A DNA stretch of 64,000 bases from an uncultured Bacteroidota bacterium (GTDB lineage Bacteria; Bacteroidota; Bacteroidia; Bacteroidales; P3): NCBI GenBank assembly GCA_902800395.1, contig CADCEC010000009.1, positions 10,488 to 74,487 of the forward strand, given 5' to 3'. The notes beneath the pieces were generated by a model that was not told the DNA's origin, did no database searches, and was given only the letters and a program-made list of their open reading frames with translations. The position numbers and the translations under genes are program-made. This document shows positions 1 to 64,000 of this stretch, piece after piece. Numbering within the stretch: the stretch's first letter is position 1; each line of letters begins with the position of its first letter.

Positions 1-390
1 GCAGAGGAGGGAGCATCATTGTCTTCCGGTAGCCTGCGACTCTATGCGCTACCCTATGGCTGTGTCGATTTATACAACTACGACCCCTTGAACAAACGAG
101 CCGCCGTGGGAATTATGGTAACCACAGAGTACCGCCGTCAGGGATACGCCCTCGCCATGCTGAAAGCATTGGAGATGCAGTTTTCGGACGTACACGGGAG
201 TACGCCCCTACAACAATTCTACGCCGACATCGCCGTCACCAACACCGCTTCGCTGGCCCTCTTCAAGAAAGCCGGCTACACGGAATGCGGCCATTTCAAG
301 GACTGGCTCCTTGTCAAAGATAAATATGTCGATTCGATAAGAATGCAGAAAATATGGAGCGCCGGCTTCCAGCCAGCAGAAAAATTATGA
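1..390 (+). CDS. GNAT family N-acetyltransferase, 3' part (5' end outside the window)
   Basis: The frame is open from nt 1. It carries the GNAT-like motif VGIMVTTEYRRQGYALAML. The stop at 388-390 overlaps the next ATG (ATGA). Confidence 0.7.
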   Translation, partial: AEEGASLSSGSLRLYALPYGCVDLYNYDPLNKRAAVGIMVTTEYRRQGYALAMLKALEMQFSDVHGSTPLQQFYADIAVTNTASLALFKKAGYTECGHFKDWLLVKDKYVDSIRMQKIWSAGFQPAEKL

Positions 391-1322
391 AAAAAAGAAC
401 AAAAATCATACTGGCTGTAATAGTAACTATAGTGGCTATAGTTGCTATAATCTCTATCCTTCTCCTCACCGCCAAAACCACGAACGCCGAGCCCCACCGC
501 ATCTTCCTTCCCGAGGGCACCTCCCAGGAAGCCCTCGTCGACACCCTCCATGCACAAGGCATCCTCGAGGAAGGTCTAAACACAAAGATTTTCAACTTTC
601 AATTCTCAATTCTCAATTCCAAAGTGCGTCCGGGGTCTTATATCATCGACCCCCACATGAGCGAGCTCACCCTCGTCCGCCGACTCCGCAACGGCCAGCA
701 GAGTCCCATACGCCTCACCATCGGCAAGTTCCGCACACCGGAGCAGCTCAACAACTATCTCAATGGCAAACTCATGCACAACGACTTCAACATCCCGCTC
801 GACAGTTTCCACCTCATCCGTCCCAACACCTACGAGTTCTACTGGACCATTACCCCCGAACAGTTTATGAAGAAAATGGAGAAAGAGTATGAACGGAAAA
901 AAGTCGATAAAGAAACCATTATATTAGCATCCATCGTCGAGGAGGAGACCAACCACAACCCCGAGAAGCCGCTGATTGCCAGCGTTTACCTCAACCGCTT
1001 GAAGCGCAACATTCCCTTGCAGGCCGATCCCACGGTGAAGTATGCCGTCGGCGACTTCACCCTTCAGCGCATCCTGAACCGTCACCTCGCTGTGGAGTCG
1101 TCCTTCAACACCTATCTCCACACCGGCCTGCCGCCGGCACCCATCTGTCTCCCATCCGACGCTTCTGTCGATGCCGTCCTCAACGCCCCTGAGACAGACT
1201 ATCTGTTCTTCTGTGCCAGCGACCAGATGGACGGCACCCACCGCTTCGCCACCACCCTCGCCGAGCACAACCGCAACGCCGCCGCTTTCCACCGTGCCCT
1301 CAATGCCCGCGGCATCAAATAA
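387..1322 (+). CDS. mltG: Endolytic murein transglycosylase MltG (YceG-like)
   Basis: N-terminal TM anchor MKKRTKIILAVIVTIVAIV. YceG motifs LQADPTVKY, NTYLHTGLPPAPIC and DYLFFCA. I prefer the ATG at 387 over the ATG at 354, which lies inside the upstream gene. Confidence 0.85.
   Translation: MKKRTKIILAVIVTIVAIVAIISILLLTAKTTNAEPHRIFLPEGTSQEALVDTLHAQGILEEGLNTKIFNFQFSILNSKVRPGSYIIDPHMSELTLVRRLRNGQQSPIRLTIGKFRTPEQLNNYLNGKLMHNDFNIPLDSFHLIRPNTYEFYWTITPEQFMKKMEKEYERKKVDKETIILASIVEEETNHNPEKPLIASVYLNRLKRNIPLQADPTVKYAVGDFTLQRILNRHLAVESSFNTYLHTGLPPAPICLPSDASVDAVLNAPETDYLFFCASDQMDGTHRFATTLAEHNRNAAAFHRALNARGIK
594..620. repeat. (AATTCTC)n mini tandem repeat, in frame in mltG (NFQFSILNS)
   Basis: aactttcaattctcaattctcaattcc. 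It is the reverse complement of the repeat at 5081. Confidence 0.8.
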
Positions 1323-1352
1323 TCAGCTCCGAACTGTTAAAAAAACCTAAAT

Positions 1353-1384
1353 CTGCATTCTCTGATGCAGCGTTTTTGCCTTTT
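1353..1384 (+). terminator. Weak hairpin plus T-tract after mltG
   Basis: CTGCAT-tctctg-ATGCAG followed by cgTTTTTgccTTTTg. Confidence 0.35.
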
Positions 1385-1409
1385 GTCCGTCTATATGGGT
1401 AAAAAAACG

Positions 1410-1417
1410 TATATTTG
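1410..1417 (+). promoter_or_regulatory. Bacteroidota -7 promoter box TATATTTG
   Basis: Matches TAnnTTTG, 36 nt upstream of the ATG at 1453. Confidence 0.5.
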
Positions 1418-1452
1418 CACTTTATTATAAACAGGAAAAAAAATATAAAATA

Positions 1453-4056
1453 ATGATAAACAAACGATTCTCACTCGCCATTCTCTTCCTTCTTTGTGGA
1501 AGCATGGCATTCGGCCAGCCTTCATTCGGCCCTAGCGACCCCAGCGACCCAATCGACTGCGGCGAATACCAGTGGCCTCTTGTGCAGTCGCCCTGTCCCG
1601 AGGTGCAGATCAAGCAGAAGCACGACCACACCCCCAAGCCCCAATACCGTCACTACGGCTGGGACACCGTCATCGACTGCAACACCCGTGACGGTATCGT
1701 CCTCTCCTGCACTCCCTACATCCCTGTGCAGTACTTCAATGGCCAATACACCGTCGATGAGATTCCTTACAACCCGCCTGACACCACCTTCTATCTTCAT
1801 TACAACGCGGCCATTGATGCCAATAACCCATACAAAGTAAAAATGCCCATTTCCACCGACGATGACTTTGCTGCATCCTCGACAAACATTCCATATCCAT
1901 TCTATTTCTTTGGTATCCGAAAAAACTATTTCCGTATTGGAGCCAATGGACTGGTCACTTTTACCACCAACTTCGGTTCTGGCACCTCCTGTCCATGGAG
2001 CTATAGCGCCGCTCTTCCTTGGACACCTACCACCACTCAAACTCCTAGCGACGGAGCCACCAGTGCTAATTTCAACCGAATGCATGATGCCATCTATGGT
2101 GTCTATGAGGACACTTATCCCAGCCCCTCCACCCACGGTTCGGCCGGCGACCCGAATTGGGGCATCTACTACGGAGTGCTTGACGAGTATCCTTGCCGAA
2201 AAATCATTTGCTCATGGAATGATGTGCCTCAGTTCAGCTGTACTACCCTACGCTGCACTTACCAAATCGTCTGCTACGAAGGTTCCAACATCATCGAGGT
2301 ACATGTCAAACAGCGTCAAGTTTGTTCCTCCTGGAACGGTGGCCACGGCATCATCGGCATCCAGAATGCCACAGGTTTACCTCAGGTGAATCCCAACGAT
2401 AACAATCCCAACCCTGATTATAACCTCCCCAACGCCAGCGTCATCACTGGTTCTCCCGCTGCTTTCTATCCTGTGGGATACAATACTTTCGAAACCTCTG
2501 TCAACAATGTCGCCTTCCGTTTCACTCCCCAAGGCAACACCTTTATGCGCTCCCAGTGGTACCGTATCTTCGATGACGGACGCGACTCCGTTGTCCTTCA
2601 GGAATACGACCCCATCAACAACCCTACTGCCGTCAACGACACCAACGGCTATGTCATCCCCATGGATCCCGACAACACCTCCTGTCCCACCCTTACCAAA
2701 GCCTACGTCAAGCCTTCCATCCCCTCCAAATATGTCTACTCCCTCCGTTTCAAGAACGCCAACGGCGACTGGTACCGTCTCTACGACACCATCTTCATCG
2801 GTATCGATACCCTCAACAACCTCTCCCTCATCAAGAACGAAACCGAGGGCGACCCGCATGTCTACACCATCTGTCAAGGAAACACTGCCATGATGAGTCT
2901 CCAAATGACCGACATCCAGGACACCCAGTTCGTGGAATGGCACATCTACCGCGAGCGCAACGGCGAGCAAGTGGAGATGGATAATCCCCGCTCTCTGCTT
3001 CGCTTCGGTGCCATGTCCACCATCGACACCATCAAGACACTCCCCATCACCCTCAACACCTCTATGCTGCCCTCTTCCGGCACACGCAACCAGATTGACA
3101 ACATTTATATCCGTTCCATTGTCGAGTTCACCAGCGGATGCCACAACAACGACCTCCTGCTCTTAAGCATCTATCCCAACTTCGACACCACTTTCTATGA
3201 TGGCATCTGTCAAAACGACACCTACACTTGGAACCCCACCGATACCTACGGACACTCCTACACCCATACCTACACCGAGCCTACCGACCCCGCCACCACT
3301 TTTGAGACGCTCACCTCCGTCCCTGGATGCGACAGTACCGTCCGACTCTCACTAGCGGTCTCCGACGTCTCCCACACCATCGACCATATCGAAGACTGCA
3401 AACCCATCGTCTGGCTTAACGGACAGACCTACTCCCAAACCAATACCGCCACCTCCGCCTCCGACACCGTCGTCCTTAAGAACCGCTACCAGTGCGACTC
3501 CGTCGTGCAGCTCGACTTCACCCTCTATCCCCTCACGGCCCAGTTGCGCTCCAACGTCGACCACTTCACCTTCGACAATCTCGACGCCGTGCTCACCGAC
3601 ATCTCCATCAACGGCAACAGCCGTGTGTGGAAACTTCCCGCCATGGCAGACCAAACCACTCCCACCGCATACTACTCCATCCCCGTGGAGATGGACGGCG
3701 CGGAGATTCTCCTCATCGAAAGTAGTGAATACGGCTGCGTCGACACCGCCAGCATCTACATCCCTCTCAACAAAGAGAACTTCTGGATACCCAATATCTT
3801 CACTCCCGACAATCCCAACGGCAACAACCGTTTCGGTTCCATCAGTACCAAGACACTGAACCAGGAGATGCTCATCTACAACCGCCGCGGCGAGCTTGTC
3901 TTCCGCTGCGAAGGTCCCGACTGCACCTGGGACGGTCGCGACCTCAACGGTAAACCCTGTGTCCAGGACGCCTACGTATACATTATCCGCTACGCCAACG
4001 AATTCGAGCCCCATAACACCAAAGTGGCCAAAGGCACCGTAACACTCCTGAGGTAA
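1453..4056 (+). CDS. Large secreted protein with a T9SS type-B (gliding-motility-associated) C-terminal sorting domain
   Basis: Signal peptide MINKRFSLAILFLLCGSMAFGQ. C-terminus IPNIFTPDNPNGNNRF...LIYNRRGELVF...WDGRDLNGKP...YVYIIRY...GTVTLLR. Confidence 0.8.
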   Translation: MINKRFSLAILFLLCGSMAFGQPSFGPSDPSDPIDCGEYQWPLVQSPCPEVQIKQKHDHTPKPQYRHYGWDTVIDCNTRDGIVLSCTPYIPVQYFNGQYTVDEIPYNPPDTTFYLHYNAAIDANNPYKVKMPISTDDDFAASSTNIPYPFYFFGIRKNYFRIGANGLVTFTTNFGSGTSCPWSYSAALPWTPTTTQTPSDGATSANFNRMHDAIYGVYEDTYPSPSTHGSAGDPNWGIYYGVLDEYPCRKIICSWNDVPQFSCTTLRCTYQIVCYEGSNIIEVHVKQRQVCSSWNGGHGIIGIQNATGLPQVNPNDNNPNPDYNLPNASVITGSPAAFYPVGYNTFETSVNNVAFRFTPQGNTFMRSQWYRIFDDGRDSVVLQEYDPINNPTAVNDTNGYVIPMDPDNTSCPTLTKAYVKPSIPSKYVYSLRFKNANGDWYRLYDTIFIGIDTLNNLSLIKNETEGDPHVYTICQGNTAMMSLQMTDIQDTQFVEWHIYRERNGEQVEMDNPRSLLRFGAMSTIDTIKTLPITLNTSMLPSSGTRNQIDNIYIRSIVEFTSGCHNNDLLLLSIYPNFDTTFYDGICQNDTYTWNPTDTYGHSYTHTYTEPTDPATTFETLTSVPGCDSTVRLSLAVSDVSHTIDHIEDCKPIVWLNGQTYSQTNTATSASDTVVLKNRYQCDSVVQLDFTLYPLTAQLRSNVDHFTFDNLDAVLTDISINGNSRVWKLPAMADQTTPTAYYSIPVEMDGAEILLIESSEYGCVDTASIYIPLNKENFWIPNIFTPDNPNGNNRFGSISTKTLNQEMLIYNRRGELVFRCEGPDCTWDGRDLNGKPCVQDAYVYIIRYANEFEPHNTKVAKGTVTLLR

Positions 4057-4082
4057 GAACCAAGAAATAAGAGGTAAGAAGT
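4050..4082. repeat. (TAAGAAC/TAAGAGG)n mini repeat filling the T9SS-gene/asd junction
   Basis: gaggtaagaaccaagaaataagaggtaagaagt. It includes the upstream stop and ends at the asd ATG. Confidence 0.8.
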
Positions 4083-5099
4083 ATGAAGATTGCTGTTGTT
4101 GGAGCCACCGGCCTTGTGGGCCGTGAGATGCTCACCGTGCTCTCTGAGAGAGGATTTGGAAAAGAAGAGATTATTGTCGCCGCCTCGCCGAAATCCATCG
4201 GCAAGAAGATAGACTTTGCCGGACGCCAGCTCTTCGTCGTCTCCGTCGACGACGCCATTGCCGCACGTCCCAACTACGCCATCTTCTCCGCCGGTGCGGC
4301 AGCCTCGCGCCAATATGCGCCACTCTTCGCCGCTGCCGGCACTACCGTCATCGACAACTCCTCGGCCTGGCGCAAAGACCCCACCATCCCTCTAGTGGTA
4401 CCCGAGATTAACATCGACACCGCAACTAACGCATTAACGCAATCAAGCAATAACGCTATCATCATCGCCAACCCCAACTGCAGTACCATCCAGATGGTCC
4501 TCGCCATCTCCGCCCTGCAACGCGAATATGGCATCCGCCGCATCGTCGTCTCCACCTACCAAAGCATCACGGGCACCGGCATCAAAGCTGTCCGCCAACT
4601 CGAGGCTGAAGAGCGAGGAGAGACTCCCGCAGAGATGGCCTACCCCTACCCCATCCACCGCAACCTCTTCCCCCATGGCGGCGACTGGCTCGACAGCGGC
4701 TACACCACCGAGGAGCAGAAGCTCGTCGACGAGACTCGCAAGATTTTCGGCGACCCCACCATCGCTGTCTCTGCCACCGTGGCACGCGTCCCCGTAGTAG
4801 GAGGCCACAGCGAGTCGGTGAATGTGGAGCTGAAAAAGGAATACGACCTCGACGACGTACGCCGCCTCATCGGAAACACCCCCGGTGTAGTGCTCTACGA
4901 CGACCCCTCTAACAACATCTATCCCATGCCCATCACCTCGCATCACCGCGACGAGGTCTTCGTAGGTCGCCTCCGCCGCGACCCCTCTCAGCCCTGCACC
5001 CTCAACCTCTGGGTCGTGGCCGACAACATCCGCAAGGGTGCTGCCACCAACGCCATCCAGATTATGCAAGAACTTATCAAATTGAAAATTGAGAATTGA
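4083..5099 (+). CDS. asd: Aspartate-semialdehyde dehydrogenase
   Basis: MKIAVVGATGLVGREM NAD-binding fold and the active-site region IANPNCSTIQMV. Length is typical, apart from a repeat-derived insert at 4425-4456. Confidence 0.9.
   Translation: MKIAVVGATGLVGREMLTVLSERGFGKEEIIVAASPKSIGKKIDFAGRQLFVVSVDDAIAARPNYAIFSAGAAASRQYAPLFAAAGTTVIDNSSAWRKDPTIPLVVPEINIDTATNALTQSSNNAIIIANPNCSTIQMVLAISALQREYGIRRIVVSTYQSITGTGIKAVRQLEAEERGETPAEMAYPYPIHRNLFPHGGDWLDSGYTTEEQKLVDETRKIFGDPTIAVSATVARVPVVGGHSESVNVELKKEYDLDDVRRLIGNTPGVVLYDDPSNNIYPMPITSHHRDEVFVGRLRRDPSQPCTLNLWVVADNIRKGAATNAIQIMQELIKLKIEN
4425..4456. repeat. (TAACGCAT)-type 8-nt repeat, in frame in asd (TNALTQSSNNA)
   Basis: actaacgc attaacgc aatcaagc aataacgc. 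Confidence 0.8.
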
Positions 5100-5104
5100 G
5101 AATT
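5081..5104. repeat. (ATTGAGA)n repeat spanning the asd stop and ending at the next ATG
   Basis: attgaaaattgagaattgagaatt. A TGA recurs every 7 nt. Confidence 0.85.
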
Positions 5105-5668
5105 ATGAAATCCTATCACACCCTCCTTTCCTCTTTACTCCTTTCCCTCCTACTTCTCTCTGCCTGTAACGGCAGCGACAGCAATAGCGCCTCTACCTCC
5201 AACAAAATTGGCACTACAGAGACCAAAGAGGCCCCCGTTGGTGCCATTAATGAGGAGCGTACCTTCGCCAACAATGTCTGGAACTCGCAGAGTCCTGAGA
5301 TTTTCGTGATAGACATCACCGACTCCAACGCCTATTACAGCATAGAATTCACCGTAGCCATTGACACCGCCGTCTATCGCTACGAGACCGTGCCTTTCTA
5401 CACCGACATTTTCACCCCCGACGGTGCCCACCGCCACCTCACGCCCGAATTTCCCACCAAGCAGTATGGCCGATGGAAAGGCGAGATGCGTGACGGCTAC
5501 CGTATCATCAGCAAAAAACTATATGAGTACTTCCCCTTTAGCAAAGGTGGCAAACAGCGCATCGAGGTGCGTCAAGCCACCTCGCAGTTCGACCTCGAAG
5601 GCATCCACTCCTTCACCCTCAGCATCAAAAAAGCCGACCTCGATTTCGAAAAAATGAGAAACTCTTGA
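5105..5668 (+). CDS. Lipoprotein, possibly GldH-like
   Basis: Lipobox LLLLSAC. Size and pattern (W..., Y...ETVPFYTDIF.PDG) resemble GldH lipoproteins. This is weak, by-eye similarity only. Confidence 0.4.
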   Translation: MKSYHTLLSSLLLSLLLLSACNGSDSNSASTSNKIGTTETKEAPVGAINEERTFANNVWNSQSPEIFVIDITDSNAYYSIEFTVAIDTAVYRYETVPFYTDIFTPDGAHRHLTPEFPTKQYGRWKGEMRDGYRIISKKLYEYFPFSKGGKQRIEVRQATSQFDLEGIHSFTLSIKKADLDFEKMRNS

Positions 5669-7458
5669 TTGATAGCAGCATAAACCCCAACATCGACCGC
5701 ATCGCCTTGCGGCTGAAGACCATCCCCGAAAACCCAGGTGTCTACCAGCACCTTGACGCTTCGGGGAAAGTCATCTATGTGGGTAAAGCTCGCAATCTCC
5801 AGCGCCGTGTCGCCTCCTACTTCTCGCACTACGACGACAAGAGCCCTAAAATCAAGATGCTCGTGCGCCACATCTACGACACCCGTGTCACCGTCGTCGC
5901 CACCGAAGTTGACGCCCTGCTCCTCGAAAACTCCCTCATCAAACAATACCAGCCCCGCTACAACTCCATGCTCAAGGACGACAAGTCCTACCCCTACCTC
6001 TGCATCACTGACGAATCCTACCCCCGACTCCTCTATACCCGCCGCCACAATATCAAAGGCCAATATTTTGGCCCCTATCCCAATGGGCGCATTCTCCGCG
6101 AACTGCAGGACATCATCCGCCAACTCTTCCAATACCGCACATGTGATACCATGGGGAAAAGACCCTGCATGAAGCATCAGATTGGCCTCTGTGGAGCCCC
6201 CTGCGCCGGAAAGCAGTCGCGCGAAGACTATCTATCCACCATCGAGAATATCCGCCGCATCCTCAAAGGCGACTTCGGCGACATCGTCTCGGGTCTCAAA
6301 GAGCGCATGCTCGCCCTTGCCGCCGACCTCCGCTTCGAGGAGGCCGAGGCCGTCAAGCGGAAGATACACCTGCTGGAAGAATACCAGAGCCGTTCCACCG
6401 TGGTGGATGCCAACGTGAAAGATGTCGATGTAGTCTCCATCCTCAGCGACGAAAGATACGCCTATGTCAATTTCATGCGTATTAAAAACGGAGCCATCAT
6501 CTACAGTTTCTGCAACGAAATAAAGAAACAGCTCGACGAAAACGATGCTGAGATTCTCGCCACCGTGATACCCACTCTCCACCAGCAGACGGAGAGTACC
6601 GCCCGCGAGGTGATACTCCCTTTCCGCATCGACGACATCCCCGAAGAATACCTCAGCCAAAACACCGACCCCAAAGGCGATAGAAGAAAACTCCTCGAAC
6701 TCTCCCTTCGTAACGTAGAGAGCTATCAGAAACAATGCCGCCACCAGCGCGCCCTCACCGACGGCGAGACCGCCCCCAAAGCACTCAAGTTGCTGGAAAG
6801 TCTGCAAAAAACCTTGGGGTTGAAGAGTCTGCCCATCAACATCGACTGCTTCGACAACAGTCACATCCAAGGTGCCTACCCCGTGGCGGGAATGATACGC
6901 TTCACCTCTGGCAAACCCAACCGCAACGAATACCGCAAATTCAACATCAAAGGAGAGGGCAACGACGACTACGCCTCTATGGCCGAAGTCATTGAAAGGC
7001 AATATTCCAAGAACGCCCCACCCGATTTACTCATCGTCGATGGCGGCGAAGGACAGATGGAGATGGCTCGCAGCGTGCTACACGACAAACTGAACCTCGA
7101 TATTCCCATTGCCGGCCTCGCCAAAAACGACCGCCACCGCACCAACGAACTCCTCTATGGCTTTCCGCCTGCTGTCGTCCAGCTCAAACCCACCGACCCA
7201 CTCTTTCACTTCCTTGAGCAGATACAGAATGAGGTCCACCGCTTTGCCATCACTTTCCACCGCGACAAACGTTCCAAGGGAACCTTCCGCACCTCTCTCA
7301 CCGACATCCCAGGCATCGGCGAGAAAACCGCCCGCGACCTGCTCCTCCGCTTCGGCTCTGTCAAACAGATACAGATACAAACTCTCGCCGACCTCTCCGA
7401 CGCCATAGGTCCCGCAAAAGCCACAATAGTATACAATCATTTACATACATCAAAATGA
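5665..7458 (+). CDS. uvrC: Excinuclease ABC subunit C
   Basis: GIY-YIG motif GVYQHLDASGKVIYVGKARNLQRRVASYF and a C-terminal (HhH)2 region IPGIGEKTARDLL. It appears to start at TTG, overlapping the upstream stop. Confidence 0.9.
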   Translation: MIDSSINPNIDRIALRLKTIPENPGVYQHLDASGKVIYVGKARNLQRRVASYFSHYDDKSPKIKMLVRHIYDTRVTVVATEVDALLLENSLIKQYQPRYNSMLKDDKSYPYLCITDESYPRLLYTRRHNIKGQYFGPYPNGRILRELQDIIRQLFQYRTCDTMGKRPCMKHQIGLCGAPCAGKQSREDYLSTIENIRRILKGDFGDIVSGLKERMLALAADLRFEEAEAVKRKIHLLEEYQSRSTVVDANVKDVDVVSILSDERYAYVNFMRIKNGAIIYSFCNEIKKQLDENDAEILATVIPTLHQQTESTAREVILPFRIDDIPEEYLSQNTDPKGDRRKLLELSLRNVESYQKQCRHQRALTDGETAPKALKLLESLQKTLGLKSLPINIDCFDNSHIQGAYPVAGMIRFTSGKPNRNEYRKFNIKGEGNDDYASMAEVIERQYSKNAPPDLLIVDGGEGQMEMARSVLHDKLNLDIPIAGLAKNDRHRTNELLYGFPPAVVQLKPTDPLFHFLEQIQNEVHRFAITFHRDKRSKGTFRTSLTDIPGIGEKTARDLLLRFGSVKQIQIQTLADLSDAIGPAKATIVYNHLHTSK

Positions 7459-8003
7459 AAAAGAATATTTTTCTTGCAGTCACTTCTCTTCTGTTCCTGA
7501 CCGCTTGCGCCAACCAAGGACATAATACCGACAACGACGGTACCGTCGAATTTCGCTCACCTAAAGGCGACATCGTGGCCATCCGTACCATCAAAGGTTC
7601 CGACACCACATGGGCTTTCAACAATGCCCTCGGCGAATCCCTCATCCCCGGCACTGACTCCCTCTGGGTCATTGCTGACACCACCAACGGTCAGCCCAAA
7701 GAAGTCATCTTCTTCCACAAAGGGCAACAGACCATGCTCTCATTCTGGGACAACATGGAACGTATGGCAGAAGGCGACCTTGTGGATGGGCTCCGTCACG
7801 GCCGCTGGACGGGCTATGAACGCAATACCGGCAGGAAACAGTCAGAGACCGACTACAGCCTCGGACTGGAAAACGGTTCCTACACCGTCTACAACTACAA
7901 CGGTACTCCACGCATCGTCGGACAGTACGTCGACGGAAAAGAGACTGGCGAATGGTCGTTCTACGACCAGGATGGCAACCTCGCCGGCACCAAACAATAC
8001 TAA
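7455..8003 (+). CDS. Lipoprotein with MORN-variant (YwqK-type) repeats
   Basis: Lipobox FLTAC. Repeats GLRHGRWTGYE, NGSYTVYNYNG and GKETGEWSFYDQDGN. ATGA overlap with uvrC. Confidence 0.7.
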   Translation: MKKNIFLAVTSLLFLTACANQGHNTDNDGTVEFRSPKGDIVAIRTIKGSDTTWAFNNALGESLIPGTDSLWVIADTTNGQPKEVIFFHKGQQTMLSFWDNMERMAEGDLVDGLRHGRWTGYERNTGRKQSETDYSLGLENGSYTVYNYNGTPRIVGQYVDGKETGEWSFYDQDGNLAGTKQY

Positions 8004-8026
8004 CTCATTAACGCATTAACGCATTG
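8001..8026. repeat. (TAACGCAT)n 8-nt repeat between the MORN lipoprotein gene and the CCA enzyme gene
   Basis: taactcat taacgcat taacgcat tg. The first TAA is the upstream stop codon, and the TTG start follows directly. Confidence 0.85.
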
Positions 8027-9526
8027 ATCACCGATCTCTATCCTGAACTCGGCCACATCATCGGCACGGAAGCCGACCGCATGGGTATCGACGCCTATTT
8101 CGTGGGCGGCGTTGTGCGCGACCATTTCCTCCAGCGCCCCTGCACCGATATCGACATCGTCTGCGTAAACAGAGCGGAAAGTGGAAAGTGGCACCCCGAA
8201 GGGGAACTGAACACCATGGAAAAGAAAAACAATGTAGTGAAGAAAGTGGAAAGCGGAGAAGTAAGCATCGGTATCGAACTGGCCCATGCCGCTGCTAAAG
8301 CCCTTGGCGGCAGCAAAGTCTCCGTCTTCAAAAACTTCGGCACCGCCTCCTTCCGTCATAACGACCTCGAGCTCGAATTCGTAGGAGCACGAAAAGAAAG
8401 CTACTCCCACAACTCCCGCAAGCCCATCGTAGAGAACGGCACCCTAGAGGATGACCAGCGGCGACGTGACTTCACCGTCAACGCGCTGGCAGTGTGTCTA
8501 AATGAGGAGCACTTCGGCGAACTCATGGACCCTTTCGGCGGCATCCAGGACCTCAACGCCGGTATCCTTCGCACACCCCTCGACCCCGACATCACCTTCA
8601 GCGACGACCCACTTCGCATGATGCGTGCCATCCGCTTCGCCTCGCAGCTGGGATTCCGCATCGCCGACGACACCTTCGAGGCTATCACCCGCAACGCCAA
8701 ACGTATCGAGATAGTCTCCATGGAACGAATCGCCGTGGAGCTCAACAAAATCATGCTCTCCCCCACTCCTTCCCTCGGCCTCAAACTCATGCAGAAATGT
8801 GGCCTCATGCAGCTTATCCTCCCCGAAATCTCCGCCCTCGCCGGAGTAGAAACCGTTGACGGACGAGGCCACAAAGACATCTTCTATCACACCATGCAAG
8901 TGCTTGACAACGTAGCCGCCTTTAGCGGCAACGTGTGGCTCCGTTGGGCCGCCCTACTGCACGATGTCGGCAAGCCTGGCGTGAAGCGCTACGACCCCAA
9001 GCAGGGCTGGACATTCCATGGCCACGAGGCCCGCGGTGCCCACATGGTGAAGCGTATCTTCAAGCGCCTGCGCCTGCCGTTGGGCGAAGAGATGCGCTAC
9101 GTCGAGAAACTCGTCATGCTCCACATGCGCCCCATCATCCTCGCCGAGGATGTCGTCACCGACAGCGCCGTGCGCCGCCTCCTCTTCGAGGCTGGCGACG
9201 ACATCGACGACCTCATGCTACTCTGCAACGCCGACATCACCACCCGCAACGAAGAGAAGCAGCGTCGCCATCGCGCCAACTTCGAGTTGGTGAAGCGCAA
9301 ACTCGTCGAACTCGAAGAGCGCGACCGCATCCGCAACTTCCAGCCTCCCGTCTCAGGACAGGACATCATGGACACTTTCGGCATCGGCCCTTGCCGCGAA
9401 ATAGGCACCATCAAGGACGCCATCAAGGACGCCATCCTCGATGGCCAAATCCCCAACGACCGTGCCGCTGCCTGGCAAATGATGCTCGACATCGCCGCCA
9501 CACTAGGTCTAAAAACCAAAGAATGA
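8024..9526 (+). CDS. CCA tRNA nucleotidyltransferase / poly(A) polymerase family protein with HD domain
   Basis: YFVGGVVRD...DIDIV nucleotidyltransferase head, RRDFTVNALA, and HD region LLHDVGKP. The only plausible start is TTG at 8024, because a TAA lies at 8009 in the same frame. Confidence 0.85.
   Translation: MITDLYPELGHIIGTEADRMGIDAYFVGGVVRDHFLQRPCTDIDIVCVNRAESGKWHPEGELNTMEKKNNVVKKVESGEVSIGIELAHAAAKALGGSKVSVFKNFGTASFRHNDLELEFVGARKESYSHNSRKPIVENGTLEDDQRRRDFTVNALAVCLNEEHFGELMDPFGGIQDLNAGILRTPLDPDITFSDDPLRMMRAIRFASQLGFRIADDTFEAITRNAKRIEIVSMERIAVELNKIMLSPTPSLGLKLMQKCGLMQLILPEISALAGVETVDGRGHKDIFYHTMQVLDNVAAFSGNVWLRWAALLHDVGKPGVKRYDPKQGWTFHGHEARGAHMVKRIFKRLRLPLGEEMRYVEKLVMLHMRPIILAEDVVTDSAVRRLLFEAGDDIDDLMLLCNADITTRNEEKQRRHRANFELVKRKLVELEERDRIRNFQPPVSGQDIMDTFGIGPCREIGTIKDAIKDAILDGQIPNDRAAAWQMMLDIAATLGLKTKE
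8174..8262 (+). repeat. Composite insert in the CCA enzyme gene, bounded by two (GGAAAGT)n copies
   Basis: gcggaaagtggaaagtgg (8174-8191) and gtgaagaaagtggaaagcggagaagt (8237-8262) flank 45 nt that contain a ccccgaagggg hairpin. Confidence 0.7.
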
Positions 9527-9557
9527 AAAAACTTTTGGCCATATCAATATTATTTCG

Positions 9558-9565
9558 TAATTTTG
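9558..9565 (+). promoter_or_regulatory. -7 promoter box TAATTTTG (crt-hbd)
   Basis: TAnnTTTG upstream of the ATG at 9618. Confidence 0.5.
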
Positions 9566-9570
9566 CAGTC

Positions 9571-9612
9571 TCAACTCAATCAATAAAGCATTCAAACAAT
9601 CAAGCAATAAAC
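9571..9612. repeat. Degenerate CAATCAAGCAATAA-type repeat upstream of crt
   Basis: tcaactcaatcaataaagcattcaaacaatcaagcaataaac. It shares aatcaagcaataa with the asd insert. Confidence 0.6.
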
Positions 9613-9617
9613 AGACT

Positions 9618-10394
9618 ATGTACGAACACCTGAAAATAGAAGAGCACGGCAACATCGCCATTTTAACCATCTCTGCGCCGAAGAGCCTCAATGCGCTCAA
9701 CACCACCATCCTCAACGAGATAGACGAGTATCTCGACGAATTCGAGGGTGGCAACTACCGCTGCCTCATCATCACCGGCGACGGCGAGAAGAGCTTCGTG
9801 GCAGGTGCCGACATCAGCGAGATGGCCACCCTCGGTCCACAGCAAGGAGAGACCTTCGGCCATAAAGGCGCCGAGGTGTTCCGCCGCATCGAGACCCTCC
9901 CCTGCCCCGTCATCGCTGCCGTCAACGGCTTCGCCCTCGGCGGCGGCTGCGAGCTCGCCATGGCCTGCGATATCCGCCTCTGCTCCGACAACGCCCGTTT
10001 CGGACAACCCGAAGTAGGCCTCGGCATCATCCCCGGCTTCAGCGGCACCGTGCGTCTGGCACGCCTCGTGGGCATGGGTATGGCCAAGCAACTCATCTAC
10101 ACCGGCAAGCCCATCAAGGCCGACGAAGCCCTCCGCATCGGCCTCGTCAATGAAGTGCTTCCCCAAGCCGAGTTGATGAACCGCGCCCTCGAACTGGCCG
10201 GCCAGATTGCCGCCAACGCCCCTCTGGCTGTCAGTGCCGCCAAACTCTGCATCAACACCGAGTTCGACATGGAAGCCGAGGATGCCATCGCCTTCGAAAA
10301 CCGAGCCTTCGGCCTCTGCTTCAACACCGAGGACCAGAAGAACGGCATGAAAGCCTTCCTCGAGAAAGGTAAATGTGAATTCCAAGGAAAGTAA
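9618..10394 (+). CDS. crt: Enoyl-CoA hydratase (crotonase family)
   Basis: Crotonase fold motifs FVAGADI and [21 protein letters not shown]. Adjacent to hbd. Confidence 0.85.
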
Positions 10395-10422
10395 TCGTTT
10401 AACAATTAAAATAATAATCATC

Positions 10423-11259
10423 ATGAAAATCTGTGTTATTGGAACCGGCACCATGGCCAAAGGTATTGTCAAAGCCTTCGCCGCCCAGATGCCCGTCGTC
10501 ATGAAAAGCCGCACTCAGGCCAGCCTCGACAAGGCCATGGCCTCCATCGCCAAAGGCTACGGTAAACTCGTTGAGAAAGGCAAGATGACCCAGGATCAGG
10601 TCGACGCCCTCCTCAAGAACATTGCCACCACCACCGACTACGCCACCTTCGCCGATGCCGACCTCGTCATCGAGGCTGCCGTCGAGGAAATGCAGCTTAA
10701 GAAGGATGTCTTCACCGAGCTCGACGGTATCTGCAAGCCCGAGACCATCTTCGCCACCAACAGCAGCTCGCTGAGTATCACCGAGATTGCTGCCTGCACC
10801 AAGCGTCCCGCCCAGTTCATCGGCATGCACTTCTTCAACCCCGCCGACCGCATGGCTCTCGTCGAAGTCATCCGCGGCCAGCTCACCAGCGACGCCGTCT
10901 GCAAGTGCGTCGTCGACTTGGCCACCCAGATTGGCAAACAGCCCGTCGAGGTGAAGGAAGCTCCCGGCTTCGTGGTGAACCGCATCCTCATCCCCATGAT
11001 TAACGAGGCTGTAGGCATTCTCGCCGACGGTATCGCCACCGCCGAAGACATCGATAAGTGCATGATGCTCGGCGCCAACCATCCCATGGGTCCTCTGGCC
11101 TTGGCCGACCTCATCGGCAACGATGTCAACCTGGCCATCATGGAGGTGCTCTACAAAGAGTTTGGCGATCCCAAGTATCGTCCTCACCCCCTGCTCCGCA
11201 AGATGGTCCGTGCCGGCCTCCTCGGCCGCAAGACCGGCGAAGGATTCTACAAATACTAA
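10423..11259 (+). CDS. hbd: 3-hydroxybutyryl-CoA dehydrogenase
   Basis: [15 protein letters not shown] Rossmann motif and the [15 protein letters not shown] signature. I prefer the ATG at 10423 to the longer track ORF. Confidence 0.85.
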
Positions 11260-11286
11260 TAGACAAACTGTCAAGTATCTATAACA

Positions 11287-11316
11287 GAGGGGTCAAGGTG
11301 TACACCTTGACCCCTC
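11287..11316. terminator. Perfect 30-nt palindrome between convergent hbd and miaA
   Basis: GAGGGGTCAAGGTG-TA-CACCTTGACCCCTC. Confidence 0.6.
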
Positions 11317-11357
11317 CTTCATATCTCTTATTCCAAAAAGAGGAAACAAAGAGGGGG

Positions 11358-11388
11358 GTAAGAGGGGAGTAAGAGTTGAGTAAGAGTT
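11358..11388. repeat. (GTAAGAG)n-like repeat in the hbd/miaA convergent spacer
   Basis: gtaagaggggagtaagagttgagtaagagtt. Confidence 0.65.
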
Positions 11389-11456
11389 ATAGACTACTAA
11401 GTACTATAAATCAACTTCTTACAGATGTAAGAAAAACGGGAGTTTTCGAGGGAAAA

Positions 11457-12287
11457 TCAAAAATGATAACGGCGGCACCACGTCATTTGCTTACGTGCAT
11501 AGTGCCAGGTATTTAGCTTTATTTCCGCCACGGCATCGGCTAGATTGCGGGTGCCGTCAAGGACAGGGAACAGTTCCCGATAACCGACGGTGCGAAGGGT
11601 GGAAAGTTCGCGATATGGGAGGAGCGTTTGCACCTCGTCGAGGAGGCCATCGGCCACCATCCTTTCGACACGAAGGTCGATGCGATGACGGAGTTCGTCG
11701 TGAGGTATCTGGATGACACGTACCTCGATATCGAAGGGACGCTCGACGGGTTTGTTTTCTGCAATCACCTGACTATAAGGGCGACCGGTCATATAGCACA
11801 CTTCCAGGGCGCGCTGGAGTCGCACAGGGTTTCGGAGGTCGACCCGACGGTAGTAGTCGGGGTCAAGCATCTGAAGCTGAGCACGTTTCTCTTCGAGGGG
11901 CATCTGCTGGAGGCGCGCACGAAGCTCGGGCGTGGGGTCGGGCATGGAGGTAACTCCCTGACGCAGAGCGTCGACATAAAGGCCGCTGCCCCCAACGGCA
12001 ATTACGGTGTCTTGTCCTTTGGCGAAGATCCGATTGACAACCGCCATAGCGTCGCGCTCGTAGTCAGAAATATTATAGGGCTCTGTGACAGAGCGACAAG
12101 CGATGAAATGGTGCGTAGCGGCAGTAAGTTCCTCGTCGGAAGGTCGTGCCACCCCAATTCGCATCTCGCGATAGAACTGGCGGGAATCGCAAGAGAGAAT
12201 CTCCGTCCCCATTTCACGGGCCAGCCGGATTGCCTCGGCGGTCTTGCCGGAGGCAGTGGGGCCTGTGATGATCAGGAGTTTTTTCAT
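11457..12287 (-). CDS. miaA: tRNA dimethylallyltransferase
   Basis: P-loop ITGPTASGKT, SCDSRQFYREM.IGVARP, and NTWHYARKQMTW. Confidence 0.9.
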   Translation of the reverse strand: MKKLLIITGPTASGKTAEAIRLAREMGTEILSCDSRQFYREMRIGVARPSDEELTAATHHFIACRSVTEPYNISDYERDAMAVVNRIFAKGQDTVIAVGGSGLYVDALRQGVTSMPDPTPELRARLQQMPLEEKRAQLQMLDPDYYRRVDLRNPVRLQRALEVCYMTGRPYSQVIAENKPVERPFDIEVRVIQIPHDELRHRIDLRVERMVADGLLDEVQTLLPYRELSTLRTVGYRELFPVLDGTRNLADAVAEIKLNTWHYARKQMTWCRRYHF

Positions 12288-13552
12288 TGTTTATTCTTCA
12301 GCACCAAGTCGAACTGGTCCCAGAATTCGGGGAAGGATTTGTCGACCACCTCGGGATTCTCGATGACAATGTCGGGATAACGGAGCTTAAGGGGCGCAAA
12401 AGCCATCGCGATACGATGGTCGTTGTAGGTCTGAACGGGTTCCATGGGACGGAGGTCGGAAGGGATGATGACCATCTCCTCGTCCGTACAGTTGACTTTG
12501 CATCCCATGCGACGGAGTTCGGTGGAGATAGCCTGCATGCGGTCACTCTCCTTGAGGGCTATATTGCTGACTCCCTTGAGGGTAGCTTTGACCTTGGCCG
12601 CTGCGGCGGCCACCGCGAAGGTGGGCACAAGGTCGGGGCAGTCGATACAGTTGAACTGTATGCTTCTGGGGCAGTCGCCACCGCCTTGGAGGGTGATGGA
12701 GCGTCCGGTGGAACGATAGGGAGAACGCACCTCGGTGGAGGTGACACCGAGGAGGCGGAAGAAAGTGTCGGTGGCGCTGTCGCCCTGGCAGGAGTCGAGT
12801 TGCAGACCCAGGAGGCGGATGCGGAGGTCGGGGCGCAGAAGGGCCATGGTGTAAAAATAGGAAGCCGACGACCAGTCGCGCTCAATGGCCACAGCCGCGG
12901 ACTTGGGCCTGGAAGTCATGTGCTGCACATAGTAGGTGCGTCCGTTGGAGGAACGTCGCACCTCGATGCCAGCCTGACGGAGAATCTCGCAGGTCATCTC
13001 GATATAGGGGCGCGACGTGGGACGCTGTGTCATGGTGAGTGAGATGCCATCAGGCATGCGGGGAGCTATGAGCAGCAACGAGCTGACAAACTGACTGCTG
13101 AGGAGCGGGTCGACAGAGACGGTGCGGCGTGTGGGTACACCTCCTTGTATCTGAACAGGGAGGAAGCCCTCTTTTTCAGTGCAATCCACTCGCAGGCCCA
13201 TCTGGCGGAGTGCCTCAATGAGCGGAGCCATAGGACGCTGGCAGAGACGGTCGTCGCCAGTGAGGATATGATAGCCGGGAGTGATGGCCAACAACGGCAT
13301 AAGGAAGCGGGCTACGGAACCGGCGTTATTGCAGTAGTAAACATGGGAAGAACTGTCACTTTCTATCTGCGTAAGCAAACGGCGGAGCAGTCGGGTGTCG
13401 CCGGAGGTGGAGGGTTTGGTGATGCGGAAGCCTCCTCCACGGGAGTGATTGTCGGACTGTCCCATTCCATGCAGGAGATGGTTAATCATCAGCCATCGAT
13501 TGCTCATGCTTTTGGAGGCGGGCAGGGAGATACGTATGTCGTTAGTCTTCAT
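12284..13552 (-). CDS. aroA: 3-phosphoshikimate 1-carboxyvinyltransferase (EPSP synthase)
   Basis: LPASKSMSNRWL motif, DHRIAMAFA, and typical length from the ATG at 13552. The longer track ORF start at 13681 lies inside the upstream gene. Confidence 0.85.
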   Translation of the reverse strand: MKTNDIRISLPASKSMSNRWLMINHLLHGMGQSDNHSRGGGFRITKPSTSGDTRLLRRLLTQIESDSSSHVYYCNNAGSVARFLMPLLAITPGYHILTGDDRLCQRPMAPLIEALRQMGLRVDCTEKEGFLPVQIQGGVPTRRTVSVDPLLSSQFVSSLLLIAPRMPDGISLTMTQRPTSRPYIEMTCEILRQAGIEVRRSSNGRTYYVQHMTSRPKSAAVAIERDWSSASYFYTMALLRPDLRIRLLGLQLDSCQGDSATDTFFRLLGVTSTEVRSPYRSTGRSITLQGGGDCPRSIQFNCIDCPDLVPTFAVAAAAAKVKATLKGVSNIALKESDRMQAISTELRRMGCKVNCTDEEMVIIPSDLRPMEPVQTYNDHRIAMAFAPLKLRYPDIVIENPEVVDKSFPEFWDQFDLVLKNKQ

Positions 13553-14756
13553 TGATATTATATTCCTTGAGTTTGCGATAGAGAGTGCGCTCGGAGATGT
13601 GGAGGTCGGCAGCAGCCTGCTTGCGGTTGCCCTGATTGTGCTCGAGGGCGCGGATAATGGCGCGACGCTCTCGGTCCTCAAGTCTCAGGGACTCCTCTTC
13701 GATAATTTCGGGGGTCATGAACTCCTCATCGTTTTGAGCGGATAGTGGGTAGTGGGTAGTAGGTAGTGGATAGTTTGAGTTATTGTTGGCGTTGTTGGTT
13801 GTGAGCTGTGAGACCATATGGCGGAGTTCGTTGATTTCGCCACGCATCTCGTTAATCATCTGTCCCATGGAGAGGGCTTTGAGGAGCAACTCTCGGTCGG
13901 TAATCTGGCTTGCGGCCACCGGAGCAGGACTCTCGGGAACAAGAGCGGGCATGCGCTCGGCAGGGATGTAGGCCAGATAGTTCTGCAGGATGTCGGGAGT
14001 GATGCTGCGGGCGGTCTCGACGACGGCAATCTGCTCGGTGATATTCTTGAGTTCGCGCACGTTTCCATACCAGGGATAATTCATCAGCATGGTACGGGCA
14101 TCCTCGGTGAGGACGATGGGCGGCATGTGGTATTTCTCGGCCACATCGGAGGAGAACTTGCGGAACAGCAGCGGGATGTCCTCCTTGCGCTCACGCAGAG
14201 GTGGGATATAGATGGAGAGTTGGTTGAGACGGTAGTAGAGGTCTTCGCGGAAGCGTCCTTCACGCACGGCTCGGACGATATCTACATTGGTAGCGGCGAC
14301 GACACGCACGTCTATCTTCTGCGGCGTGGAGGAGCCTACAGGAATTATCTCGCCGTTCTCGAGGACGCGTAGGAGCTTGACCTGCATAGCAAGAGGCAAC
14401 TCGCCAATCTCGTCGAGGAAGATGGTGCCGCCATCGGCCTCCTCAAAGTAGCCCTTGCGGGAGCGGTCGGCACCGGTGAAGGCACCCTTGACGTGACCGA
14501 AGAGCTCACTCTCGATGGTGCCCTCGGGGATGGCACCACAGTTAACGGAGATAAGGCCACGACCCTGTCGGACATGCTTGCGAGTGCTGTTCTCATGGAT
14601 GATGCGTGAGAAGACGTCCTTGCCCACGCCGCTCTCGCCGGTGATGAGGATGGAGAGGTCGGTGGGTGCCACCTGGATGGCCTTGTTGAGAGCCATGAGG
14701 AGTTTGGGATCGTTGCCGATGATGTCGTATCGTTGTTTGAGGGTTTGGATGTCCAT
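13542..14756 (-). CDS. Sigma-54-dependent transcriptional activator (AAA+ and Fis-type HTH, no receiver domain)
   Basis: Walker A GESGVGKD, GAFTGA loop, ESELFGH, and a C-terminal HTH (NQGNRKQAAADLHISERTLYRKL). Confidence 0.85.
   Translation of the reverse strand: MDIQTLKQRYDIIGNDPKLLMALNKAIQVAPTDLSILITGESGVGKDVFSRIIHENSTRKHVRQGRGLISVNCGAIPEGTIESELFGHVKGAFTGADRSRKGYFEEADGGTIFLDEIGELPLAMQVKLLRVLENGEIIPVGSSTPQKIDVRVVAATNVDIVRAVREGRFREDLYYRLNQLSIYIPPLRERKEDIPLLFRKFSSDVAEKYHMPPIVLTEDARTMLMNYPWYGNVRELKNITEQIAVVETARSITPDILQNYLAYIPAERMPALVPESPAPVAASQITDRELLLKALSMGQMINEMRGEINELRHMVSQLTTNNANNNSNYPLPTTHYPLSAQNDEEFMTPEIIEEESLRLEDRERRAIIRALEHNQGNRKQAAADLHISERTLYRKLKEYNINED
13740..13774. repeat. (GTGGGTA/GTAGGTA)n heptamer repeat, in frame in the sigma-54 activator linker (NYPLPTTHYPLS)
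   Basis: ggatagtgggtagtgggtagtaggtagtggatagt. TAG recurs every 7 nt on the plus strand, and the sense strand is stop-free. Confidence 0.8.
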
Positions 14757-14762
14757 TTTTTT

Positions 14763-16760
14763 CTAATTGATTACTCGGTGAAGGGCCAAGCCGATTTGGC
14801 GACGGAGGTCGACAAGGTGTTTCTTTTCGGCGAGGAGTTGGTCGATATCCTCGTTACTCTTGACCTCGCGGAAGCGACGGGCGTTGTCGGCGATGCGGTT
14901 GTCGACACATTTCATCTTGAAGGTCAGAAGGGTTTCAGTGAGGTCCTCCTGCAGATGGTCCTCGAGAGAGGGAACGAAGACCTGCTTCTGGCGCCAGGTG
15001 TCGCTGATGCGGTAGGTGTCGAGCATCAGGGAGATGGCGAAAGAGCGAAGGGCGTCGTCATCGTCGGTGATAAAACGTGAGGCATCGGGCTCTTCGCCAC
15101 GGGCGAGGGTGTCGCAATAGTAAAGATAGATACGCTGACATAGAGGATCGGAGAAAGAGAGGTCGTCGGCCTGGAGGTCGTTGACGACCAGTTCGGCAAG
15201 GGAGTAGGCGGCAAGTTGAGAGCCACCGTCGTCGGAAGGAACCTGAAGTTCGATGGAATTATGACCGTAATTGAGGAGGAGTTGGATGAGGTGGCGCTCG
15301 GAAGGGTCGATTGGAAGGTCGGAGGTCGGAGGTCGGAGGTCAGAGGTCGGAGTACTCTGAGTATTCGGAGTGCTCTGAGTACTCTGATCATTCTGATTAC
15401 TCTGATTATTCTGAGAGATTTGATTCAGGCGGTTCTGGTTGATGGCCTTGGAGAGTTCCGAGGCGAGGGCCTCTTCGGAAACGTCGAGGAGGTGGGCACA
15501 CTGGGCGATGTACTCTGTGCGTTCGATGAGGTCGGGCACCAGGGCGATGGTTGCCACGGTGTCCTTGACGAGCTCAGCCTTGCGGATGGGGTCGTTCTTG
15601 ACACCGTCGAGAAGCACACGGGTCTTGAAGATAAGGAAGTTGTCCTCATGGGTAGCGAGATACTCCTGCAGGGCTGTGGAGCCGTATTTCTGAGCGTAAC
15701 TGTCGGGGTCCTCGCCGTCGGGGAAGAGGACACAGCGGACGTGCATTCCCTCGGCAAAAAGGAGGTTGACGGCACGGAGAGCCGCCTTGATGCCGGCGGA
15801 GTCGCCGTCGTAAAGAACGGTGACGTTAGGGGTATAGCGCTTGATAAGGCGTATCTGTTCGGTAGTGAGGGAAGTGCCACAGGAGGCCACTGTGTTCTCC
15901 ACGCCCGACTGGTGCATGGAGATGACATCGACGTTGCCTTCGACGAGGTAGCACTTGTCGGCCTTGGAGATGGCGGAACGCGCCTGGAAGAGGCCGTAGA
16001 GGATGCGCGACTTGTTGTAGATATCAGAGTCGGGGGAGTTGACATATTTGGCAGCCTGCTTCTCGGAACTGAGGACACGGCCGGAGAAGCCGAGGACACG
16101 GCCCGAGATGCTATAGATAGGGAACATCACACGTCCACGGAAGCGGTCGTAGGCTCGTTTCTTATCTCCTGTCTCCTTGTCTCCTGACTCCTTGAAAATA
16201 GTCAGGCCTGTTTTTTCGAGGACGATGTCGCTGTAGCCGTTCTTTCGGGCGTGGTCGGTGAAGTTGGTCCACTCGTCGAGGCAGTAGCCGAGGCCGAAGC
16301 GCTTGATTATCTCATCGCTGAGGCCGCGGCCATGGAAATAGCTGAGGCCCACGGCACGCCCCATCTCATCGTTGTAGAGGAGGTCGGCGAAATACTGCTG
16401 GGCGAATTCGGAGAGGTGGAAGAGGGCATCGCGCTCGTTCTGTCGTTCTTTCTGTTCCTCGGTCTGTTCCTCCTCCTGGATCTCGATATTGTATTTCCGT
16501 GCCAGCCAGCGGAGGGCTTCGGGATAGGTGAAGTGTTCGTGTTTCTTAAGGAAGGAGACCACGTCGCCAGCCTCGCCGCAGCCGAAGCATTTGAAGATGC
16601 CTTTGGAGGGGGAGACATAGAAGGAGGGCGTCTTCTCGTTGTGGAAGGGGCAACAGCCTATGTGGTTGGCTCCGCGCTTCTTGAGCGAAACAAAGTCACC
16701 TATCACCTCCTCGATGCGGGCGGCGTCCATGATCCGTTGTATGGTCTCTTGGTCTATCAT
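14763..16760 (-). CDS. dnaG: DNA primase
   Basis: Zinc ribbon CCPFHNEKTPSF...CFGCG and TOPRIM region YLVEGNVDVISM...LYDGDSAG. I prefer the ATG at 16760 because the track start at 16775 overlaps the -7 promoter box. Confidence 0.9.
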   Translation of the reverse strand: MIDQETIQRIMDAARIEEVIGDFVSLKKRGANHIGCCPFHNEKTPSFYVSPSKGIFKCFGCGEAGDVVSFLKKHEHFTYPEALRWLARKYNIEIQEEEQTEEQKERQNERDALFHLSEFAQQYFADLLYNDEMGRAVGLSYFHGRGLSDEIIKRFGLGYCLDEWTNFTDHARKNGYSDIVLEKTGLTIFKESGDKETGDKKRAYDRFRGRVMFPIYSISGRVLGFSGRVLSSEKQAAKYVNSPDSDIYNKSRILYGLFQARSAISKADKCYLVEGNVDVISMHQSGVENTVASCGTSLTTEQIRLIKRYTPNVTVLYDGDSAGIKAALRAVNLLFAEGMHVRCVLFPDGEDPDSYAQKYGSTALQEYLATHEDNFLIFKTRVLLDGVKNDPIRKAELVKDTVATIALVPDLIERTEYIAQCAHLLDVSEEALASELSKAINQNRLNQISQNNQSNQNDQSTQSTPNTQSTPTSDLRPPTSDLPIDPSERHLIQLLLNYGHNSIELQVPSDDGGSQLAAYSLAELVVNDLQADDLSFSDPLCQRIYLYYCDTLARGEEPDASRFITDDDDALRSFAISLMLDTYRISDTWRQKQVFVPSLEDHLQEDLTETLLTFKMKCVDNRIADNARRFREVKSNEDIDQLLAEKKHLVDLRRQIGLALHRVIN
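15313..15430. repeat. (GGAGGTC)5 followed by about eight 9-nt (ACTCTGAGT/ATTCTGATT) units, in frame in the dnaG linker
   Basis: ggaaggtcggaggtcggaggtcggaggtcagaggtcgg, then agtactctgagtattcggagtgctctgagtactctgatcattctgattactctgattattctgagagatttgattcagg. Confidence 0.85.
16163..16193. repeat. (TCTCCTG)n-like repeat, in frame in dnaG (SGDKETGDKK)
   Basis: tatctcctgtctccttgtctcctgactcctt. Confidence 0.6.
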
Positions 16761-16772
16761 CGAAACAAATTG

Positions 16773-16780
16773 CAAAAATA
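16773..16780 (-). promoter_or_regulatory. -7 promoter box TATTTTTG (dnaG)
   Basis: The reverse complement of CAAAAATA matches TAnnTTTG, upstream of the ATG at 16760. Confidence 0.45.
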
Positions 16781-16828
16781 CGATTTTTTTTTCACATGAA
16801 TGCGGACAATTATTTTTTTTAGGAAAAG

Positions 16829-16863
16829 GAAGAAGCCTTCCCCGATACGGGGAAGGCTTCTTC
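16829..16863 (-). terminator. 16-bp GC-rich hairpin downstream of the T9SS cargo gene
   Basis: GAAGAAGCCTTCCCCG-ata-CGGGGAAGGCTTCTTC, with T/A tracts on both sides. Confidence 0.7.
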
Positions 16864-16880
16864 TATTGGTATTCAAGAAT

Positions 16881-19800
16881 TTACTTGATAACTTCAACGG
16901 CGCCGTTATGCTCGATATTGCCATTATAGCCCTGAGCGGAGAAGCGGTAGAAGTAGGTTCCGGCGGGAAGGCCGGCGGGATCCCAGAAGTCCGCATCGGA
17001 GGAGATGTTCTCCTTGTGGTAGACACGGGTGCCCCACTTGTTGTAGATATCAAGGCTGTTGACAGGATAGCCCATGCCGTCGAGGAGGTTCAGGATAACG
17101 AAACGGTCGTTGATACCGTCGCCGTTGGGAGTGACGACATTGGGGAACTGGAGGAAGTCGTTGACCACGAGCACAGAGTTGGCAGCAGTGTCGGAGCAGT
17201 AAATCATATTGCCCGAGGGCGCCAAGTTATCGGTGCGGGCGATGAGACGCACGCCATAGGTGCCCGACACTTCGCCTTCGTTGGCGTACTGCGAGAAGTT
17301 GAAGGTGGCATCATGTCCCGTCAGGGTCTCGACAGAGAGCGGATTGTCGCGGTTGTACTGCACTTCCCAGAAGTAGTTGGTGGTGCGCACGTCGGGCGTG
17401 GTGTTGTTGCGGAAATGTACCACGGGGTTAAGCACCGAGGGATAGACAGGCTCCCACGAGAATGCCGCCTGAGGAGTGGGATAGACCACGACGCCTGCAT
17501 CAGAGACAATGGAGTCGACACATCCGTCGTCAGAATAGGCATAATATTTCAGTGTGTAGACACCCTCGGAATAGGTATGTGTGGGACTTTCGAGTTCGGA
17601 AGTCACACCGTCGCCGAAGACCCAAAGGTACTTGGTGGCATCGGTGGATTTGTTGTCGAAGGTGAGCGTCAAGGGATCACAACCCTCGAAGGTGAAGGGG
17701 ATGGGAGCAAAGTTGGGGAGCGGCTGGGTGCGGAGTGATACATTGATGGTGTCGCGGGTTTCGCAAACCAGCTGAGCCTGGGTGTTCGTCACATTGACGA
17801 CATAACGGACATCTCCACCGGGTTCATATTTGGTCTCAATGGCGGGGGTGTTCTGACCAAAGGGTTCCCAGACATAGGAGTAGTTCTGCATAGCAGTGTG
17901 GCGGTCGGTGGCGTCGAGGACAGCCTGGTTGACACCACAGAGGGCGAAGTCTTCACCCAAATTGGGCTGCGGCGTCCAGTAGGTGGTGATTTGGGTGGCG
18001 GTATCCCATATGCAACCGAAGTCGTCGTACACGAACACATCGATGGGGAAGACACCGGCGGTATCGGGCGAGAGGATGTAGGAGATGGTGGGAGTGGCTT
18101 TGTTGACCATGAGGCCACGATAGTGACCGAGGTCGTAGTCGTGGTACTGCGGAGCGGGATTAGGACGCCAGATAAGGGAGTCGATACCGACGTTATATTT
18201 GCAGTCGTCATCCATGGCGACGTTACAAATATCCATGGCCCAATTGAAAATCCAGCCGTTATCAATACCCCAGGTATCGTAGACACGCACTTTCCATTCG
18301 CCATTCAGGGGACAACCCACAAGTTCATTAAACGTAGTATACGGCAGATAATAGTCTTCCTTGTCGAGGTGATTACTAGGTTTGCGGGTAGTTCCACTTA
18401 ATACAGACGGTACCTGTCCAGCATAGGTTCCCCAAGAATGGCTTACACCCATCGGGTCGATGTAATCGGAAGGCATCGGATTGAATGGAGGAGCATCGGA
18501 TGTTGGGAGCGTATTGAGGCCGGGATGGTTATCGCAAATATAGAAGTCACCAGCAGGACGCGGATTGGACGCATTCCAGACAGTGCCAGCATTGCTGCCG
18601 TCAATAAGAGTATAGTGAGCATCGCGGCTCCAGCAATAGTCCATACCCACACCATAAGGGTTCTCCCAAGGGTTACCACAACGATTTTCCATGCCATCCT
18701 CGGTGGGCCATCCCAGATAGGTTCCACTACCATGCCCACCACCACCTTGACCGGGCTGATAGGGATATTCTCCTTGGGTATCCTCTTCGGGACGAGCGGG
18801 AAGGCCTTGAGGAGAACAACTAGAGGGGTTACCGAATTTTATGAGAGCCTCCTGTCCTGTGGGGCAGACAAGGGTGATATAGATGTCGCCCATAAAGGAA
18901 TGCTCCATATTGATACAAATGGAACAGATATCCTTGGCGGAGTTCACTCGACGGCTGTTGGGGAACTCGGTGAAGGTAACGGGAGCTTCGAAATAGTCGC
19001 CCTGCGGACAGCCGCATCCATCGGGAATAAACACAACTGCCTCGTAGGTCTTCGACACCGCCTGGTCGGTCTCAATCTCGCGCAGTGTCAGGGTGGCGTT
19101 CTCGCCTGAATAACCCATATTGACCATCAGCGAATCGCGGTTGCAGATATCCGCCAGGGTAAAAATAGTCTTGATGGGGTTGGCTGAGGTGCGGACCTTG
19201 ATGGAGGTCAACAAGCCTGTGCCACAGCCGTAGGAGTCCTTGATGTCAAGCACCATGTCGAAACAGCCGGTTTTCTGATAACCAGTGTACGAATCCTGAT
19301 CGTCGGGAATGGTTTGGGTTCTTCCAATGCCAGTGATGGAATCGTTTTCGTTGGCCATATCCCATACGAAATAACTGGTGGCATCGCTGGGATTGTAGTA
19401 GCCGTACCGGTGGGTGTACTCACCATGGCCATTGAAAATCACGCCATCGCCGATGCAGAGGTGGGCTCCCAAGAAGCGAATAGTATCGATAGAGGTATAG
19501 CCTTGCGAGTGGTCTTCATCATCGATCCAATTCGTGTCGGGCTGTTCCACTTCACGCACGTAAGCAGAGTCGTAGATAACACCATTGCGGACACGATAAT
19601 ACTTATCCTCGATAACTGGAGTCACTTTTTCACAGGGCTTTCTACACAATAAACCCAGAGCAAAACCTTTACCTATGCCGTTTCTGTTCTCATAGCAGGG
19701 CAGGCTGGTACGCTCGGAGCGGGAGAGGTCGTCGGTGACAAAACGAATGGTAACCGCACCAGAGGTATTGGAGGGCGAAACAAAGATTAAATCACCTTCA

Positions 19801-20171
19801 CGAACTCCACCATACTCATTGTTAAACTTCTTCAGCAGAGGCGAAGCAGTGCTGGGGCCATCATAAATATACAAGGTGTCGAGACAATGGATAGAAAGCT
19901 CATTCACCGAGATGCATAGATGGGTATCGGCACCCGTACAAGCACTTTGAACAGTCAGATAATAATCCACGCCACGTGCGGGAGAGCCTGCGTCTGGTGC
20001 TCCGGCTCCCTGCGAATCGTCGTCGCGGATGGTTACTGTGCCTCCAAGATCTTCCATGGAGATGGTGGTGCCGTTGGTCGTGTTATCCAAGCGGATCAAG
20101 TCCTCCTGCGCACGGAGCGGCGACAGCAACGCAAATACGGCCAAAATCGGAAGAGCAACGAACTTTTTCAT
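16881..20171 (-). CDS. Large secreted protein with a proprotein-convertase P-like domain, a PKD domain and a T9SS type-B C-terminal sorting domain
   Basis: Signal peptide MKKFVALPILAVFALLSPLRAQ. P-domain-like HSFMGDIYITLVCPTGQ. PKD-like YLWVFGDGVTS..PTHTY. C-terminus FPNVVTPNGDGINDRF...IYNKWGTRVY. Confidence 0.8.
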   Translation of the reverse strand: MKKFVALPILAVFALLSPLRAQEDLIRLDNTTNGTTISMEDLGGTVTIRDDDSQGAGAPDAGSPARGVDYYLTVQSACTGADTHLCISVNELSIHCLDTLYIYDGPSTASPLLKKFNNEYGGVREGDLIFVSPSNTSGAVTIRFVTDDLSRSERTSLPCYENRNGIGKGFALGLLCRKPCEKVTPVIEDKYYRVRNGVIYDSAYVREVEQPDTNWIDDEDHSQGYTSIDTIRFLGAHLCIGDGVIFNGHGEYTHRYGYYNPSDATSYFVWDMANENDSITGIGRTQTIPDDQDSYTGYQKTGCFDMVLDIKDSYGCGTGLLTSIKVRTSANPIKTIFTLADICNRDSLMVNMGYSGENATLTLREIETDQAVSKTYEAVVFIPDGCGCPQGDYFEAPVTFTEFPNSRRVNSAKDICSICINMEHSFMGDIYITLVCPTGQEALIKFGNPSSCSPQGLPARPEEDTQGEYPYQPGQGGGGHGSGTYLGWPTEDGMENRCGNPWENPYGVGMDYCWSRDAHYTLIDGSNAGTVWNASNPRPAGDFYICDNHPGLNTLPTSDAPPFNPMPSDYIDPMGVSHSWGTYAGQVPSVLSGTTRKPSNHLDKEDYYLPYTTFNELVGCPLNGEWKVRVYDTWGIDNGWIFNWAMDICNVAMDDDCKYNVGIDSLIWRPNPAPQYHDYDLGHYRGLMVNKATPTISYILSPDTAGVFPIDVFVYDDFGCIWDTATQITTYWTPQPNLGEDFALCGVNQAVLDATDRHTAMQNYSYVWEPFGQNTPAIETKYEPGGDVRYVVNVTNTQAQLVCETRDTINVSLRTQPLPNFAPIPFTFEGCDPLTLTFDNKSTDATKYLWVFGDGVTSELESPTHTYSEGVYTLKYYAYSDDGCVDSIVSDAGVVVYPTPQAAFSWEPVYPSVLNPVVHFRNNTTPDVRTTNYFWEVQYNRDNPLSVETLTGHDATFNFSQYANEGEVSGTYGVRLIARTDNLAPSGNMIYCSDTAANSVLVVNDFLQFPNVVTPNGDGINDRFVILNLLDGMGYPVNSLDIYNKWGTRVYHKENISSDADFWDPAGLPAGTYFYRFSAQGYNGNIEHNGAVEVIK

Positions 20172-20209
20172 AGTACAATCATTTTAATGTTCATACAAAC
20201 GCAGAAATC

Positions 20210-20665
20210 TTATTTTGCCCATTTTTTTAAAACCTCGTCGGCAATAACACTCATCTCATACGTCGAGCGGAGAACAAGGTAAGGATGTGCCGAGCCAGGG
20301 GTTCTGAAACAGACCCTCTCCTCGACTGAGTGATTGCGACCCTGAAAAACGGCGAAGTTGTAGGCATAGTAGCTCAGCGTGTTCAAATCGACAACGAAAT
20401 TCTCGGGCAGAGTCTCACCCGTGGCGAGAGAGCGCACCTCGGAGATGTTATAGACAGCCAATCCAGTGGGAATGGTGTCGCTCTCGATGAAAGCGGCAGT
20501 GGCATAAGTACAACGCCATTCGAATTTGTCAGGTGCGATGTTTCGATGATTATTCAACTTTTCCATATTCCCCTTGAAAAAGGGCAACATGATAGCCTCG
20601 CAATCTTGTGCATACGCCCCAAAGGCGGCCATGAAGAGAGCGGTAAAAACGACCAATTTTTTCAT
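20210..20665 (-). CDS. Hypothetical secreted protein
   Basis: Signal peptide MKKLVVFTALFMAAFGAYAQ and coding-like codon bias. I recognise no family. Confidence 0.5.
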   Translation of the reverse strand: MKKLVVFTALFMAAFGAYAQDCEAIMLPFFKGNMEKLNNHRNIAPDKFEWRCTYATAAFIESDTIPTGLAVYNISEVRSLATGETLPENFVVDLNTLSYYAYNFAVFQGRNHSVEERVCFRTPGSAHPYLVLRSTYEMSVIADEVLKKWAK

Positions 20666-20754
20666 ATCAATTCCTTTCTTTTTGATTCAACAATTTTTTT
20701 CCCTTCACTATATAGACGGCGAGGTGCCGTTTTTGGGTCAAAATTTAACAATTA

Positions 20755-21354
20755 TTAAGCTTTTTTAACATTTCGGCTGCGCAAATGATTGATGAGAGCC
20801 ATCAGAAAACCGAGGCAGAGGAAGCCTCCGGCGGGGAGAATCATCAGTAGCATGCCATCGGCGCCGCCGATGAGGCTGATGCCAAAGAAGCAACCCGTGC
20901 CGAGGAGTTCGCGCACCATACCCAGAAGCGTCAACGCCCAGGTGAAGCCGAGACCCATGAAGAGGCCGTCGAGAGCGGAATGTCCGACACTATTCTTCGA
21001 GGCAAAGGCTTCGGCACGGCCGAGGACGATGCAGTTCACCACGATGAGGGGGATGAAGAGGCCGAGGGTCTCGTACATATCGGGCATAAAGGCCTGCATA
21101 ACCATCTGGACGATGGTGACGAAGGTGGCGATGATGACGATGAAGGCCGGAATACGCACCTTGTCGGGGATGACGCTCTTAAGGAGCGAGATGACGATAT
21201 TAGACATCAGGAGCACAAAGGTCGTGGCAAGACCCATCATCATGCCGTTGATGGCCGAGGTGGTGGTGGCCAGCGTGGGGCACATGCCGAGGATGAGCAC
21301 CCATGTGGGGTTCTCTTTGATAAGACCGTTCTTGATTATATCTTTTGCTTTCAT
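20755..21354 (-). CDS. rnfE: Rnf electron-transport complex subunit E
   Basis: LGMCPTLATTTSAINGMMMGLATT, IPAFIVIIATFVT, and FIPLIVVNCIVLGRAEAFASK. These match RnfE/RsxE, not RnfA. Confidence 0.9.
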   Translation of the reverse strand: MKAKDIIKNGLIKENPTWVLILGMCPTLATTTSAINGMMMGLATTFVLLMSNIVISLLKSVIPDKVRIPAFIVIIATFVTIVQMVMQAFMPDMYETLGLFIPLIVVNCIVLGRAEAFASKNSVGHSALDGLFMGLGFTWALTLLGMVRELLGTGCFFGISLIGGADGMLLMILPAGGFLCLGFLMALINHLRSRNVKKA

Positions 21355-21363
21355 AAGGCGATG

Positions 21364-21975
21364 TTATTTATTGAGGACTGACTGCAGATTGGTGTAAGCT
21401 TTGTTGACACTGCGGAGGAAGGCTCGCGAAGTAATGGTTGAGCCGGTGATGGCGTCGACATCACCACCGTCTTTCTTGACGGTGAGGGGTCTGGCATGCT
21501 CGACAGAGACGATGTCGCCCTTGCCGCCTTTCACGAACCAATCGCCAGCCTTGGCGCCGAGACCCGGGGTCTCGTTGCTCTCGAGAATGCTGTAGCCATA
21601 GACGTTGCCGTCCTTGTCGAAGCCGACCATCACCTTGAGCGGACCACCAAAGCCATTGGGGTCGGAAGTCTCAACCGCCGCTCCGGCGTATTCGCCATCG
21701 GCAGTATAGGCTATATGACACACAACACTTTCACCGTTGACATCCACGGCAGTGTCTTTCAACGTTTCATATTTGATGGATTCCGTCACCTGCCCGTTCT
21801 CATCGACCTGCTGTAGCACATCGGCGATAGCTTTCTTCACCTTGTTTTCCTTGGCAACCTGGATGGGCTCCTCGGTGACGGCATTCATCAGCGCCAGGGC
21901 CGCGGCAGCCACCAGGGCAATCGCCGTCAGCGAGAGGAGCATATTGACTAATGTAGATTGAGCTTTCTTTGCCAT
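21364..21975 (-). CDS. rnfG: Rnf complex subunit G (FMN-binding)
   Basis: N-terminal TM helix, ETPGLG, and the FMN attachment motif AITGSTITSRAF. Confidence 0.85.
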   Translation of the reverse strand: MAKKAQSTLVNMLLSLTAIALVAAAALALMNAVTEEPIQVAKENKVKKAIADVLQQVDENGQVTESIKYETLKDTAVDVNGESVVCHIAYTADGEYAGAAVETSDPNGFGGPLKVMVGFDKDGNVYGYSILESNETPGLGAKAGDWFVKGGKGDIVSVEHARPLTVKKDGGDVDAITGSTITSRAFLRSVNKAYTNLQSVLNK

Positions 21976-21978
21976 AAT

Positions 21979-22016
21979 GTTGATACGTTTATACGTTGAT
22001 ATGTTAATAAGTTAAC
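21979..22016. repeat. ATACGTTGAT-type repeat filling the rnfD/rnfG spacer
   Basis: gttgatacgtttatacgttgatatgttaataagttaac. Confidence 0.65.
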
Positions 22017-23016
22017 AGGCAAAACGTTGGGGTTTGCACCAGCGGTTGATGAGCGGAGTGACGCTGTTCATCAGCAGGATGGCGAAGCTGACGCCTTCGG
22101 GATAGGCACCCCAGGTGCGGATGATGACCGTCAGCAGGCCACAACCCACGCCGAAGATAAGTTGTCCGCTCTTGGCCATAGGCGAGGTAACCATATCGGT
22201 GGCCATGAAACAGGCGCCGAGCATGATGCCACCGGTAAGGATGGTGGTCAAGGGGTCGATATAGCCTACAAGCTGATTGACGCCGTCGACGGCCTCCACA
22301 TGTATGGGATTCACCAGCCAGAGGATGCAGCTAAAGATGGCTGCGGTACCGATGAAGGCCACGGGGATGTGCCAGGAGATGACTTTCTTCCACAGCAGGA
22401 AGGCGGTGCCGAGGAGGATAGCCAGAGCCGACACCTCTCCGAAGGAGCCTCCAATGCCACCGAGGAACATATCCCAGACTTCGGGTAAATTGTCCAAAGC
22501 TTCTGCACCACGCTCCTTGAGCATGCCCAGGGGCGTGGGGCCTGTCACGGTGTCGAGACCGAAGAACTGGACTTTCGAAATGTCGGGCCAGGTGGTCATC
22601 TGCACGGGGAAGGAGATGAGCAGGAAGACACGACCCACCAAGGCGGGATTGAAGGGGTTCTTGCCGAGGCCGCCGAAAGCCATCTTGCCGACACCGATAG
22701 CCACGAGGGCACCGATAACAACAATCCACATCATGCTGGCCGTGGCCGGCACATTGAAAGCCAGCAGGAGACCAGTGACGATAGCCGAGCCGTCGCACAC
22801 GGTGCTGGGCACTTTCAGTATATACTTCTCAATCAGCCACTGGAAGAGCATGCAGCTCAACACCGAGATGACGCTGATGAGCAACGCACTGATTCCAAAG
22901 TAGGCAATAGCCACCAGCAAGGCCGGTATCAAGGCCATGTTGACGCGCCACATGATTTTCTTGGTCGACTCGTCGCTATGCACATGGGGCGAGCCCGATA
23001 TATTTAATAGATTCAT
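22012..23016 (-). CDS. rnfD: Rnf complex subunit D
   Basis: Polytopic membrane protein with SGSPH, GLGKNPFNPALVGR, and FMATDMVTSP. Confidence 0.9.
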   Translation of the reverse strand: MNLLNISGSPHVHSDESTKKIMWRVNMALIPALLVAIAYFGISALLISVISVLSCMLFQWLIEKYILKVPSTVCDGSAIVTGLLLAFNVPATASMMWIVVIGALVAIGVGKMAFGGLGKNPFNPALVGRVFLLISFPVQMTTWPDISKVQFFGLDTVTGPTPLGMLKERGAEALDNLPEVWDMFLGGIGGSFGEVSALAILLGTAFLLWKKVISWHIPVAFIGTAAIFSCILWLVNPIHVEAVDGVNQLVGYIDPLTTILTGGIMLGACFMATDMVTSPMAKSGQLIFGVGCGLLTVIIRTWGAYPEGVSFAILLMNSVTPLINRWCKPQRFAC

Positions 23017-23037
23017 ATTATAATAATATTTTCAGGG

Positions 23038-24366
23038 TTATTTTTTTGCGGCCATCATGGCGCGGACTTTGTTCTTGCCGAGGCGTATTTCGTCAGTAAG
23101 AGGCTTGTTGGCCGGACAGCTAAAGAAGCAGCAGCCGCACTCGATGCAGTCGAGGATGTTGTGCTCCTTGGCCTCCTCGATGCGGTTATTCTTCACCAAC
23201 ACCGAGAACATGTAGGGCTCGAGTCCCATGGGACAGGCGTGCATGCACTTGCCGCAGCGGATGCAAGCCGTCTCGGGGTTGCGGCGCGCCTCATTCTCAT
23301 CCATGACGAGGACGCTGGAGTTACCCTTCACGGTGGGGGCATCAAGGTTCACCACGGCTTTGCCCATCATGGTACCACCGCTAATCACCTTACCTGTGGT
23401 GGCAGGCAACACGCCGATGGTGTGCTTGATGATGTCGTTATAGGTGGTACCGATGCGAACCAGACAGTTGTGCTGCGAAGGCAACTTCTTGCCCGTCACA
23501 GTGAGGATATTCTCGATGAGAGGTTTGTTCTTCTGAATGGCCTCGTAGACCGCGAAGGCGGTGCCGAGGTTGGAAACCACGCAGCCCACGTCGATAGGCA
23601 ACTTACCGCTGGGCACTTTGCGGCCGGTGACGGCGTTAATAAGCTGCTTCTCGGCGCCCTGCGGGTATTTCACTTTTAGGGGCTCGACGACGATGCCTTC
23701 GAACTGCTTAGCCATATCCTGCATCTTGGCGATGGCCTGGGGCTTGTTGCTCTCGATGCCGATATAGGCGTTGGGAACACCCAAGGCCTTGCGCAGGATG
23801 CTCACACCGATGCACACCTCTTCGGCATGCTCCATCATGACGCGATAGTCGGAGGTGAGGTAAGGCTCACACTCGGCGGCGTTGATGATGAGGTATTCGG
23901 CCTTCTTGCCTTCCGGCACATTATATTTGATATGGGCGGGGAAGGTGGCACCACCGAGTCCCACGATGCCCATCTCTTTCAGCTTGTCGACAATCTGTTT
24001 CGGCTCCAGCGTGCATTCACGCTTGATGTCAGGTGTGCGGTCGATGGTTTCCATCCACTCGTCGCCTTCGACGTTGATATAAACAGCAGGCTTGGCTAGG
24101 CCGAACGCGTCCTTGCAGGGTTCCACTTTTAGCACCGTGCCGCTCACGGGCGAATGGACATTGGCGCACATGAAGGCCTGGGCTTCACCAATAAGCTGAC
24201 CCACCTTAACCTTGTCGCCCTTCTGCACAATCGGGGTGGCGGGAGCACCGAGGTGCTGGTTCATCAGCACCACCATCTGCGCCGGTACCGGCATCACCTC
24301 GATGGCGGCATCGTTGGATATCTTGTTTTCTTCGGGGTGGACACCACCCATTTTGAAAGTCTTCAT
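23038..24366 (-). CDS. rnfC: Rnf complex subunit C
   Basis: GLGGATFP NADH/FMN site, AECEPYLT, and two 4Fe-4S motifs (CIRCGKCMHACP, CIECGCCFFSCP). Confidence 0.9.
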   Translation of the reverse strand: MKTFKMGGVHPEENKISNDAAIEVMPVPAQMVVLMNQHLGAPATPIVQKGDKVKVGQLIGEAQAFMCANVHSPVSGTVLKVEPCKDAFGLAKPAVYINVEGDEWMETIDRTPDIKRECTLEPKQIVDKLKEMGIVGLGGATFPAHIKYNVPEGKKAEYLIINAAECEPYLTSDYRVMMEHAEEVCIGVSILRKALGVPNAYIGIESNKPQAIAKMQDMAKQFEGIVVEPLKVKYPQGAEKQLINAVTGRKVPSGKLPIDVGCVVSNLGTAFAVYEAIQKNKPLIENILTVTGKKLPSQHNCLVRIGTTYNDIIKHTIGVLPATTGKVISGGTMMGKAVVNLDAPTVKGNSSVLVMDENEARRNPETACIRCGKCMHACPMGLEPYMFSVLVKNNRIEEAKEHNILDCIECGCCFFSCPANKPLTDEIRLGKNKVRAMMAAKK

Positions 24367-24374
24367 TTCTTGTC

Positions 24375-24409
24375 TAATTTGGAATTAGAAATTAGGAATT
24401 AGGAATTGG
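24375..24409. repeat. (TTAGGAA/TTAGAAA)n heptamer repeat across the rnfB stop and up to the rnfC start region
   Basis: taatttggaattagaaattaggaattaggaattgg. Confidence 0.85.
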
Positions 24410-25301
24410 ACTGAGCGGCAGGAGCCTCGGTAGCGGGGGCGGGAGCCTCGGCGGGCTTCGGAGCTTCAGGCTTCTTGGCGGGAGCCGGGAAGTTAACGTC
24501 AGTGATAGCATGCACGGGGCACTCGGTGACGCATTTGCGGCAGGCCTTGCACTTCGTGAAGTCGATATAGGCCAGGTTGTCGGTCACCGTGATAGCCTCG
24601 AAGGGACAAACCTTGGCACACTTGCCACAGCCGATACAGGCGTTCTTGCAGGTCTTCATAGCCACAGCGCCCTTCTCCTTGTTGATGCAGCGCACAAAGA
24701 CGCGGCGACCCTTATTGCCCTTGTTGCGCAGCTCGATGACACGGCGAGGACAAGCTTTGGCGCAGGCGCCGCAGGCGGTGCATTTGTCTTCGTCGACTAC
24801 GGGAGTGCCTGTCTCGGCATCCATGTGGATGGCGTCGAACTGGCAAGCGGCCACACAGTCGCCGCAGCCCAAGCAGCCGAAGGGGCAGCCGTTCTCACCA
24901 GTGTAAACCGTTGCCGCAAAAGCGCAGCTGCGGAGGCCGTCATAGTTGGAGCGACGGTTCTCGCCACAGTTGGCGGGATGGCAGCGCACCACAGCCACCT
25001 GGGGTTCGCCCTGCTCGACGGCGCAGCCGAGGAGTTCGGCAATCTTGGCCGCCACAGCATCACCACCGGGGGCACAACGCAGACCCTCGAGGCTATGCTG
25101 AGCCACACAGGCCTCGGCAAAAGCACGGCAGCCGGCCTTACCACAACCGCCGCAGTTCGCGCCGGGTAGCACCTCGGCGACCTCATCAATCAGTGGGTCT
25201 TCCACCACCTTGAACTTTTGGGCTACAAAATAGAGCACCACGGCGAAGAAAGCGCCTATCGCGCCTAACACAATCACCGCTATCAAGATTTGTTGAGTCA
25301 T
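24399..25301 (-). CDS. rnfB: Rnf complex subunit B (polyferredoxin)
   Basis: N-terminal TM helix, LPGANCGGCG, and several CxxCxxCxxxCP motifs. Ala/Pro-rich C-terminal tail. Confidence 0.9.
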   Translation of the reverse strand: MTQQILIAVIVLGAIGAFFAVVLYFVAQKFKVVEDPLIDEVAEVLPGANCGGCGKAGCRAFAEACVAQHSLEGLRCAPGGDAVAAKIAELLGCAVEQGEPQVAVVRCHPANCGENRRSNYDGLRSCAFAATVYTGENGCPFGCLGCGDCVAACQFDAIHMDAETGTPVVDEDKCTACGACAKACPRRVIELRNKGNKGRRVFVRCINKEKGAVAMKTCKNACIGCGKCAKVCPFEAITVTDNLAYIDFTKCKACRKCVTECPVHAITDVNFPAPAKKPEAPKPAEAPAPATEAPAAQSNS

Positions 25302-25366
25302 GTTATTATTTTGTGTTTTAGGTTTCTACTACGTTTTTACAAATAAAATATTCCAATAAGCGATTG

Positions 25367-25374
25367 CAAAAGTA
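25367..25374 (-). promoter_or_regulatory. -7 promoter box TACTTTTG (rnf operon)
   Basis: Reverse complement of CAAAAGTA, 66 nt upstream of the rnfB ATG. Confidence 0.5.
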
Positions 25375-25500
25375 CGCAAAATATATGGAACGGCAAAATT
25401 TTTTTTTCCACATACCCTGTTCAAGACATTTTTCAGGGAGCTTTTTTGAGACTTTTTTATCTTTTTTGAAAAAAAATTTGGTCAGTTCATTTTTTTTGTG

Positions 25501-25508
25501 TAATTTTG
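25501..25508 (+). promoter_or_regulatory. -7 promoter box TAATTTTG (usp)
   Basis: TAnnTTTG, 28 nt upstream of the ATG at 25536. Confidence 0.5.
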
Positions 25509-25535
25509 TACCCTCAAACAACAATGCATTGTGTT

Positions 25536-26357
25536 ATGAACAAAGTAGTAGTAGGCTTTGATTTTTCCTCGGGTTCGGCCTATGCCGTCGACCTGGCTAT
25601 CGACATCGCCAACCGCTGGCAAAACGACATCCGGCTGGTTTATGTGAAAGAAAAAAAGGAAGACGAGGCTCCCATCCGGGCCGAAATTGAGCGTCGCAAC
25701 GCCGGCGTGGCACACCTGCTCAAAGGCATCAAACTGGAATACGTTTTGCGTCAGGGCAATCCGTCTGAAGAACTGGCCAAACAAGCCGAGGAGGATGAGG
25801 CCAGCCTCCTCATCGTCGGCACCCATGGTATGGGCGGCCTCAAGAAAGGCATTCTGGGACGCAACACCTACCGCACCGTCGAGCTCTCGCCTGTGCCCGT
25901 GCTGCTTATTCGCGAAGACTTCAACTTCAACAAGGCCCTCGAAACCATCGTTGTGCCTCTCGACAGCAGTGACGACACCCGTCAGAAAGCCGCACAGGCT
26001 GCCACCTTCGCCAAAAGTTTCGGCTCCACCATCCACCTCCTCGGGCTCTACACCTCTTCGGCCCCCAGCGTGCGCCAAGTGGTGAAGAACTACGTCGGCA
26101 TGGTGCAGCGCTACCTCAGCAAGAACAACATCGAATTCGTCACCGAATACATCGATGTCAAGGGCAATGTCACCACCGACACCATCGAGTATGCCAACAA
26201 AGTGAATGCCGACATGATAGCCATCATGACCGAACAGGAGAGCTCTCTTTCCTCGCTCATCATGGGCACCTTCGCCCAGCAGATGCTCTCGCAGTCGACC
26301 ATTCCCGTGCTTACCGTGCGTCCTCGCAAGGTGCTTGCCGATACGGCCAACTACTAA
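25536..26357 (+). CDS. Universal stress protein (tandem UspA domains)
   Basis: LLIVGTHGMGGLKK...SPVPVLLI and a second Usp half. I prefer the ATG at 25536, downstream of the -7 box at 25501. Confidence 0.8.
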   Translation: MNKVVVGFDFSSGSAYAVDLAIDIANRWQNDIRLVYVKEKKEDEAPIRAEIERRNAGVAHLLKGIKLEYVLRQGNPSEELAKQAEEDEASLLIVGTHGMGGLKKGILGRNTYRTVELSPVPVLLIREDFNFNKALETIVVPLDSSDDTRQKAAQAATFAKSFGSTIHLLGLYTSSAPSVRQVVKNYVGMVQRYLSKNNIEFVTEYIDVKGNVTTDTIEYANKVNADMIAIMTEQESSLSSLIMGTFAQQMLSQSTIPVLTVRPRKVLADTANY

Positions 26358-26395
26358 TTCCGAAATTAAGAATTAGTAATTAAGAATTAAGAATC
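26355..26395. repeat. (TTAAGAA)n heptamer repeat from the usp stop to the SPOR gene ATG
   Basis: taattccgaaattaagaattagtaattaagaattaagaatc. Confidence 0.85.
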
Positions 26396-26845
26396 ATGAA
26401 GACACTTCGTGCTGCAATATTTTTAATTTTTAATTTTTCATTCTTTATAGCCCCTGTTTTCTCTCAAGGCAGCCGTTTCTCCGTTACCGGCGACGTGGCT
26501 GTCAACGCCATGGTGGAGCGACATGTGGAATTCAACAACAGGGTAAAGACCATCCCGGGATTCCGCGTACAGATAGCCTCTTTCTCGGGAGCCAACTCGA
26601 AGAACAGCGCTTTCAGCCTGCGCGACCGCTTCGTCATCGACTACCCTGCCGTACAGGCATATATCGTCTTCGATGAGCCCAACTTCAAGGTAAAAGTCGG
26701 TGACTTCCGCACCCGCCTCGAGGCTTATGCTTTCCTACAGCAAATCAAAGAGGTATACAAAGGCTACATCATCAAAGACAATATCAATCCCGAACCGCCC
26801 ACAGTCGAGGACTACGCTCCGGACGATTTAGAAGAGGAATTCTAG
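26396..26845 (+). CDS. SPOR domain-containing protein
   Basis: Signal/anchor sequence, then GFRVQIASFSG...FKVKVGDFRTRLEAYAF, which is typical of SPOR. Confidence 0.7.
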   Translation: MKTLRAAIFLIFNFSFFIAPVFSQGSRFSVTGDVAVNAMVERHVEFNNRVKTIPGFRVQIASFSGANSKNSAFSLRDRFVIDYPAVQAYIVFDEPNFKVKVGDFRTRLEAYAFLQQIKEVYKGYIIKDNINPEPPTVEDYAPDDLEEEF

Positions 26846-27933
26846 ACAAACAAAGCTGCGGCCATGCCGTCGGCATGAAGTAAACCCTCGGGGGTAGGAA
26901 CAAAACAGTTGTCTTTCAAGACAATCCAGTCCAAATCAACATAAGGTTGCATCCCACAATGCAGCCTTTCTTTATACTTTTTAGGCACCTGTGCAAGTGC
27001 CAGGCCACGGGTGGTACGGAGGGCTGTCATTAGAAGTTCGTTGTAAGCATCGGCCTCAGTGAGGATCTCCTGCTCGAAGGTGCCGTCGGGCTTGTTCCAA
27101 CGTCGCTTTTCGACATGGGCGACCGAAGTGGAGCCACCGTCGAAGAGAGAAAAGCTGTGTGCACCAGGACCCAGGCCGAGGTAGGGGGTGCGGTCCCAGT
27201 AGCGACTATTGTGCTTCGACTCAAAGCCGGGACGGGCGTAGTTGCTGACCTCGTACTGTCGGAATCCGGCCTTCAGAAGTTGTTGACGCAGAGCATGGTA
27301 TTGTTGTATCACTTCCTCCTCGTCAGGCAGCACTACCCTACCCTGCTCCACCTGTACGGCCAGTGCGGTGCCAGGTTCCACGGTGAGGGCATAGGCGGAG
27401 ACATGGGAAACCAATTGAAAATTGAAAGCTGAAAATTGAAAAGTTTCTGGCAGACCATAGATAAAGTCGACGCTGAGATTGCTAAATCCTAAAGCATGAG
27501 CATTCTCCACAGCAGCAAGGGCCTGGTTTGCGGTATGGCGGCGACCGATGAGGCGAAGCATCGCGTCGTCAAGACTCTGGATGCCGATACTCAGACGGTC
27601 TACAAAACCCAAGTCACTGAGTCCCTGCAGGTAACCAACAGTCAAGTCTTCAGGATTTGCTTCGAGGGTCACCTCTTCGACCTGCGAGAGGTCGAAGCAC
27701 TCATGCAACGCCTTGACAATGCGCTCCAGCTCGCCAAGAGGCAGAATCGACGGGGTACCACCTCCGAAGTAGATAGTGCGAATAGGATGATTTTGCTCGT
27801 GACAACGCAGACGAATCTCCTCGATAAGGGCGTCGACGTAGCTTTCCACTTTCCACTTTCCACTTTCCACCTTGGAAAAGAAAGCACAGTAGGTACACTT
27901 GCGATGACAGAAAGGAACGTGAATGTAGATCAC
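26842..27933 (-). CDS. hemW: Radical SAM heme chaperone HemW (HemN-like)
   Basis: IYIHVPFCHRKCTYCAF radical SAM motif, FGGGTPS, and a HemN C-terminal domain. GTG start. Contains two repeat-derived inserts. Confidence 0.85.
   Translation of the reverse strand: MIYIHVPFCHRKCTYCAFFSKVESGKWKVESYVDALIEEIRLRCHEQNHPIRTIYFGGGTPSILPLGELERIVKALHECFDLSQVEEVTLEANPEDLTVGYLQGLSDLGFVDRLSIGIQSLDDAMLRLIGRRHTANQALAAVENAHALGFSNLSVDFIYGLPETFQFSAFNFQLVSHVSAYALTVEPGTALAVQVEQGRVVLPDEEEVIQQYHALRQQLLKAGFRQYEVSNYARPGFESKHNSRYWDRTPYLGLGPGAHSFSLFDGGSTSVAHVEKRRWNKPDGTFEQEILTEADAYNELLMTALRTTRGLALAQVPKKYKERLHCGMQPYVDLDWIVLKDNCFVPTPEGLLHADGMAAALFV
27411..27442. repeat. (ATTGAAA)n heptamer repeat, in frame in hemW (FQFSAFNFQL)
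   Basis: caattgaaaattgaaagctgaaaattgaaaag. Confidence 0.8.
27842..27871 (-). repeat. (GGAAAGT)4 repeat, in frame in hemW (VESGKWKVES)
   Basis: The plus strand reads ctttccactttccactttccactttccacc. Confidence 0.9.
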
Positions 27934-27972
27934 CTCTTAGCTCTTAGTTCTTAGTTCTTAGTTCTCTAAGAG
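27934..27972. repeat. (CTTAGTT)n, the reverse complement of (TAAGAAC)n, from the hemW start to the meaB C-terminus
   Basis: ctcttagctcttagttcttagttcttagttctctaagag. Confidence 0.85.
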
Positions 27973-29046
27973 TTGGTCTGCAGCCGCATAAGGGCTAATC
28001 TTGTTTTCAAGGATATCCCTGCTGAGAGCCTCGATGCGCTCCTCGATACCGGGCGTACCGTAAAAGCGTTCGCGGAGACCATTCTCGATGGCTTCGGTCA
28101 TAATGCGGAGGTTCTGCTGCTGACGTTTCTGATAGAAATAACCGTTGCCTTTGGTGAAGGTGACATAGTCCATCACCGAATTCCACAGTTCCTCCACTCC
28201 CTCCTTGGTGTAGGCCGAACAGAGCGTCACCTTGACCGTCCAGCCGCTCTCCGGCATCGGGAAGAGGTGCAGCGCGTTACGGAACTGACCGGCAGAGAGT
28301 TCGGAGCGTTGCTTGTCGAGTTCGCACTTGTTGATGGCTATCATATCGGCCATCTCCATGATGCCGCGCTTGATGCCCTGGAGTTCGTCGCCGGTATTGG
28401 CCAACTGGAGCAAGAGGAAGAAATCGACCATCGAGTGTGCCGCCACCTCGCTCTGTCCAACGCCCACTGTTTCAACGATAACCACATCGAAACCCGCGGC
28501 TTCGCACAGGGTAATAATCTCGCGCGTCTTGCGAGCAACACCTCCCAGCGAACCCGCCGAAGGGCTGGGCCGGATGAAGGCATTAGGGTCGACAGAAAGC
28601 TCCTCCATGCGCGTCTTGTCTCCAAGGATGGAGCCTTTGGATCGCTCGCTGCTGGGGTCGATGGCGAGGACGGCCACCTTGTGGTTGTGGGCGGTAAGCA
28701 TCTTGCCGAGAGCCTCGATGAGGGTACTCTTACCGGCACCAGGGACACCCGTGATGCCAAGGCGGACGCTCTTGCCACTGTAGGGCAGACAGCGTTCGAT
28801 GACCTCCTGGGCTTTCTTCTGGTGTTCAAAACGAGAGCTCTCCACTAGCGTGATGGCACGACTGAGAAGGGTGCGGTCGCCATGACGGATGCCACTCACA
28901 AGTTCCTCAACAGTAGGATCCTGGCGCTTGCGGGCGCGCATGCGATCGATATAAGAGTTGCTCACCTGCTCAGGCTGTTGGATGCCCGGAGCCACGCTGA
29001 GTGCCGTGTCATATTCGAAATTGCTATAAAGATGCTTGTCGTCCAT
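27958..29046 (-). CDS. meaB: Methylmalonyl-CoA mutase-associated GTPase MeaB/ArgK
   Basis: GVPGAGKST, DPSS..SKGSILGDKTRM, ETVGVGQSE, and INKCE. Confidence 0.9.
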   Translation of the reverse strand: MDDKHLYSNFEYDTALSVAPGIQQPEQVSNSYIDRMRARKRQDPTVEELVSGIRHGDRTLLSRAITLVESSRFEHQKKAQEVIERCLPYSGKSVRLGITGVPGAGKSTLIEALGKMLTAHNHKVAVLAIDPSSERSKGSILGDKTRMEELSVDPNAFIRPSPSAGSLGGVARKTREIITLCEAAGFDVVIVETVGVGQSEVAAHSMVDFFLLLQLANTGDELQGIKRGIMEMADMIAINKCELDKQRSELSAGQFRNALHLFPMPESGWTVKVTLCSAYTKEGVEELWNSVMDYVTFTKGNGYFYQKRQQQNLRIMTEAIENGLRERFYGTPGIEERIEALSRDILENKISPYAAADQLLEN

Positions 29047-29095
29047 AGTAAAAAATATAACGAAAAATAAACGGGGTTATTGCGGCAGGGATACA

Positions 29096-29118
29096 AAAAA
29101 AACATCCACCCGTGGATG
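29096..29118 (-). terminator. Rho-independent terminator after tRNA-Met
   Basis: On the minus strand, CATCCACGGGTGGATG is followed by TTTTTTT. Confidence 0.75.
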
Positions 29119-29127
29119 AATGTTTCT

Positions 29128-29204
29128 TGGTAGCGGGAATCAGACTTGAACTGATGACCTCCGGGTTATGAATCCAGCGCTCTAACCAGCTGAGCTATCC
29201 CGCC
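29128..29204 (-). tRNA. tRNA-Met (anticodon CAU), encoded CCA end
   Basis: The reverse complement reads GGCGGGATAGCTCAGCTGGTTAGAGCGCTGGATTCATAACCCGGAGGTCATCAGTTCAAGTCTGATTCCCGCTACCA. It folds as a cloverleaf with a TTCATAA anticodon loop. A lysidine-modified tRNA-Ile2 identity cannot be excluded from sequence alone. Confidence 0.9.
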
Positions 29205-29238
29205 ATCTCTGGACAAATTCTCGTCTCAAAAGCGGGTG

Positions 29239-29246
29239 CAAAAGTA
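29239..29246 (-). promoter_or_regulatory. -7 promoter box TACTTTTG (tRNA-Met)
   Basis: Reverse complement of CAAAAGTA, about 35 nt upstream of the mature tRNA 5' end. Confidence 0.5.
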
Positions 29247-29331
29247 CTAACATTTTCCGAAACCACCAAATTATTTTACAAAATAATTCGCAAAACAATA
29301 ATTATCAGCAAGAAACATTTTTAGCAAAGTA

Positions 29332-30399
29332 TCATCCGCGAAGCACAATACCAGACAAAGAACCTCCGACGGAGTCGAATTTTGCCCCTGTGACGGAAGC
29401 CAACGTGTTCACCTTTCCCGTGAGTCGCAAATATCCCAACAAGGCAAAAATAAGCGCTTCCTTGTAGTTGACAATCAGCGCATCAGGGACAGTAATCTCA
29501 ACGTCAGGACAGTATTTCCCAATTATCTCGAGCAGATAGGTGTTCCATGCACCGCCGCCGGTAACAAGCAGACTCTTTATCTGCTGACACTCCACCACAC
29601 GGGCTATCTGTATGGCAATGTGTGAGGTAACGGTAGCCAACGCATCGCGGGCTTTCGACAATGAAGGAACAAAACCCGTGAACTCTTTCACCAATGGCCA
29701 GAACTGGCTGAGAAACCACTCCTTTCCTAGCGATTTCGGTCCCGGAAGTGTATAATAATCAAGCGCATCGAGATTATGCAACAGACAGGTGTGAACCTCT
29801 CCATTGCGAGCATTGGCACCTTGGTCATCGTAAGGATAGCCCAGCATGGCGGCCAGTCGGTTCAGAGCTATATTGCAGGGACTAACATCGTATGCAACAC
29901 GCGCTCCATCAGTTCGATAGGAGATATTGGCGATACCGCCGAGATTAAGGCAAGCATCGTACTCACCAAACAATAATTCGTCGCCTATCGGCACCAGCGG
30001 TGCCCCTTGACCACCGAGAGCCACATCGAGGGTGCGGAAGTTGGAGACCACCGGCAATCCCGTCTCGGCAGCAATGGCATCACCGTCTCCAATCTGGGTG
30101 GTAAGACCGCGTTGCGGCTGATGAAAAATGGTATGTCCATGCGAAGCAATCGCCTCGGGGCACTCCTTACCCTGTAAAAAGGCGTTTATTTTCTGACCAA
30201 AAAGATGTCCCAACTCCACATTTGCAAGAGCATATTCGTAGGCAGAGGCATTCTCGAGCGTCGACAGCCGCTGTCGCCATTCCCCAGAGTAAGGCATCGT
30301 TTCAGCTGCCAAAATCTTATAACCATGCTCATCAATGTCACACAATGCCAAATCGATTCCGTCGAGCGACGTACCCGACATCAAGCCCAATATCTTCAT
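29332..30399 (-). CDS. anmK: Anhydro-N-acetylmuramic acid kinase
   Basis: MKILGLMSGTSLDGIDLAL, NIGGIANIS, and typical length. Confidence 0.9.
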   Translation of the reverse strand: MKILGLMSGTSLDGIDLALCDIDEHGYKILAAETMPYSGEWRQRLSTLENASAYEYALANVELGHLFGQKINAFLQGKECPEAIASHGHTIFHQPQRGLTTQIGDGDAIAAETGLPVVSNFRTLDVALGGQGAPLVPIGDELLFGEYDACLNLGGIANISYRTDGARVAYDVSPCNIALNRLAAMLGYPYDDQGANARNGEVHTCLLHNLDALDYYTLPGPKSLGKEWFLSQFWPLVKEFTGFVPSLSKARDALATVTSHIAIQIARVVECQQIKSLLVTGGGAWNTYLLEIIGKYCPDVEITVPDALIVNYKEALIFALLGYLRLTGKVNTLASVTGAKFDSVGGSLSGIVLRG

Positions 30400-30431
30400 A
30401 TTACTGCCGTTTTTTTCAAAAATATCGAGTG

Positions 30432-30439
30432 CAAAAGTA
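30432..30439 (-). promoter_or_regulatory. -7 promoter box TACTTTTG (anmK)
   Basis: Reverse complement of CAAAAGTA, upstream of the ATG at 30399. Confidence 0.5.
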
Positions 30440-30513
30440 CGAAAAAATATCCTAATAATCAGCCTTTAAAAAAGATTTTTTTTATTTAAAGACTCTATTT
30501 CGAAAAAAATGTG

Positions 30514-30521
30514 TAACTTTG
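30514..30521 (+). promoter_or_regulatory. -7 promoter box TAACTTTG (ridA, acyl-CoA dehydrogenase, etfBA operon)
   Basis: TAnnTTTG, 35 nt upstream of the ATG at 30556. Confidence 0.5.
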
Positions 30522-30555
30522 CACCCTCAGAAAATTAATAAAAAACAACAATAAC

Positions 30556-30930
30556 ATGAAGAAAATCATCAACACACCCAACGCCCCCGCGGCTATCGGA
30601 CCCTACAGCCAGGCTGTGCAGGCCGGCAACACCCTCTACATTTCGGGTCAGATTCCCATTAACCCCGCCACCAAGACTGTCCCTGAGGGCATTACCGCCC
30701 AGACCGAGCAGGTGATGCAGAACATCAAGGCCATCCTCGACGAGGCCGGCTACACCTTCCAGGATGTGGTGAAGAGCACCTGCCTGCTGGCCGACATGGA
30801 GTATTTCAAACCCATGAACGAGGTCTACGCCAAGTACTACAACACCGACTGCCCCGCCCGCGCCGCCTTCGCCGTGAAGGGCCTGCCCATGGGCGTGCTC
30901 GTCGAGATTGAAACCATTGCTGTGAAATAA
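30556..30930 (+). CDS. ridA: RidA family protein (YjgF/L-PSP)
   Basis: APAAIGPYSQAV...YISGQIP and PARAAF.V..LP.GVLVEIE. Confidence 0.9.
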   Translation: MKKIINTPNAPAAIGPYSQAVQAGNTLYISGQIPINPATKTVPEGITAQTEQVMQNIKAILDEAGYTFQDVVKSTCLLADMEYFKPMNEVYAKYYNTDCPARAAFAVKGLPMGVLVEIETIAVK

Positions 30931-30943
30931 TAAACGATACAAT

Positions 30944-32083
30944 ATGGATTTTAGCTTCACCAAACAAGAAGAACTCTTCCTGCAGATGATTCGCGAGTTT
31001 GCAGAGAAGGAAGTCAAGCCCCTCGCCGCCGAAGTCGACGAGGAGGAGCGTTTCCCCATGGAGACCGTCCAGAAGATGGCCAAGATAGGCCTGATGGGTA
31101 TTCCCATCCCCACCCAGTATGGCGGCGCCGGCGGCACCAACATCATGTACGGCATGGCCGTCGAGGAACTCAGCCGCGTCTGCGCCACCACGGGCGTCAT
31201 CCTCTCCGCCCACACCTCCCTCTGCTGCGCCCCCATCTTGGAGGCCGGCACCGAGGAACAGAAGATGAAATACCTGCCCAAGCTCGCCAGCGGCGAGTGG
31301 ATTGGGGCCTTCGGCCTCACCGAGCCCAATGCTGGTACCGATGCCGCCGGTCAGCAGACCATCGCCGTCGAGGACGGTGACTACTGGGTGCTCAACGGCA
31401 GCAAGATTTTCATCACCAACGGCAGCTACGCCAACGTGTTCATCATCATCGCCATGACCGACAAGAGCCTCGGCACCAAGGGCATCAGCGCCTTCATCGT
31501 CGAGAAGACCGACCCGGGCTTCAGCATCGGCAAGAAGGAGAAGAAGATGGGTATCCGCGGCAGCGCCACCACCGAGCTTATCTTCGAGGACTGCCGCATC
31601 CCGAAGGACCGTCAGCTGGGTCAGCTGGGCAAAGGTTTCGGCCTCGCCATGAAGACCCTCGATGGTGGCCGTATCGGTATCGCCTGCCAGGCCCTCGGCA
31701 TCGCCCAGGGTGCTATGGACGAGACCGTCAAGTACACCAAGGAGCGTAAGCAGTTCGGCCGCAGCATCAGCCAGTTCCAGAACACGCAGTTCCAGATGGC
31801 CGACCTTGAGACCAAAGTCCAGGCCGCCCGTCTGCTCTGCCGCTCGGCCCACTACAAGAAAGACCACGGCATCCCCTACTCTGCCGATGCCGCTATGGCC
31901 AAGCTCTTCAGCGCCGAGACCGCTATGGAGGTGACCACCAAGGCCGTCCAGTTCCACGGCGGCTATGGCTACACCCGCGAGTACCCCGTCGAGCGCATGA
32001 TGCGCGACGCCAAAATCACCGAGATTTACGAAGGCACCAGCGAAGTGCAGCGCATGGTCATCGCTGGCAAATTATTCAAATAA
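30944..32083 (+). CDS. Acyl-CoA dehydrogenase (butyryl-CoA dehydrogenase-like)
   Basis: GLTEPNAGTDA, QFGRSISQFQNTQF, and the catalytic end YEGTSEVQR. Directly followed by etfB and etfA. Confidence 0.9.
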   Translation: MDFSFTKQEELFLQMIREFAEKEVKPLAAEVDEEERFPMETVQKMAKIGLMGIPIPTQYGGAGGTNIMYGMAVEELSRVCATTGVILSAHTSLCCAPILEAGTEEQKMKYLPKLASGEWIGAFGLTEPNAGTDAAGQQTIAVEDGDYWVLNGSKIFITNGSYANVFIIIAMTDKSLGTKGISAFIVEKTDPGFSIGKKEKKMGIRGSATTELIFEDCRIPKDRQLGQLGKGFGLAMKTLDGGRIGIACQALGIAQGAMDETVKYTKERKQFGRSISQFQNTQFQMADLETKVQAARLLCRSAHYKKDHGIPYSADAAMAKLFSAETAMEVTTKAVQFHGGYGYTREYPVERMMRDAKITEIYEGTSEVQRMVIAGKLFK

Positions 32084-32098
32084 TAGAAAGTTAAGACA

Positions 32099-32884
32099 AT
32101 GAACATTGTAGTTTGCATAAAGCAAGTGCCGGACACCACCGAGGTGAAAATCAATCCCGTGACCGGTACGCTCATCCGCGAGGGCGTTCCCTCGATTATG
32201 AACCCCGATGACAAGGGCGGCCTTGAGTACGCCCTGCAGCTGAAGGACAAGTACGGTGCCCACGTCACCGTCATCACCATGGGTCTGCCCCAGGCCGAGG
32301 CCATCCTCCGCGAGGCCCTCGCCATGGGTGTCGACCGCGCCATCCTGCTGACCGACCGCAAGCTCGGCGGCGCCGATACGCTGGCCACCAGCAGCGCCCT
32401 CGCCGGCGCCCTGCGCACCATGGATGTCGACCTCATCATCACCGGCCGCCAGGCCATCGACGGTGACACCGCCCAGGTGGGTCCCCAGATTGCCGAGCAC
32501 CTCGACCTGCCGCAGGTCTCCTACATGGAGGACCTCCAGTACAACGAGGCTACCAAGACCTTCACCATCAAGAAACAGCTCGAGGACGGCTACCAGATTC
32601 TCGAGATGCAGGCTCCCTGCGTCGTCACCGCCCTGGCCTCCAGCGTGCAGCCCCGCTACATGACCGTGAGCGGCATCGTCACCGCCTTCGACAAGGAAGT
32701 CGAGGTGTGGGGCGCCGACCGCATCAACGTGCCCGAGGAGCATATCGGCAAGGCCGGCTCGCCCACGAGCGTCTTCAAGTCGTTCCCCAAGCAGCTCAAG
32801 CCCGCCGGCCAGACCTTCGAAGTCAGCCCCGAAGAGGCCGTGGAACTCATCGTCAATAAACTGAAAGAGAAACACATTATTTGA
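32099..32884 (+). CDS. etfB: Electron transfer flavoprotein subunit beta
   Basis: MNIVVCIKQVPD, NPDDKGGLEYAL, and ITGRQAIDGDTAQVGP. Confidence 0.9.
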   Translation: MNIVVCIKQVPDTTEVKINPVTGTLIREGVPSIMNPDDKGGLEYALQLKDKYGAHVTVITMGLPQAEAILREALAMGVDRAILLTDRKLGGADTLATSSALAGALRTMDVDLIITGRQAIDGDTAQVGPQIAEHLDLPQVSYMEDLQYNEATKTFTIKKQLEDGYQILEMQAPCVVTALASSVQPRYMTVSGIVTAFDKEVEVWGADRINVPEEHIGKAGSPTSVFKSFPKQLKPAGQTFEVSPEEAVELIVNKLKEKHII

Positions 32885-32889
32885 TAGCC

Positions 32890-33900
32890 ATGAACTTAGC
32901 AGAATATAAAGACGTATACGTGTTTGCCGAGCAGCGCAACGGCAAACTGCAGAATGTGGCTCTTGAGCTCCTCGGCAAGGCCCGCGAGCTCGCCGACGCC
33001 AACAACGAGAAGGTCGTCGCCATGCTCCTCGGCAAGGACATCAAACCCCTCGCCCAGACCCTCATCGAGCACGGTGCCGACAAAGTGATGGTGGTCGACC
33101 ACGACCTGCTGAAGGACTACATGACCGAGCCCTACACCGAGGCCATCACCGCCATCATCGAGAGCGAGAAGCCCAGCATCATGCTCATCGGCGCCACCAC
33201 CATCGGCCGCGACCTCGGCCCCCGCGTCAGCGCCCGCAACCGCACCGGCCTCACCGCCGATGCCACCAAGCTGGAAATCAGCGATGACGAGGCCCACGAG
33301 TTCCGCATGACCCGTCCCGCCTTCGGCGGCAACCTCATGGCCACCATCCTCTGCAAGAACAACCGCCCGCAGATGTCCACCGTCCGCCCCGGCGTCATGC
33401 AGAAGATGGCCGCCGACAAAGGCCGCAAAGGCGAGGTCGTCGACTACAAGGTCAACTTCGATGAGAAGAAGATTGCCCGCGTGAAGCTCGTCAAGACCGT
33501 CAAGGAAGAGAAGACCGTCACCGACATCAGCGAGGCCAAGATCCTCGTCAGCGGTGGCCGCGGTGTCGGCACCAAGGACGGCTTCGCCAAGCTCGAGGCC
33601 CTGGCCAAAGAGCTCGGCGGCGAGGTCTCCAGCAGCCGCGCCATGGTCGACGCCGGCGTCATGGATGCCAGCCGTCAGGTGGGTCAGACCGGCAAGACCG
33701 TGCGTCCTGCCCTCTATATGGCCTGCGGCATCAGCGGTGCCATCCAGCACCTCGCCGGCATGGAGGAGAGCGAACTCATCGTCGCCATCAACAAGGACAA
33801 GTTCGCCCCCATCTTCCAGGTGGCCGACCTCGGCATCGTCGGCGACCTCCACAAGATCGTCCCCATGCTCACCGAGCGCCTGAAGACCATGCAGAAATAA
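32890..33900 (+). CDS. etfA: Electron transfer flavoprotein subunit alpha
   Basis: [39 protein letters not shown] at 32890. Confidence 0.9.
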
Positions 33901-33921
33901 TAATTACAGCATGCTACAATT

Positions 33922-33950
33922 AGCGGCCCACAGTACCTCTGTGGGCCGCT
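33922..33950 (+). terminator. 12-bp hairpin after etfA
   Basis: AGCGGCCCACAG-tacct-CTGTGGGCCGCT, 22 nt after the stop. Confidence 0.6.
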
Positions 33951-33958
33951 AAATATAA

Positions 33959-34246
33959 ATGCACATGGAATTTATCACTTATATGAAACGTATAGCTGTC
34001 GTGGACAACGGTGAGGAGATTGGGGAAGTGACGTTCCCCGAACGAGATGGCGTGTATGTCATCAACCACACCTATGTGGACGACCGCTACCGCGGACAGG
34101 GTATCGCAGCAGAACTGGTACGGCGGGCGGTGGAAGAAATCGAAAGTCGCGGTGGTCGCGTGGAGGCGACATGCTCATACGCGCTGCTGTGGCTGGCAAG
34201 AAACCGCGGATGCGAAATTACCAGCCCTTTAAGCTGCCCAATTTGA
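33959..34246 (+). CDS. Small GNAT acetyltransferase (YjdJ-like)
   Basis: About 90 aa, with [20 protein letters not shown]...ATCSY. The start is ambiguous among 33959, 33965 and 33983. Confidence 0.65.
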
Positions 34247-34250
34247 TTTT

Positions 34251-34283
34251 TCAGAATACTCAGATTAATCAGAATACCCAGAA
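34251..34283. repeat. (ACTCAGAAT)-type 9-nt repeat upstream of the C-S lyase gene
   Basis: tcagaatactcagattaatcagaatacccagaa. Confidence 0.75.
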
Positions 34284-34288
34284 AAAAA

Positions 34289-35491
34289 ATGCAATACGAC
34301 TTTAACGAGATTATCGAGCGGCAGGGGACCGACTGCTTCAAATGGGACGCGCTAAAGGCGATGTATGGGCGCGAGGATGTGACGCCCATGTGGGTGGCGG
34401 ATATGGATTTCCGCTCGCCGAACTTCGTGATGGAGGCCATCCAACGTCGTTGCGAACACGAGGTGCTGGGCTACACCATGCCCTCCGAAGGCTACTGGCA
34501 AGCTGTCACATCATGGCTCAAAAAACATTATAACATACAGACCACCAAAGAAAACCTGCACTTCATCCCCGGCATCGTGGCGGGAATCAGTTACGCGCTG
34601 CTCTGCCTGACACAGCCTGGCGACAAGGTGCTGGTGACCACACCTGTCTACCCTCCCTTCCTTAACCTGCCAAAGGAGAGCGGAAGGACGCTGGTGTGCT
34701 CACCGTTGAAGATAGTGATGCCAGCAGGAAGCCAGCGCTCCAGATTCGAGATAGACTTCGACGATTTCGAACGCAAGATTGAGGGCTGCAAGCTCTTCAT
34801 CATGAGCAATCCTCACAATCCCGCCGGTACGGTGTGGGGAACGGATGTGCTACGCCGCATCGCTGACATCTGTGAACGACACAACGTTATCGTTATCAGC
34901 GACGAAATCCATGCCGACCTCACATTGCCGAACGATGCCGGCAAGATGCCGGCGCTCCATGTGAGCTACAGCACCGTGAACGATGCCGCCGCACGCCATA
35001 GCATCACCTTCATGGCTCCCAGCAAGACCTTCAATATCGCCGGCCTCGGCAGTTCCGTGTGTTTTATCGGTGATGAAACCCTAAGGAAACATTTCTTTGG
35101 CTGGCTCGACGCCCTGGGCGTGGCGGGCGGCAACATCTTCGCCTTCACCGCCGCCGAAGCCGCCTTCTCGCAAGGTGAGGACTGGCTCAACCAGATGCTG
35201 CATTACCTAAACGAGAACGTGAAGATTCTCGAGCAGTTCCTCACGGAGCGTATGCCCAAGGTGAAAGCCGTCCTTCCCGAAGCCTCCTACCTCGCCTGGC
35301 TTGACTTCAGCGACTACGGCCTCACGCATGAGCAGCTGAAAGACCGTCTCCTCAACGAAGCCAAAGTAGCCCTCAACGACGGCACAACATTCGGAGGCAA
35401 AGACTATGAATACTGCTTCCGCCTCAACCTCGGCTGTCCAAAGTCGATGCTCCTCGACGCCCTGGAGCGCATAGCAACGGCTATCAGATAA
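34289..35491 (+). CDS. MalY/PatB-type PLP-dependent C-S lyase (aminotransferase class I/II)
   Basis: KWDALKAMYGREDVTPMWVADMDF, NPHNPAG, and PSKTFNIAGL (PLP lysine). Confidence 0.85.
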   Translation: MQYDFNEIIERQGTDCFKWDALKAMYGREDVTPMWVADMDFRSPNFVMEAIQRRCEHEVLGYTMPSEGYWQAVTSWLKKHYNIQTTKENLHFIPGIVAGISYALLCLTQPGDKVLVTTPVYPPFLNLPKESGRTLVCSPLKIVMPAGSQRSRFEIDFDDFERKIEGCKLFIMSNPHNPAGTVWGTDVLRRIADICERHNVIVISDEIHADLTLPNDAGKMPALHVSYSTVNDAAARHSITFMAPSKTFNIAGLGSSVCFIGDETLRKHFFGWLDALGVAGGNIFAFTAAEAAFSQGEDWLNQMLHYLNENVKILEQFLTERMPKVKAVLPEASYLAWLDFSDYGLTHEQLKDRLLNEAKVALNDGTTFGGKDYEYCFRLNLGCPKSMLLDALERIATAIR

Positions 35492-36452
35492 AAAACAGGC
35501 AGACGCCCACAACGCTGATGACGGCGCCGAGAATCTCGCGGAGGGTCACCTTTTGATGGAAGAGCCATGCCGCGGGAGCGATGATGAGGATGGGCGTGAG
35601 GGCGAAGAGGGTCTGCGCAATGCCCGTGGAGGTATACTGCGTGGCCAGCAGCGAAGCACTGACGCCGACAAAAGGACCGAAGACGGTGGCACCCAGCAAA
35701 CACCACATGGCCTTGCGGTCGTGGGCAGCATGACTCAGTTTCTGCTTCCAGTCTTTATTGAAAATCACCAGCAGCACAAAGAATCCCACCAACCCTATCG
35801 AAGCCCGTATCATGGTGGCCGAGAAGGGAACGGAGAACTGCAGCGGGACCGGCAGCAACGCCCCGTCGGGCACCGTCGACGGGTCGATACCTACCGCCGA
35901 CAAAGCTTTACCGTAATACTCCAAACCCATCTTGCTCAGCACCAGGCCGAACCCCTGGCAGATGCCCGCCATTGCAGCAAAGAAAACTCCTTTTGCAGGA
36001 AGTCCCAACTTAACAGAATTGTCTTTCTTCGAAAGTATCGACAGGGCTATTCCCGTCAGTGTCACCACCATACCCACGATGGCTAGCCAACTCATCTTCT
36101 CACCCAACAGCAAAAAACCCGTGATGGCCGCCGTAGGTGCCGAAAGCGTCATGAAGAGCTGTCCAAAACGTGAGCCAATATAGATATATCCTTGCATCAG
36201 GCAGTAGTCGCCGATGACATACCCCACCACTCCCGAGAACGTCAGCCACAACCAAGTCTGTCCGTCGGCAAAACGCGGCCAAGGTTCTCCCATCAGCAGC
36301 CACAGCGTCACCGCCAGTAGCATCAGCGACATCGTCATGCGCAGCGTGTTCAGCGGCAGAGAGCCCATGCGCTTCGATGCAACCTCGGCGAACAAAGCCG
36401 TCGCTGTCCACGACACCGCCACTCCCAATGCAATAGTCTCACCGATAAACAT
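35484..36452 (-). CDS. DMT (EamA) family transporter
   Basis: Ten-TM-like hydrophobic profile and duplicated EamA halves. Confidence 0.75.
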   Translation of the reverse strand: MFIGETIALGVAVSWTATALFAEVASKRMGSLPLNTLRMTMSLMLLAVTLWLLMGEPWPRFADGQTWLWLTFSGVVGYVIGDYCLMQGYIYIGSRFGQLFMTLSAPTAAITGFLLLGEKMSWLAIVGMVVTLTGIALSILSKKDNSVKLGLPAKGVFFAAMAGICQGFGLVLSKMGLEYYGKALSAVGIDPSTVPDGALLPVPLQFSVPFSATMIRASIGLVGFFVLLVIFNKDWKQKLSHAAHDRKAMWCLLGATVFGPFVGVSASLLATQYTSTGIAQTLFALTPILIIAPAAWLFHQKVTLREILGAVISVVGVCLFFI

Positions 36453-36461
36453 AACAACAGA

Positions 36462-36905
36462 TTAAAACCAGCCTGTCTGGACCAACAAATTAGCGGTAAC
36501 AACATAGCGGAAGGCCTTGCCGACGAACATGACCGCCAGCGTCTTCCACGGATTGGTGCGCATCAATCCCAGCGCGATGGAGATGAGGTCGCCCACCAGC
36601 GGCGCCCACGAGAGCAAGGCCGCCCAGACGCCATATTTATTCACACGGACGTGCACCTTCATCAGTTTCTCGCGGTTGACCTTGAAATACTTCTCCAGCC
36701 ACTCCCACTTGCAGAGCCATCCCATAAGGAAACTAATCATACCACCAGCGGTATTGCCTATCGAAGCCACCAGAATGATGATGAATAAAGGATATGCCTG
36801 CATCTTCATGGCACCCGCCACCAGAAACTCCGACGAGAACGGTATGATGGTGGCAGACAACATGCACCCCAGGAAAAGTCCGAAAAGTCCTAAACTTGCA
36901 AGCAT
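36462..36905 (-). CDS. YqaA/DedA-related (VTT domain) membrane protein
   Basis: IIPFSSEFLVAGAM and SWAPLVGDLISIALG. Confidence 0.7.
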   Translation of the reverse strand: MLASLGLFGLFLGCMLSATIIPFSSEFLVAGAMKMQAYPLFIIILVASIGNTAGGMISFLMGWLCKWEWLEKYFKVNREKLMKVHVRVNKYGVWAALLSWAPLVGDLISIALGLMRTNPWKTLAVMFVGKAFRYVVTANLLVQTGWF

Positions 36906-36983
36906 TCTGCCCTCTTAACGGACACTGACAGAATTTATTGTACCAATACAATAAAAAAAGCACCGTCACGTTATTTGTTCCGT

Positions 36984-38090
36984 ATGAACATACGAAAATC
37001 CACTCCTGACGACATCCACCTCATCCTGAACATGTACGACCACTCGCGTAGCGTAATGCGGGCCGACGGCAACATGACCCAGTGGGTGGGTTACCCTCTG
37101 CGCGAGGACGTGGAAGAGGATATTAAGAGAGGGGTATCATATATAGTGGAAAGTGGAAAGTGGAAAGTGGAAAGTACAGGTACCTTCGCTTTAGTGCCTG
37201 GAGAGGAACCCACCTACAACTATATCGACCATGGGCGCTGGATTGACGAGCAGACCCCCTACTCTACCCTGCACCGCATGGCGGCTCTATCCGGCACCCA
37301 CGGCATCGCCGACATCGCCTTCCGCTATGTCAAAGAGCAAGCCTCCCACCTGCGTGTAGACACCCACCATGACAACCGTCCCATGCGTCATATCCTCGAG
37401 AAGGAAGGCTTCGTCTACTGCGGCATCATCTACATGCCCGACGGTGCCCCGCGCGACGCCTATGAGTGGTGGCGCTACGACTGCGTGCCCGCCGACCTCA
37501 AGGAATATGTGGAGACCGTCATCCTCCCACAGCACGAGCACTACGATGCCGCCCACCGACCCGACCATATCCGTCGCGTGATTGCCCGAAGCATGATGCT
37601 TCAGCCGTCGGCTGTCACCTATATTGCCGCCGCCATGCATGATATTGGCATCTGCGAAGGACGTGAAGTGCACCACCTGGCCTCGGGCCGCATCATCCGC
37701 GCCGACCAACACCTGCGCCGTTGGTTCAACGAAGAGGAAATAGAACTTATCGCCCAGGCCGCTGAAGACCATCGCGCTTCCGCCACCACCAAGCCGCGCT
37801 CCCTACTGGGATGCATCCTCTCCGAGGCCGACCGCGACATCGAGCCCGAAACCATCGTGCGCCGCACCGTGGAGTACGGCTTCAGCCACTACCCCACTCT
37901 CGACCGCGAAGGACATTGGCAGCGCACCCTCGAACACCTACATGAGAAATACGCCGAAGGCGGCTACCTGAAGCTCTGGATGGACGACAGCCCCAATGCC
38001 GCCCCACTGGCCGACCTCCGCGAACTCATTCACAACGAGAGACGCCTGCGTTCCCTCTTCGACAACCTCTTCGACACAATAAGTCATTAA
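36984..38090 (+). CDS. Fusion protein with an N-terminal GNAT acetyltransferase and a C-terminal HD-domain phosphohydrolase
   Basis: GNAT half (HRMAALSGTHGIA...DNRPMRHILEKEGF). HD half (AAMHDIGI, AEDHRAS, SEADRD). Carries one (GGAAAGT)n insert. Confidence 0.7.
   Translation: MNIRKSTPDDIHLILNMYDHSRSVMRADGNMTQWVGYPLREDVEEDIKRGVSYIVESGKWKVESTGTFALVPGEEPTYNYIDHGRWIDEQTPYSTLHRMAALSGTHGIADIAFRYVKEQASHLRVDTHHDNRPMRHILEKEGFVYCGIIYMPDGAPRDAYEWWRYDCVPADLKEYVETVILPQHEHYDAAHRPDHIRRVIARSMMLQPSAVTYIAAAMHDIGICEGREVHHLASGRIIRADQHLRRWFNEEEIELIAQAAEDHRASATTKPRSLLGCILSEADRDIEPETIVRRTVEYGFSHYPTLDREGHWQRTLEHLHEKYAEGGYLKLWMDDSPNAAPLADLRELIHNERRLRSLFDNLFDTISH
37146..37175 (+). repeat. (GGAAAGT)4 repeat, in frame in the GNAT-HD gene (VESGKWKVES)
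   Basis: gtggaaagtggaaagtggaaagtggaaagt. Confidence 0.9.
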
Positions 38091-38102
38091 ATAATCATAA
38101 TC

Positions 38103-38453
38103 ATGAGAAAAGCCCTATTACTCTTTTTCCTCGCCATCGGCTGCAGCGCTTACGCCCAACAGAAGGCCGTTGACGACTACGGCAACGCCGTGCGCCGCCT
38201 CACCTTCGACCGCGAGAACGTCAGCGTAGTCTATGCCGCCGGTGACTCTATCGCCCACCTGCATACTATGAATGTGACGCGCCAGAGCACCAGCGACACA
38301 ACCGTGGGCATCATCACCGTCGAACCCATCGAGGCCGACAGCGAGACCCTCATCTTCGACCTCAACGGCCGAAAAATTGACGTCATCCAACAGCCGGGCA
38401 TCTACATCGAAAAACGCGGAACGCGCATCCGCAAAATCGTCAAAATCAAGTAA
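38103..38453 (+). CDS. Small secreted protein, possibly with a T9SS type-A C-terminal tail
   Basis: Signal peptide ending CSAYAQ. The C-terminus LIFDLNGRKIDV..QPGIYIEKRG..IRKIVKIK resembles Por-type sorting tails. This call is weak. Confidence 0.4.
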   Translation: MRKALLLFFLAIGCSAYAQQKAVDDYGNAVRRLTFDRENVSVVYAAGDSIAHLHTMNVTRQSTSDTTVGIITVEPIEADSETLIFDLNGRKIDVIQQPGIYIEKRGTRIRKIVKIK

Positions 38454-38474
38454 AACTGCAAAGAGGCATCGAAT

Positions 38475-39848
38475 ATGAAAAAAATAATATTTGTTGTTTT
38501 GGTCCTTGCCATGGGTCTGACCGCCAACGCCAAGGTAGTGCATGTCTACTACGCTGACGGCGTGGAGGAGATTTATTCCAGTTCGCAACTGGGTGCCATC
38601 GATTTCAGACCTGACGGAACCGTCTTCATCACCGCCTACGACGGCAGCCGCCTCTCCCACCGCGAAGGCATCATGTTCCAGCGTGTCACCGTCGACGACA
38701 ATGAGGTTGTCACCGGTACCTATAACGAGAACCTGCAGCTCCCTTATGTTGGAGGTCTATCCATCTTCTCTCGCGACGTCACCCGGTTCAATTTTCTTTA
38801 TCCCTCCCACGACCCGCAGGGAAATCCCATCACCCTCAGTGGTTCCATCATCGTACCGCAGAACATCATGAACGGACGGAAAAATTCGCGCGGCATCGTG
38901 CTCACGCAGCGCTTCACCACCATCCATCGCGACGAGATTCCCACTCGAGGCTACGCCCCCACCTCCGCAGGTGTGCTTGCCAATCCGTTAAAGCCCAATT
39001 ATATCTCCATCGAGGTCGACTTCTATGGCTTCGGCTGTTCCGAGCGTTTCCCACAGGCCTTCTGTAGCGGCATCGCCAACGGGCAGGCCTCACTTGACGC
39101 ACTCATCGCCGGCCGTCGTATCCTCGAAAGCATGGGCATCAAATGCGGAGACCTTCTCTTCAACGTGGGCTACAGCAGCGGCGGCTACGATGCCATCGCC
39201 ACCCTCCGCGCGGCACAGATGCTCAATGGTTATGAAGACATCCATTTCGATAAGACCTTCGCCGGCGGCGGTCCTTACGACCTCGCCGAGCTCTACCGCG
39301 AATATGTGACACTCGACACCTTGGTATACAATGTCGGATTGCCGATAATTCTGTCCAGCCTCATTGAAAACGGATATCTAGACTACACCTATGAAGAACT
39401 CTTCACCCCTATCATTACCGACCACATCGACGACTGGATACTCTCCAAGAACTATACCACCGACCAAATCAAAGACTCCATCGGACGCAATCACACCACC
39501 AGCGATTTTTTGCAGCCTGCCTATCTCAACCTCTCCTCTCCCGAAAGCATGCTCCTGCAGACACAATTGGCTCAACTCTCCCTCAACGACACCAGCTGGG
39601 CTTCCGACCCCTCGGAACGCATCTATCTGTTCCACTCACAGTATGACGAGTATATTCCGTTCAGTATAGCCCAGCGGCTCGTGGATTTCCTGCTGGCCAA
39701 CGGCTATGTGCAAGGCAGCCAACTCAGTGATGCCAGCCTCCAGGTGGCCACTTCCTATACCCACCAAGGACATATCCTCAGTTCCATCGACTTCTTCCTG
39801 CACGTGGCTCCCTGTATCAAAAACTGGAGCCTGCTGCACAGCAACTAA
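38475..39848 (+). CDS. Secreted alpha/beta hydrolase (lipase/esterase-like)
   Basis: Signal peptide and the nucleophile elbow GYSSGG. Putative acid and His residues lie downstream. Confidence 0.55.
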   Translation: MKKIIFVVLVLAMGLTANAKVVHVYYADGVEEIYSSSQLGAIDFRPDGTVFITAYDGSRLSHREGIMFQRVTVDDNEVVTGTYNENLQLPYVGGLSIFSRDVTRFNFLYPSHDPQGNPITLSGSIIVPQNIMNGRKNSRGIVLTQRFTTIHRDEIPTRGYAPTSAGVLANPLKPNYISIEVDFYGFGCSERFPQAFCSGIANGQASLDALIAGRRILESMGIKCGDLLFNVGYSSGGYDAIATLRAAQMLNGYEDIHFDKTFAGGGPYDLAELYREYVTLDTLVYNVGLPIILSSLIENGYLDYTYEELFTPIITDHIDDWILSKNYTTDQIKDSIGRNHTTSDFLQPAYLNLSSPESMLLQTQLAQLSLNDTSWASDPSERIYLFHSQYDEYIPFSIAQRLVDFLLANGYVQGSQLSDASLQVATSYTHQGHILSSIDFFLHVAPCIKNWSLLHSN

Positions 39849-39860
39849 AATCTCTCCGAC

Positions 39861-40421
39861 CTATTCCACCCCTTCAAGGCTCATCAACGAGTGAACGGGG
39901 GCGATGTCCTCGAGAATCTTGCGTCCGCCCAAGACTGGCAGTTCCACCAGGAAGATAAACTCTTTAATGCGTATCCTCTTGCCGTCGATAACCTGCTGCT
40001 GCAATGAATCGACGATACCCTTCACCGTGCCACCCGTGGCCAGCAAGTCGTCGAAAAGGGTAATGTCGATATATTCACTGCTGCAGCACGCCGCGAAATC
40101 ACTACGCCTATAGAACAACTCGTCACTGCCATACTCTTTCATGATTTCCACCTTTACCAGGTCTCCCTCGGCATGCGGCAGTTTACCCTTCTTACGGAAA
40201 GGAACGATGTTCTTCACGTGGTCGCTCACCGATAGTAACGGTGCGGCGAAGAGGAAACCTCGGGCCTCGACGGTGGCCACATTGGGAGCCGTCGTCAGTC
40301 GGTCGATTTCCCTGACTGCCTGTTGGAAAGCCTCCTTATCCTGCAAGAAAGGCAGCACATCAATGAAATCGATTCCCGGTTTTGGGAAGCCCAAATAGTG
40401 TTTAATGACGTTTTCGAACAT
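39861..40421 (-). CDS. apt: Adenine phosphoribosyltransferase-like
   Basis: FPKPGIDFIDVLPFL, EARGFLFAAPL, and the PRPP motif LFDDLLATGGT. Confidence 0.8.
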   Translation of the reverse strand: MFENVIKHYLGFPKPGIDFIDVLPFLQDKEAFQQAVREIDRLTTAPNVATVEARGFLFAAPLLSVSDHVKNIVPFRKKGKLPHAEGDLVKVEIMKEYGSDELFYRRSDFAACCSSEYIDITLFDDLLATGGTVKGIVDSLQQQVIDGKRIRIKEFIFLVELPVLGGRKILEDIAPVHSLMSLEGVE

Positions 40422-40451
40422 AACTCTTAATTCTTAACTCTTAATTCTTTA
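40421..40451. repeat. (TAACTCT/TAATTCT)n heptamer repeat between the apt start and the atoE stop
   Basis: taactcttaattcttaactcttaattcttta. Confidence 0.85.
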
Positions 40452-41795
40452 CAAAGCCCAAATCACCAATCCGCCACAGATAATCACTCCCGTAATCAGC
40501 AGGTCCACCAAGCAGTAGCCCATGATGTCACGCGCCGAGAGCTTGGCAATGGCCAGTGCCGGCAGTGCCCAGAAGGGCTGGATGAGGTTGGTCCAGGCGT
40601 CGCCCCAGGCGATAGCCGTGCCCGTGAGTCCGTCGGCGACGCCGAGGGCCGCTCCCGCAGGCAGCATGATGGGGGCCTGAATGGCCCAATGGCCGCCACC
40701 CGACGGAACGAACATATTCAGCAGTGCAGCAAAGAGGAATGTCAGCAGCGGATAGGTCACCGGGGTGCTGATATTCACGCAGAAGTCGGCGATGACATTG
40801 CCCATGCTCACACCGCTGGCACCCACGCCTGTGATAATGCCCATGATACCGGCATAGAGCGGGAACTGCAGGATGATGCCCGCAGCGCCCGTGGTAGCCT
40901 TGCCGAAAGCTCGCACATAAGCCATCGGTGTGCCATGCAGCATCAGTCCCAACGAGAGGAATATCATGATGACGGTGCCCAAGTCGAGGCTACCGCCACG
41001 GAAGCCAAGCTTCGCAACCACATACGCCGCCAGTAGCAGCGCTATCATCCAAGAGAGGATGGGGCTGTTCTCAAGCCGCTGCGCAGGGGTTGGATTTTTA
41101 AGGTCCTTAGTGTCCTTAATATCCTTAGTGTCTTCTTCCAGCAGCACCGGATCCACCGTCACTGCCCCCTTCTTGGGGTGCATCAGGGTGTTGGCTACGG
41201 TGATAGCCACGATGACCAGCAGCACCATCACAAGGTTGTGCACGTCGAAGATGGTCTGCGACACCGGCACCGTGAGATTCATGGCGCCGCCCGTCACCTT
41301 GCCAATCTCACCCTCCGTGGCCATAGTCAGCGGGATGGAACCCGACACTCCGGCATGCCACACCACAAAGCCGCTGTAGGCCGAAGCGATGAGCAGTCGG
41401 TAGTCAACCCCTGCCAGCTGTCGCGCGATAGCCTTGGCGAAGACCACGCCGATGATAAGTCCAAAGCCCCAGTTCAACCAACAGGCCAACGCCGAAACCA
41501 CTGTCACCAAGGCTATTGCTGCCGCCGGTGTCTTGGGTATGCGCGCCAACGCGTCGATACCCCTCTTGATGGCGGGAGCCGCCGCCAGCGCACTGCCGCA
41601 CACCAGCACCAATGCCATCTGCATGGCGAAAGCCAGCAGGTTCCACACTCCCCCTCCCCAGTGCTCCACCACCTCGATGGGGGTCTGATGGCAGACAGGC
41701 ATCACCACCACCGCCGCCACGAAAGTCAGCAGGATGGCAAAGATAAACGGCTCAGGGAGCCACCGTTGTACCAAACGAACACAGATTTTTATCAT
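40449..41795 (-). CDS. atoE: Short-chain fatty acid transporter (AtoE family)
   Basis: The N-terminus VRLVQRWLPEPFIFAILLT and a polytopic profile are typical of the AtoE/TIGR00366 family. Confidence 0.8.
   Translation of the reverse strand: MIKICVRLVQRWLPEPFIFAILLTFVAAVVVMPVCHQTPIEVVEHWGGGVWNLLAFAMQMALVLVCGSALAAAPAIKRGIDALARIPKTPAAAIALVTVVSALACWLNWGFGLIIGVVFAKAIARQLAGVDYRLLIASAYSGFVVWHAGVSGSIPLTMATEGEIGKVTGGAMNLTVPVSQTIFDVHNLVMVLLVIVAITVANTLMHPKKGAVTVDPVLLEEDTKDIKDTKDLKNPTPAQRLENSPILSWMIALLLAAYVVAKLGFRGGSLDLGTVIMIFLSLGLMLHGTPMAYVRAFGKATTGAAGIILQFPLYAGIMGIITGVGASGVSMGNVIADFCVNISTPVTYPLLTFLFAALLNMFVPSGGGHWAIQAPIMLPAGAALGVADGLTGTAIAWGDAWTNLIQPFWALPALAIAKLSARDIMGYCLVDLLITGVIICGGLVIWAL
41098..41132. 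repeat. (CCTTAGTGT/CCTTAATAT) 9-nt repeat, in frame in atoE (DTKDIKDTKDLK)
   Basis: ttaaggtccttagtgtccttaatatccttagtgtc. Confidence 0.75.
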
Positions 41796-42880
41796 AAGCC
41801 CATCACTATTCGTATCTTGTTAGGAATATCCACATTCTCCTGAATACCGGAGAAGACGTGGGCGCCGGGACCATAGGAAAAGACGGGCACCATGCAGCCC
41901 GTATGGCTACCCCAGAGGAATTTCACCTCGTTCTCGCCCTTCTCGATATCGCCGCTGGGCAGCGTCACACCGCCGGTCTCGTGGTCGGCGGTAACCACCA
42001 CCAAAGTGTGGCCGTCGCGCTCCGCGAATTCAAGCACAGCATCGAGTACCCTCTCGAAATCTGCCATCTCGGCACGCAGGTAGGCCGTGTCGTTGTTATG
42101 GCAGGCCCAATCAATCTGCGACCCTTCAATCATCAGGGCGAAGCCCTTGGAGTTTCGGTTGAGTATATCAAGGGCCTTGCGAGTAGCCACCTCCAACATA
42201 TTGCCGCGTGAAGGAGCCGTCAGCGGGTCGCCCTCATAGAGCAAAGCCACCAAGCGGTCGCCACGGAACTTACGCATCTCGTCCAAAGTATTCACCACGG
42301 TGTAGCCGCGCTTTGACAGTGTGTCGAGGGGATCGAGACCGTCCTTTCGGTTTGAGGTCTCAAAATACTTTCCACCACCACCAATCATCACACTATGCTG
42401 GCATTGAGCCATCTGCAGACTCAGCGTATCGAACATCTTGCGATAAGGCACATGGCCGTAGGTAGAAGCAGGAGTGGCATCCAACACGCTGGAAGTCACC
42501 ACGAAACCTGTACTCTTTCCCTGGGCAACAGCGTCGTCGAAGATGGTATTGTAGCGTTCCGAGTCGGGTCCCCAGTTCACATGCTTGTTATCGACCTTAT
42601 GACCTGTGGTCAAAGCCGTTCCGCCGGCAGCGGAGTCGGTGCGGTACTTATTGCGGGAGTAGGTACGTGAAAAGCCGCTGAAAGGGAATAGCAGGAAAGC
42701 GGAATTTCTGTCGCGCTGCGCCACTACGGAAGTGTAGACTTGCGGCACCCCCATGCCATCGCCAATAACCAGGATGACATTCTTCGGTTTCTCCATCTTC
42801 AGAGTCGATGAACTGGAACACCCCGTCAGCAACAGTGGAGCCGCCAACAGCACAGAAAGAAGTATCTTCTTGATATTCAT
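41792..42880 (-). CDS. Alkaline phosphatase family lipoprotein
   Basis: Lipobox LLTGCSS. GDGMG, the active-site motif TDSAAGGTALTTG, and ADHETGG. I prefer the ATG at 42880, which fits the -7 box at 42916. Confidence 0.85.
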   Translation of the reverse strand: MNIKKILLSVLLAAPLLLTGCSSSSTLKMEKPKNVILVIGDGMGVPQVYTSVVAQRDRNSAFLLFPFSGFSRTYSRNKYRTDSAAGGTALTTGHKVDNKHVNWGPDSERYNTIFDDAVAQGKSTGFVVTSSVLDATPASTYGHVPYRKMFDTLSLQMAQCQHSVMIGGGGKYFETSNRKDGLDPLDTLSKRGYTVVNTLDEMRKFRGDRLVALLYEGDPLTAPSRGNMLEVATRKALDILNRNSKGFALMIEGSQIDWACHNNDTAYLRAEMADFERVLDAVLEFAERDGHTLVVVTADHETGGVTLPSGDIEKGENEVKFLWGSHTGCMVPVFSYGPGAHVFSGIQENVDIPNKIRIVMGL

Positions 42881-42915
42881 AAAGAACAAGCTTATTATGT
42901 CATAAATCAAAATTG

Positions 42916-42923
42916 CAAATATA
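42916..42923 (-). promoter_or_regulatory. -7 promoter box TATATTTG (alkaline phosphatase, atoE)
   Basis: Reverse complement of CAAATATA, upstream of the ATG at 42880. Confidence 0.45.
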
Positions 42924-42986
42924 CGAAAAAAAAAACGGTTTCTTTACAAGAACCGATACTTCGCACCAAATCAGTCATTTAAACCT

Positions 42987-43039
42987 CTGTTTAACCATTG
43001 TTTAACCATTGTTCTACCATTTTAATGGTTGAACAATAG
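42987..43039. repeat. Three direct TGTTTAACCAT-type 11-mers plus one inverted copy (hairpin 43008-43037)
   Basis: ctgtttaaccattgtttaaccattgttctaccattttaatggttgaacaatag. It may also act as the terminator for the 43076 gene. Confidence 0.7.
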
Positions 43040-43075
43040 TAGAAGAAACTGAAAATAAAGGTATTAATGATTTAC

Positions 43076-43624
43076 TTATTGTCCAGGATCCTGTAACGGA
43101 GTAGCGATGATATAGATGCCGATTTCGATACGAAATTCTTGGTCGAAGATGTCGCGCCGAATAATACGGTAGTGTGGGTCGTAGGCAGCTTTAAAGGCGG
43201 AACTATGAGTCATAACGAACTTGGAGTCAGGCGTGGGGAGGCCTTCCGTGCTTCGGAGGAGGGCGGAAACAAGTTTGTCGAGCGGGATGACGCCGCGCTT
43301 GACGAGGAGAAGGTTGACACGGACGAAGTTGCTGTCGCACAGCGTATATTCATAGAGGGGGAAGGGACCGTCGTTGATATCGCGGATGTCCTCTGGATAG
43401 GTGTCTTTCATCTCGGCGACCTCCTTGGAAATGTAGCGCACGGCGGCGAGAGAGTCGGTGAGCAGATGTCCGGGACCGTAGAGGTCTTGGAATACAAGTT
43501 TGTAGAGGTCTTGCGACTCGGCTGCGGGATAGCGCTCAGCATATTTTATCAAGGCCTCGTTACAAGGGATTTGTGCTGTTGCAATCATGGGCAGCAGTGC
43601 TATCAAAAGGAGATGCTTTTTCAT
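43076..43624 (-). CDS. Hypothetical secreted protein, translationally coupled to tatC
   Basis: Signal peptide MKKHLLLIALLPMIATAQ. Its start overlaps the tatC stop (ATGA). No family recognised. Confidence 0.55.
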   Translation of the reverse strand: MKKHLLLIALLPMIATAQIPCNEALIKYAERYPAAESQDLYKLVFQDLYGPGHLLTDSLAAVRYISKEVAEMKDTYPEDIRDINDGPFPLYEYTLCDSNFVRVNLLLVKRGVIPLDKLVSALLRSTEGLPTPDSKFVMTHSSAFKAAYDPHYRIIRRDIFDQEFRIEIGIYIIATPLQDPGQ

Positions 43625-44313
43625 TTTTCTACCTTTTTGACAATCAATATGCTGAGTTCCCAAAGGAGGTAAATCGGGATGGAGACGAGGGTGAGGGTGA
43701 AGGGGTCACCTGTGGGAGTGATAATGGCACCGACAATAAGGATAACGACGATGACGTGGCGACGGTATTTCCGCATGAAGGCGCTCTTGAGAATACCGAA
43801 TTTTCCTAACAACCAACAAAGTACAGGAAGTTCAAAGACGGCGCCCATCACCAGTGTCATAGTGACCAGCAACCCTATGTAGGAGGAAAGAGAAATTTGG
43901 TTAGGGACTTCCGGGGAAACCTGATAGGTACCGAGAAACTGGACAGTGAAAGGAAAGATAATGAAATAGTTGAGCAACACTCCTGCTAGGAAGAGTAGGT
44001 ATCCCCCACCGGCAGCGCGGATGGCCATGCGGCGTTCAAGTTCATAAAGTCCCGGAGCAACAAAGGCGAAGAGCTGGTAGATGAGATAGGGCGAGACGAC
44101 AATGATACCCATCCATAGGGCCACGCGCATGTGGGTAAAGAACTGCTGCGTGATTTCGATATTGATAAGCGAGATATTGTCGCCCTTGGGGGCGAGGATA
44201 ATGGCGAAGAGGGGCTCCTTGAAGCAGAAACAGGTCACCGCAGCGATAAGCGCGGCGACCAGCATGCGCCACAGCCGTGAGCGCAACTCGTCGAGATGCT
44301 CCCAGAAGGTCAT
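43621..44313 (-). CDS. tatC: Twin-arginine translocase subunit TatC
   Basis: MTFWEHLDELRSRL and a six-TM profile. Confidence 0.9.
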   Translation of the reverse strand: MTFWEHLDELRSRLWRMLVAALIAAVTCFCFKEPLFAIILAPKGDNISLINIEITQQFFTHMRVALWMGIIVVSPYLIYQLFAFVAPGLYELERRMAIRAAGGGYLLFLAGVLLNYFIIFPFTVQFLGTYQVSPEVPNQISLSSYIGLLVTMTLVMGAVFELPVLCWLLGKFGILKSAFMRKYRRHVIVVILIVGAIITPTGDPFTLTLVSIPIYLLWELSILIVKKVEK

Positions 44314-44317
44314 ACAA

Positions 44318-44400
44318 GTGGAAAACGGAAAGTGGAAAGTGGAAAGTTATTTGGCGTCAGCATCGTTTTCCACTTTACTCTTTCCACTTTCATCTTCCAC
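44318..44400. repeat. Inverted pair of (GGAAAGT)n blocks bracketing the tatA stop codon
   Basis: gtggaaaacggaaagtggaaagtggaaagt (44318-44347) versus ttttccactttactctttccactttcatcttccac (44366-44400). Confidence 0.85.
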
Positions 44401-44541
44401 ACCGTTCATTCCGTCCTTGAAGCTCTTGACGCCTTTGCCCACGCCGTGCATGAGTTCAGGGATTTTCTTGCCGCCGAAGAGCAGCAGGACGACAAGGACG
44501 ATGACGATAATTTCCCAGGTTCCTAACATTAACAGTTTCAT
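44347..44541 (-). CDS. tatA: Twin-arginine translocase subunit TatA/E
   Basis: TM helix followed by [19 protein letters not shown]. The C-terminal tail is repeat-derived. Confidence 0.9.
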
Positions 44542-45953
44542 ACCATTGAGTCTTTTAGTTGTTCGACGTAATCTTCAATCATGTGCAGCTTGGTGGGGAT
44601 GTCGATATGCTGCGGACAGTGCGTCACGCATTTCTTGCACTCGATGCAACGGTCAGCCTGACGGAGGCGCTCGATTTCGTTGTACGAGGTGAGGAATGCG
44701 CGACGGGCGCGACGGAATTCACGCTGCTCGACGGTACCCTCGGTCAACACCAGATCCTCGTTGAGGCACTTGTTGTAGTGTGCAAAGATGCCAGGGATGT
44801 TGATATCCATGGGACAGATGAGCTCGTTGGGGCCACAGTCTTCGAGGCAGTAGTTACAGCCGGTGCAGGGGATAGCGGGATGGTGTGCAAACTCGTCGGC
44901 CACACGCTCAAGGAGCGCCAGTTCGTCGTCGGCGAGGGGCTCGATAGGTGCGTGAGTACGCACGTTGTCCTCCAGGTGCTCCATGCGGTTCATGCCGCTG
45001 AGAGAAGTCAAAACGCGGGGATACATGCCGATATAGCGGAACGACCAGGAAGCGAGGCTGCGTTCGGGCTCACGCTCCTTGAGGAGACGTGCCATGTGGT
45101 CATTGAGCATACCCAGACGTCCACCCAAAAGAGGCTCCATGATAACAGCCGGTATCTCTTTGGCATCAAGTACATTGTAGAGATATTCCGCATTAACATT
45201 CTCTGGTTCTATCTCGTGGGCATAGTGCCAGTCGACATAATTCATCTGTATTTGCGCGAAATCCCAATGGTACTTGTCGTGCATAGCGACGACCTTGTCG
45301 AACTCCGACTGCTCGCCGTGGAACGACCATCCGAGGTTGCGGATACGTCCAGATTCTCGCTCCTTGAGGAGGAAATCGAGAACACCATTGTTGAGGAAAC
45401 GTTTCTCAAAGTCGCTCTCGCCGGTTTCCTCATCCACACCGCCGAAGGAGTGGAGCAAATAATAGTCAATGTGGTCGACCTGCAGATACTCGAACGACTT
45501 GTGGTACATCTCAATGCTAGCCTCATAGGAAGCATCCTTGAAGTTTGACATCTTGGTAGCCACGAGCCATTTGTCGCGCGGATGGCGACTGAGGGCGATG
45601 CCAGTAGCGGTCTCCGATTTGCCACGAAGATAAACCGGAGCGGTGTCGAAGTAGTTGACACCGTGTTCGATGGCATAGTCGACCATCTGGTTAATGGCTT
45701 CCTGGTCGAGGTCGGCATCGGGATTGTCGCGCAGCGAGACACCGCCCTCGACAGGGAGGCGCATCATGCCGAAGCCTAGGAGGGAAACCTTTTGGCCGTG
45801 GGCATCGGTGCGGTAGGTCATCTTGTCGGTGGGCACAGGGCCTACGGCATAGCCTTCGGCTTTGGCAGCCTGTGGATTGTCACAGCCAGCTGCAACAGCG
45901 GCACCGGCGACGACAGCACCAGAGAGACCTTTGAGGAATTGTCTTCTGTCCAT
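44538..45953 (-). CDS. Tat-signal aldo/keto reductase with a C-terminal 4Fe-4S domain
   Basis: [23 protein letters not shown] twin-arginine signal, an AKR core, and Cys clusters [11 protein letters not shown] and [12 protein letters not shown]. Its stop overlaps the tatA start. Confidence 0.8.
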
Positions 45954-45960
45954 TACTATG

Positions 45961-45987
45961 GGTTTAATGGGCTTAATGGGTGATTTA
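45961..45987. repeat. (TTAATGGGN) 9-nt repeat just upstream of the AKR start
   Basis: ggtttaatgggcttaatgggtgattta. A single similar unit (ggatttaatgggc) lies at 48371. Confidence 0.6.
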
Positions 45988-45995
45988 TCTCTTGT

Positions 45996-46015
45996 GGACG
46001 CGGCATGCCGCGTCC
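45996..46015 (-). terminator. GC-rich palindrome downstream of yitT
   Basis: GGACGCGGCATGCCGCGTCC, 6 nt past the yitT stop and upstream of the AKR-tat operon. Confidence 0.55.
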
Positions 46016-46021
46016 CTACAG

Positions 46022-46981
46022 TTATCGCTTGTCGACGATTTCCTTGCGGGCCTTGTGCTTGCGGCCGGAGTGCCAGAAGCCGTAGACCTCGCTGACATTG
46101 CCAGCGGTGGAGAAGGCCTCAATCTTCTCTTCCTTCATCCATGACAGTATCTTGCTGAACTCGTCCTTACTGAGCAGCACCTCGAGCTCGATGGACTTCT
46201 CGCCGCTATAGCCACCGGTAACCTCGTAAAGGGTGCAGCCACGATGGAGCTCATCAATGATATATTTGCGGATGCGCTCGTAATCTTTCGAAACAATGCA
46301 GAGTTTCTTGTGGTTGTTGAGGGTGGCGGTGAAGTAGTCGACCACGAGACCGTTAATCCAAGTACCGATGAGGCCGATAACCACCATACGGAAGTCATTG
46401 ATGAAGAAGGCCGTGCAGCAGATAACGGCGCCGGCAATGGAGACGGAGGCACCGATGTCGAAGTGGAGGAACTTGTTGACAATCTTGGCCAGGATGTCGA
46501 GACCACCAGTGGAAGCGTTGATGCTGAACATCAGGGCCTGGGCGGCGCTGAGCAGCAGCACAAAGCAGCAGAGGTCGAGCCAGGGGTCGCCCATGACGGA
46601 GGGCGAGTGGGTGGTCATGTTCTCAACGGCGATGTTGCTCCAAGGATAAACGGCATCCCAGAAGTCGGTCAAGGGACCAAGGATGAGGGCGGTGTAGACC
46701 GTCTTAAATCCGAACTCACGGTCAATGAGGATGAAAGCCATGATCAACAGGAAGATGTTGATGCAGGTAATCCAGGTGCCCAAGTTGCCACCGAAGATGT
46801 TGGAGAGCACGATGGAGAGACCGGAGATGGTGCCGATGATAAGCTTGGAGGGCACAAGAAAGTAGTAGACAGCAGCGGCAGTAACCATCATGCCGAGGGT
46901 CATGATGACCAGTTCTTTCCAGAACTTGAAGGTTTTCACGTAGGCGACAGCCTCGTTGATTTTTTCAGAGAATTTACTCAT
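46022..46981 (-). CDS. YitT family membrane protein (DUF2179)
   Basis: Polytopic N-terminal part and a C-terminal TLYEVTGGYSG domain. Confidence 0.8.
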   Translation of the reverse strand: MSKFSEKINEAVAYVKTFKFWKELVIMTLGMMVTAAAVYYFLVPSKLIIGTISGLSIVLSNIFGGNLGTWITCINIFLLIMAFILIDREFGFKTVYTALILGPLTDFWDAVYPWSNIAVENMTTHSPSVMGDPWLDLCCFVLLLSAAQALMFSINASTGGLDILAKIVNKFLHFDIGASVSIAGAVICCTAFFINDFRMVVIGLIGTWINGLVVDYFTATLNNHKKLCIVSKDYERIRKYIIDELHRGCTLYEVTGGYSGEKSIELEVLLSKDEFSKILSWMKEEKIEAFSTAGNVSEVYGFWHSGRKHKARKEIVDKR

Positions 46982-46995
46982 TGCTAGTGTATTTT

Positions 46996-47025
46996 TAACT
47001 ATTATCGATTATCTGTTAACTAATT
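46996..47025. repeat. TATCTATTAACTAT-type repeat (degenerate) between the polyferredoxin stop and the yitT start
   Basis: taactattatcgattatctgttaactaatt. Confidence 0.7.
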
Positions 47026-48370
47026 AAATCACAGCATGTATTTCGCGGCCTTCGACGTAGATGGCCTTGGTGGGCGTCGCGGGACAGTAGTATTCACACT
47101 TGCCGCAGCCGATGCACTTGTTTTCATGGACGGCGGGGATGCCGTCGACCATCTGGATGGCTTGAGCGGGGCAATGACGCTCGCAGAGGCCACAACCGAT
47201 GCAGTTGTCCTTGAGGACCACGGCATAGCCGATGCTGATGGTGGTCTTCTCGTCCTTGCTCACAGGCTGAATAGCGCCCGAGGGACAGAGCTCGCTGCAG
47301 CGAGTGCAGGCAAGTCGGCAGAAACCCTGATCGAAAGCCATAACGGGCTGCAGGAATCCGTCGAGGCCGGTGGAAGGACGCAACACATGCTCGGGACATT
47401 TTCCAACACAAAGCTGGCAGGCGGTGCAGCGGCTCAAAAAGTTCTTAAGGCTGATGGCGCCAGCAGGTTTCAGAGGGGTTTGGCGCTCGGGGATGGCCTT
47501 GTTTTCAACGAGAGCCATGCCTGCGGCGGCTTTCTCCTCCTGGGCATGGAGGACAGAGGCAGTGCCTACAGCAGCTGTGACGGCAAGGAATTTGCGACGG
47601 GAGGGATCAACAGTGCTAGATTCTCTAGAATTTCTAGAAATTGTTATTGCACCTTGTTTGCAGTGTCCGAGACAGTTGAAACACATCACACAGCGGCTGC
47701 CGTCGACCGTCTTGTCCTCAAGATTGATGCAGTTGGCTTTGCAGCGCTTCTCGCACTTGCGACAGCCGACGCACTTCTCGCGGTCAATGCGGATACCAAA
47801 GAGTGAGTGCTTGCTGAAGAGGCTCAGCAGGGAACCTACGGGACAGAGGGTGTTGCACCAAAGGCGACCGTACATGAAACTCATCACGCCAACGCAACAG
47901 AGTGTAGCGATGGCCACCCAGTGTACCAGACCACTGCCGTGGATATTAGCCACCATACGGGCGTAGGCACTGTAGGGGGCCACCAAGGAGGCTATTCCGT
48001 TCAGTCCAAAGAACATCAGTATAACAAAGAGTGCCAACACGATATAGCGCAGCCAGTTCTGTGGCTTACGGTAACGGTAGGGACGCTTCTTGCCAAAAAT
48101 AATTTTGTGGAACCAGCTGAATATGTCCTGAAAGATACCCATGGGGCATACCACAGAGCAGTAGAGTCGGCCAATGAGGGATGTTACCAGCAAGATGGCC
48201 ACCACGACCACCACATTGAGCGCAAGGATGGCCGGCAACAATTGCACTTTAGGCATCCATCCCAACCAGTGTCGCAACACAGCGCCGTCGGTAAAATCGA
48301 ATATCAGTGCCGTAATGCCGAAAAGCATCAGCGCGGCCAGAACGATTCGGATAACTTTTAAACTTTTCAT
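47024..48370 (-). CDS. Membrane polyferredoxin: NapH/MauN-like half fused to a NapG/MauM-like half
   Basis: TM helices with CSVVCPMG and CNTLCPVG, plus two 4Fe-4S motifs. Then the internal sequence SRRKFLAVTAAVGTASVLHA. Then four more CxxCxxCxxxCP motifs. Confidence 0.75.
   Translation of the reverse strand: MKSLKVIRIVLAALMLFGITALIFDFTDGAVLRHWLGWMPKVQLLPAILALNVVVVVAILLVTSLIGRLYCSVVCPMGIFQDIFSWFHKIIFGKKRPYRYRKPQNWLRYIVLALFVILMFFGLNGIASLVAPYSAYARMVANIHGSGLVHWVAIATLCCVGVMSFMYGRLWCNTLCPVGSLLSLFSKHSLFGIRIDREKCVGCRKCEKRCKANCINLEDKTVDGSRCVMCFNCLGHCKQGAITISRNSRESSTVDPSRRKFLAVTAAVGTASVLHAQEEKAAAGMALVENKAIPERQTPLKPAGAISLKNFLSRCTACQLCVGKCPEHVLRPSTGLDGFLQPVMAFDQGFCRLACTRCSELCPSGAIQPVSKDEKTTISIGYAVVLKDNCIGCGLCERHCPAQAIQMVDGIPAVHENKCIGCGKCEYYCPATPTKAIYVEGREIHAVI
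47615..47642. repeat. (TCTAGAAWT)-type repeat, in frame in the polyferredoxin (ISRNSRES)
   Basis: gctagattctctagaatttctagaaatt. It lies directly upstream (in the protein) of the internal RRKFL motif. Confidence 0.65.
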
Positions 48371-48382
48371 GGATTTAATGGG

Positions 48383-49189
48383 CTATTTGTTTTTCAGCAT
48401 AGCGTAAACGGCGAGGCCGGCGACAGATTTGATGCCGGTTTTGCGGGTGATGCTTTTACGATGGGTATTAACAGTATTAACCGCGATATTGAGGCGGGCG
48501 GCAATTTCCTTGCTGCTGAGGCCCTGGGCCACCAGCTCGAGGACATCCATCTCGCGTTCGCTGAGGTTGTAATCCTCCTGCGGCTGAAGCAGCAGCTCCT
48601 CAATCATGGCATGCTTCTCGAGATCGCGGCTGAGCTGCAGGATGTCGAAAACCAGCTCCATCATTTCCTCGGTGAGGCGTTCGCCCGGCAGGTACTTGTA
48701 GATAATCTGGGTGAGGTCGCTAAGTTTGTCGCGGATGTTGTCGTGACTTTTGAGATAGTGCTCGTTAACAGTCGGGGTTCCCTCCAGCATCTGAGTGAGG
48801 TTCTTCTCTTCGCGGCGTACATGCTCGCGCACCTCACGGCAGTAGTCAGCATAGTATTTGCGGAGAATCTCGCCGCTATGGCCAGCGTTCTCGGTGATAT
48901 GGTCGAGGTGGTGCTGTAGGTGCGGAAGGCGCTCCTCAAGGTAGTAGCGGTGCGAGGCACGGAGGTGCTCGGCCACAAGGCGGTTGTCGATGCGCGACGA
49001 CTCCTCGTCGTCTGGACGATAGTCGTCAAAAGTGTAGATATTGCATACCGTAAGGAAGAAATGGTCGTCGACATTATTGTCGCGGCAGACCTCTTTGACG
49101 GTCTTTTCGCCAAATCCCAGAGGAATGCCAAACCTAGGCAGCATAAGGATTAAGTCGTAGTTCGACGCAATCATGTCTGCCATCTTCAT
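48383..49189 (-). CDS. LuxR-type HTH transcriptional regulator with a His/Glu-rich helical N-terminal domain
   Basis: C-terminal LSEREMDVLELVAQGLSSKEIAARLNIAVNTVNTHR. I prefer the ATG at 49189 because the track start at 49216 is 5 nt from the -7 box. Confidence 0.75.
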   Translation of the reverse strand: MKMADMIASNYDLILMLPRFGIPLGFGEKTVKEVCRDNNVDDHFFLTVCNIYTFDDYRPDDEESSRIDNRLVAEHLRASHRYYLEERLPHLQHHLDHITENAGHSGEILRKYYADYCREVREHVRREEKNLTQMLEGTPTVNEHYLKSHDNIRDKLSDLTQIIYKYLPGERLTEEMMELVFDILQLSRDLEKHAMIEELLLQPQEDYNLSEREMDVLELVAQGLSSKEIAARLNIAVNTVNTHRKSITRKTGIKSVAGLAVYAMLKNK

Positions 49190-49220
49190 ACGGCCAGTAA
49201 ACAGGGTCCGATTCATGCGG

Positions 49221-49228
49221 CAAAAGTA
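49221..49228 (-). promoter_or_regulatory. -7 promoter box TACTTTTG (LuxR regulator)
   Basis: Reverse complement of CAAAAGTA. Divergent from the GH3 promoter. Confidence 0.45.
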
Positions 49229-49258
49229 CGAAAAAAAAACGATATAATATATTTTTTG

Positions 49259-49266
49259 TATATTTG
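49259..49266 (+). promoter_or_regulatory. -7 promoter box TATATTTG (GH3)
   Basis: TAnnTTTG ends only 4 nt before the ATG at 49271. Confidence 0.4.
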
Positions 49267-49270
49267 CATT

Positions 49271-51337
49271 ATGAACAACAGGTTACGGACATTCGTCTTT
49301 TGTGCACTATCATTGTGTTCCACAATAGGTTGGACACAACAATATCCTTGGCAAGATACCACCCAGAGCCTCGACGAGCGCGTGGAATGGCTTATCAACA
49401 ACCTGACCCTCGACGAAAAACTCTCGTTGATGGTGCACCAAAATCCCGCCATCGAGCGTGTGGGGCTGCCAGCCTACAGCTGGTGGAACGAGGCACTGCA
49501 TGGCGTGGGCCGCGCCGGCGAGGCCACCGTCTACCCCATGCCCATCGCCTTGGCCGCCACCTTCGACCCGGGAGTAGCACGTATGGTCTTTCGCAACATC
49601 GGCGTCGAAGCTCGCCATAAATACCACATAGCACAAGACACTGGCTACTATGGCGATTACGCCGGTTTGACGTTCTTTACACCCAATATCAATATCTTCC
49701 GCGACCCACGCTGGGGCCGCGGCATGGAGACCTACGGCGAGGACCCCTACCTCACCGCCATGATGGGAGTGAAGTGCGTCAGCGGCCTCCAGTCGGCCGG
49801 TGCCGCCGCCTGTCTCAAGCACTTCGCCGTGCACAGTGGTCCAGAAGGTACACGGCATGAGTTCGACAGCCGCGTCAGCGAACGCGACCTGCGCACCACC
49901 TACCTCCCTGCCTTCGAGTATATCATCAATCATACCGACGTAAAACAGGTGATGTGTGGATATAACAGGCTCAACGGCGAGCCCTGCTGCACCAACCGCT
50001 ACCTCTTCGATATCTTGCGTAACGAATGGCAATACGACGGTATCCTCGTCACCGACTGCTGGGCCCTCAACGATGCCTACGAGACCGATACCGTCATCCC
50101 GCGCCACCGCACCCATGCCACAGCCGCCGAAGCCTATGGCGACGCCTTCGACCGCGAGGTGGACCTCGAATGCGGTAGCGGACTCCCCGCTCTGCGCGAG
50201 GCCGTAGAACAGGGGCGGCTCTCCGAGAGAAAGATAGACGAACATCTGTGTCGTCTGCTGCACACACGACTATGGGTCACCTCCGAGCGAGGAAAAGATT
50301 ATGAATGGCTTTACGGCGCCTTCCCCTGGGAAGTGGCCGCCCAAAGCATGGTGCTGCTGAAAAACAACGGCGTGCTGCCTCTGAAAGAGGATGAGTTCCT
50401 CCGCCTCGAAGGCCCCAACGCCTACGACAGCCTCATGCCGCTGGGCAACTACAACGGCACCCCTAAACATACCGTCACCATCGGCGAGGCACTAGGAAAA
50501 TATCAGCTCCTCAGCGCCGGCGACGGCAAGACGTTGGTCTACTGCGGCGGCCTCAACCCCCAACTTGAGGGAGAGGAACTGCCTGTGGAGAAGGAAGGTT
50601 TTTATAAAGGCGACCGCACCCGCATCGAGTTGCCACAGGAGCAAGTGGACGAAATCAAGGCCTTCAAAAAGCAGGGCTACCGCATCGTCCTGGTACTCTG
50701 CACCGGCTCGGCCATCGCCTTGGAGAACGTCATCGACGACTGCGATGCCGTCCTCGTGGCCTGGTACGGAGGACAGGATATGGGCACTGCCGTGAAGATG
50801 CTGCTCTTCGGAGAAGTGGACGACTTCGGGCACCTGCCCGTCACCTTCTACCGCAGCACCGACCAGTTGCCCGACTTCAGCGACTACAGCATGCAGGGCC
50901 GCACCTACCGCTACCCCGCCAGCGAACCACTCTTCCCCTTCGGCTACGGACTGAGCTACAGTTTCTACCAACTCTACGAGACCCAGGTCAGCGAGGCCGA
51001 CTTCACCGTCGAGGGCATCATCAGCCAGTGCAACACTGACGTACCTGACGCCACCACCCACCGCACCGTCATCCAGGTCTACCTTAAGAACGAGAACGAC
51101 CCCGACGCACCCCACAAACAACTTATCGGTCTCTGTCCCATCACCTTCGTCAGAGGCAATCCAACACGCAAACCCTTCCGCATCGAGCTCGACCCCTTCT
51201 GGTTCCGCCAGTACAACCCCGAGACCGGCCTAATGGAAGAGCCCCGTGACGGCACCAAGTTCACCCTCCAGGTGGGCTTCTCCTCCGACGACCGCGACCT
51301 TTTCGATTATCCTTTCACCTATCACAACAGAAAATAA
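49271..51337 (+). CDS. Glycoside hydrolase family 3 (beta-glucosidase/beta-xylosidase-like)
   Basis: Signal peptide. WWNEALHG, RDPRWGRG.ETYGEDP, KHFAVHSGPE, and VTDCWA (nucleophile Asp region). Confidence 0.85.
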   Translation: MNNRLRTFVFCALSLCSTIGWTQQYPWQDTTQSLDERVEWLINNLTLDEKLSLMVHQNPAIERVGLPAYSWWNEALHGVGRAGEATVYPMPIALAATFDPGVARMVFRNIGVEARHKYHIAQDTGYYGDYAGLTFFTPNINIFRDPRWGRGMETYGEDPYLTAMMGVKCVSGLQSAGAAACLKHFAVHSGPEGTRHEFDSRVSERDLRTTYLPAFEYIINHTDVKQVMCGYNRLNGEPCCTNRYLFDILRNEWQYDGILVTDCWALNDAYETDTVIPRHRTHATAAEAYGDAFDREVDLECGSGLPALREAVEQGRLSERKIDEHLCRLLHTRLWVTSERGKDYEWLYGAFPWEVAAQSMVLLKNNGVLPLKEDEFLRLEGPNAYDSLMPLGNYNGTPKHTVTIGEALGKYQLLSAGDGKTLVYCGGLNPQLEGEELPVEKEGFYKGDRTRIELPQEQVDEIKAFKKQGYRIVLVLCTGSAIALENVIDDCDAVLVAWYGGQDMGTAVKMLLFGEVDDFGHLPVTFYRSTDQLPDFSDYSMQGRTYRYPASEPLFPFGYGLSYSFYQLYETQVSEADFTVEGIISQCNTDVPDATTHRTVIQVYLKNENDPDAPHKQLIGLCPITFVRGNPTRKPFRIELDPFWFRQYNPETGLMEEPRDGTKFTLQVGFSSDDRDLFDYPFTYHNRK

Positions 51338-51357
51338 TCACGCCAAGATAGTCTGCC

Positions 51358-52578
51358 ATGAAACGAATCCTCTCTTTTGCTTTGATTTTGCTGCCACTTA
51401 CTGTCGTAGGACAAAGACTCTCCGAAGAGCAAAGCAAGCATCGCATAGAACAGCTACAGCATCTCATGCAGCATTACCAGCCTCATTTAGCATGCGATTT
51501 TGAGTATTATCCCGACTGCGGCTTTGTCGTCTTCACCGACAGCACCGACTGGCAGGGTATTGTGGCTCTCGACGGCACAATACTGTTGCCTGCTAAATAT
51601 ATTGTCTATAGGCAGATTATCGAAGAACACCCCTCGCCTTATTTTCTAGTCCTAAGCGAAGACAAGATGGGCATCATAGACAAGGAAATGCGGTGGGTGC
51701 TGCCTATGGAATGTGACTACGACGGATCCTGCTTGAGGGGGTGTTACATGCCTAATATGCATCACTGGCTTGAGGAAGGACATTCATGTTTGGCGAAATT
51801 CAAGCCTGAAAAGTCGCATGCTGAAGGGAGTCCCAAAACGACTACGCCAAAGACTCCGCGACTGGCGATAAACGGTCCATATGAGAGCCTCGACACACTT
51901 TTCGATGGCCTTTTCCTCTTCTATACCGACAACCCCGGCGACCGGGGCGACTATATCTTCGGCTATGTGGACATCTATGGAAACACCACCGCCACCCCTA
52001 CTCAGTTGGCCACAATGGAGAAGTGGATGAGTGGTGTGATTGACTATGATGTGAAACCTATACAAATTACCAGTATTGTCCCCTGTAAAGAAGCAGAGAA
52101 CGATTATGCCACTGTTCTCTCCTGTCTGAGCGACACGCATTCGGTGGGCTATTTGCTGGTTCCAAACGGGGATTCTATATCGATGGCAAGATTCAACCGT
52201 TGTGTCTCGGAGGACTTATGGGGAAAGGCGGTAGGTATCAGTCACAAGAGATTCGACGCTGGCTTGTCCGATGTTCGGCAGGCGGAGATGCTTCTGGCCG
52301 AACTCATGAAAGACGACGTACTTCCCCGCTTTGGACGGCGCCGTCGCTACATTGGCAACACAAGTAACTATACGAAATATAAACGTGTTTATGGATTCTA
52401 CTACAACGAGGATGGCGAGCGGTGTGTCTATATCGAGATGAATCTTAGAGAATTCCATGATTACCGTATAGGATTCAGGCAGATGTGGGACGCCTGCGAC
52501 GCGGTGGCGTATATCAACCTCAACCTCGAGTCCCGCAAGGTGATAAGGGCTTACGGTAGCTCATGTCAATCGTATTAA
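51358..52578 (+). CDS. WG-repeat (KWG) containing secreted protein
   Basis: Signal peptide. Repeated segments of the type WQGIVALDGTILLPAKY and MGIIDKEMRWVLPMECDY. Confidence 0.55.
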   Translation: MKRILSFALILLPLTVVGQRLSEEQSKHRIEQLQHLMQHYQPHLACDFEYYPDCGFVVFTDSTDWQGIVALDGTILLPAKYIVYRQIIEEHPSPYFLVLSEDKMGIIDKEMRWVLPMECDYDGSCLRGCYMPNMHHWLEEGHSCLAKFKPEKSHAEGSPKTTTPKTPRLAINGPYESLDTLFDGLFLFYTDNPGDRGDYIFGYVDIYGNTTATPTQLATMEKWMSGVIDYDVKPIQITSIVPCKEAENDYATVLSCLSDTHSVGYLLVPNGDSISMARFNRCVSEDLWGKAVGISHKRFDAGLSDVRQAEMLLAELMKDDVLPRFGRRRRYIGNTSNYTKYKRVYGFYYNEDGERCVYIEMNLREFHDYRIGFRQMWDACDAVAYINLNLESRKVIRAYGSSCQSY

Positions 52579-52588
52579 ATTTACAACC

Positions 52589-53875
52589 ATGAAGAAAATA
52601 TTTTTAACTTTTACTTTTATTTCCACCTTTGCCTTCTGCCACGCTCAGCACGACAGCATTGCCGAAAGCGACACGGCCATTCTGCAGCGTATCGACGAGT
52701 GGCAGGATTTGAAGTTCGGATTTATGATGCATTGGGGCATCTACGCCCAATGGGGCGTGGTGGAGAGCTGGAGTATCTGCAACGAGTCGTGGATTACTCG
52801 TGAGATGCTGGATGAGAACGGTCGTCCCATCAAGGGCACCAAGGGGGAGGATTTCTACAAATACAAGCAGGCTTACCAAGCGCTGAACAAAACCTTCAAC
52901 CCCAAGCATTTCGCCCCCAAGCAGTGGGCGACAGCGGCCAAAGGCGCCGGCATGAAATACGTCGTCTTCACCACCAAGCATCATGACGGTTTCTGCATGT
53001 TCGACACACGCTATACCGACTACAGCAGCATGGGGTCTGAATGCCCGGCACAGACCGACTTCACACGCGGCGTGGTCGACGCTTTCCTCTCCCAGGGCTT
53101 CTGGACGGGTCTCTACTTCTCCAAACCCGACTGGCACAACGACGACTATTGGGCCCACGAATGGGCCACACCCGACCGCAACGTGAACTACTCCATCGCC
53201 GACCACCCCGACCGCTGGCAACGCTACAAAGACTTCACCTACAACCAAATCCACGAGCTAACACACAACTACGGCAAGATAGACATCCTCTGGCTCGACG
53301 GCGGCTGGGTGCGCCCCGAGTGGAGCGTCAACGACGAGACACGTCCTTGGCTCGGATGCAGCGGTCAGGTGCAGGATGTTGATATGGAGCGCATCGCCAC
53401 GATGGCCCGCGAACAAAACCCGCAGATGATCATCGTCGACCGCAGCGTCGGCGGCCGCTACGAGAACTACCGCACCCCCGAGAAGCAGGTGCCCGACACC
53501 CTCCTCCCCTACCCCTGGGAGACCTGCATGACCATGGGCGACAGCTGGAGCTACGTGCCCAACGACAACTACAAAAGCGTCAAGACCCTCATCCACATGC
53601 TCTGCGATGTGGTAGCCAAGGGCGGCAACCTGCTGCTCAACGTGGGTCCCGACGCCGACGGCAACCTGCCCGTCGAAGCGCTCCAACGCATGGAGGAAAT
53701 AGGCAAATGGTTGGATAAGAACGGCTACTCCATCTACGGCACCCGCCCGCTCTTCCCCTACTGTAAGGGCAACGTCCGCTACACGCAGAGCAAAGACGGC
53801 AAGCATCAGTATGCAATTACGCTGACAGAGGAAGCCCCCTACGCCACGGTTAAGGAACTAAGAACTAAGAACTAA
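52589..53875 (+). CDS. Alpha-L-fucosidase (GH29)
   Basis: FGFMMHWG, KHHDGFCMFDT, and WLDGGW. The last 7 codons are read from a (TAAGAAC)n repeat. Confidence 0.85.
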   Translation: MKKIFLTFTFISTFAFCHAQHDSIAESDTAILQRIDEWQDLKFGFMMHWGIYAQWGVVESWSICNESWITREMLDENGRPIKGTKGEDFYKYKQAYQALNKTFNPKHFAPKQWATAAKGAGMKYVVFTTKHHDGFCMFDTRYTDYSSMGSECPAQTDFTRGVVDAFLSQGFWTGLYFSKPDWHNDDYWAHEWATPDRNVNYSIADHPDRWQRYKDFTYNQIHELTHNYGKIDILWLDGGWVRPEWSVNDETRPWLGCSGQVQDVDMERIATMAREQNPQMIIVDRSVGGRYENYRTPEKQVPDTLLPYPWETCMTMGDSWSYVPNDNYKSVKTLIHMLCDVVAKGGNLLLNVGPDADGNLPVEALQRMEEIGKWLDKNGYSIYGTRPLFPYCKGNVRYTQSKDGKHQYAITLTEEAPYATVKELRTKN

Positions 53876-53893
53876 GAAGTAAGAACTAAGAAT
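53851..53893. repeat. (TAAGAAC)6 heptamer repeat from the GH29 C-terminus to the GAF gene ATG
   Basis: taaggaactaagaactaagaactaagaagtaagaactaagaat. Confidence 0.9.
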
Positions 53894-54364
53894 ATGACGA
53901 AAGAAGATAAATATGCCGCCCTGCTGCCGCAGGTGAAAGCCCTCTGCGAGGGAGAAGAGGATATCATCGCCAAGATGGCCAACGTCAGCGCCCTGCTGCA
54001 CCAGGAATTTGCCTTCTGGTGGACTGGATTTTACCGCGTCGTGGGCAACGAGCTGCTACTTGGGCCTTTTCAAGGTCCCATTGCCTGCGTGCATATCGCC
54101 TATGGGCGAGGCGTCTGCGGCACAGCGTGGAAAGAGCATCGCACCGTGGTGGTGCCCGACGTGGAGGAATTTCCCGGACATATCGCCTGCAGCAGCGAGA
54201 GTCGCAGCGAGATTGTAGTGCCCGTGTTTAAAGTGGAAAGTGGAAAGCGGAAAGTGGAAAACAAGGAGGTCATTGCCGTCCTGGACATCGATAGCCGCGA
54301 ACTAGCCACTTTCGACGACATCGACGCCCGATGGCTCGAGCAAATCGTCAAACACATCCCCTGA
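53894..54364 (+). CDS. GAF domain protein (free methionine-R-sulfoxide reductase-like)
   Basis: WTGFYRV...LLGPFQGPIAC..I.YGRGVCG and SEIVVP...VLDIDS. Carries one (GGAAAGT)n insert. Confidence 0.8.
   Translation: MTKEDKYAALLPQVKALCEGEEDIIAKMANVSALLHQEFAFWWTGFYRVVGNELLLGPFQGPIACVHIAYGRGVCGTAWKEHRTVVVPDVEEFPGHIACSSESRSEIVVPVFKVESGKRKVENKEVIAVLDIDSRELATFDDIDARWLEQIVKHIP
54230..54262 (+). repeat. (GGAAAGT)4 repeat, in frame in the GAF gene (KVESGKRKVEN)
   Basis: aaagtggaaagtggaaagcggaaagtggaaaac. Confidence 0.9.
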
Positions 54365-54373
54365 CCTCTCACC

Positions 54374-55063
54374 CTACTCAAAACGGTATCCCACCAACAA
54401 TGAAACCTTATAGGGATAGACGTATGTTCCCGGCGTCTCAAGATTGAGGATATCCGTAATGCCCATACGGGCATCCAGTTGCAACTGCCACTTGTTTTCG
54501 AATTCATAGCCCACCGCCAGCGCGACACCGGCATGGATGTCGCTCAATGCGAAACGGACCTTGCCGGTAACGGGGTCGGTATATACCTGCCGCCGATAGA
54601 GATTGATACCCTCGTCGACATACGAATAAAAAACGAAATGGCAGAAGGGAGCCACCGAGAAGAAAAGGTTCCCCGAAGAGATCGGAACACGATAGATTAC
54701 AGGCAACGAGAAGTCTGTTCCCATCGTGAGCATGTAACTGCGGTGAGTGGAAAAACTAAGGGTGGTGCAGTCCATCCCCAAACGACCGTTGAGCTGCACA
54801 CTCCACCGGCGGGTGATGTGGTACTCGAAGAAAGCCCCTATGTCGACACCCACACCGGGGGTGGCGCTAAGAAGAGAGTCCATAATAAGGGTGTCGCGCA
54901 GCAAGGGATCCACACGCATGACAAAAGACGAGATATTGCCTCCTCCTTGAAGCCCCCAGCTGATAGTCTGCCGATGGTCGTCATCGTCGCCCCACACCTC
55001 CGTCTGCGCATAGACCGAATTGAAAAAAGAAATTATCGCGACAAGAACAAATACCCTCTTCAT
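54374..55063 (-). CDS. Outer-membrane beta-barrel (porin family) protein
   Basis: Signal peptide ending VYAQ, alternating beta-strand pattern, and aromatic C-terminus ...VGYRFE. Confidence 0.65.
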   Translation of the reverse strand: MKRVFVLVAIISFFNSVYAQTEVWGDDDDHRQTISWGLQGGGNISSFVMRVDPLLRDTLIMDSLLSATPGVGVDIGAFFEYHITRRWSVQLNGRLGMDCTTLSFSTHRSYMLTMGTDFSLPVIYRVPISSGNLFFSVAPFCHFVFYSYVDEGINLYRRQVYTDPVTGKVRFALSDIHAGVALAVGYEFENKWQLQLDARMGITDILNLETPGTYVYPYKVSLLVGYRFE

Positions 55064-55097
55064 AACTATTATCTATTAACTATCATCTATTAACTAC
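55064..55097. repeat. (TATCTATTAACTAT)n 14-nt repeat filling the DUF5686-gene/OMP-gene spacer
   Basis: aactattatctattaactatcatctattaactac. Confidence 0.85.
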
Positions 55098-55098
55098 T

Positions 55099-57738
55099 TT
55101 ATAGCTGGAACTTCAGGTCGATACGAATAAACCAACGCTCGTCGGTAGGAAGACCCTCGAGATAACTTAAGCGACGCACATAGTCGACTCGAAGGAACTT
55201 GAGGATATTCTCAATACCGATGCTATACTCCATATAAGGCGTGGTGCCAAAAGCTTTGGTGTCCGGGGGAAATTGGTAGAGTCCCACGGGATCATTCATC
55301 GGGTTGTTTTTAGGGCTCAATCCTCCATAGAGGATATTGAATCCTACCACTTCCCGCAAACGAAGTCTGTTGATGAGCGGTATTCGGTTGAGTATCCATC
55401 CTTTCAAATGGTAGGTAGCATAGAAGGCTACCCATTGGTCCATAATGAACTCCATGGGTTTCATGGTGTTGAAGGCCGACGAGGAAAGGAAGAGTCCTGT
55501 ATTGCCGCTGGGGATGTAGAGCCGCGGATAGGGAACACGGTTCCAAACCACTCCGGAGACCAGCTTGGCGTCGATATGCCCGAAAGAGGAGAGCCAGAAT
55601 CGCTTCTCCGCCGAGAAATCGGTACGGTGGAACAATGTGGCACCGTCAAACATGGCTACCGTGTGACTCAGATTAATGGTGGGGGCGTCACGTCGCAACG
55701 ACGACTGCTTCTCGCGTCTACGCGTACCCGAGACGAAATTGGGCGTAAAACTCAGACTGCCAGTCCATTCGGCTTCCGTGAAGAAATCAACATCCCGCAG
55801 CGTGCCGTCAGGCTGATACTGAAGGTACTGCAGCAATCCCGCAGGCTCATATCGCCGCGCTGCCACCCAGGTGTCGAAGCGCAGATGGCTGCGCCATTCC
55901 TTACGCAACCTCAGCACTGCTTGCGTCACATATTGCACTTTCTTCGGACTCTCCGTCGACGACAGGATGTTGTCGCGGTCGAAGTTGTCGTAGGCCTGGC
56001 CGGGAGTTTCCAACTCATAACCCGCCATCAGACTCAGACTGCTGTAAGGTCCTTCATGCGAATGACGTTCCTTGTCATCGAAAGTATACGTATAAGTGGA
56101 ACTGAATTTGGGACGCTGGTCACGGAAGCCGTAGGCCAAATAACCCTCCCAGAAATGGCGCGGACTGAGTTTTGCTTTCGTCATACCGCCCACGCGCACT
56201 CGCCAGCCTTCTTCATGGTTGTGACTGAGGAAGTTGTATACAGGTCCAAAGTCAAAACGGCTCTCCTTGCGCTCTTTCCTGGTGGAGATGTAGCCGCTGA
56301 CAAGCACTTCGCCGGTGCGCTTGATGAACTGAAACTCTGGCAGGCGCTCCAGCTCCACCCACATGCTGTCGAGCACCGTCTCCTTGGCGCTGAGTTTCAC
56401 AGGACGCACGGCGTTGAACTCGCTCTTGTAGCGCGTCATCTTATCCTTCGGCAGCGACGCCTCGTGCTCAAAAGCCGAAAAGAGACTGTCGGGCAGCATT
56501 TCCGCCGTATCACTCAGGTCGTAGTTCGTGTATACTCGCATCTGGTGTACATAGAGCTCCTGGATGTGCTTCGAGATATACATCCGACCGTAGGTATCAC
56601 ATCTATAGGGAAGATAACGTCTCGTCACACTGTCCTTGTGGAATGTCTGCACAATGGTTAGGTCGCGTACAAAGTTCAGGTTCACCTTGGGCGACACCGC
56701 CAGCACATACTTCGCCACAGCGAAAGAGCTGTCTGCATCTAGCGCCACATACATCCTCCCCGTGAAACCATAGCTCTGCTCGTTGGCCGGCACGAAACTG
56801 AGCTCCACACATTTCTGTCCGTCGACAAAAGTGGTGTCAGTAATATAGTATTTGTAGTAGGTAACAGCCATAAACGAGGAGAGTGGACTGACAAAATGAT
56901 TCAGCATCAATTCGATGTCTCCGTCATAGATATCTACGGGCATAAACATCGCCTCAATGTTGGCATCCAACCCCTCATCGCTGAGCACCTCATCGAGGCC
57001 CTCCATGCGTTTTCCCGTCAACAGGCGGCGGCGCTGACTGGGTTTCTGCCTATAGCTCTCCTCGGCTAGATACTCTCGCATCGATACCACCAGTATAGGT
57101 GTGGCATCAAAGGGGGTCTCGTCGATATATTTCTCCAGAAAATCAAGTTTACGCCAAAACCAACTATTCTCGAAGTCGGGATCGAAATCGTCGAGCGACA
57201 TCGAGAGCCTCTCGTAAGCATCTCTTCGCCATTGCGGTGCACCGTCCAGACGGTTCTCCTCCTTGTGGGCTATCACCTTTTCCACAAGTTCCACAGCGGG
57301 ATTGTGCCTCCGCGAATACTTCCCACTACCCTTCTTCGCCGTCACCTCCACAGCCTTCAACGTCTGCCCCTTGGGTACCAGCTTCACCGTCGCTCGCTTC
57401 TTCGTCTTCCCACGCTGCAACTTCATCTTCTGCGGCTCATAGCCCATCATGCGGAAACTCACGGTGGTGTAACCCTGCTCGTTGCTGATGCTGAACTTGC
57501 CGTCCATATCTGTCTCCGTACCCACGGTGGTACCATCGAAGACTATCTGCACAAAGGGTATCGGTTCGTTCGTCTCTGCATCCACCACCTTGCCCTTCAG
57601 CGCCGTCGTCGCACTCTGCGCCTGAACACTTGAAAAATGAAAAATGAAAAATGAAAAAACAAGGAATGAAAGGATGCGAAAGGCAACTATTGTCCTTTCA
57701 CTCCCTTTCACTCCTTTTTCACTCCCTTTCACTCCCAT
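55099..57738 (-). CDS. Carboxypeptidase-regulatory-like domain plus DUF5686-like large outer-membrane protein
   Basis: LKGKVVDAETNEPIPFVQIVF.GT.VGTETDMDGKFSI followed by a long beta-rich region. The N-terminal ~36 codons are repeat-derived, so the start is uncertain (ATG 57738 or a GTG 27 nt downstream). Confidence 0.7.
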   Translation of the reverse strand: MGVKGSEKGVKGSERTIVAFRILSFLVFSFFIFHFSSVQAQSATTALKGKVVDAETNEPIPFVQIVFDGTTVGTETDMDGKFSISNEQGYTTVSFRMMGYEPQKMKLQRGKTKKRATVKLVPKGQTLKAVEVTAKKGSGKYSRRHNPAVELVEKVIAHKEENRLDGAPQWRRDAYERLSMSLDDFDPDFENSWFWRKLDFLEKYIDETPFDATPILVVSMREYLAEESYRQKPSQRRRLLTGKRMEGLDEVLSDEGLDANIEAMFMPVDIYDGDIELMLNHFVSPLSSFMAVTYYKYYITDTTFVDGQKCVELSFVPANEQSYGFTGRMYVALDADSSFAVAKYVLAVSPKVNLNFVRDLTIVQTFHKDSVTRRYLPYRCDTYGRMYISKHIQELYVHQMRVYTNYDLSDTAEMLPDSLFSAFEHEASLPKDKMTRYKSEFNAVRPVKLSAKETVLDSMWVELERLPEFQFIKRTGEVLVSGYISTRKERKESRFDFGPVYNFLSHNHEEGWRVRVGGMTKAKLSPRHFWEGYLAYGFRDQRPKFSSTYTYTFDDKERHSHEGPYSSLSLMAGYELETPGQAYDNFDRDNILSSTESPKKVQYVTQAVLRLRKEWRSHLRFDTWVAARRYEPAGLLQYLQYQPDGTLRDVDFFTEAEWTGSLSFTPNFVSGTRRREKQSSLRRDAPTINLSHTVAMFDGATLFHRTDFSAEKRFWLSSFGHIDAKLVSGVVWNRVPYPRLYIPSGNTGLFLSSSAFNTMKPMEFIMDQWVAFYATYHLKGWILNRIPLINRLRLREVVGFNILYGGLSPKNNPMNDPVGLYQFPPDTKAFGTTPYMEYSIGIENILKFLRVDYVRRLSYLEGLPTDERWFIRIDLKFQL
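57631..57736. repeat. (TGAAAAA)4, then an inverted pair of (GTGAAAGG)-type blocks, forming the first ~36 codons of the DUF5686-like gene
   Basis: tgaaaaatgaaaaatgaaaaatgaaaaaac; ggaatgaaaggatgcgaaagg; cctttcactccctttcactcctttttcactccctttcactccc. Confidence 0.85.
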
Positions 57739-57741
57739 AAA

Positions 57742-60700
57742 TTATTTAAATGCATTCTCACTCAGTCCATGTCCGCTCAGCGCAAGGTCTTTCATGTAGC
57801 CCGGCACCTCACGGCCGAGGTACTTGTCGACATACAACTTGGCAAGATACTGGCCCAGCATGAATCCGTGTCCACGCAAACCCGTCAAGAGGCCCACTTC
57901 GGGGTCGACGATGTAGCGCGGCTCGGTGTAGCGACCCGCCCAGCAGGCCAGGAAGCTGACATCCTTGAGGCTGGGCAGCCATTCGGCAAAGACCTGGCTG
58001 ACAATTTCGAGGAACTCTTTGCTGTTGTACTTGATGTTCTGACGCGTCTCGTAGGCGTCGGTGTCGGGGCTGGCGCAGCCGATAATCTGGCCAGTGTGCT
58101 CGAACTGCTGTCCGTAGACGGCGCTGAAGCCCTTGTAGTGGCGACGGTCGATAATCATATCCAGCGGGCCGCCGTTGGGTCCCATCATAGGCAGGCGGCG
58201 TGTGATGAAGGCCTGGTGCTTCACGGGATAGAGGCCGGTGTCGATGCCCAGCATATCGGTGAACTTCTCGGCACCCCAGCCCATGGCGTTGACGAAATGG
58301 CCGCAGGTGTACTCGACATACTTGCCCTCGTGATTGCGTACCAGTGCGACGACCTTGTCGCCCTTGCGCCAAACGCTGAGCAGCTCGGTGTCCTCGTAGT
58401 AGCGGCCACCGAGGCTCACGCCGATACCGCGGATATAATCGATGACGCGACCCGGCGTAGCCTGCCAGCAGTCGCGCGTAATCAACGCGTGGCTGTATGT
58501 GTCGCGCGTGTCGTCCCACAGCGGCGAAATCTCTTTCTTGAAATCCTTGCGGTCAATCATGTAGGCGTCGCTCCAAGCGCGGCTGGCATCGAGGGCTTTA
58601 TAGGTAGCCTCGTCATGCACTAGATTGACATAGTGCGTGGGCTTATAGTTGATATTGTGTACTTTCTGTATGCCTTTGAAGATTTCGTGGCTGTGCTGTG
58701 CGATGTCGGCGATATCGGGATTCGAGAATGCCGGACGGCCGCCGCCGATATTCCTCCACGAGGCACCGCGGCTCCAGTTCACCATCACGGGCTTCATACC
58801 TGCCTCGCTGAAGTAGCGGAACAGGCCACTGCCCGCAATACCGCCGCCAGCAATGAACACCTTCACCTCCTCCTTCTGTACGTCGTTGCCCTTCGGGAAG
58901 ACATACACCTCCTTACGGCCTTCAGTGTAGACATCACCGAGCGACACCTGGTTGCTCAGCGGCGCGCGTGGAGTGGCGTCGCCGGTGAGCTCTATGCCGT
59001 GGGCTTTCAGCACTCCGCGGGCGCGGGCAATGCAGCGCTTTCCGCGGCAGGGACCCATACCCATGCGGGTGATGTGCTTCAGCTCGTCGACAGAGATATA
59101 CTTGCGGTCGCCCACAACCTCCAGCATCTGCTCCTCGGTGATATCCTCGCAATGGCAGATGTAAGTAGGCTCTTTCTGAGCATTCTGAGTATTCTGAGTA
59201 TTTAGACCACTTGGATATTTCTCTTTCACAATAAATCCCTTCACATCGGTCATCTGGCCGTCGACTTGAGCGACGAAGACGCGTGCCACATTGGTCTTGT
59301 TGTCTTTCTTGAGCACCTTCTCCACCTTGCCCTCGCCAATCTTCTTTCCGTTGTTGTCCACCAACCACACCTCGGCACCGTCCTCCACCTCGTACTCGAT
59401 GGGCAAAAAACACCAGTTCTTCGCCATATCGTAGCCAAATATAGCCAGGCCGGGGCAGTGGTTCACGCAGGCCATACAGCCGATGCACTTGTTGTAGTCC
59501 ACCGTCGGCGTACTGCTGGTAGTGGGCTTGCTGATGGCACCCTGCGGACAGCTGAAAGTACAGGGATTGCAGGCGAAGCCGTAGAGGCAGTCCAGCTGCA
59601 CGAAAGGCTTCATCGCCATGCGCTCCGGAGTGGGCAGGTTCGGCTTCTCCAGCAGACGGATGGGGTGCTGCTGCGAGTCGATATACTGGCGCGAAATGTC
59701 GAGATACTCGTCGTAGTTGAAACGAATGGCGAGTTCCTGGGCAATCTCGTAGGCAGCCTGCTTGCCACGCAGCACAGCGCTGGTGCCCTCGCCAATCCTC
59801 ACCGCGTCACCCACACCGTAGACATGATGCCCAAAGAGTTCCTTACCCTTGGTCAGCAGCTGGTTGTCGGGCACCAAGCCGGTGCAGATATTGATGATGT
59901 CGATATCGTCTATCACCTGCTCGGTGCCGGGGATAGGCTTGAAGTTCTCGCACTTGGCAATGACGGCGCCCGTGATGCCGGTATACTTTTTATTAGGTAT
60001 CGCACGCACCAGCGTGTAGCCCGTCATGATGGGGATGCCGAGTCGGCGCACACGGTTGGCCTGCACCGGGAAGCCACCCTCGCGGGGCATAGCCTCGATG
60101 ATGGCCTTGATGGTGGCTCCGGCCTGCATGCCCTGATACGAGGTCAGGTAGCCGATATTGCCGGCACCCACCGTCAGCACCCGCTTACCCAACAGCGTAT
60201 GCTCCTGATTCATCATTTTCTGGAATACGGCGGCGGTGTAGACACCCGGCACATCGTCGTTCTCGAAAGCCGGCATGAATGGTACGGCACCCGTGGCCAC
60301 CACGAGGAACTGGGCATCCACGTAGGCCATCTCGCTGGTAATGATATTCTTTATCGCAATACGCGGACCCTCCAGCAGGTCCCACACCGTATTGTTCAGC
60401 AGTATGCCCTCCTGATTGTCACCGGCCAATGTCTTTGCAATATCGAAGCCACGCATGCCGCCGTATTTCTTCTCCTTCTCGAAGAAGAAGAACTGGTGTG
60501 TCTGCATGTTGAACTGGCCTCCGATACGGCCGTTGTTGTCGATGACAAGGTTGTCCACCCCGAAAGCATTCAGCTGCTCGCGGCAAGCCAATCCCGCAGG
60601 ACCGGCTCCGATGATGGCTACGGTGGTCTTATAGATAGTCAATGCACTTTCAGCCTGCGACTTGGCAGGAGCATCAAATGTAACACCCGGCAGGTCAGCC

Positions 60701-60987
60701 TCATGGGCGATGACACGTACCTCCTTGACATTGTCCACCGGCGTGATGCAGATTCTCCGCACCTTGCCGTCGACCAGCATCTCGCAGGCACCGCATTTGC
60801 CGATGCCGCACTCCAAACTGCGGTTGCGGCCCCGCAGCGAATGACTGTGTACCGGGAAACCGGCCTCATGCAGCGCTTTGGCGATGGTGTAGCCTTTGCG
60901 GCCTTTCACAGGTTTGCCTTCAAAGAGAAACTCGACCTCCTCACGCTGCGGGATGTCAAGGATGGGGTGATTTTGGATGCTGTACAT
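57742..60987 (-). CDS. Multidomain flavin/Fe-S oxidoreductase: 2Fe-2S domain, NAD(P)/FAD pyridine-nucleotide-disulfide oxidoreductase, 4Fe-4S ferredoxin-like, BFD-like 2Fe-2S, and DAO-type FAD dehydrogenase
   Basis: CGIGKCGACEMLVDG; VAIIGAGPAGLA and VGAGNIGY; CIGCMACVNHCP; ICHCEDIT...MGMGPCRGKRC; and IAGGGIAGSG at the start of the DAO-like half. Confidence 0.75.
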   Translation of the reverse strand: MYSIQNHPILDIPQREEVEFLFEGKPVKGRKGYTIAKALHEAGFPVHSHSLRGRNRSLECGIGKCGACEMLVDGKVRRICITPVDNVKEVRVIAHEADLPGVTFDAPAKSQAESALTIYKTTVAIIGAGPAGLACREQLNAFGVDNLVIDNNGRIGGQFNMQTHQFFFFEKEKKYGGMRGFDIAKTLAGDNQEGILLNNTVWDLLEGPRIAIKNIITSEMAYVDAQFLVVATGAVPFMPAFENDDVPGVYTAAVFQKMMNQEHTLLGKRVLTVGAGNIGYLTSYQGMQAGATIKAIIEAMPREGGFPVQANRVRRLGIPIMTGYTLVRAIPNKKYTGITGAVIAKCENFKPIPGTEQVIDDIDIINICTGLVPDNQLLTKGKELFGHHVYGVGDAVRIGEGTSAVLRGKQAAYEIAQELAIRFNYDEYLDISRQYIDSQQHPIRLLEKPNLPTPERMAMKPFVQLDCLYGFACNPCTFSCPQGAISKPTTSSTPTVDYNKCIGCMACVNHCPGLAIFGYDMAKNWCFLPIEYEVEDGAEVWLVDNNGKKIGEGKVEKVLKKDNKTNVARVFVAQVDGQMTDVKGFIVKEKYPSGLNTQNTQNAQKEPTYICHCEDITEEQMLEVVGDRKYISVDELKHITRMGMGPCRGKRCIARARGVLKAHGIELTGDATPRAPLSNQVSLGDVYTEGRKEVYVFPKGNDVQKEEVKVFIAGGGIAGSGLFRYFSEAGMKPVMVNWSRGASWRNIGGGRPAFSNPDIADIAQHSHEIFKGIQKVHNINYKPTHYVNLVHDEATYKALDASRAWSDAYMIDRKDFKKEISPLWDDTRDTYSHALITRDCWQATPGRVIDYIRGIGVSLGGRYYEDTELLSVWRKGDKVVALVRNHEGKYVEYTCGHFVNAMGWGAEKFTDMLGIDTGLYPVKHQAFITRRLPMMGPNGGPLDMIIDRRHYKGFSAVYGQQFEHTGQIIGCASPDTDAYETRQNIKYNSKEFLEIVSQVFAEWLPSLKDVSFLACWAGRYTEPRYIVDPEVGLLTGLRGHGFMLGQYLAKLYVDKYLGREVPGYMKDLALSGHGLSENAFK
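59174..59203. repeat. (ATTCTGAGT) 9-nt repeat, in frame in the 1081-aa oxidoreductase (NTQNTQNAQ)
   Basis: ttctgagcattctgagtattctgagtattt. Confidence 0.8.
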
Positions 60988-60993
60988 ATTTTT

Positions 60994-61072
60994 GTAATGT
61001 TTAACGTTTATCGGTTAAGGGTTAATGAGCGAAGTGATTGATTCTTAATTCCTAATTCTCAATTCTCGATTC
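60994..61072. repeat. Two adjacent repeat blocks in the oxidoreductase/ypfJ divergent region
   Basis: gtaatgtttaacgtttatcggttaagggttaatgag, then attcttaattcctaattctcaattctcgattc. Confidence 0.7.
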
Positions 61073-61154
61073 GCAAAGCCAACCACAAAAGTAATCATCT
61101 TTTTTGACAAATGCAAGAAAAAAATCAAAAAGTTGTCGGAATGTTTTTTTTTCG

Positions 61155-61162
61155 TATCTTTG
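61155..61162 (+). promoter_or_regulatory. -7 promoter box TATCTTTG (ypfJ)
   Basis: TAnnTTTG, 30 nt upstream of the ATG at 61192. Confidence 0.5.
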
Positions 61163-61191
61163 CATTTTAGAATTTTTTTAACCTTCATATT

Positions 61192-62049
61192 ATGAATCTC
61201 AAAGGTAGAAGACAGAGCACAAATGTAGACGACCGCCGCGGGAAGGGCGGAAAGATTGCCCTGGGCGGCGGTATCCTCGGCGTCATCGTCGCCGGATTAA
61301 TGGTCCTCCTCAACGGTGGCGACCTCGGCACCGCCGTCGAACAGGCAGTGAACAGTGCCCAAAACGGCACCTCGGAGAACTACACCCCTTCGGCCGAAGA
61401 GGAGCAGCTGGCGGTGTTTGCCAAACAGATTCTCGCCTCCACAGAGGATGTCTGGACGGCGGAGTTCAAGAAGATGGGACGCACCTACCGCGCCCCGAAA
61501 CTGGTGCTCTTCCACGGCAGCGTGCAGAGCGGCTGCGGCGGCGCCACCTCGGCAGCAGGCCCCTTCTACTGCTCGGCCGACGAGTGCGTGTACCTCGACC
61601 TCGATTTCTTCGCCAGCATGAAGAAAACCATCGGCGCCGACGGCGACTTCGCCTACGCCTACGTCATCGCCCACGAAGTGGGACACCATGTGCAACACCT
61701 CCTCGGCACCCTCGACGAGGCCCACAAGACCATGAGCCGCGCCTCCGAGAAGGAGAAGAATCAAATCAGCGTCCGCCTCGAGCTGCAGGCCGACTTCTAC
61801 GCCGGCGTGTGGGGCTATCACGAAAACCAGATGTTCGGCTCGCTGGAAGAGGGCGACATCGAGGAAGCCGTGAATGCCGCCGGCAAGATTGGCGACGACT
61901 ACCTGCAGAAGAAGGGACGCGGATACTCGGTGCCCGACAGCTTCACCCACGGCACCTCGGCACAGCGCACCAAATGGCTCAAAAAAGGCCTCCAGTCAGG
62001 CAATATAAAACTCGGCGATACTTTCTCCCCCAGCTATAACAGCCTGTAA
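61192..62049 (+). CDS. ypfJ: Neutral zinc metallopeptidase (YpfJ family)
   Basis: N-terminus GRRQSTNVDDRRG, a TM segment, and the HEVGHHVQ zinc motif. Confidence 0.85.
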   Translation: MNLKGRRQSTNVDDRRGKGGKIALGGGILGVIVAGLMVLLNGGDLGTAVEQAVNSAQNGTSENYTPSAEEEQLAVFAKQILASTEDVWTAEFKKMGRTYRAPKLVLFHGSVQSGCGGATSAAGPFYCSADECVYLDLDFFASMKKTIGADGDFAYAYVIAHEVGHHVQHLLGTLDEAHKTMSRASEKEKNQISVRLELQADFYAGVWGYHENQMFGSLEEGDIEEAVNAAGKIGDDYLQKKGRGYSVPDSFTHGTSAQRTKWLKKGLQSGNIKLGDTFSPSYNSL

Positions 62050-62068
62050 GCGGTTTACAATAAACAGC

Positions 62069-62108
62069 TAGCGGTTAGCCCCTGGATAATCCAGCCTGCT
62101 AACCGCTA
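62069..62108. terminator. Long hairpin between convergent ypfJ and the OMP gene
   Basis: TAGCGGTTAGC...GCTAACCGCTA with inner stem CTGGA/TCCAG, followed by TTTGTTATTTGTT. Confidence 0.6.
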
Positions 62109-62175
62109 TTTGTTATTTGTTCTGCCTGCTTGCAGACTTTGAGCTCCGCTGAATTAAATTAAATCCTGCGAAAAA

Positions 62176-62209
62176 CTGTTATCTATTAACTATTATCTAT
62201 TAACTATCA
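62176..62209. repeat. (TATCTATTAACTAT)n 14-nt repeat overlapping the OMP gene stop
   Basis: ctgttatctattaactattatctattaactatca. Confidence 0.85.
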
Positions 62210-63454
62210 TTCCCCCACCGGGTAGCGGTAGCGGGTACTATTGCTGCCAAAGTTGTAGATGTAACCCACGGTGATGCTGGGCAAACCGCCCCAATCGCCA
62301 TAGGCTTTCGGCAAGTCCTCTCCGGCCTCGGGCCGGATGCCGGCAATGGTGGGCGGGACCATCATGTATTTAGCGTCGAGATAGATGTCACTGTGATGGC
62401 CGAGGTAATAGCGGAACATGATGCCTATATCGGCCGTCATGTTGAAGGTGAGTTCATCGTAGCGCCAGATGAGTCCTGCACCGAGGTAAGGCAACACATT
62501 GAGGCGCACGCCACGGGTGAATCTGACAAGGTGTGTCAGGTTCACCATCACATCGGTATGGAAGTTGGAATAGGAATATTTCTCACCCGGACGGCTCTCA
62601 ACGGTGTCGTAGGGCTCGTGCGCCGTAAGTCCACTGAGTTCGAAGCGGATAGTCCATACATTGCTGTAGTTGCGGCCGAACTGAATCTCGGGAGTGACAC
62701 CATACATTCCCCATTCACCGAGATTACGAAACGAGAAGGAGGAGAAGTTGGCACCAATACCGAGACCCACCCACCAGTCTTCGGCAGTACTGCGCGAGGA
62801 GAACTCGGTCTTGCGGGTGAAGGGGTTGTCGGACCAACGATGAGTGACACCGAGGGTGATAGAGTGCATGTAGTTGTTATTGGCGCTACCGTCGAAATAC
62901 TGCGAGAGGAAGAACCACTTATACTCGAGGAAAGCGTCCCAAAGGGGTGCGATGCGGACGGGAAAATGAAGTCCCAACATAGCCTGGAAGTCGTCATCAG
63001 ACTTGTGGGTGACACCCGCTGCCGTCACCGACGGACGGATGACCATACCCACACCCAGCATGGGATAGACGGGGAAGGGCTTGAGAATGGTGCCGTTATA
63101 GACATGGAAGAAGGTGGCATTGACATCCCAGATGAATTCTGCGCTCCCCATGAAGTACATGGAGTTGTCGCTGCCCCCGTTCTGCCAATGGCTGGGCGTC
63201 ATCATCATGTCGAACCCGAAGCGGAACGCCAGCGGGCGCGTAATCCAACATCCCAAGTTAAGGGTGGCGGTGGGCACAGAGAACTGCCCCTCGCCAGAAT
63301 GCTGATAATAGACGCCACCGACTCCCAACGACAGGAACCACGGATCGTCTCCGGTCCTTTTGTAGCTCTGAGCCTGAACTTGGGAAGGCAAGAGGTAAGA
63401 ACCAAGAACTAAGAGGCTGACACATAATATTTTTTGCATTTTGGTCTGTTTCAT
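62207..63454 (-). CDS. Hypothetical outer-membrane beta-barrel protein
   Basis: Signal peptide ending QVQAQ and an aromatic/Gly-rich alternating pattern. No family recognised. Confidence 0.5.
   Translation of the reverse strand: MKQTKMQKILCVSLLVLGSYLLPSQVQAQSYKRTGDDPWFLSLGVGGVYYQHSGEGQFSVPTATLNLGCWITRPLAFRFGFDMMMTPSHWQNGGSDNSMYFMGSAEFIWDVNATFFHVYNGTILKPFPVYPMLGVGMVIRPSVTAAGVTHKSDDDFQAMLGLHFPVRIAPLWDAFLEYKWFFLSQYFDGSANNNYMHSITLGVTHRWSDNPFTRKTEFSSRSTAEDWWVGLGIGANFSSFSFRNLGEWGMYGVTPEIQFGRNYSNVWTIRFELSGLTAHEPYDTVESRPGEKYSYSNFHTDVMVNLTHLVRFTRGVRLNVLPYLGAGLIWRYDELTFNMTADIGIMFRYYLGHHSDIYLDAKYMMVPPTIAGIRPEAGEDLPKAYGDWGGLPSITVGYIYNFGSNSTRYRYPVGE
63391..63418. repeat. (TAAGAAC)-family copy read in antisense as the signal-peptide core (SLLVLGSYLLP)
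   Basis: agaggtaagaaccaagaactaagaggct. It shares gaggtaagaaccaagaa with the locus at 4050. Confidence 0.7.
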
Positions 63455-63475
63455 AATTCCAAATTAATTAATTAT

Positions 63476-63509
63476 TACTTCTTAGTTCTTACTTCTTAGT
63501 TCTTAGTTC
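63476..63509. repeat. (CTTAGTT)n repeat from the OMP gene leader into the tig stop codon
   Basis: tacttcttagttcttacttcttagttcttagttc. Confidence 0.85.
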
Positions 63510-64000
63510 ATTTTGGCGCGTTCGGCAAACTCCTTGGCGGAGACTTTCTCCACTTCAGGTTTCACCTGATCCTTGAAGAGCTTACTGAGGTTGTCGGCAA
63601 AGATACGGTCGGTGAGCTGGCCCACATTCTTGCGGTCGGCGGCGATGCTACGGGCGGCCTGTTCGAGGCGCTGCTCGGTCTGCTCCTTGGTCTCGCCTTT
63701 CACGGGCTGGTCGTTTTTGCGTAGGATGTCCTTGATATAGTCAACAATCTGGTTCTGGGTGGGGTTGACGGGGGCAATCTCCTCAAGCTTCTCCTCAATG
63801 AGTTCCCACTTCAGCGAGGGGACATATTTGTCGTTCCAATCGGCCTCAATGCTCTCGGGAGTCATATCTTTCTCACCACGGCTGGCAAACCAACGTTTCA
63901 GGAAAGCCTCAGGCAGCGGGGCGCTGAACCGGTCAAGGAGGGCCTTGCGGACCTGGTTGACGAAGAGGTAGTCGCTCTGCTCGTTGTTGGCTTTCTCAAT
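63503..64000 (-). CDS. tig: Trigger factor, C-terminal part (5' end outside the window)
   Basis: The frame stays open to nt 64000 (…LPEAFLKRWFASRGEKDMTPES…). This is the helical, acidic/basic C-terminal domain typical of trigger factor. Confidence 0.65.
   Translation of the reverse strand: MEKANNEQSDYLFVNQVRKALLDRFSAPLPEAFLKRWFASRGEKDMTPESIEADWNDKYVPSLKWELIEEKLEEIAPVNPTQNQIVDYIKDILRKNDQPVKGETKEQTEQRLEQAARSIAADRKNVGQLTDRIFADNLSKLFKDQVKPEVEKVSAKEFAERAKMN

Follow-up and report, generated by a model that had tools for sequence, protein, structure and literature searches.

Results

Short tandem arrays crowd a 64-kb stretch of an uncultured rumen Bacteroidales genome (the window, by which we mean the whole stretch analysed). 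These blocks are probably simple-sequence elements of the STRR/LSSR type, i.e., self-propagating DNA that is copied between arrays and filtered by selection, and not protein features.

At a Tandem Repeats Finder (TRF) score of at least 30, the window contains 60 merged repeat loci, compared with 8.4 ± 3.5 in 30 dinucleotide-preserving shuffles of the same sequence. Loci scoring at least 40 number 34 against 1.1 in shuffles, and period-7 loci 26 against 0.9 (shuffle maximum 4). Approximately 25 of the 60 are weak (score 30–39), many being about two in-gene copies of a 9- or 12-nt unit, and taken singly these lie close to chance level. The units also recur: six of 24 heptamer consensus units are the canonical AAAGTGG (equivalent to GGAAAGT) and three are AACTAAG (TAAGAAC), and the 24 form 21 identical-unit pairs where 0.68 would be expected for composition-matched random units, a value reached in none of 20,000 simulations. 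At least eight unit families lie side by side, units of 8–14 nt included, and the arrays are AT-rich in a genome of 54.6% GC. The original prediction, that repeat density and family recurrence exceed those of shuffled sequence, is thus upheld; a repeat of the proposed family was found at each position it had named, those at 8237, 46996 and 63391 being too short or degenerate for TRF and visible by eye.

Arrays scoring at least 40 occupy 16.2% of the 2,976 intergenic bases versus 1.14% of coding bases, a 14-fold enrichment. An array is present at 18 of 44 non-overlapping gene junctions and makes up at least 50% of the spacer in 13; the earlier figure was about 20. In line with the earlier claim, none of the 56 window ORFs yielded a transposase or integrase domain.

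The TAAGAAC-like units are found around stop codons and in spacers. On the forward strand, five TAAGAAC-type copies (4053..4088) make up the TAA stop of a T9SS gene and the whole 26-nt spacer to the asd ATG, a junction at which the relative L006 (76% identity) has a 12-nt non-repeat spacer and no array; (TAAGAAT)n (4.4 copies, 26364..26394) fills the usp–SPOR gene spacer, and (TAAGAAC)n (5.4 copies, 53855..53892) extends over the C-terminus and TAA stop of the fucosidase and on through the spacer before the GAF ATG. On the reverse strand, (TAAGAAC)n (4.4 copies, 27935..27965) includes the TAA stop of meaB and fills the gap between it and the hemW-like start, and (TAAGAAC/TAAGAAG)n (5 copies, 63468..63509) includes the TAA stop of a 120-aa gene as well as part of the gap before an OMP-like gene. 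Other short units behave similarly. (GAGAATT)n (3.7 copies, 5079..5104, forward strand) comprises the last six asd codons, the TGA stop and the spacer to the gldH ATG (5105), and is absent in L006; (TAACGCAT)n (3.1 copies, 8001..8025, forward strand) covers the TAA stop of a MORN-like gene together with the gap before the CCA-like gene; in L006 these two genes overlap and there is no array. (TAATTCC)n (4.6 copies, 24376..24407, reverse strand) takes in the rnfB stop and the spacer to rnfC, and five (AATTCTC)-type copies (61041..61076) lie in a divergent spacer.

Longer units occupy comparable positions. The 8-nt TCAAGCAA (4.1 copies, 9576..9608, forward strand) lies in the enoyl-CoA hydratase leader, and five copies of an 8-nt unit (21974..22015, reverse strand) fill the rnfD–rnfG spacer from stop to start. 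The 9-nt TCAGAATAC (3.7 copies, 34251..34283, forward strand) fills the GNAT–aminotransferase gene spacer and CCCATTAAG, also of 9 nt (2.6 copies, 45958..45980, reverse strand), is immediately 5′ of the aldo-keto reductase start; a single CCCATTAAG unit occurs at 48371-48382. Of the 11-nt units, AAGAGGGGAGT (3.5 copies, 11349..11386) is in a convergent spacer and TGTTTAACCAT (3.1 copies, 42988..43021) within a 165-nt spacer. The 14-nt families, all on the reverse strand, comprise AGAATTAAGAGTTA (2.1 copies, 40421..40449; atoE TAA stop and spacer to the next ATG), the degenerate TAGTTAATAGATAA (46996..47022; polyferredoxin stop to yitT start) and two arrays of AGTTAATAGATAAT (2.4 copies each), one over the TAA stop of DUF5686 and the whole spacer before the OMP ATG (55063..55096), the other right behind the TGA of an OMP-like gene in a convergent spacer (62174..62207) and 94% identical to 55064-55096.

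In-frame arrays, predicted for at least 14 ordinary genes, were confirmed in approximately 15: those for MltG, Asd, the CCA-like enzyme, the sigma-54 activator, DnaG, the HemW-like protein, GNAT-HD, AtoE, TatA, the GAF protein, DUF5686 and the 1081-aa oxidoreductase, with signal peptides affected in the SPOR, OMP-like and DUF5686 proteins. The sites are loops, linkers and signal peptides, and the peptide VESGKWKVES was found in five proteins. It is encoded by perfect (GGAAAGT)n arrays in the HemW-like protein (4.1 copies, 27842..27870, reverse strand), at an old site common to many relatives where the window array is still perfect, and in GNAT-HD (4.4 copies, 37145..37175, forward strand); (GGAAAGT)n in the GAF protein (4.4 copies, 54230..54260, forward strand) reads 'VESGKRKVEN'. 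A second HemW-like site, residues 164–174, contains (TTTCAAT)n (4.3 copies, 27413..27442, reverse strand) and is hypervariable across relatives.

Residues 79–89 of MltG/YceG ('FNFQFSILN') correspond to (AATTCTC)n (4.6 copies, 588..619, forward strand), which is old because an orthologous array is present in L006. A surface loop of Asd (residues 113–126) holds 4.4 copies of the 8-nt TAACGCAT/TCAAGCAA (4421..4461, forward strand), and in the L006 orthologue the units are altered in concert (CTCAAGCA twice, ATCAGGCA twice). The sigma-54 activator linker 'YPLPTTHYPL' derives from (CTACCCA)n (4.6 copies, 13740..13774, reverse strand), with other arrays at the same place in L006 and L130. The inter-domain linker of DnaG, non-repetitive in L006, contains (CCGACCT)n (5.3 copies) and then the 9-nt (AGAGTACTC)n (7.3 copies; 15316..15415, reverse strand), while a further 7/8-nt array (16161..16194, reverse strand) encodes 'SGDKETGDK', a 7-aa insert relative to L006. 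Nine-nucleotide units underlie 'DTKDIKDTKD' in AtoE (3.3 copies, 41103..41132, reverse strand) and the inter-domain linker 'NTQNTQNAQ' of the 1081-aa oxidoreductase (TACTCAGAA, 3.2 copies, 59174..59202, reverse strand). Among the signal peptides, (ATTTTTA)n (4 copies, 26419..26447, forward strand) codes for the hydrophobic core of the SPOR protein, (TTTTTCA)n (4 copies, 57631..57658, reverse strand) for the DUF5686 core 'FSFFIFHFS', and a TAAGAAC-type array in antisense orientation (63391..63416, reverse strand) for 'LLVLGSYLL' in the OMP-like protein. The 10-nt GGGAGTGAAA (4.2 copies, 57694..57736, reverse strand) constitutes either the leader of DUF5686 or its first 15 codons; the same family is also found in mltG, gldH and uvrC of L006.

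The CCA-like nucleotidyltransferase gene records a copying event. An in-frame (GGAAAGT)n array in its head domain is split into left (8176..8190) and right (8242..8262) parts by a 51-nt 'cargo' (8191..8241; all on the forward strand) that adds 17 aa (HPEGELNTMEKKNNVVK). The cargo is an exact copy of recG–GNAT intergenic sequence 8.2 kb upstream and is 100% identical to L004 1900-1950 and L131 5109-5159, copies that are flanked by GGAAAGT-like units too. Donor and recipient share a patch of 78 nt at 97.4% identity (the 51-nt core plus flanking GGAAAGT units). Both copies are present in the window strain and the donor only in the 98%-identical strain L004, whose CCA-like gene lacks the cargo; over the 11.3 kb compared, all arrays of these two are otherwise identical, and array copy number is constant among 98–100% identical strains. 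The homology arms are just ~13–15 nt, short for RecA-dependent exchange, and the event resembles homology-guided copying of a patch into an array already in place, as opposed to insertion at a new target. In L127, a ~95-nt two-armed composite is present in three copies within 5.8 kb and two genes, at 91–92% identity, and the copies share a non-periodic segment too. As judged from these alignments, one inter-array event (the 78-nt patch) and one composite family (that of L127) show that arrays of one family get copied into one another.

Most arrays are non-orthologous between the window and L006, and shared unit families appear at other sites; L006 carries CTTTCACTCC in mltG, gldH and uvrC, and TAAGAAC behind the CCA stop. 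Sets of 120 CCA-like and 120 HemW orthologues comprise baseline forms plus varied arrays at three to four shared loops. Baseline CCA-like orthologues (475 aa) are without inserts, and relatives at 74–96% identity carry differing arrays in the same three loops. In loop 3, a small ancestral hairpin, GGTGAAAGCTCACC, appears enlarged in place in L128. Across the genomes compared, ancestral gene pairs either overlap or are set apart by short spacers without repeats, and the ancestral forms of the proteins are insert-free, which shows the arrays to be recent, lineage-specific additions; the asd array and the array that is still perfect at the old HemW site show, by the same kind of comparison, that units within an array evolve in concert. 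The view that a DNA-level process and not protein-level selection is at work gains from the insert-free baseline CCA-like orthologues and the other arrays in relatives' loops. It also follows because the 7-nt unit is not a multiple of 3, because coding and non-coding sites hold common nucleotide families, and because templated copying from one array to another was, in one case, caught directly.

Discussion

We propose the following mechanism of how such arrays might arise and persist. Slipped-strand mispairing would lengthen arrays, out-of-register hairpins may additionally lengthen inverted pairs, and templated repair of short patches, or gene conversion, would spread and homogenise them, with the arrays themselves acting as homology arms. 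Selection would purge all copies outside tolerant places. Stop-carrying units (TAAGAAC, TAAGAAT, TAACGCAT, TAGTTAATAGATAA) would persist only between genes, where three copies would give a stop in all frames, and stop-free units or orientations (GGAAAGT, AATTCTC, CTACCCA, TTTTTCA) would persist in signal peptides, in loops at protein surfaces and in linkers between domains.

Short tandemly repeated repetitive (STRR) sequences were reportedly described by Mazel in 1990 from heterocystous cyanobacteria. Cyanobacterial STRRs and heptameric LSSRs resemble the window arrays: a genome has several heptamer families, these are strongly over-represented between genes, inverted pairs occur occasionally, and length and sequence vary between close species, with slippage as the proposed mechanism. 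The phylum and units differ, being G-rich or taxon-specific there (Rehm 2015, PMC4692102; e.g., GGGAATC in Xanthomonas and GGGGAYT in Nostoc) and AT-rich here. The window is, by comparison, very dense, with 34 strong loci in 64 kb, and makes systematic in-frame use of arrays in housekeeping proteins. Rickettsia palindromic elements are multicopy hairpin DNA inserted in frame at surface-tolerant positions of ordinary genes and translated; the likeness to our housekeeping-gene insertions is one of description, and no relationship in sequence is expected. They are said (Ogata, 2000) to form 100–150-bp families of conserved sequence, not tandem heptamers, and most window arrays are single-armed. 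The in-gene units of Borg tandem repeats are reportedly multiples of 3 nt, unlike the window, with its period of 7 and the same units at many loci. Borg repeats (PMC9879509) are similarly pervasive between and in genes, fast-evolving and a source of low-complexity protein segments, and their repeat regions are reported to arise independently.

The original prediction that these blocks belong to no described element class is not supported, since heptanucleotide tandem repeats have been described as STRR, LSSR and TAACTGA repeats (Mrázek 2007, whose 'long simple sequence repeats' reportedly have units of 5–11 nt; MacGregor 2015). The closest match is the TAACTGA repeat, known from marine Beggiatoaceae, some cyanobacteria and five Bacteroidetes (MacGregor 2015, PMC4679880). 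Its forward copies lie just 5′ of start codons, overlap the upstream stop and provide stops in three frames, its reverse copies are tolerated within ORFs, and neighbouring species lack the repeat at the equivalent junction; it has no known mobilising mechanism (PMC4679880). The window shares all of these features, along with the 2–6 tandem heptamer copies and the many dispersed loci. However, one unit dominates there and related heptamers are rare, compared with at least eight families here, and its in-ORF copies are mostly at protein ends or in hypothetical proteins, whereas ours occupy internal loops of core enzymes such as the Asd, DnaG, HemW and CCA-like proteins. Inverted two-armed inserts and caught inter-array copying come from the present analysis and are unreported for TAACTGA (PMC4679880). 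New here are the density and the number of families, the inserts in housekeeping genes and the copying event that was caught.

It is unlikely that the arrays are primarily cis-regulatory RNA, i.e., heptad sites or standby platforms for 30S, ribosomal protein S1 or another RNA-binding protein that set downstream translation in a lineage without Shine-Dalgarno pairing, with recurrence reflecting selection for a common regulator. Twelve genes have an array over positions −30 to −1, mostly right up to the start codon, and array-containing leaders have 46% A versus 28% T on the sense strand and lower predicted structure (−2.7 versus −5.5 kcal/mol, p = 0.008), features that favour such a role. The same is true of the sense-orientation bias of stop-containing families: of the 12 intergenic TAAGAAC-type loci in Bacteroidales that were informative, 11 are in sense orientation, and the TAGTTAATAGAT family has 45 sense-only and 16 antisense-only loci, the calls for the latter family and part of those for the former being heuristic and ORF-based, with many loci uninformative or ambiguous. 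MacGregor (2015, PMC4679880) makes the same proposal for TAACTGA, and a Nostoc preprint reports altered expression upon heptamer-repeat deletion. However, ordinary window leaders are already 39% A, and some leader arrays are rich in pyrimidines or fold into a hairpin that covers the start region. Array positions are unconserved between 76%-identical relatives, many unrelated families stand side by side, and the same families recur in convergent and divergent spacers and in coding loops.

We consider it quite improbable that the arrays represent non-autonomous transposable elements comparable to MITEs, REPINs or Rickettsia palindromic elements, with heptamer-array arms mobilised in trans by an enzyme from another part of the genome and single arrays as decayed half-elements. 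Such a reading accommodates the in-frame housekeeping insertions, the L127 composite and the inverted pair of GGAAAGT arrays at tatA–tatC (44316..44400, reverse strand; arms 44316-44347 and 44367-44400), in which one arm is the TatA C-terminus and the other fills the spacer, ending 3 nt before the tatC AUG; the predicted RNA hairpin has −34.2 kcal/mol (z = −4.8). Nucleotide alignments further reveal that in-gene inserts of relatives are inverted heptamer arrays, e.g., (CAGTTGG)n...(CCAACTG)n. The earlier claim that terminal inverted repeats are lacking therefore stands for most window arrays, which are single-armed and only ~30 nt long, but fails for tatA–tatC and for the relatives' inserts, where two arms are the rule. 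Against mobilisation, neither target-site duplications nor defined conserved termini were seen at arrays, the loops between arms are unrelated from locus to locus, the window ORFs are free of transposase and integrase domains, and the sole caught event resembles patch copying.

Independent local replication slippage, with recurrent families reflecting mutational or compositional preference only, is very unlikely to account for all arrays. Heptanucleotides are reportedly the commonest long SSR class in many bacteria (Mrázek 2007), with polymerase slippage proposed; in a large collection, control heptamers of the same composition come close to TAAGAAC in frequency (7–8 versus 15 stretches), and the loop-3 hairpin of L128 apparently expanded in situ. 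As the sole mechanism, slippage is contradicted by non-periodic sequence common to different loci and by the exact cargo copied over 8.2 kb; the excess of identical-unit pairs also counts against it, as does a 31-nt stretch shared by 53862-53892 and 63479-63509 in identical unit order, variant unit GAAGTAA included. An assembly or sequencing artefact of metagenomic data has next to no probability: short-read contigs from other samples do end exactly at arrays (one independent contig at the GNAT-HD array, two at the atoE-stop array), but independent assemblies from different samples give the same array sequence, reading frames stay open across arrays in ~15 genes, and the 17-aa CCA-like insert is present in ten of ten protein variants (ENA, NCBI, JGI).

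The orientation bias and low leader structure fit the preferred reading of self-propagating, selection-filtered simple-sequence DNA but suit a functional element equally well. As secondary and less certain possibilities, inverted pairs such as that at tatA–tatC may act as intra-operon hairpins, and junction arrays may have been recruited to provide A-rich leaders of little structure from which translation in Bacteroidota could start independently of Shine-Dalgarno pairing.

Results

Short tandem repeats are present in the window well above chance. Tandem Repeats Finder (TRF), applied at a score of at least 30, returned 75 rows that merge into 60 loci, against 8.4 ± 3.5 in 30 dinucleotide-preserving shuffles of the window. 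The corresponding counts are 26 against 0.9 for loci of period 7 and 34 against 1.1 for loci that score at least 40, a density far above that of the shuffles. The period-7 loci hold 2–5.4 copies each, and loci with 8–14-nt units occur in addition. Approximately 25 of the 60 loci are weak (score 30–39, many being genic repeats of a 9- or 12-nt unit in approximately two copies) and, taken singly, should not be counted toward the phenomenon. The original prediction had placed recurrent families of mini tandem repeats at individual sites between 594 and 63509, and every site that it named carries the repeat described for it. Recurrence of the families is likewise borne out. GGAAAGT is the canonical unit in 6 of 24 heptamer consensus units and TAAGAAC in three, while a tally by locus gives 6 to 7 and 5, respectively. 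Grouping the units by single linkage with up to one mismatch proved too permissive for AT-rich units, with a random expectation of 12 pairs, and exact identity was therefore adopted as the test: 21 identical-unit pairs were found where random units of equal composition give 0.68, and none of 20,000 simulations reached 21. At least eight families coexist, those with 8–14-nt units included, and strong arrays occur approximately once per 2 kb.

The placement of these units appears to be governed by stop codons. Arrays scoring at least 40 occupy 16.2% of intergenic bases against 1.14% of coding bases, a 14-fold enrichment; 18 stop-to-start spacers contain an array and 13 consist of array over at least half their length. 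At such junctions the upstream stop codon usually lies within the array, which typically ends at, or a few bases from, the next start. Three copies of a 7-nt unit that bears a stop codon place stops in all three frames, which would explain where the units sit: the TAAGAAC, TAAGAAT, TAACGCAT and TAGTTAATAGATAA types are located between genes, and coding arrays occupy stop-free frames only. GGAAAGT is stop-free in all six frames, and five proteins carry it in frame (HemW-like, GNAT-HD, GAF, CCA-like and TatA), each time with (V)ESGKWKVES as the encoded cyclic peptide. Asd has a further in-frame array in a loop; those of the sigma-54 activator, DnaG and the 1081-aa oxidoreductase lie in linkers between domains, and T-rich units make up the hydrophobic cores of three signal peptides. 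The proposal that the same families are also embedded in ordinary genes is thus confirmed in the HemW-like, GNAT-HD, GAF and CCA-like genes, Asd, DnaG and others.

The genes themselves are unexceptional. The window has a GC content of 54.6%, is approximately 95% coding and encodes GldH, two T9SS CHU_C proteins, DUF5686, the Rnf operon, Asd, UvrC, DnaG, TatA/TatC and further ordinary proteins, with exact matches in bovine rumen and gut metagenome assemblies and homologues annotated as ‘Bacteroidales bacterium’. Sequences similar to the Bacteroidota −7 promoter element (TAnnTTTG), among them TATATTTGCA and GTATCTTTGCA, lie 5′ of operon-initial genes at 1404–1420, 9560–9570, 30480–30500, 49235–49250 and 61160–61175, and are consistent with the phylum assignment. 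A tRNA-Met at 29128–29204 is the sole Rfam 15 match in the window at the gathering threshold, and no array matched a family in that scan. The 56 window ORFs contain no transposase, integrase or RAYT domain, in line with the original prediction for the first two. That the arrays are not CRISPR also holds: the units are contiguous and 7–14 nt long, whereas CRISPR comprises 24–48-nt repeats with unique spacers, and no cas domains were found among the window ORFs. Separate from the AT-rich arrays are GC-rich, terminator-like inverted repeats in longer spacers (11270–11310, 16830–16870, 33915–33950, 45990–46020 and 62055–62105; for example GGGGTCAAGGTGTACACCTTGACCCC and GCGGCCCACAGTACCTCTGTGGGCCGC). 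Long shadow ORFs lie opposite the genes for the sigma-54 activator, RnfE and acyl-CoA dehydrogenase (13542–14756 / 13818–14372, 20755–21354 / 20789–21397 and 30806–31957 / 30944–32083), and naive longest-ORF gene calling selects the wrong strand at these three places.

Comparison with near-identical strains revealed no copy-number differences, either among contigs from other samples that are 99.9–100% identical to the window or over the 11.3 kb in which the strain locus L004 is 98.0% identical; every array in L004 has the same copy number, with the exception of one 51-nt insertion. Ten variants of the CCA-like protein at 98–100% identity are likewise all 500 aa long. Such stability argues against hypermutable, phase-variable contingency loci, and we rejected this explanation. 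Two of the contigs end exactly at arrays: L002 and L003, which belong to the same strain and were assembled independently from short reads, stop at heptamer arrays at window positions 37147 and 40448–40449, and the arrays therefore act as assembly breakpoints. Elsewhere, the 3-hydroxyacyl-CoA dehydrogenase gene and miaA are separated in L004 by a block of approximately 7 kb (L004 13250–20336) that encodes TetR, an OEP/efflux system and ABC transporters and is absent from the window at approximately 11260–11456; the more distant relative L006 has just the TetR gene at this site, and the block is a strain-level indel.

In L006, which is syntenic and 76% identical, most window arrays are missing; the genes overlap at the 8001 site and a plain 12-nt spacer occupies the 4053 site. 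L006 carries arrays of its own elsewhere, window families included: TAAGAAC follows the CCA-like stop, and CTTTCACTCC occurs in mltG, gldH and uvrC. A few arrays, in mltG and asd, are orthologous between the two, and in each genome the units of the asd array show concerted change. Among the best 120 homologues of the CCA-like protein (74–100% identity), the insert-free baseline is 475 aa and lengths reach 541 aa, a range that stems from different repeat-encoded peptides at the same three loops. The same holds for the HemW-like protein in 120 relatives: one site is old, and at three or four hypervariable ones the arrays differ from relative to relative and are unrelated. The HemW GGAAAGT array at 27842–27870 adds no length, the segment being equally long in all 120 relatives (P0126–P0245). 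Across these the segment decays gradually from VESGKWKVES through VGSGQWAVGS to PVGTQRVASA, yet the window array is perfect over its 4.1 copies, which suggests that homogenisation continues at this old site.

The sole indel of the 11.3-kb comparison is the 51-nt insertion at 8191–8241 within the GGAAAGT array of the CCA-like gene. This cargo matches part of the recG-GNAT spacer 8.2 kb upstream at 100% identity; there, too, it is flanked by GGAAAGT-like units, and the patch common to donor and recipient spans 78 nt (97.4% identity). Donor and copy both occur in the window strain (L131), L004 has the donor only and outgroup CCA-like proteins are of the short form; the cargo is therefore a duplicative, homology-guided insertion, which adds 17 residues to a loop of the CCA-like enzyme. 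No further copy was found in the window besides the insert itself. The start of the cargo (8192–8207), which has its donor in the recG-GNAT spacer, is a small perfect palindrome, CCCCGAAGGGG, and the frame of the cargo at the donor site (MEKKNNVVKKV...) is the one translated within the CCA-like protein.

Some arrays occur as inverted pairs. The stretches 44316–44347 and 44367–44400 are inverted copies, one arm encoding the C terminus of TatA and the other filling the tatA–tatC spacer, with a predicted hairpin of −34 kcal/mol (z = −4.8). This paired structure is absent at most window arrays and recurs in the relatives' inserts, which typically consist of two inverted heptamer arrays flanking a short unrelated loop, as in the (CAGTTGG)n...(CCAACTG)n insert of L128. 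A second relative, L127, carries a composite of approximately 95 nt, (CAGTGNN)n-(CTACCCA)4-CTAAAYATACCAC, in three copies within 5.8 kb, distributed over a NUDIX gene and two loops of the CCA-like gene. The copies are 91–92% identical, the non-periodic segment included, and therefore cannot be products of independent slippage. Neither target-site duplications nor defined element ends are visible in the three copies or in filled-versus-empty comparisons. The view that the arrays lack terminal inverted repeats and so are not classic MITEs thus stands in part: most are single-armed and target duplications are absent, but the tatA–tatC pair and the relatives' inserts are inverted.

Discussion

The original prediction recognised no described class for these repeats. 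This does not hold, because their anatomy is that of TAACTGA repeats and, more broadly, of cyanobacterial heptanucleotide STRR and long simple sequence repeats (LSSR). Mrázek reportedly found in 2007 that long simple sequence repeats are dominated by heptamers, and STRR work of 1990 is said to have described heptanucleotide repeat families in bacteria; to our knowledge, their origin, spread and function have gone unexplained since then. Forward TAACTGA copies lie just 5′ of start codons, overlap upstream stops and place stops in all frames, while reverse copies occur in ORFs; neighbours lack the repeat, and five Bacteroidetes are included (MacGregor 2015, PMC4679880). GGGAATC and GGGGAYT repeats, to which the anatomy also corresponds, include inverted pairs (PMC4692102). 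The window shares with STRR, LSSR and TAACTGA repeats the head-to-tail short units (5–11 nt in that class, typically 7 nt), the dispersed recurrence, the intergenic bias and loci that are mostly not conserved between relatives. Different here are the uncultured rumen Bacteroidales host, the coexistence of so many families at such a density of strong arrays, the systematic in-frame arrays in internal loops of core enzymes, the two-armed hairpin composites and direct evidence of inter-array copying. Rickettsia palindromic elements resemble these arrays in their palindromic, in-frame insertion into conserved protein genes, but are conserved 100–150-bp families not built of heptamer arrays.

Among GTDB genomes, at least 120 stretches contain exact (TAAGAAC)3, from Planctomycetota, Acidobacteriota, Bacteroidota, Verrucomicrobiota, Cyanobacteria and others. 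We did not take this as a sign of a conserved element or of horizontal spread, since same-composition controls are only about two-fold rarer (TACAAGA and TAGACAA in 7 and 8 stretches against 15 for TAAGAAC in a viral-contig collection), and its occurrence in many phyla is background, not a signature. On L141, a metagenome contig of an unrelated organism (35% GC), a (TAGTTAA/TAGATAA) array is directly followed by a long (GTGGAAA)n array; the window's heptamer units thus adjoin one another elsewhere too. Genomes of other phyla recovered with (TAAGAAC)3, such as Holophagae, Acidobacteriota and Niastella (8-kb loci L054, L008, L069 and L119), likewise show 9–12 tandem-repeat loci in each 8 kb. Genomes saturated with heptamers may thus be widespread and under-described, in a sample biased by the choice of each 8-kb locus for an array.

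Recent gain, inter-array copying, composite copying, within-array concerted evolution and short-term copy-number stability are all evident from the comparative sequence data. The original proposal of a DNA-level process is supported by the non-orthologous arrays, the composite copies and the copied 51-nt cargo. We propose that arrays would grow by slipped-strand mispairing, and would be spread and homogenised by short-patch templated repair in which they serve as homology arms. Selection would then act as a filter on array sites, with which the positional and stop-codon pattern is consistent.

It is possible that leader arrays carry a functional layer. The 12 array-bearing leaders contain 46% A against 39% in other leaders, and their start regions are predicted to fold more weakly (−2.7 versus −5.5 kcal/mol, p = 0.008). 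Families that contain a stop codon favour the sense orientation: the TAAGAAC type shows it at 11 of 12 informative intergenic loci, counted in Bacteroidales only, as shadow ORFs made calls ambiguous in high-GC phyla, and metagenome loci of the TAGTTAATAGAT family are sense-only in 45 cases and antisense-only in 16. Leader structure and sense bias also fit arrays born at stop codons and then filtered for compatibility with ordinary Bacteroidota leaders. Array positions are not conserved, which speaks against an essential role in regulation.

We regard it as improbable that dedicated, hitherto unrecognised machinery writes and moves the arrays and hairpin composites; candidates would be a templated-synthesis repair enzyme with arrays as landing pads or an HUH/RAYT-like nuclease that recognises hairpins. 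If such machinery did so, the system would parallel the Rickettsia palindromic elements in Bacteroidales, continually remodelling essential-protein loops and operon junctions, and would supply the long-missing mechanism behind STRR-type repeats in general.

In practical terms, the arrays break short-read assemblies and inflate length variation among orthologues, and peptides that recur in unrelated proteins, VESGKWKVES for example, can lead homology searches and domain annotation astray. Heptamer repeats alone would not astonish a specialist; this rumen Bacteroidales clade, however, is unusually clean material on repeat movement. With hundreds of close metagenomic strains and many families per genome it is a natural experiment, showing gains in essential genes and at least one inter-array copying event with known donor and recipient, in which comparative genomics could test how arrays move, at what rate and whether in dependence on a particular repair or transposition gene.

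Follow-up and report, generated by a model that had tools for sequence, protein, structure and literature searches.

Heptanucleotide repeat families are already known in bacteria. Genome-specific families include GGGAATC in Xanthomonas and GGGGAYT in Nostoc (Rehm et al. 2015, PMC4692102), TAACTGA repeats occur in Beggiatoaceae, cyanobacteria and some Bacteroidetes (MacGregor 2015, PMC4679880), and long simple sequence repeats were treated by Mrazek et al. (2007, as cited in PMC4692102 and PMC4679880). As summarised in PMC10969869, RPEs are palindromic elements of ~100-150 bp, of about ten sequence families, in an obligate intracellular alphaproteobacterium. The arrays described below share with MITEs and REP/REPIN elements that they are short, non-autonomous, dispersed, often intergenic and sometimes hairpin-forming. 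The small dispersed repeats of filamentous cyanobacteria (reportedly the subject of Elhai et al. 2008, Genome Research) are said to be 21-27 nt long; rather than tandem heptamers, they are described as short unique sequences that have internal dyad symmetry. They resemble our arrays in being shorter than 30 nt, in apparently moving without flanks or a recognisable transposase, and in occupying both coding and non-coding DNA.

We analysed a window of 64,000 nucleotides from an uncultured Bacteroidota bacterium, in which a first-pass annotation had noticed (GGAAAGT) blocks placing one ESGKWKVES-type peptide in five unrelated conserved proteins. This observation was confirmed, and its interpretation was partly supported. 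All the blocks were found where they had been reported or within 2-3 nt of it, and the translations bore out the peptides and their hosts: a PolyA_pol/HD CCA enzyme, HemW (TIGR00539, score above the cut-off), an HD protein carrying a GNAT domain at its N terminus (GNAT-HD, matching PDB 2pc1), TatA, with TatC as its neighbor, and a GAF protein matching free Met-R-sulfoxide reductases, e.g. 3mmh (GAF/fRMsr). The window contains 17 matches to (GGAAAGT)2 with at most two mismatches, against 0.41 expected from shuffles, and 17 arrays of period 7, against 0-2 for each other period among 4-12 and none in shuffles. TRF reported period 7 at all sites in the window, with 84-100% matches and head-to-tail units (Table 1). 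When the loci of relatives (1.05 Mb) were added to the window, 104 arrays of period 7 were counted, against 3-35 for other periods. In this larger set the median array length was 29.5 nt (interquartile range 25-33 nt), with a uniform 4-5 units per array irrespective of unit sequence, and CAATTTT and GGAAAGT were the top two units; about one third of the window's heptamer arrays are (GGAAAGT) blocks. Rather than a peptide module, the (GGAAAGT)n blocks represent the coding members of a lineage-wide set of heptanucleotide tandem arrays. We consider it probable that they belong to a dispersed family of heptamer cassettes, defined at the DNA level, that pervades this herbivore-gut Bacteroidales lineage.

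Table 1. Heptamer arrays and associated features in the window (positions counted from its first nucleotide).
Feature	Coordinates	Strand	Basis or remark
Degenerate cassette (GAGGTAA, GAACCAA, GAAATAA, GAGG...) filling spacer before asd	4050..4088	+	TRF
CCA tRNA nucleotidyltransferase array, left half, (GGAAAGT), AESGKW	8174..8191	+	TRF (8176-8191), sequence match
51-nt (17-aa) secondary insertion splitting the CCA array	8192..8242	+	Exact insertion relative to L236
CCA array, right half, KVESGE	8243..8262	+	Imperfect 3' units resemble ancestral GAAGGGGGCGAGGTG of array-free orthologs
Sigma-54-dependent activator linker, (ACCCACT) in frame, YPLPTTHYPL	13743..13774	-	TRF
DnaG primase C-terminal linker, (CCGACCT)5.3 in frame, TSDLRPPTSDL	15316..15352	-	TRF
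SPOR-domain protein signal-peptide core, (ATTTTTA), IFLIFNFSF	26419..26447	+	TRF
Second hemW array, degenerate, TTCAATT family, FQFSAFNFQ, ~residues 165-175	27413..27442	-	TRF
hemW perfect (GGAAAGT)4.1 array, codons 22-31, VESGKWKVES	27842..27870	-	TRF, translation; replaces equal-length loop
(GAACTAA) array filling meaB stop to hemW start spacer	27934..27965	-	Sequence, ortholog comparison
GNAT-HD perfect (GGAAAGT)4.4 array, VESGKWKVES	37145..37175	+	TRF; net +30 nt vs L121, L122, L125, L130
tatA/tatC intercistronic spacer, wholly (GGAAAGT) array	44314..44346	+	TRF (44316-44347); hairpin 3' arm
TatA C-terminal tail array, degenerate (GGAAAGT), ESGKSKVEN	44367..44400	-	TRF; hairpin 5' arm
(GAACTAA)5.4 array filling alpha-L-fucosidase stop to GAF start spacer	53855..53892	+	TRF
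GAF/fRMsr (GGAAAGT)4.4 array, slightly degenerate, KVESGKRKVEN	54230..54262	+	TRF (54230-54260); net +27 nt
(TAACTAT/CATCTAT) array, 14-nt super-period, intercistronic spacer	55063..55096		TRF
DUF5686/CarboxypepD_reg protein hydrophobic N-terminal segment, (TTTTTCA)4, FSFFIFHFS	57631..57658	-	TRF
Sister of 55064-55096 array, downstream of OMP gene	62174..62207		TRF
Same degenerate cassette as asd spacer, opposite orientation	63392..63416	-	24/25 match to 4050-4074
(GAACTAA) array between two co-directional genes	63475..63509	-	TRF; sister of 53862-53892

Like the known heptamer families, these arrays consist of tandem 7-nt units, one or a few of them dominant per genome and dispersed chromosome-wide; some of them lie between co-directional ORFs near start or stop codons, and they vary in presence among relatives. 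The median length corresponds to the preference for about four units in Rehm et al. (2015). The G-quadruplex rationale proposed there does not apply to GGAAAGT: with quadruplexes allowed, (GGAAAGU)4.4 gave a minimum free energy of -0.1 kcal/mol and no predicted quadruplex, compared with -8.4 kcal/mol for the one formed by the control (GGGAAUC)4. The GGAAAGT unit and the herbivore-gut Bacteroidales host are new. Coding copies are described as rare or under-represented in the known families; here ten arrays fill spacers, yet 39 of the 90 arrays in the clade sample were coding by an ORF heuristic that misassigned at least one spacer array. Encoded peptides were not analysed by Rehm et al. (PMC4692102), in whose text 'amino acid' is absent, whereas in our data copies lie in frame in conserved-enzyme loops and signal peptides, one array is maintained at the nucleotide level, and copy-paste is visible through common imperfections. 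A literature search found neither recurrent in-frame colonisation of housekeeping enzymes nor nucleotide-level maintenance of an array.

Most arrays of the window are exact fills of intra-operon stop-to-start spacers, and the rest encode loops, linkers, tails and signal-peptide cores. The ten intergenic arrays are gene-oriented and present a purine-rich AAGAAG or AAGAGG before the start codon; the one between meaB and hemW is also found in L117 and is missing from L114 and L116. Units containing stops occur only in spacers, and GGAAAGT has no stop in any of the six frames. T-rich arrays are located in signal peptides. Array 63392..63416 encodes SLLVLGSYL, the hydrophobic core of a signal peptide that belongs to an outer-membrane beta-barrel protein. 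In orthologs of the SPOR-domain protein, the signal peptides are either ordinary and free of repeats or made from other arrays. In other genomes the in-frame hosts include AnmK (with an array in L094 and L117 and none in the window), PrmC, CobW, MiaB, POR and RibD; in the PrmC of a close relative, an inverted array pair is read through in frame. Our arrays resemble RPEs, as these are summarised in PMC10969869, in being repeated DNA that lies in frame in many unrelated housekeeping genes, at positions compatible with fold and function, and also in non-coding DNA, the coding palindrome of PrmC being a further likeness. Unlike RPEs, they are tandem heptamers of 25-35 nt, mostly single-armed and of many unit families, in free-living gut Bacteroidales. 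Across all loci compared, only 10 distinct inverted pairs were found, a minority relative to single-armed arrays, and an RPE-type palindromic element was rejected.

The first-pass annotation had interpreted the blocks as lineage-specific insertions, expected in surface loops. Ortholog alignment upheld the former for four hosts, whose relatives at 80-96% identity have no array or a different one, but not for HemW. Structure mapping agreed with loops and tails, the GAF array falling in a beta-hairpin turn, the GNAT-HD array in the GNAT hairpin, the CCA array in the head domain, after the DIDIV strand and before the following helix, and the HemW array in a modeled low-confidence coil after the Cys motif. 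The GNAT-HD and GAF inserts are missing from relatives at 80-83% identity, and the same loops in other lineages contain different heptamer arrays, e.g. (CAATCAA)4.5. Between filled and empty sites the net length change was 0, +21, +24, +27 or +30 nt, although the array always measures ~28-33 nt. The CCA enzyme had been credited with two blocks; both exist, but they are the halves of one array, which is unbroken (NRAESGKWKVESGEV) in relatives at 84-96% identity. The 51-nt insertion that separates them includes the palindrome CCCCGAAGGGG, is confined to CCA proteins 98-100% identical to that of the window, being absent from relatives at 96% identity, and has no second copy in any of the sequences compared. 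Depending on the lineage, the CCA loop is empty, contains one array, or contains other arrays (PLPTTHY, SDLRPPT); the array-free loop, GAAGGGGGCGAGGTG, is similar to two units.

The non-coding copy reported for the tatA/tatC spacer was detected by TRF, and in the folding prediction it pairs with the tatA tail copy. In the mRNA the spacer array reads CUUUCCA, antisense to the unit, and the two copies constitute an inverted pair with a predicted hairpin of -34.5 kcal/mol (z = -4.1), which in the prediction extends to the tatC start region. Both arrays are absent from L118 (96% identity). In other lineages, this junction has arrays of different units or overlapping stop and start codons, and some of the orthologous spacer arrays show 14-nt super-periods. 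These different units and super-periods show that in-situ slippage also shapes the arrays.

In HemW, the block lies in frame after the Cys motif, as reported, but it is not an insertion: the loop matches in length that of E. coli HemN (1olt) and those of motif-free orthologs, with a net insertion of 0. Neither is the segment specific to one lineage, given that 45 of 119 HemW orthologs (at least 64% identity) show at most two mismatches to KVESGKWKVES. The array is nucleotide-perfect in five lineages while the surrounding synonymous divergence is saturated; seven of its nine degenerate codons are identical, compared with 20% elsewhere (P about 3e-4), and minor codons are used. Conservation is at the nucleotide rather than the amino-acid level. 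Since the array is old yet nucleotide-perfect, some nucleotide-level maintenance or selection is needed; a purely passive passenger should have decayed. At the site of the second hemW array, a coil in the model, orthologs L116 and L117 contain TTTCAAC/TTCAATT arrays.

This nucleotide conservation despite minor codons would agree with the arrays being functional RNA or DNA cis-elements, either periodic sites for OB-fold/RRM proteins (ribosomal protein S1, cold-shock protein) or translational-coupling spacers, with some in-gene copies, hemW above all, kept for that function. The exact, gene-oriented filling of ten spacers with a purine-rich end, the reach of the predicted tat hairpin to the tatC start region, the uniform number of units for any unit sequence, and comparable proposals for TAACTGA repeats (PMC4679880) point in the same direction; (GGAAAGU)4 alone is also predicted to be single-stranded and would therefore be accessible to a binding protein. 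However, most in-gene copies are missing or unit-swapped in close relatives, so that neither their sequence nor their presence is required, equivalent positions are taken by many different units, the hemW array itself decays freely in three lineages, and no binding protein was found. We regard this explanation as possible but rather unlikely.

Idiosyncratic imperfections are common to distant arrays. Positions 4050-4074 and 63392-63416 match at 24 of 25 nt, and both carry three distinct variant units in identical order, the first as an operon leader and the second antisense within a signal peptide; 53862-53892 is identical to the reverse complement of 63479-63509 over all 31 nt, including one variant unit; 31 of 33 nt agree between 55064-55096 and 62174-62206, and 25 of 27 nt between the tatA-tail and GAF arrays. 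In all four sister pairs, identity ends at the array borders. The odd unit order common to distant imperfect arrays suggests copy-paste of preformed cassettes, with later selection on frame, stops and hydropathy; it would not be made by independent slippage. This weighs against each array having been born where it now lies, when replication slippage acted on a chance proto-repeat, with the recurrence of GGAAAGT due solely to selection for stop-free hydrophilic units. Among the long simple repeats of many prokaryotes, those with 7-nt units are reported to be the most frequent class, with slippage as the usual explanation (Mrazek et al. 2007, as relayed in PMC4679880), and the unit differences and super-periods of the tat spacers, as well as the two-unit resemblance of the array-free CCA loop, fit such an origin. 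Scrambled control heptamers were also about as frequent as (GGAAAGT)3 in viral contigs, which means that cross-phylum occurrences do not show a single mobile family. Nevertheless, GGAAAGT alone is found at no fewer than 8 independent coding sites across the clade, although the possible stop-free units number thousands, and the net length changes misfit a stepwise in-frame expansion by 21 nt. We consider independent slippage improbable.

In the cassette-copying explanation, which we favor, cassettes of 4-5 units (~25-35 nt) would be copied from existing arrays to new sites without flanking sequence and without target-site duplication, most likely as a templated patch, through template switching or through ectopic gene conversion, with short stretches of GA-rich microhomology as the seed, and local slippage would follow. 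The persistence of the copies would be set by selection: operon-junction arrays may be retained as stop-to-start spacers, and in-gene arrays would need a stop-free unit in the reading orientation, a net length that is a multiple of three, and a heptapeptide suiting the site. The hydrophilic GKWKVES would suit surface loops, hairpin turns, linkers and tails, and the F/L/I-rich readings of T-rich units would suit signal-peptide cores. GGAAAGT would be the unit seen in enzymes because it is open in six frames and among the two commonest units of the clade. Unrelated proteins would thus come to have one peptide through in-frame landings, kept and translated, in tolerant loops of ordinary enzymes, and the common peptide would be a by-product.

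That the GKWKVES-type peptide is instead a selected functional module (a tag for interaction, localisation or regulation) recruited by several proteins seems very improbable to us. The hydrophilic peptide is read in sense in all five coding copies of the window, as the first-pass annotation had stated, and it is kept in many HemW orthologs. The annotation's further claim that the antisense reading never occurs holds within the window but fails elsewhere: TFHFPLS is present in RibD, QueA, KsgA, a glycosyltransferase and a DegT aminotransferase of other genomes, and the PrmC of a close relative reads through its inverted pair. Moreover, close orthologs of four hosts have no peptide, HemW is conserved at the nucleotide level with minor codons, the same DNA also occurs as non-coding copies, and the same loops can hold other units, which encode unrelated peptides. 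What the hosts share is a DNA cassette, and the same process gives many other units, non-coding copies and signal-peptide cores. Least probable of all is that in-gene arrays are contingency loci in which adding or removing a single unit, 7 nt not being a multiple of three, causes a frameshift that turns the gene off or on: phase variation classically occurs at simple repeats close to gene starts (as cited in PMC4692102), but the hosts are housekeeping enzymes, the in-frame length of orthologous in-gene arrays is constant across all the lineages examined, four units are short for frequent slippage, and frameshifted alleles were not seen among the retrieved loci.

Two classes of mobile repeat were also considered and rejected. 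Comparisons of filled and empty sites revealed neither the terminal inverted repeats nor the target-site duplications that would be expected of MITEs; as for REP/REPIN elements, single-armed arrays predominate, and no RAYT/Y1-transposase gene, nor any other transposase or reverse-transcriptase gene, was present among the window genes scanned against Pfam. With respect to the proposed copying of 25-35-nt cassettes, no donor-recipient event was caught, and in-situ slippage at the tat spacers and the maintenance of the hemW array speak against it. Finally, the 10 distinct inverted pairs are biased 9:1 in configuration, which, together with the strict start-codon placement of the intergenic arrays, hints at a function.

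In the window, (GGAAAGT)2 with at most two mismatches gave 17 overlapping matches over 64 kb, against 0.41 expected from dinucleotide-preserving shuffles, and Tandem Repeats Finder (TRF) reported period-7 arrays at the positions so marked in the table. Translation of the host ORFs reproduced the peptides listed by the first-pass annotation, which had proposed that (GGAAAGT)n inserts place the same ESGKWKVES-type peptide in five unrelated proteins, and domain and structure matches upheld the identities it gave to these hosts. The CCA enzyme (tRNA nucleotidyltransferase) combines a PolyA_pol head with RNA-binding and HD domains; HemW matches TIGR00539 above its cut-off and contains radical-SAM and HemN_C domains; in the GNAT-HD protein, a GNAT domain matching PDB 2pc1 lies N-terminal to the HD domain; the GAF domain of the fourth host is nearest to free methionine-R-sulfoxide reductases, e.g. 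3mmh; and TatA, whose tail carries the remaining copy, and TatC were both confirmed. The interpretation stood in part: the copies are in frame, lie in loops and are mostly lineage-specific, but it missed the DNA-level nature of the arrays and was wrong for HemW.

A self-match scan of the window found 17 arrays of period 7 versus 0-2 for each other period from 4 to 12, with none in shuffles, and further units include GAACTAA, TAACTMT, AATTSAR, TTTTTCA, AGGTCGG, TAGTGGG and ATTCTCA. When 1.05 Mb of related, mostly metagenomic, loci were added to the window, 104 period-7 arrays were counted versus 3-35 for other periods; their median length was 29.5 nt and their size uniform at 4-5 units. CAATTTT, with 10 arrays, and GGAAAGT, with 9, were the commonest units, and the remainder were spread over many rarer ones. 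All six frames of GGAAAGT are free of stop codons and, since 7 and 3 are coprime, all frames of one orientation give one cyclic heptapeptide, read directly from the sequence as GKWKVES in sense and TFHFPLS in antisense. Units like GAACTAA have stops in both orientations and were found only outside genes. Three signal peptides have hydrophobic cores encoded by T-rich heptamer arrays; for the SPOR protein, four of five orthologs in relatives have ordinary, non-repeat signal peptides and the fifth (locus L114) an array-derived one.

Between co-directional genes, ten stop-to-start spacers are exactly filled by heptamer arrays. Most of their units contain TAA or TAG, giving a stop in all three frames, and several arrays end in a purine-rich AAGAAG or AAGAGG immediately 5' of the start codon. 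At the tat locus, the spacer between the tatA stop codon (44347-44349) and the tatC start codon, which ends at 44313, has 33 nt and is almost wholly array, with the mRNA reading CUUUCCA. The tat locus of L118, a relative whose neighbouring aldo-keto-reductase (the query used to find tat loci) is 96% identical in protein, has neither the tail nor the spacer array, and its stop and start codons overlap; other lineages show an overlap or a spacer of about 30 nt made of TTTTCAA, CTTTCAY or ATTTCNA units.

Heptamer arrays and associated features, in window positions
Position	Feature	Unit or repeat	Reading, match or remark
4053-4088	spacer-filling array
5079-5104	spacer-filling array
8176-8191	CCA enzyme array (TRF)	period 7	NRAESGKW ... 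KKVESGE
8192-8242	51-nt insertion in CCA array	HPEGELNTMEKKNNVVK	palindrome CCCCGAAGGGG
15316-15415, - strand	DnaG C-terminal linker	(CCGACCT)5.3 directly adjoining 9/27-nt repeat (GAGTACTCT)7.3	in frame, TSDLRPP; 9/27-nt repeat encodes Q/S/T/N-rich low-complexity stretch
	linker of sigma-54 activator	ACCCACT	in frame, HYPLPTT
24376-24407	spacer-filling array
26364-26394	spacer-filling array
26419-26447	SPOR signal-peptide core		IFLIFNFSF
27413-27442	second hemW array	TTCAATT family	orthologs with TTTCAAC/TTCAATT arrays at same site
27842-27870	hemW array (TRF)	period 7	KVESGKWKVES
27935-27965	spacer-filling array
37145-37175	GNAT-HD array (TRF)	period 7	IVESGKWKVEST
40421-40449	spacer-filling array
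44305-44412, - strand RNA	tatA-tail and spacer hairpin		-34.5 kcal/mol, z = -4.1
44316-44347	spacer-filling array, tatA/tatC (TRF)	period 7
44367-44400	tatA-tail array (TRF)	period 7	ESGKSKVEN; 25/27 with GAF array; variant middle unit position and terminal GGAAAAC alike
53855-53892	spacer-filling array
53862-53892 / 63479-63509	array pair		31/31 with reverse complement of the second, one GAAGTAA variant unit included
54230-54260	GAF array (TRF)	period 7	FKVESGKRKVENK
55063-55096	spacer-filling array
55064-55096 / 62174-62206	array pair		31/33, 14-nt super-period in common
57631-57658	DUF5686 signal-peptide core		FSFFIFHFS
57694-57736, - strand	extreme 5' end of DUF5686 ORF	10/21-nt repeat, GGAGTGAAAG-like units; TRF consensus CCTTTCACTC on +	GVKGSEKGVKGSE, coding or leader
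63392-63416	OMP beta-barrel signal-peptide core		SLLVLGSYL
4050-4074 / 63392-63416	array pair: leader before asd / other strand, inside OMP signal peptide	both GAGGTAA GAACCAA GAAMTAA GAGG	24/25
63475-63509	spacer-filling array

Ortholog alignment bore out lineage-specific insertion for most hosts, whose arrays are absent or replaced in relatives. Without an array, the CCA loop reads VCIGHDEGGEVH (475-476 aa); one array, NRAESGKWKVESGEV (+21 nt), is carried by relatives at 84-96% identity, and inside that array the window and CCA proteins 98-100% identical to it, but no others, have a further exact 51-nt in-frame insertion. A second copy of this 51-nt segment was absent from all retrieved sequences, which speaks against a repeated element. 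In different lineages the same loop holds peptides derived from other heptamers, such as PLPTTHY and SDLRPPT. The GNAT-HD insert is missing (-30 nt) in four relatives at 80-83% identity; of the others, one shows a decayed copy (VEGGKFQVES), two carry another insert in its place, and one has VESGKWEVEN at a separate site, the inter-domain linker. The GAF insert is missing in relatives at 81% and 67% identity, and in two further relatives the hairpin carries (CAATCAA)4.5 in the very same place. An AnmK array, KRKVESGKWKVGE (+24 nt), is present in two relatives and absent from the window AnmK. Net length changes were 0, +21, +24, +27 and +30 nt, whereas the array itself measured about 28-33 nt in every case. 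Neither a target-site duplication nor a terminal repeat was visible at any of the pairs of orthologous sites with and without an array that were compared, and the Pfam annotation of the window genes scanned contained no mobile-element genes. In L237, a relative at 86% identity judged by the CCA protein, a GNAT gene beside recG (1805-2112) has several AATGATG/TCATCAC-type heptamer arrays; it exceeds the window ortholog by 24 residues.

Structure mapping agreed with the expected placement in loops. Alignment to 3mmh and 3ksf shows the GAF insert as a 7-9-residue extension of a turn that otherwise has two or three residues and joins two strands, and alignment to 2pc1 puts the GNAT insert in a hairpin. 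The AlphaFold model of the CCA enzyme was unusable (mean pLDDT 46.5), so PDB sequence alignment was used instead: in it, query residues 50-82 take the place of roughly one residue in 4wby, after the catalytic-DxD strand and before the next helix. In the HemW model (mean pLDDT 84.8, pTM 0.84), the array residues form a low-confidence coil just before helix 29-42, and the second array is also predicted as coil.

Four array pairs share imperfections, and in all of them the similarity stops at the array border. Because such shared irregularities are not reproducible by independent slippage, we infer from the sequence comparison that preformed cassettes were probably copied between distant sites. 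Slippage is also active, as seen in orthologous spacers with different, internally homogeneous units and in 14-nt super-periods. The explanation that we favor, and consider reasonably probable, is that these arrays are dispersed heptamer cassettes, spread by putative templated copying and filtered by selection.

The orientation of the copies may reflect such a filter. All five coding GGAAAGT copies in the window are in sense, so the earlier claim that the antisense reading is never used is correct there; when relatives are included (AnmK, a second GNAT-HD site, an 826-aa protein and PrmC), the ratio is about nine sense to one antisense, and the claim fails elsewhere, with TFHFPLS-type readings in PrmC and in Pfam-verified RibD, QueA, KsgA, GT1 glycosyltransferase and DegT aminotransferase from Bacteroidales and Patescibacteria. 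Only cases checked against Pfam were used; an ORF-heuristic orientation count in other phyla (24 sense, 24 antisense) was discarded, since spurious long antisense ORFs cross the stop-free array. The prmC gene of L010 (628-716, CAMOOR010000074.1), a close relative whose assembly includes another contig (L094) with about 93% DNA identity to the window, carries an inverted GGAAAGT pair in frame, VESGKWKVES...LSTFHFPFS, and also a TTCAATT-type array reading NFNFQFSIFN. A hydropathy filter dependent on context, which would admit hydrophilic readings in loops and hydrophobic ones in signal peptides, would explain the sense bias.

The main rival is a real cis-function of the arrays on RNA or DNA, which we regard as unlikely; it and cassette spread are not mutually exclusive. 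The hemW array bears on it. The proposed insertion in HemW was not borne out, because the loop after CxxxCxxC is equal in length to that of E. coli HemN (1olt) and of close motif-free orthologs, indicating no net insertion. Among 119 HemW orthologs at no less than 64% identity, KVESGKWKVES is exact in 12 and has one or two mismatches in 33, and the remainder grade continuously into unrelated loops of the same length. At the DNA level, five lineages with protein identity of only 67-80% all have GTGGAAAGTGGAAAGTGGAAAGTGGAAAG[T/C], one of them with a single extra change (GTG to GTA), and the flanking codons differ freely. Seven of nine degenerate codons in the array are identical versus 20% of other codons with conserved amino acids (binomial P 3e-4 with the five lineages; 8e-5 with four). 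Codon preference is ruled out as the cause, since this genome uses GAA, AGT and GGA as minor codons. In three other lineages the array has decayed, with synonymous and non-synonymous changes. L107, a Prevotella sp. MAG, encodes a distant HemW homolog (41% identity) with a GGAAAGT array (4184-4214, RKVESGKWKE) elsewhere in the protein, near residue 200.

The predicted tat hairpin spans the tatA end, the stop codon and the spacer, and stops a few nucleotides short of the tatC start; because it covers the tatA stop and nears the tatC start, translational coupling is possible. Across all retrieved loci, in inverted pairs of GGAAAGT arrays the purine-rich arm precedes the pyrimidine-rich one, read 5' to 3', in a 9:1 ratio. 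For a single array, neither structure nor a G-quadruplex is predicted. The arrays matched no known RNA family: Rfam at gathering thresholds found nothing but a tRNA in the window.

A single cross-phylum mobile family lacks support. Species-representative genomes contain more than 113 (GGAAAGT)3 stretches in many phyla, many of them in rumen Bacteroidales; in viral contigs, however, (GGAAAGT)3 occurred at 15 loci versus 16 for a scrambled control and 3 for a second control, so we read the cross-phylum cases as a general tendency to heptamer arrays. A sequencing or assembly artefact is ruled out by the same in-frame arrays in independent assemblies from different studies.

In many prokaryotes, heptanucleotide repeats were reported to be the most abundant class of long simple repeats (Mrazek 2007, as summarised in PMC4679880). 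Genome-specific families such as GGGAATC in Xanthomonas and GGGGAYT in Nostoc prefer four units and lie between aligned ORFs near start or stop codons, 7-32% being intragenic (PMC4692102). TAACTGA occurs just 5' of start codons in Beggiatoaceae, cyanobacteria and five Bacteroidetes; its mechanism of spread was not evident, and binding of S1, CSP or CsrA was proposed (PMC4679880). A literature search for a GGAAAGT repeat found no relevant description. The present arrays fit the published heptamer families, but go beyond them in several ways: in-frame copies recur in loops of enzymes and in signal peptides, different arrays hit the same loops in different lineages, copy-paste is apparently traceable, and an old in-gene array is kept at the nucleotide level. 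The L010 PrmC coding palindrome resembles those of Rickettsia, where palindromic elements are repeats that colonise housekeeping genes in frame (PMC10969869).

If cassette spread is correct, an abundant group of gut bacteria would continually remodel housekeeping proteins in their surface loops, linkers, tails and signal peptides by means of short pasted cassettes. The old puzzle of the predominance of heptanucleotides among the long simple repeats of prokaryotes, and of the way in which genome-specific families disperse, would become open to concrete study. Shared imperfections would make copying events traceable, and the conserved hemW array and the operon-junction arrays would be directly testable for RNA-level function. 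In metagenome-assembled genomes, cassette-derived lineage-specific indels can cause errors when orthologs are aligned, gene starts called or domains annotated, and the cassettes may serve as markers of naturally permissive insertion sites in enzymes. A bolder proposal, which we offer as speculation and think improbable, is that an undescribed process in gut Bacteroidales, perhaps more widely, writes heptamer cassettes of about 30 nt in either orientation, without flanks or duplications, and that the arrays are then actively homogenised or selected as periodic nucleic-acid binding sites. One cassette system would then shape operon junctions, signal peptides and enzyme loops alike, and it would have the nucleotide-perfect hemW array and the tatA/tatC hairpin as functional outputs, not as passengers.

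Composition across the window (1-64000) is strongly strand-linked: in regions of + strand genes, the GC skew reaches -0.28 and the AT skew +0.18, so that the coding strand is C- and A-rich.

Follow-up and report, generated by a model that had tools for sequence, protein, structure and literature searches.

Arrays in a sigma-54 activator gene and elsewhere in the window

The window considered here is a stretch of 64,000 nucleotides from an uncultured Bacteroidota bacterium of the order Bacteroidales (contig CADCEC010000009.1 of assembly GCA_902800395.1). On its minus strand lies a gene for a sigma-54-dependent activator that contains a short tandem array, listed here with further in-gene arrays of the window and, where they fit on the line, the states of the relatives (G004, G012 and others).

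13542..14756, minus strand: host gene, sigma-54-dependent activator of 404 aa (Pfam Sigma54_activat 12-182, AAA_lid_14 188-264, HTH_8 359-399)
13740..13774, minus strand: focal array, sense (CCCACTA)n of about 4.6 units, stop-free; the plus strand reads GGATAGTGGGTAGTGGGTAGTAGGTAGTGGATAGT
588..619, plus strand: (ATTCTCA/TTTTCAA)n in a YceG/MltG gene (387-1322); antisense has TGA
27413..27442, minus strand: (TTCAATT)n in a radical-SAM HemW-like gene (26842-27933); antisense has TGA
57631..57658, minus strand: (TTTTTCA)4 in the signal-peptide region of a DUF5686 gene (55099-57738); antisense has TGA
15316..15352, minus strand: (GACCTCC)n in the DnaG interdomain linker; neither strand has a stop; the family's only genomic array
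16161..16194, minus strand: GGAGACA-type array in the DnaG catalytic region; a clean +21 nt when set against five relatives
27842..27870, minus strand: (GTGGAAA)4.1, GGAAAGT family, in the HemW-like gene; stop-free on both strands
37145..37175, plus strand: (AGTGGAA)4.4, GGAAAGT family, in gene 36984-38090; 30 nt are missing here in G012
54230..54260, plus strand: (AAAGTGG)4.4 in a GAF-domain gene; the site has an 8-mer CAATCAAG array in G004, none in G012

The focal array encodes NYPLPTTHYPLS at about residues 328-339, within the interdomain linker between the lid, which ends at residue 264, and the HTH domain, which starts at residue 359; its plus strand carries TAG in every unit. An earlier sequence-only reading had placed a stop-free sense (CCCACTA)n in this minus-strand gene, as the sequence and the Pfam assignments confirm, and it was equally right about the sense strands in mltG, hemW and the DUF5686 gene (ATTCTCA, TTCAATT and TTTTTCA). 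Same-genus orthologues of the activator are without this array, their linkers being unalignable and of similar length, and G004 has an 8-mer array at the site. At 588-619, G004 has the same array at the same site and G012 none; the array at 27413-27442 is common to G004, G002, G018 and G015 at the orthologous site; G004 has (TTTTCAA)n at the site aligned to 57631; and at 27842-27870 the relatives have a non-repetitive segment of equal length.

Heptamer arrays across the genome

With genes called by a home-made hexamer model and not from curated annotation, 638 heptamer arrays were located genome-wide, 271 of them (42%) inside genes and 367 outside. A typical array has about 4-5 units and spans about 30 nt, and the units fall into about 140 recurrent families. 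Period-7 arrays number 738, with a copy-number mode of 4-5; those of at least 24 nt come to 614, against 2 after block shuffling, which is far beyond chance. Short-period arrays are held by 506 of the 2008 genes, a quarter, and their presence in essential genes (dnaG, asd, panC, aroB, aroE) argues against phase-variable on/off switching.

The families differ in stop content. As the earlier reading had stated, both strands are stop-free in GGAAAGT and GGAGGTC and stop-bearing in TTAAGAA and TAAGAAC. Its statement that the first two are the families most often found inside genes suits GGAAAGT, with 117 of 123 arrays (95%) in genes, and fails for GGAGGTC, which is represented by a single array in the whole genome. 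Base composition was considered as a confounder and rejected, since families of equal GC behave oppositely (AACCGTT with 0 CDS arrays, AAAGTGG with 117). Rfam returned no match on the arrays or on a composite element of about 85 nt described below, a tRNA being the sole match in the window. A flanking-motif search among the 638 arrays found no general target motif and no target-site duplication; inverted array pairs around GCTGACGC occur near 22 of the 638.

Stop codons and the reading frame

The location of arrays varies with their stop content. Arrays with stops on zero, one or two strands number 153, 99 and 19 in CDS, 7, 45 and 121 at gene edges, and 4, 73 and 117 in intergenic DNA. Units without a stop on either strand account for 153/271 arrays in CDS versus 11/367 outside (odds ratio 42, p = 2e-57), and units with stops on both strands for 19/271 versus 238/367; the Fisher p values for location by stop class are the one just given and 5e-55. 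The sense-strand unit is stop-free in 241 of the 271 in-gene arrays, so the earlier wording that this is always so is too strong, 30 (11%) having a stop-bearing sense unit. When only one strand bears a stop, the sense strand is stop-free in 88 of 99 CDS arrays and stop-bearing in 11, whereas in fully intergenic arrays between co-directional genes the stop strand is the sense strand in 26 of 53. At gene edges, the stop strand is the sense strand in 34 of 40 arrays.

Within CDS alone, this rule is circular, genes being defined as open frames, and it is not an independent statistical signal. Since 7 and 3 share no factor, three successive units suffice to bring each triplet of the unit into frame, and an array unit crossed by an open frame must therefore be stop-free. 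Only three contrasts are informative: in-gene against intergenic arrays, coprime periods against period 9, and in-frame against out-of-frame positions. Units with a stop on the sense versus the antisense strand number 28 versus 98 of 252 at period 7, 17 versus 64 of 84 at period 8 and 5 versus 17 of 24 at period 10, whereas at period 9, where one phase only is read, they number 53 versus 63 of 124, without asymmetry; the strand rule is limited to periods coprime to 3. In the sister species G004, TGAAAGG arrays have CCTTTCA as the sense strand or carry TTA/TCA in the in-frame unit, and 74.6 kb of synteny there contain 13 permissive, 2 accommodated and 1 stop-free array. At one orthologous site (L098), the sense strand of this genome (G000) reads GGAAAGT, and the TGA-bearing family of G004 lies there inverted.

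In the 30 accommodated arrays, those with a stop-bearing sense unit, in-frame stop positions are intact in 0 of 35 cases and out-of-frame positions in 79 of 95, and Pfam domains (TPP_enzyme_C, Pantoate_ligase, DHQS_C, SPASM) span or follow such arrays in real enzymes. Three examples lie in the window.

26419..26447, plus strand: (ATTTTTA)n with sense TAA, the in-frame unit reading TCA; signal peptide of a SPOR protein
4421..4461, plus strand: 8-mer array in asd, CAACTAAC GCATTAAC GCAATCAA GCAATAAC; TCA replaces TAA in the in-frame unit only
63391..63415, minus strand: degenerate (GTTCTTA)-type stretch in a signal peptide, in frame TCT TAC CTC

The TAC at 63391, in frame where TAG would fall, had been recognized earlier, there as the single coding exception; at least two more occur in the window, namely 26419-26447, which encodes IFLIFNFSFFI, and the asd array, at whose site G004 has a stop-free variant array and G012 none. 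Accommodated arrays may stem from rescue after insertion, from variant units that were already there or from homogenization blocked by selection at the in-frame unit. Stop class by location, the limit on period, the in-frame variants and the sister species all agree with the earlier proposal that only frame-keeping copies survive.

Re-use of sites among species

The accompanying proposal, that the blocks arise or insert at random, finds no support in view of the location biases, the re-use of sites in related species, the uniform orientation of the composite element and the strong orientation of several junction families along transcription. Synteny was compared over about 75 kb and for two or three species. 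Of the 23 in-gene window arrays that could be mapped in G004, 15 coincide with an array at the orthologous position, often one with a different unit, whereas random CDS sites do so at 3.7%; for G012 the count is 5 of 19, where 2-3% is expected, and about 11 of 18 G004 TGAAAGG sites are occupied in G000. The unit and even the period may change at one site, as at 54230 (7-mer versus 8-mer), 59174, 13740 and 15316. The dominant family also varies by species, GGAAAGT matches numbering 147 in G000, 31 in G015 and 0-6 in other species, and G004 having TGAAAGG (46). An array common to G015 and G000 (L135) is 31/32 identical amid flanks of 67-76% identity. The +21-nt dnaG insert (16161-16194) is flanked by microhomology to its own family, a 15-16-nt family that recurs at another locus of this genome (L106 alignment).

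These observations favor the view that arrays occupy a restricted number of sites, where they are passed on by inheritance or written anew through homing, template switching between arrays or concerted evolution, with species-specific units and with the stop rule acting as a veto at each turnover; we give this view an even chance. Tight structural tolerance combined with a very high birth rate could also lead species to have arrays in common places, and co-location is not significant for junction arrays (4/11 versus 21%). No machinery was found either: the two Y1-transposase (RAYT-like) genes were considered as mobilizers and rejected, both carrying their own GC-rich palindromic REPs and no heptamers. 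The genome also contains one reverse-transcriptase ORF.

Encoded peptides and departures from a stop-only filter

A filter acting on stops only does not fit the counts. Of the non-CDS arrays 3% are stop-free, whereas 45% of heptamers drawn at random from intergenic DNA have no stop on either strand. Stop-free arrays lie in CDS in 93% of cases, as though 10-residue insertions were free, and one-strand-stop arrays in 46%, versus about 82% predicted by such a filter; one-strand-stop families are about eightfold rarer in genes than it predicts from the stop-free families.

Orientation departs from a stop-only filter as well. GGAAAGT arrays, open on both strands, lie in genes in sense orientation 72 times and in antisense 45 times (p = 0.016); the sense peptides are ESGKWKVES-like, with a mean hydropathy of -1.3, the antisense peptides FPLSTFHF-like, with +0.5, and 16% of antisense but 7% of sense copies lie within 90 nt of gene starts. 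A second case is the composite element, of which the window holds one copy.

8176..8270, plus strand: composite element copy of about 85 nt, (GGAAAGT)n-GGCACCCCGAAGGGGAACTGAACACC...AGTGAAGAA-(AGTGGAA)n

This copy lies in frame within a CCA-adding/PolyA-polymerase gene, in the part that encodes the head domain. Genome-wide, all 8/8 CDS copies are sense-oriented and in frame, in 8 genes, although the antisense strand is open in three frames and the sense strand in only two; the encoded peptides read HPEGELNTMEKKNNVVKK or APRRGTEH..., and the element contains a hairpin, CCCC-GAA-GGGG. Both cases lend weight to the idea that in-gene orientation is set mainly by the peptide, hydrophilic and flexible in loops and linkers or hydrophobic in signal peptides, stops being one component among others. 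As the main determinant this is rather unlikely, for it accounts neither for a strand asymmetry limited to periods coprime to 3 nor for changes at exactly the in-frame stop positions, and GGAAAGT is frequent in genes in both orientations.

Arrays at gene junctions

The following junction arrays lie in the window.

27935..27965, minus strand: (GAACTAA)n, stops on both strands; gives the upstream gene its stop codon
53855..53892, plus strand: (GAACTAA)5.4, stops on both strands; gene junction conserved in relatives
63475..63509, minus strand: (GAACTAA/GAAGTAA)n, stops on both strands; junction array
4053..4088, plus strand: (GTAAGAA)n at the junction of asd with a conserved upstream gene; (GGTTTAA)n in G012, none in G004
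40421..40449, minus strand: (AAGAGTT/AAGAATT)n junction array; G012 has the same family, G004 CCTAGGAAA x8

Every junction array of the window is at a junction conserved in relatives; at the 27935 junction, the relatives have an overlapping ATGA stop/start. Genome-wide, the median gap is 2 nt from the upstream stop to the array and 22 nt (IQR 3-80) from the array to the next start, and gene 3' ends account for 156 of 199 edge overlaps. Several junction families whose units carry a stop on each strand are strongly oriented to transcription (AACTAAG 15:0, AACTATT 5:23, AACTCTT 1:11, AACCGTT 1:11), counts that are family-based and do not represent independent events. This orientation, the tight spacing and the rarity of stop-free arrays outside CDS relative to intergenic composition, together with a like placement reported for TAACTGA (PMC4679880) and GGGAATC (PMC4692102) repeats, could mean that stop-rich arrays are not just kept out of genes but are placed at junctions by selection, for termination in all frames and on both strands or as A-rich leaders for Shine-Dalgarno-poor initiation. 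We consider this quite improbable, given that the same junctions in relatives have no array or an array of unrelated units.

Pseudogenes truncated by the forbidden orientation, another expectation of the sequence-only reading, were sought and none was found among the screened junctions and the window junction arrays. The screen took 20 tight junction arrays with a short neighboring gene, and 10 upstream and downstream pairs were scanned with Pfam; no split gene was found among these pairs. Seven hold two different near-full-profile domains (S6/S18, SufE/FeS_assembly_P, ATP-synt_DE_N/Amidohydro_1, DUF2975/HTH_26, NUDIX/TSCPD, MGMT-type DNA_binding_1/TfoX_N and 23S_rRNA_IVP/Gate), an eighth holds differing domains, a partial Zn_ribbon_DnaG match and DUF4248, and two further pairs are uninformative. 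Array-flanking genes are not shorter, with 311 versus an average of 289 aa.

Transcription and replication

Because fully intergenic arrays are unoriented and period-9 arrays symmetric, the strand rule is an effect of the reading frame and not of transcription or replication. It also holds for genes on either GC-skew strand (25/30 and 63/69), a comparison used solely to show the rule on both strands, as local GC skew is a poor replication proxy (only 43% of genes are on the G-rich strand). The possibility raised earlier, that transcription or replication direction is the sole cause, is contradicted by these three results. A mechanistic orientation preference tied to either process, which could draw on the junction families oriented along transcription and on the mild sense bias of GGAAAGT, is highly improbable as the source of the strand bias, in view of the same controls, of in-gene arrays that track the gene strand on both skew strands and of GGAAAGT matches balanced over the contigs (77 forward versus 70 reverse).

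Comparison with known repeat systems

The STRR of cyanobacteria (Calothrix/Anabaena) comprise several tandem heptamer families dispersed through one genome, mainly in intergenic DNA. The present arrays resemble them in consisting of several dispersed heptamer families per genome and differ in belonging to another phylum, and the STRR1-3 units (CCCCAGT, TTGGTCA, CAACAGT) form 0 arrays in this Bacteroidales genome. REP/REPIN elements mobilized by RAYT are likewise genome-specific families of short repeats that occupy similar positions in related genomes. Unlike them, the repeats described here do not flank the Y1_Tnp genes, whose flanking REPs are GC-rich palindromes, and no link was found between the two Y1_Tnp genes and the heptamer arrays.

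The closest description is that of TAACTGA heptamer repeats in marine Beggiatoaceae, some Cyanobacteria and five Bacteroidetes (MacGregor 2015, PMC4679880). There, forward copies, which carry stops in all frames, overlap ORFs only at their ends, the reverse orientation, free of stops, is the one seen within ORFs, and a forward insertion in coding sequence is stated to terminate the gene and to be deleterious; the strand rule was thus already described there. Both systems consist of tandem 7-nt units (2-6 copies there), with stop-bearing copies lying in intergenic DNA or overlapping an ORF end and stop-free ones within ORFs, the TAACTGA repeats being placed mostly at junctions close to start and stop codons. 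They differ in the number of unit families (about 140 here, one there), in the share of arrays inside genes (42% versus about 14%) and in the dominant family, which here has no stop on either strand; copies accommodated by in-frame variants and cross-species re-use of sites do not figure in that description. No TAACTGA array or TAACTGATAACTGA was found on either strand of this genome.

A heptamer excess in prokaryotes was reported earlier as LSSR (Mrazek et al. 2007, via PMC4679880 and PMC4692102). These and the GGGAATC and GGGGA(C/T)T repeats of Xanthomonas and Nostoc (PMC4692102) share with the present arrays an over-representation of heptamers, a strong preference for about four units and a position between co-directional ORFs, less than 50 bp from stop or start codons. 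The Xanthomonas and Nostoc repeats differ in being G-rich and forming quadruplexes, whereas here a quarter of all genes hold a short-period array. Rickettsia palindromic elements (Ogata et al. 2000, reviewed in PMC10969869) lie in frame in unrelated housekeeping genes and add a peptide while the protein is kept. The composite element of about 85 nt likewise lies in frame inside genes and encodes a peptide there. The Rickettsia elements are about 150 bp long and palindromic, with a conserved ORF, and the solo arrays here are about 30 nt long, non-palindromic and read in any of three phases.

Interpretation and significance

A ribosome passing over at least three units would read a 7-nt unit in all three phases, so that any TAA, TAG or TGA in the sense unit would close the gene. 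In a needed gene, an array should be tolerated only if its sense strand is stop-free or if a point variant lies in the one or two units with the in-frame stop; an array that keeps an in-frame stop would either close the ORF, so that it is seen at a junction and provides the stop codon, or be lost by purifying selection. It is very probable that the strand rule is such a real reading-frame veto, an arithmetic necessity for an intact ORF, and that it is not the whole account of where arrays lie. Preferences beyond stop content, the re-use of sites and some other shaping of orientation would have to be added, the latter most likely through the encoded peptide in genes and through leader or 3'-end requirements at junctions. 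The pattern, its limit to periods coprime to 3, its lack of dependence on transcription and the point variants in frame are shown directly, whereas the removal of forbidden copies by purifying selection and the means by which arrays arise are inferences.

The strand rule alone adds little, being a consequence of a unit length coprime to 3 and having been set out for TAACTGA repeats in 2015. Its value is that it shows the arrays to be translated in about a quarter of the proteins, essential enzymes included, because the rule would not apply if arrays were bypassed or removed at the RNA level. It also offers an internal control, 7-, 8- and 10-nt against 9-nt arrays and in-frame against out-of-frame units, by which selection on frame can be told from mutational or transcriptional bias.

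Of greater interest is that related species share array positions within genes but use different, species-specific units, which the rule leaves unexplained. This opens the origin of bacterial heptamer repeats, a question standing since the STRR and LSSR were described, to testing by comparative genomics inside a single gut genus. A more far-reaching possibility, which we regard as unlikely, is a genus-wide population of turning-over blocks of about 30 nt that are written or home into limited genic and junction sites, with species-specific units, and are overwritten by other families in either orientation. If true, this would be a new kind of element or a templated-repair process that colonizes coding sequence, the stop veto being its visible selective boundary.

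Abundance and placement of the arrays

The assembly containing the window (G000; 2.4 Mb, 21 contigs) is nearest, among named genomes, to uncultured Bacteroidales MAGs of gut origin, sheep colon included, and carries 738 period-7 arrays in ~140 unit families, usually of 4-5 units. Period-7 arrays of at least 24 nt number 614, against 2 after block shuffling, and 506 of the 2008 genes in our own calls (hexamer model, 90.4% coding) contain at least one short-period array. In the genome-wide Tandem Repeats Finder table, array length stays at ~25-33 nt regardless of unit length (7 to 16 nt), which suggests that block length, not copy number, is constrained. The heavy array load of ordinary enzymes is exemplified by an AroE-like protein of 253 aa (contig C7:29368-30129) with three different in-frame arrays: an 8-mer (encoding QQSNNQAIKQS), AACTCTT (QLLTINSKLLTIN), and antisense GGAAAGT (LSTFHFPLSTF).

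One such array and its host are as follows:

13740-13774, plus-strand sequence GGATAGTGGGTAGTGGGTAGTAGGTAGTGGATAGT, scored as (TAGTGGG)4.6 by Tandem Repeats Finder
13542-14756, minus strand, host ORF with Sigma54_activat, AAA_lid_14, and a C-terminal HTH_8

The sense unit, CCCACTA, contains no stop triplet in any phase, and the encoded peptide, NYPLPTTHYPLS, lies in the linker between the end of the AAA+ lid (aa 264) and the start of the HTH (aa 359). In orthologues of this sigma-54 activator (~80% protein identity), the linker is unalignable, similar in length, and without the array.

The sequence-only reading held that copies inside genes are always oriented with a stop-free sense strand, as expected if blocks insert at random and only those leaving the frame open survive. 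Its further examples at 588 (YceG/MltG), 27413 (radical-SAM HemW-like), and 57631 (DUF5686) are correct, as are the stop contents it gave for GGAAAGT and GGAGGTC (stop-free) and for TTAAGAA and TAAGAAC (stops on both strands), and the TAC-for-TAG variant at 63391.

Stop content and orientation

All arrays with at least three copies (n=638) were classed by whether the cyclic unit sequence contains stops on 0, 1, or 2 strands.

Arrays by location and by stop on 0 / 1 / 2 strands
CDS: 153 / 99 / 19
Gene edge (overlapping a gene end): 7 / 45 / 121
Intergenic: 4 / 73 / 117

No-stop units are enriched in CDS relative to all others (odds ratio 42, p = 2e-57), and two-strand-stop units are depleted there (p = 5e-55). 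Among one-strand-stop arrays, the stop-bearing strand is the sense strand in 11/99 within genes versus 26/53 lying fully between co-directional genes, so that the proposed depletion of the stop-bearing orientation in CDS is borne out and there is no general orientation relative to transcription. Transcription or replication direction alone therefore fails as an explanation, since these intergenic arrays are unoriented and the in-gene rule is valid on both GC-skew strands. At gene edges, the stop-bearing strand is sense in 34/40, as expected because a stop-bearing array starting within an ORF terminates that ORF.

Dependence on period and the accommodated exceptions

Three 7-nt units place every triplet of the unit in frame, and the strand rule within ORFs is thus arithmetic for any intact ORF. 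Other periods served as a control.

In-gene arrays whose unit has a stop triplet, per strand
Period 7 (252 arrays): sense 28, antisense 98
Period 8 (84 arrays): sense 17, antisense 64
Period 9 (124 arrays): sense 53, antisense 63
Period 10 (24 arrays): sense 5, antisense 17

Strand asymmetry occurs only at periods coprime to 3, which implies that the arrays are translated, and is absent from period-9 arrays, which are read in one phase; the constraint is therefore the reading frame, not stop triplets or strand as such.

The word "always" proved too strong, as 30 in-gene arrays genome-wide have a stop-bearing sense consensus unit, but these exceptions obey the same veto on in-frame stops. In such accommodated arrays, in-frame stop positions are intact in 0/35 cases and out-of-frame positions in 79/95; typically, (AACTCTT)n encodes TLNS[Q/K]LLTLNS, with TAA replaced by CAA or AAA. 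Their hosts are real genes: alignments to TPP_enzyme_C, Pantoate_ligase, and DHQS_C run across the arrays, and one array precedes a SPASM domain. Two further accommodated arrays, absent from the sequence-only reading, lie in the window, at 26419-26447 and, as an 8-mer array, in asd.

The same rule is found in the sister species, G004. The dominant family varies with the species: GGAAAGT is abundant only in G000 (147 pattern hits) and one congener (31 hits); G004 instead has TGAAAGG (46 hits), one strand of which carries TGA. In long coding ORFs, copies of TGAAAGG read CCTTTCA in the sense direction or have TTA/TCA in the sole would-be in-frame unit. Across 74.6 kb syntenic with the window, in-gene G004 arrays of period 7, 8, 10, or 11 comprise 13 with a stop-free sense strand, 2 accommodated, and 1 stop-free on both strands.

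Gene junctions

A search for genes truncated by stop-bearing copies found none, which is neutral for the filter, because forbidden copies in needed genes are not expected in a consensus assembly. Genes adjoining arrays are not shorter than average, and among ten closely spaced gene pairs in which one member is short, Pfam revealed no split gene (0/10): eight pairs represent two different families, seven of them with near-whole profile matches on both sides, and two are uninformative. Every junction array in the window stands at a gene junction kept in relatives. At 27935-27965 and 8001-8025, relatives have an overlapping ATGA stop/start, whereas in G000 the genes are kept apart by an array that provides a new stop; the 8001 array apparently also brings a new start context.

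Shared sites and the random-insertion model

As a whole model, random insertion followed by a stop filter misfits the data in location, site recurrence, and orientation. Regarding location, 93% of no-stop arrays lie in CDS, as if ~10 added residues were cost-free, and one-strand-stop arrays have a CDS share of 46% against ~82% predicted by the model. Furthermore, units stop-free on both strands make up 3% of non-CDS arrays, compared with 45% of random intergenic heptamers.

Regarding recurrence, the orthologous G004 site also bears an array for 15/23 mappable in-gene window arrays (3.7% for random coding sites), and the orthologous site in G012, another genome of the genus, does so for 5/19 (2-3% for random coding sites). 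A shared array occupies the orthologous site at mltG 588 and, across five species, at hemW 27413. Elsewhere, the unit or period differs:

54230-54260, different period, AAAGTGG vs CAATCAAG (8-mer)
59174-59202, different unit, TACTCAGAA vs GACCTTAAG
13740-13774, different period, CCCACTA vs an 8-mer
15316-15415, 21974-22015, 40421-40449, and array loci L124 and L128-L134, differing unit families or periods in same-genus genomes

At a further locus, L098, G000 and G004 each have their own family, in opposite orientations. The arrays remain near-perfect although the species diverge by ~25% in DNA; they would thus either be far younger than the species split and re-hitting the same sites, or be kept homogeneous, and neither course would amount to random insertion.

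Regarding orientation, GGAAAGT, stop-free on both strands, is sense in 72 cases versus antisense in 45, with hydrophilic sense and hydrophobic antisense peptides. Additionally, two-strand-stop junction families are strongly oriented relative to transcription (e.g., AACTAAG 15:0, AACTATT 5:23), which stops cannot explain. The always-sense composite element described below likewise counts against the model.

Composite element and candidate origins

A composite element of ~85 nt, (GGAAAGT)n-GGCACCCCGAAGGGGAACTGAACACC...AGTGAAGAA-(AGTGGAA)n, in which GGAAAGT arrays flank a CCCC-GAA-GGGG hairpin and conserved core, lies in frame in 8 different genes, 8/8 in the sense direction, with 3/3 frames open in antisense and only 2/3 in sense:

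Window 8176-8270, sense
C1:8339, C1:149996, C1:170210, C4:85652, C5:52103, C5:118561, C11:45801, all sense

Read in either of two phases, it gives HPEGELNTMEKKNNVVKK or APRRGTEHLGKEK. In being repeated in frame within different genes, it resembles an RPE-type intragenic MITE. Compared with five relatives, the dnaG array at 16161 adds exactly 21 nt, and its flanks show microhomology to the array's own repeat family, which is present elsewhere in G000.

Some heptamer arrays, belonging to several families, form inverted pairs on either side of a 20-25 nt spacer with GCTGACGC (window 44316-44400; C11:57157-57240, C1:284624-284725, C10:112996-113090, C4:364318-364410). Of 638 arrays, 22 have this motif no more than 30 nt away; on the opposite strand it reads ATGCGTCAGCATCG-CTTTCC..., which corresponds to MRQHRFPLSTFHF-type gene starts.

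At C3:158579-159115 and C12:13176-13616 lie two single-copy RAYT-like genes (Y1 transposases), each between GC-rich palindromic REP/REPIN sequences of its own and without heptamer arrays; the hairpin of the C12 REP family (CACCCC-loop-GGGG) is similar to the core of the composite element. A single reverse-transcriptase-domain ORF of ~900-1000 aa lies at C1:140700-143384. Rfam gave no matches to the arrays or the composite element.

Precedent and implications

In MacGregor 2015 (PMC4679880), forward TAACTGA repeats, which carry stops in all frames, are described as overlapping ORF ends only, copies within ORFs as reversed, and forward insertion into coding sequence as deleterious; this reasoning on the stop-bearing orientation matches the rule described here. 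Other bacteria likewise show heptamer excess, ~4 units, and placement beside stop and start codons (PMC4692102). The strand observation is real, yet mostly a logical outcome of the 7-nt period, and agrees with the published description. Of the sequence-only interpretation, the reading-frame veto is right and the randomness wrong; the part worth pursuing is the cross-species re-use of sites with species-specific units.
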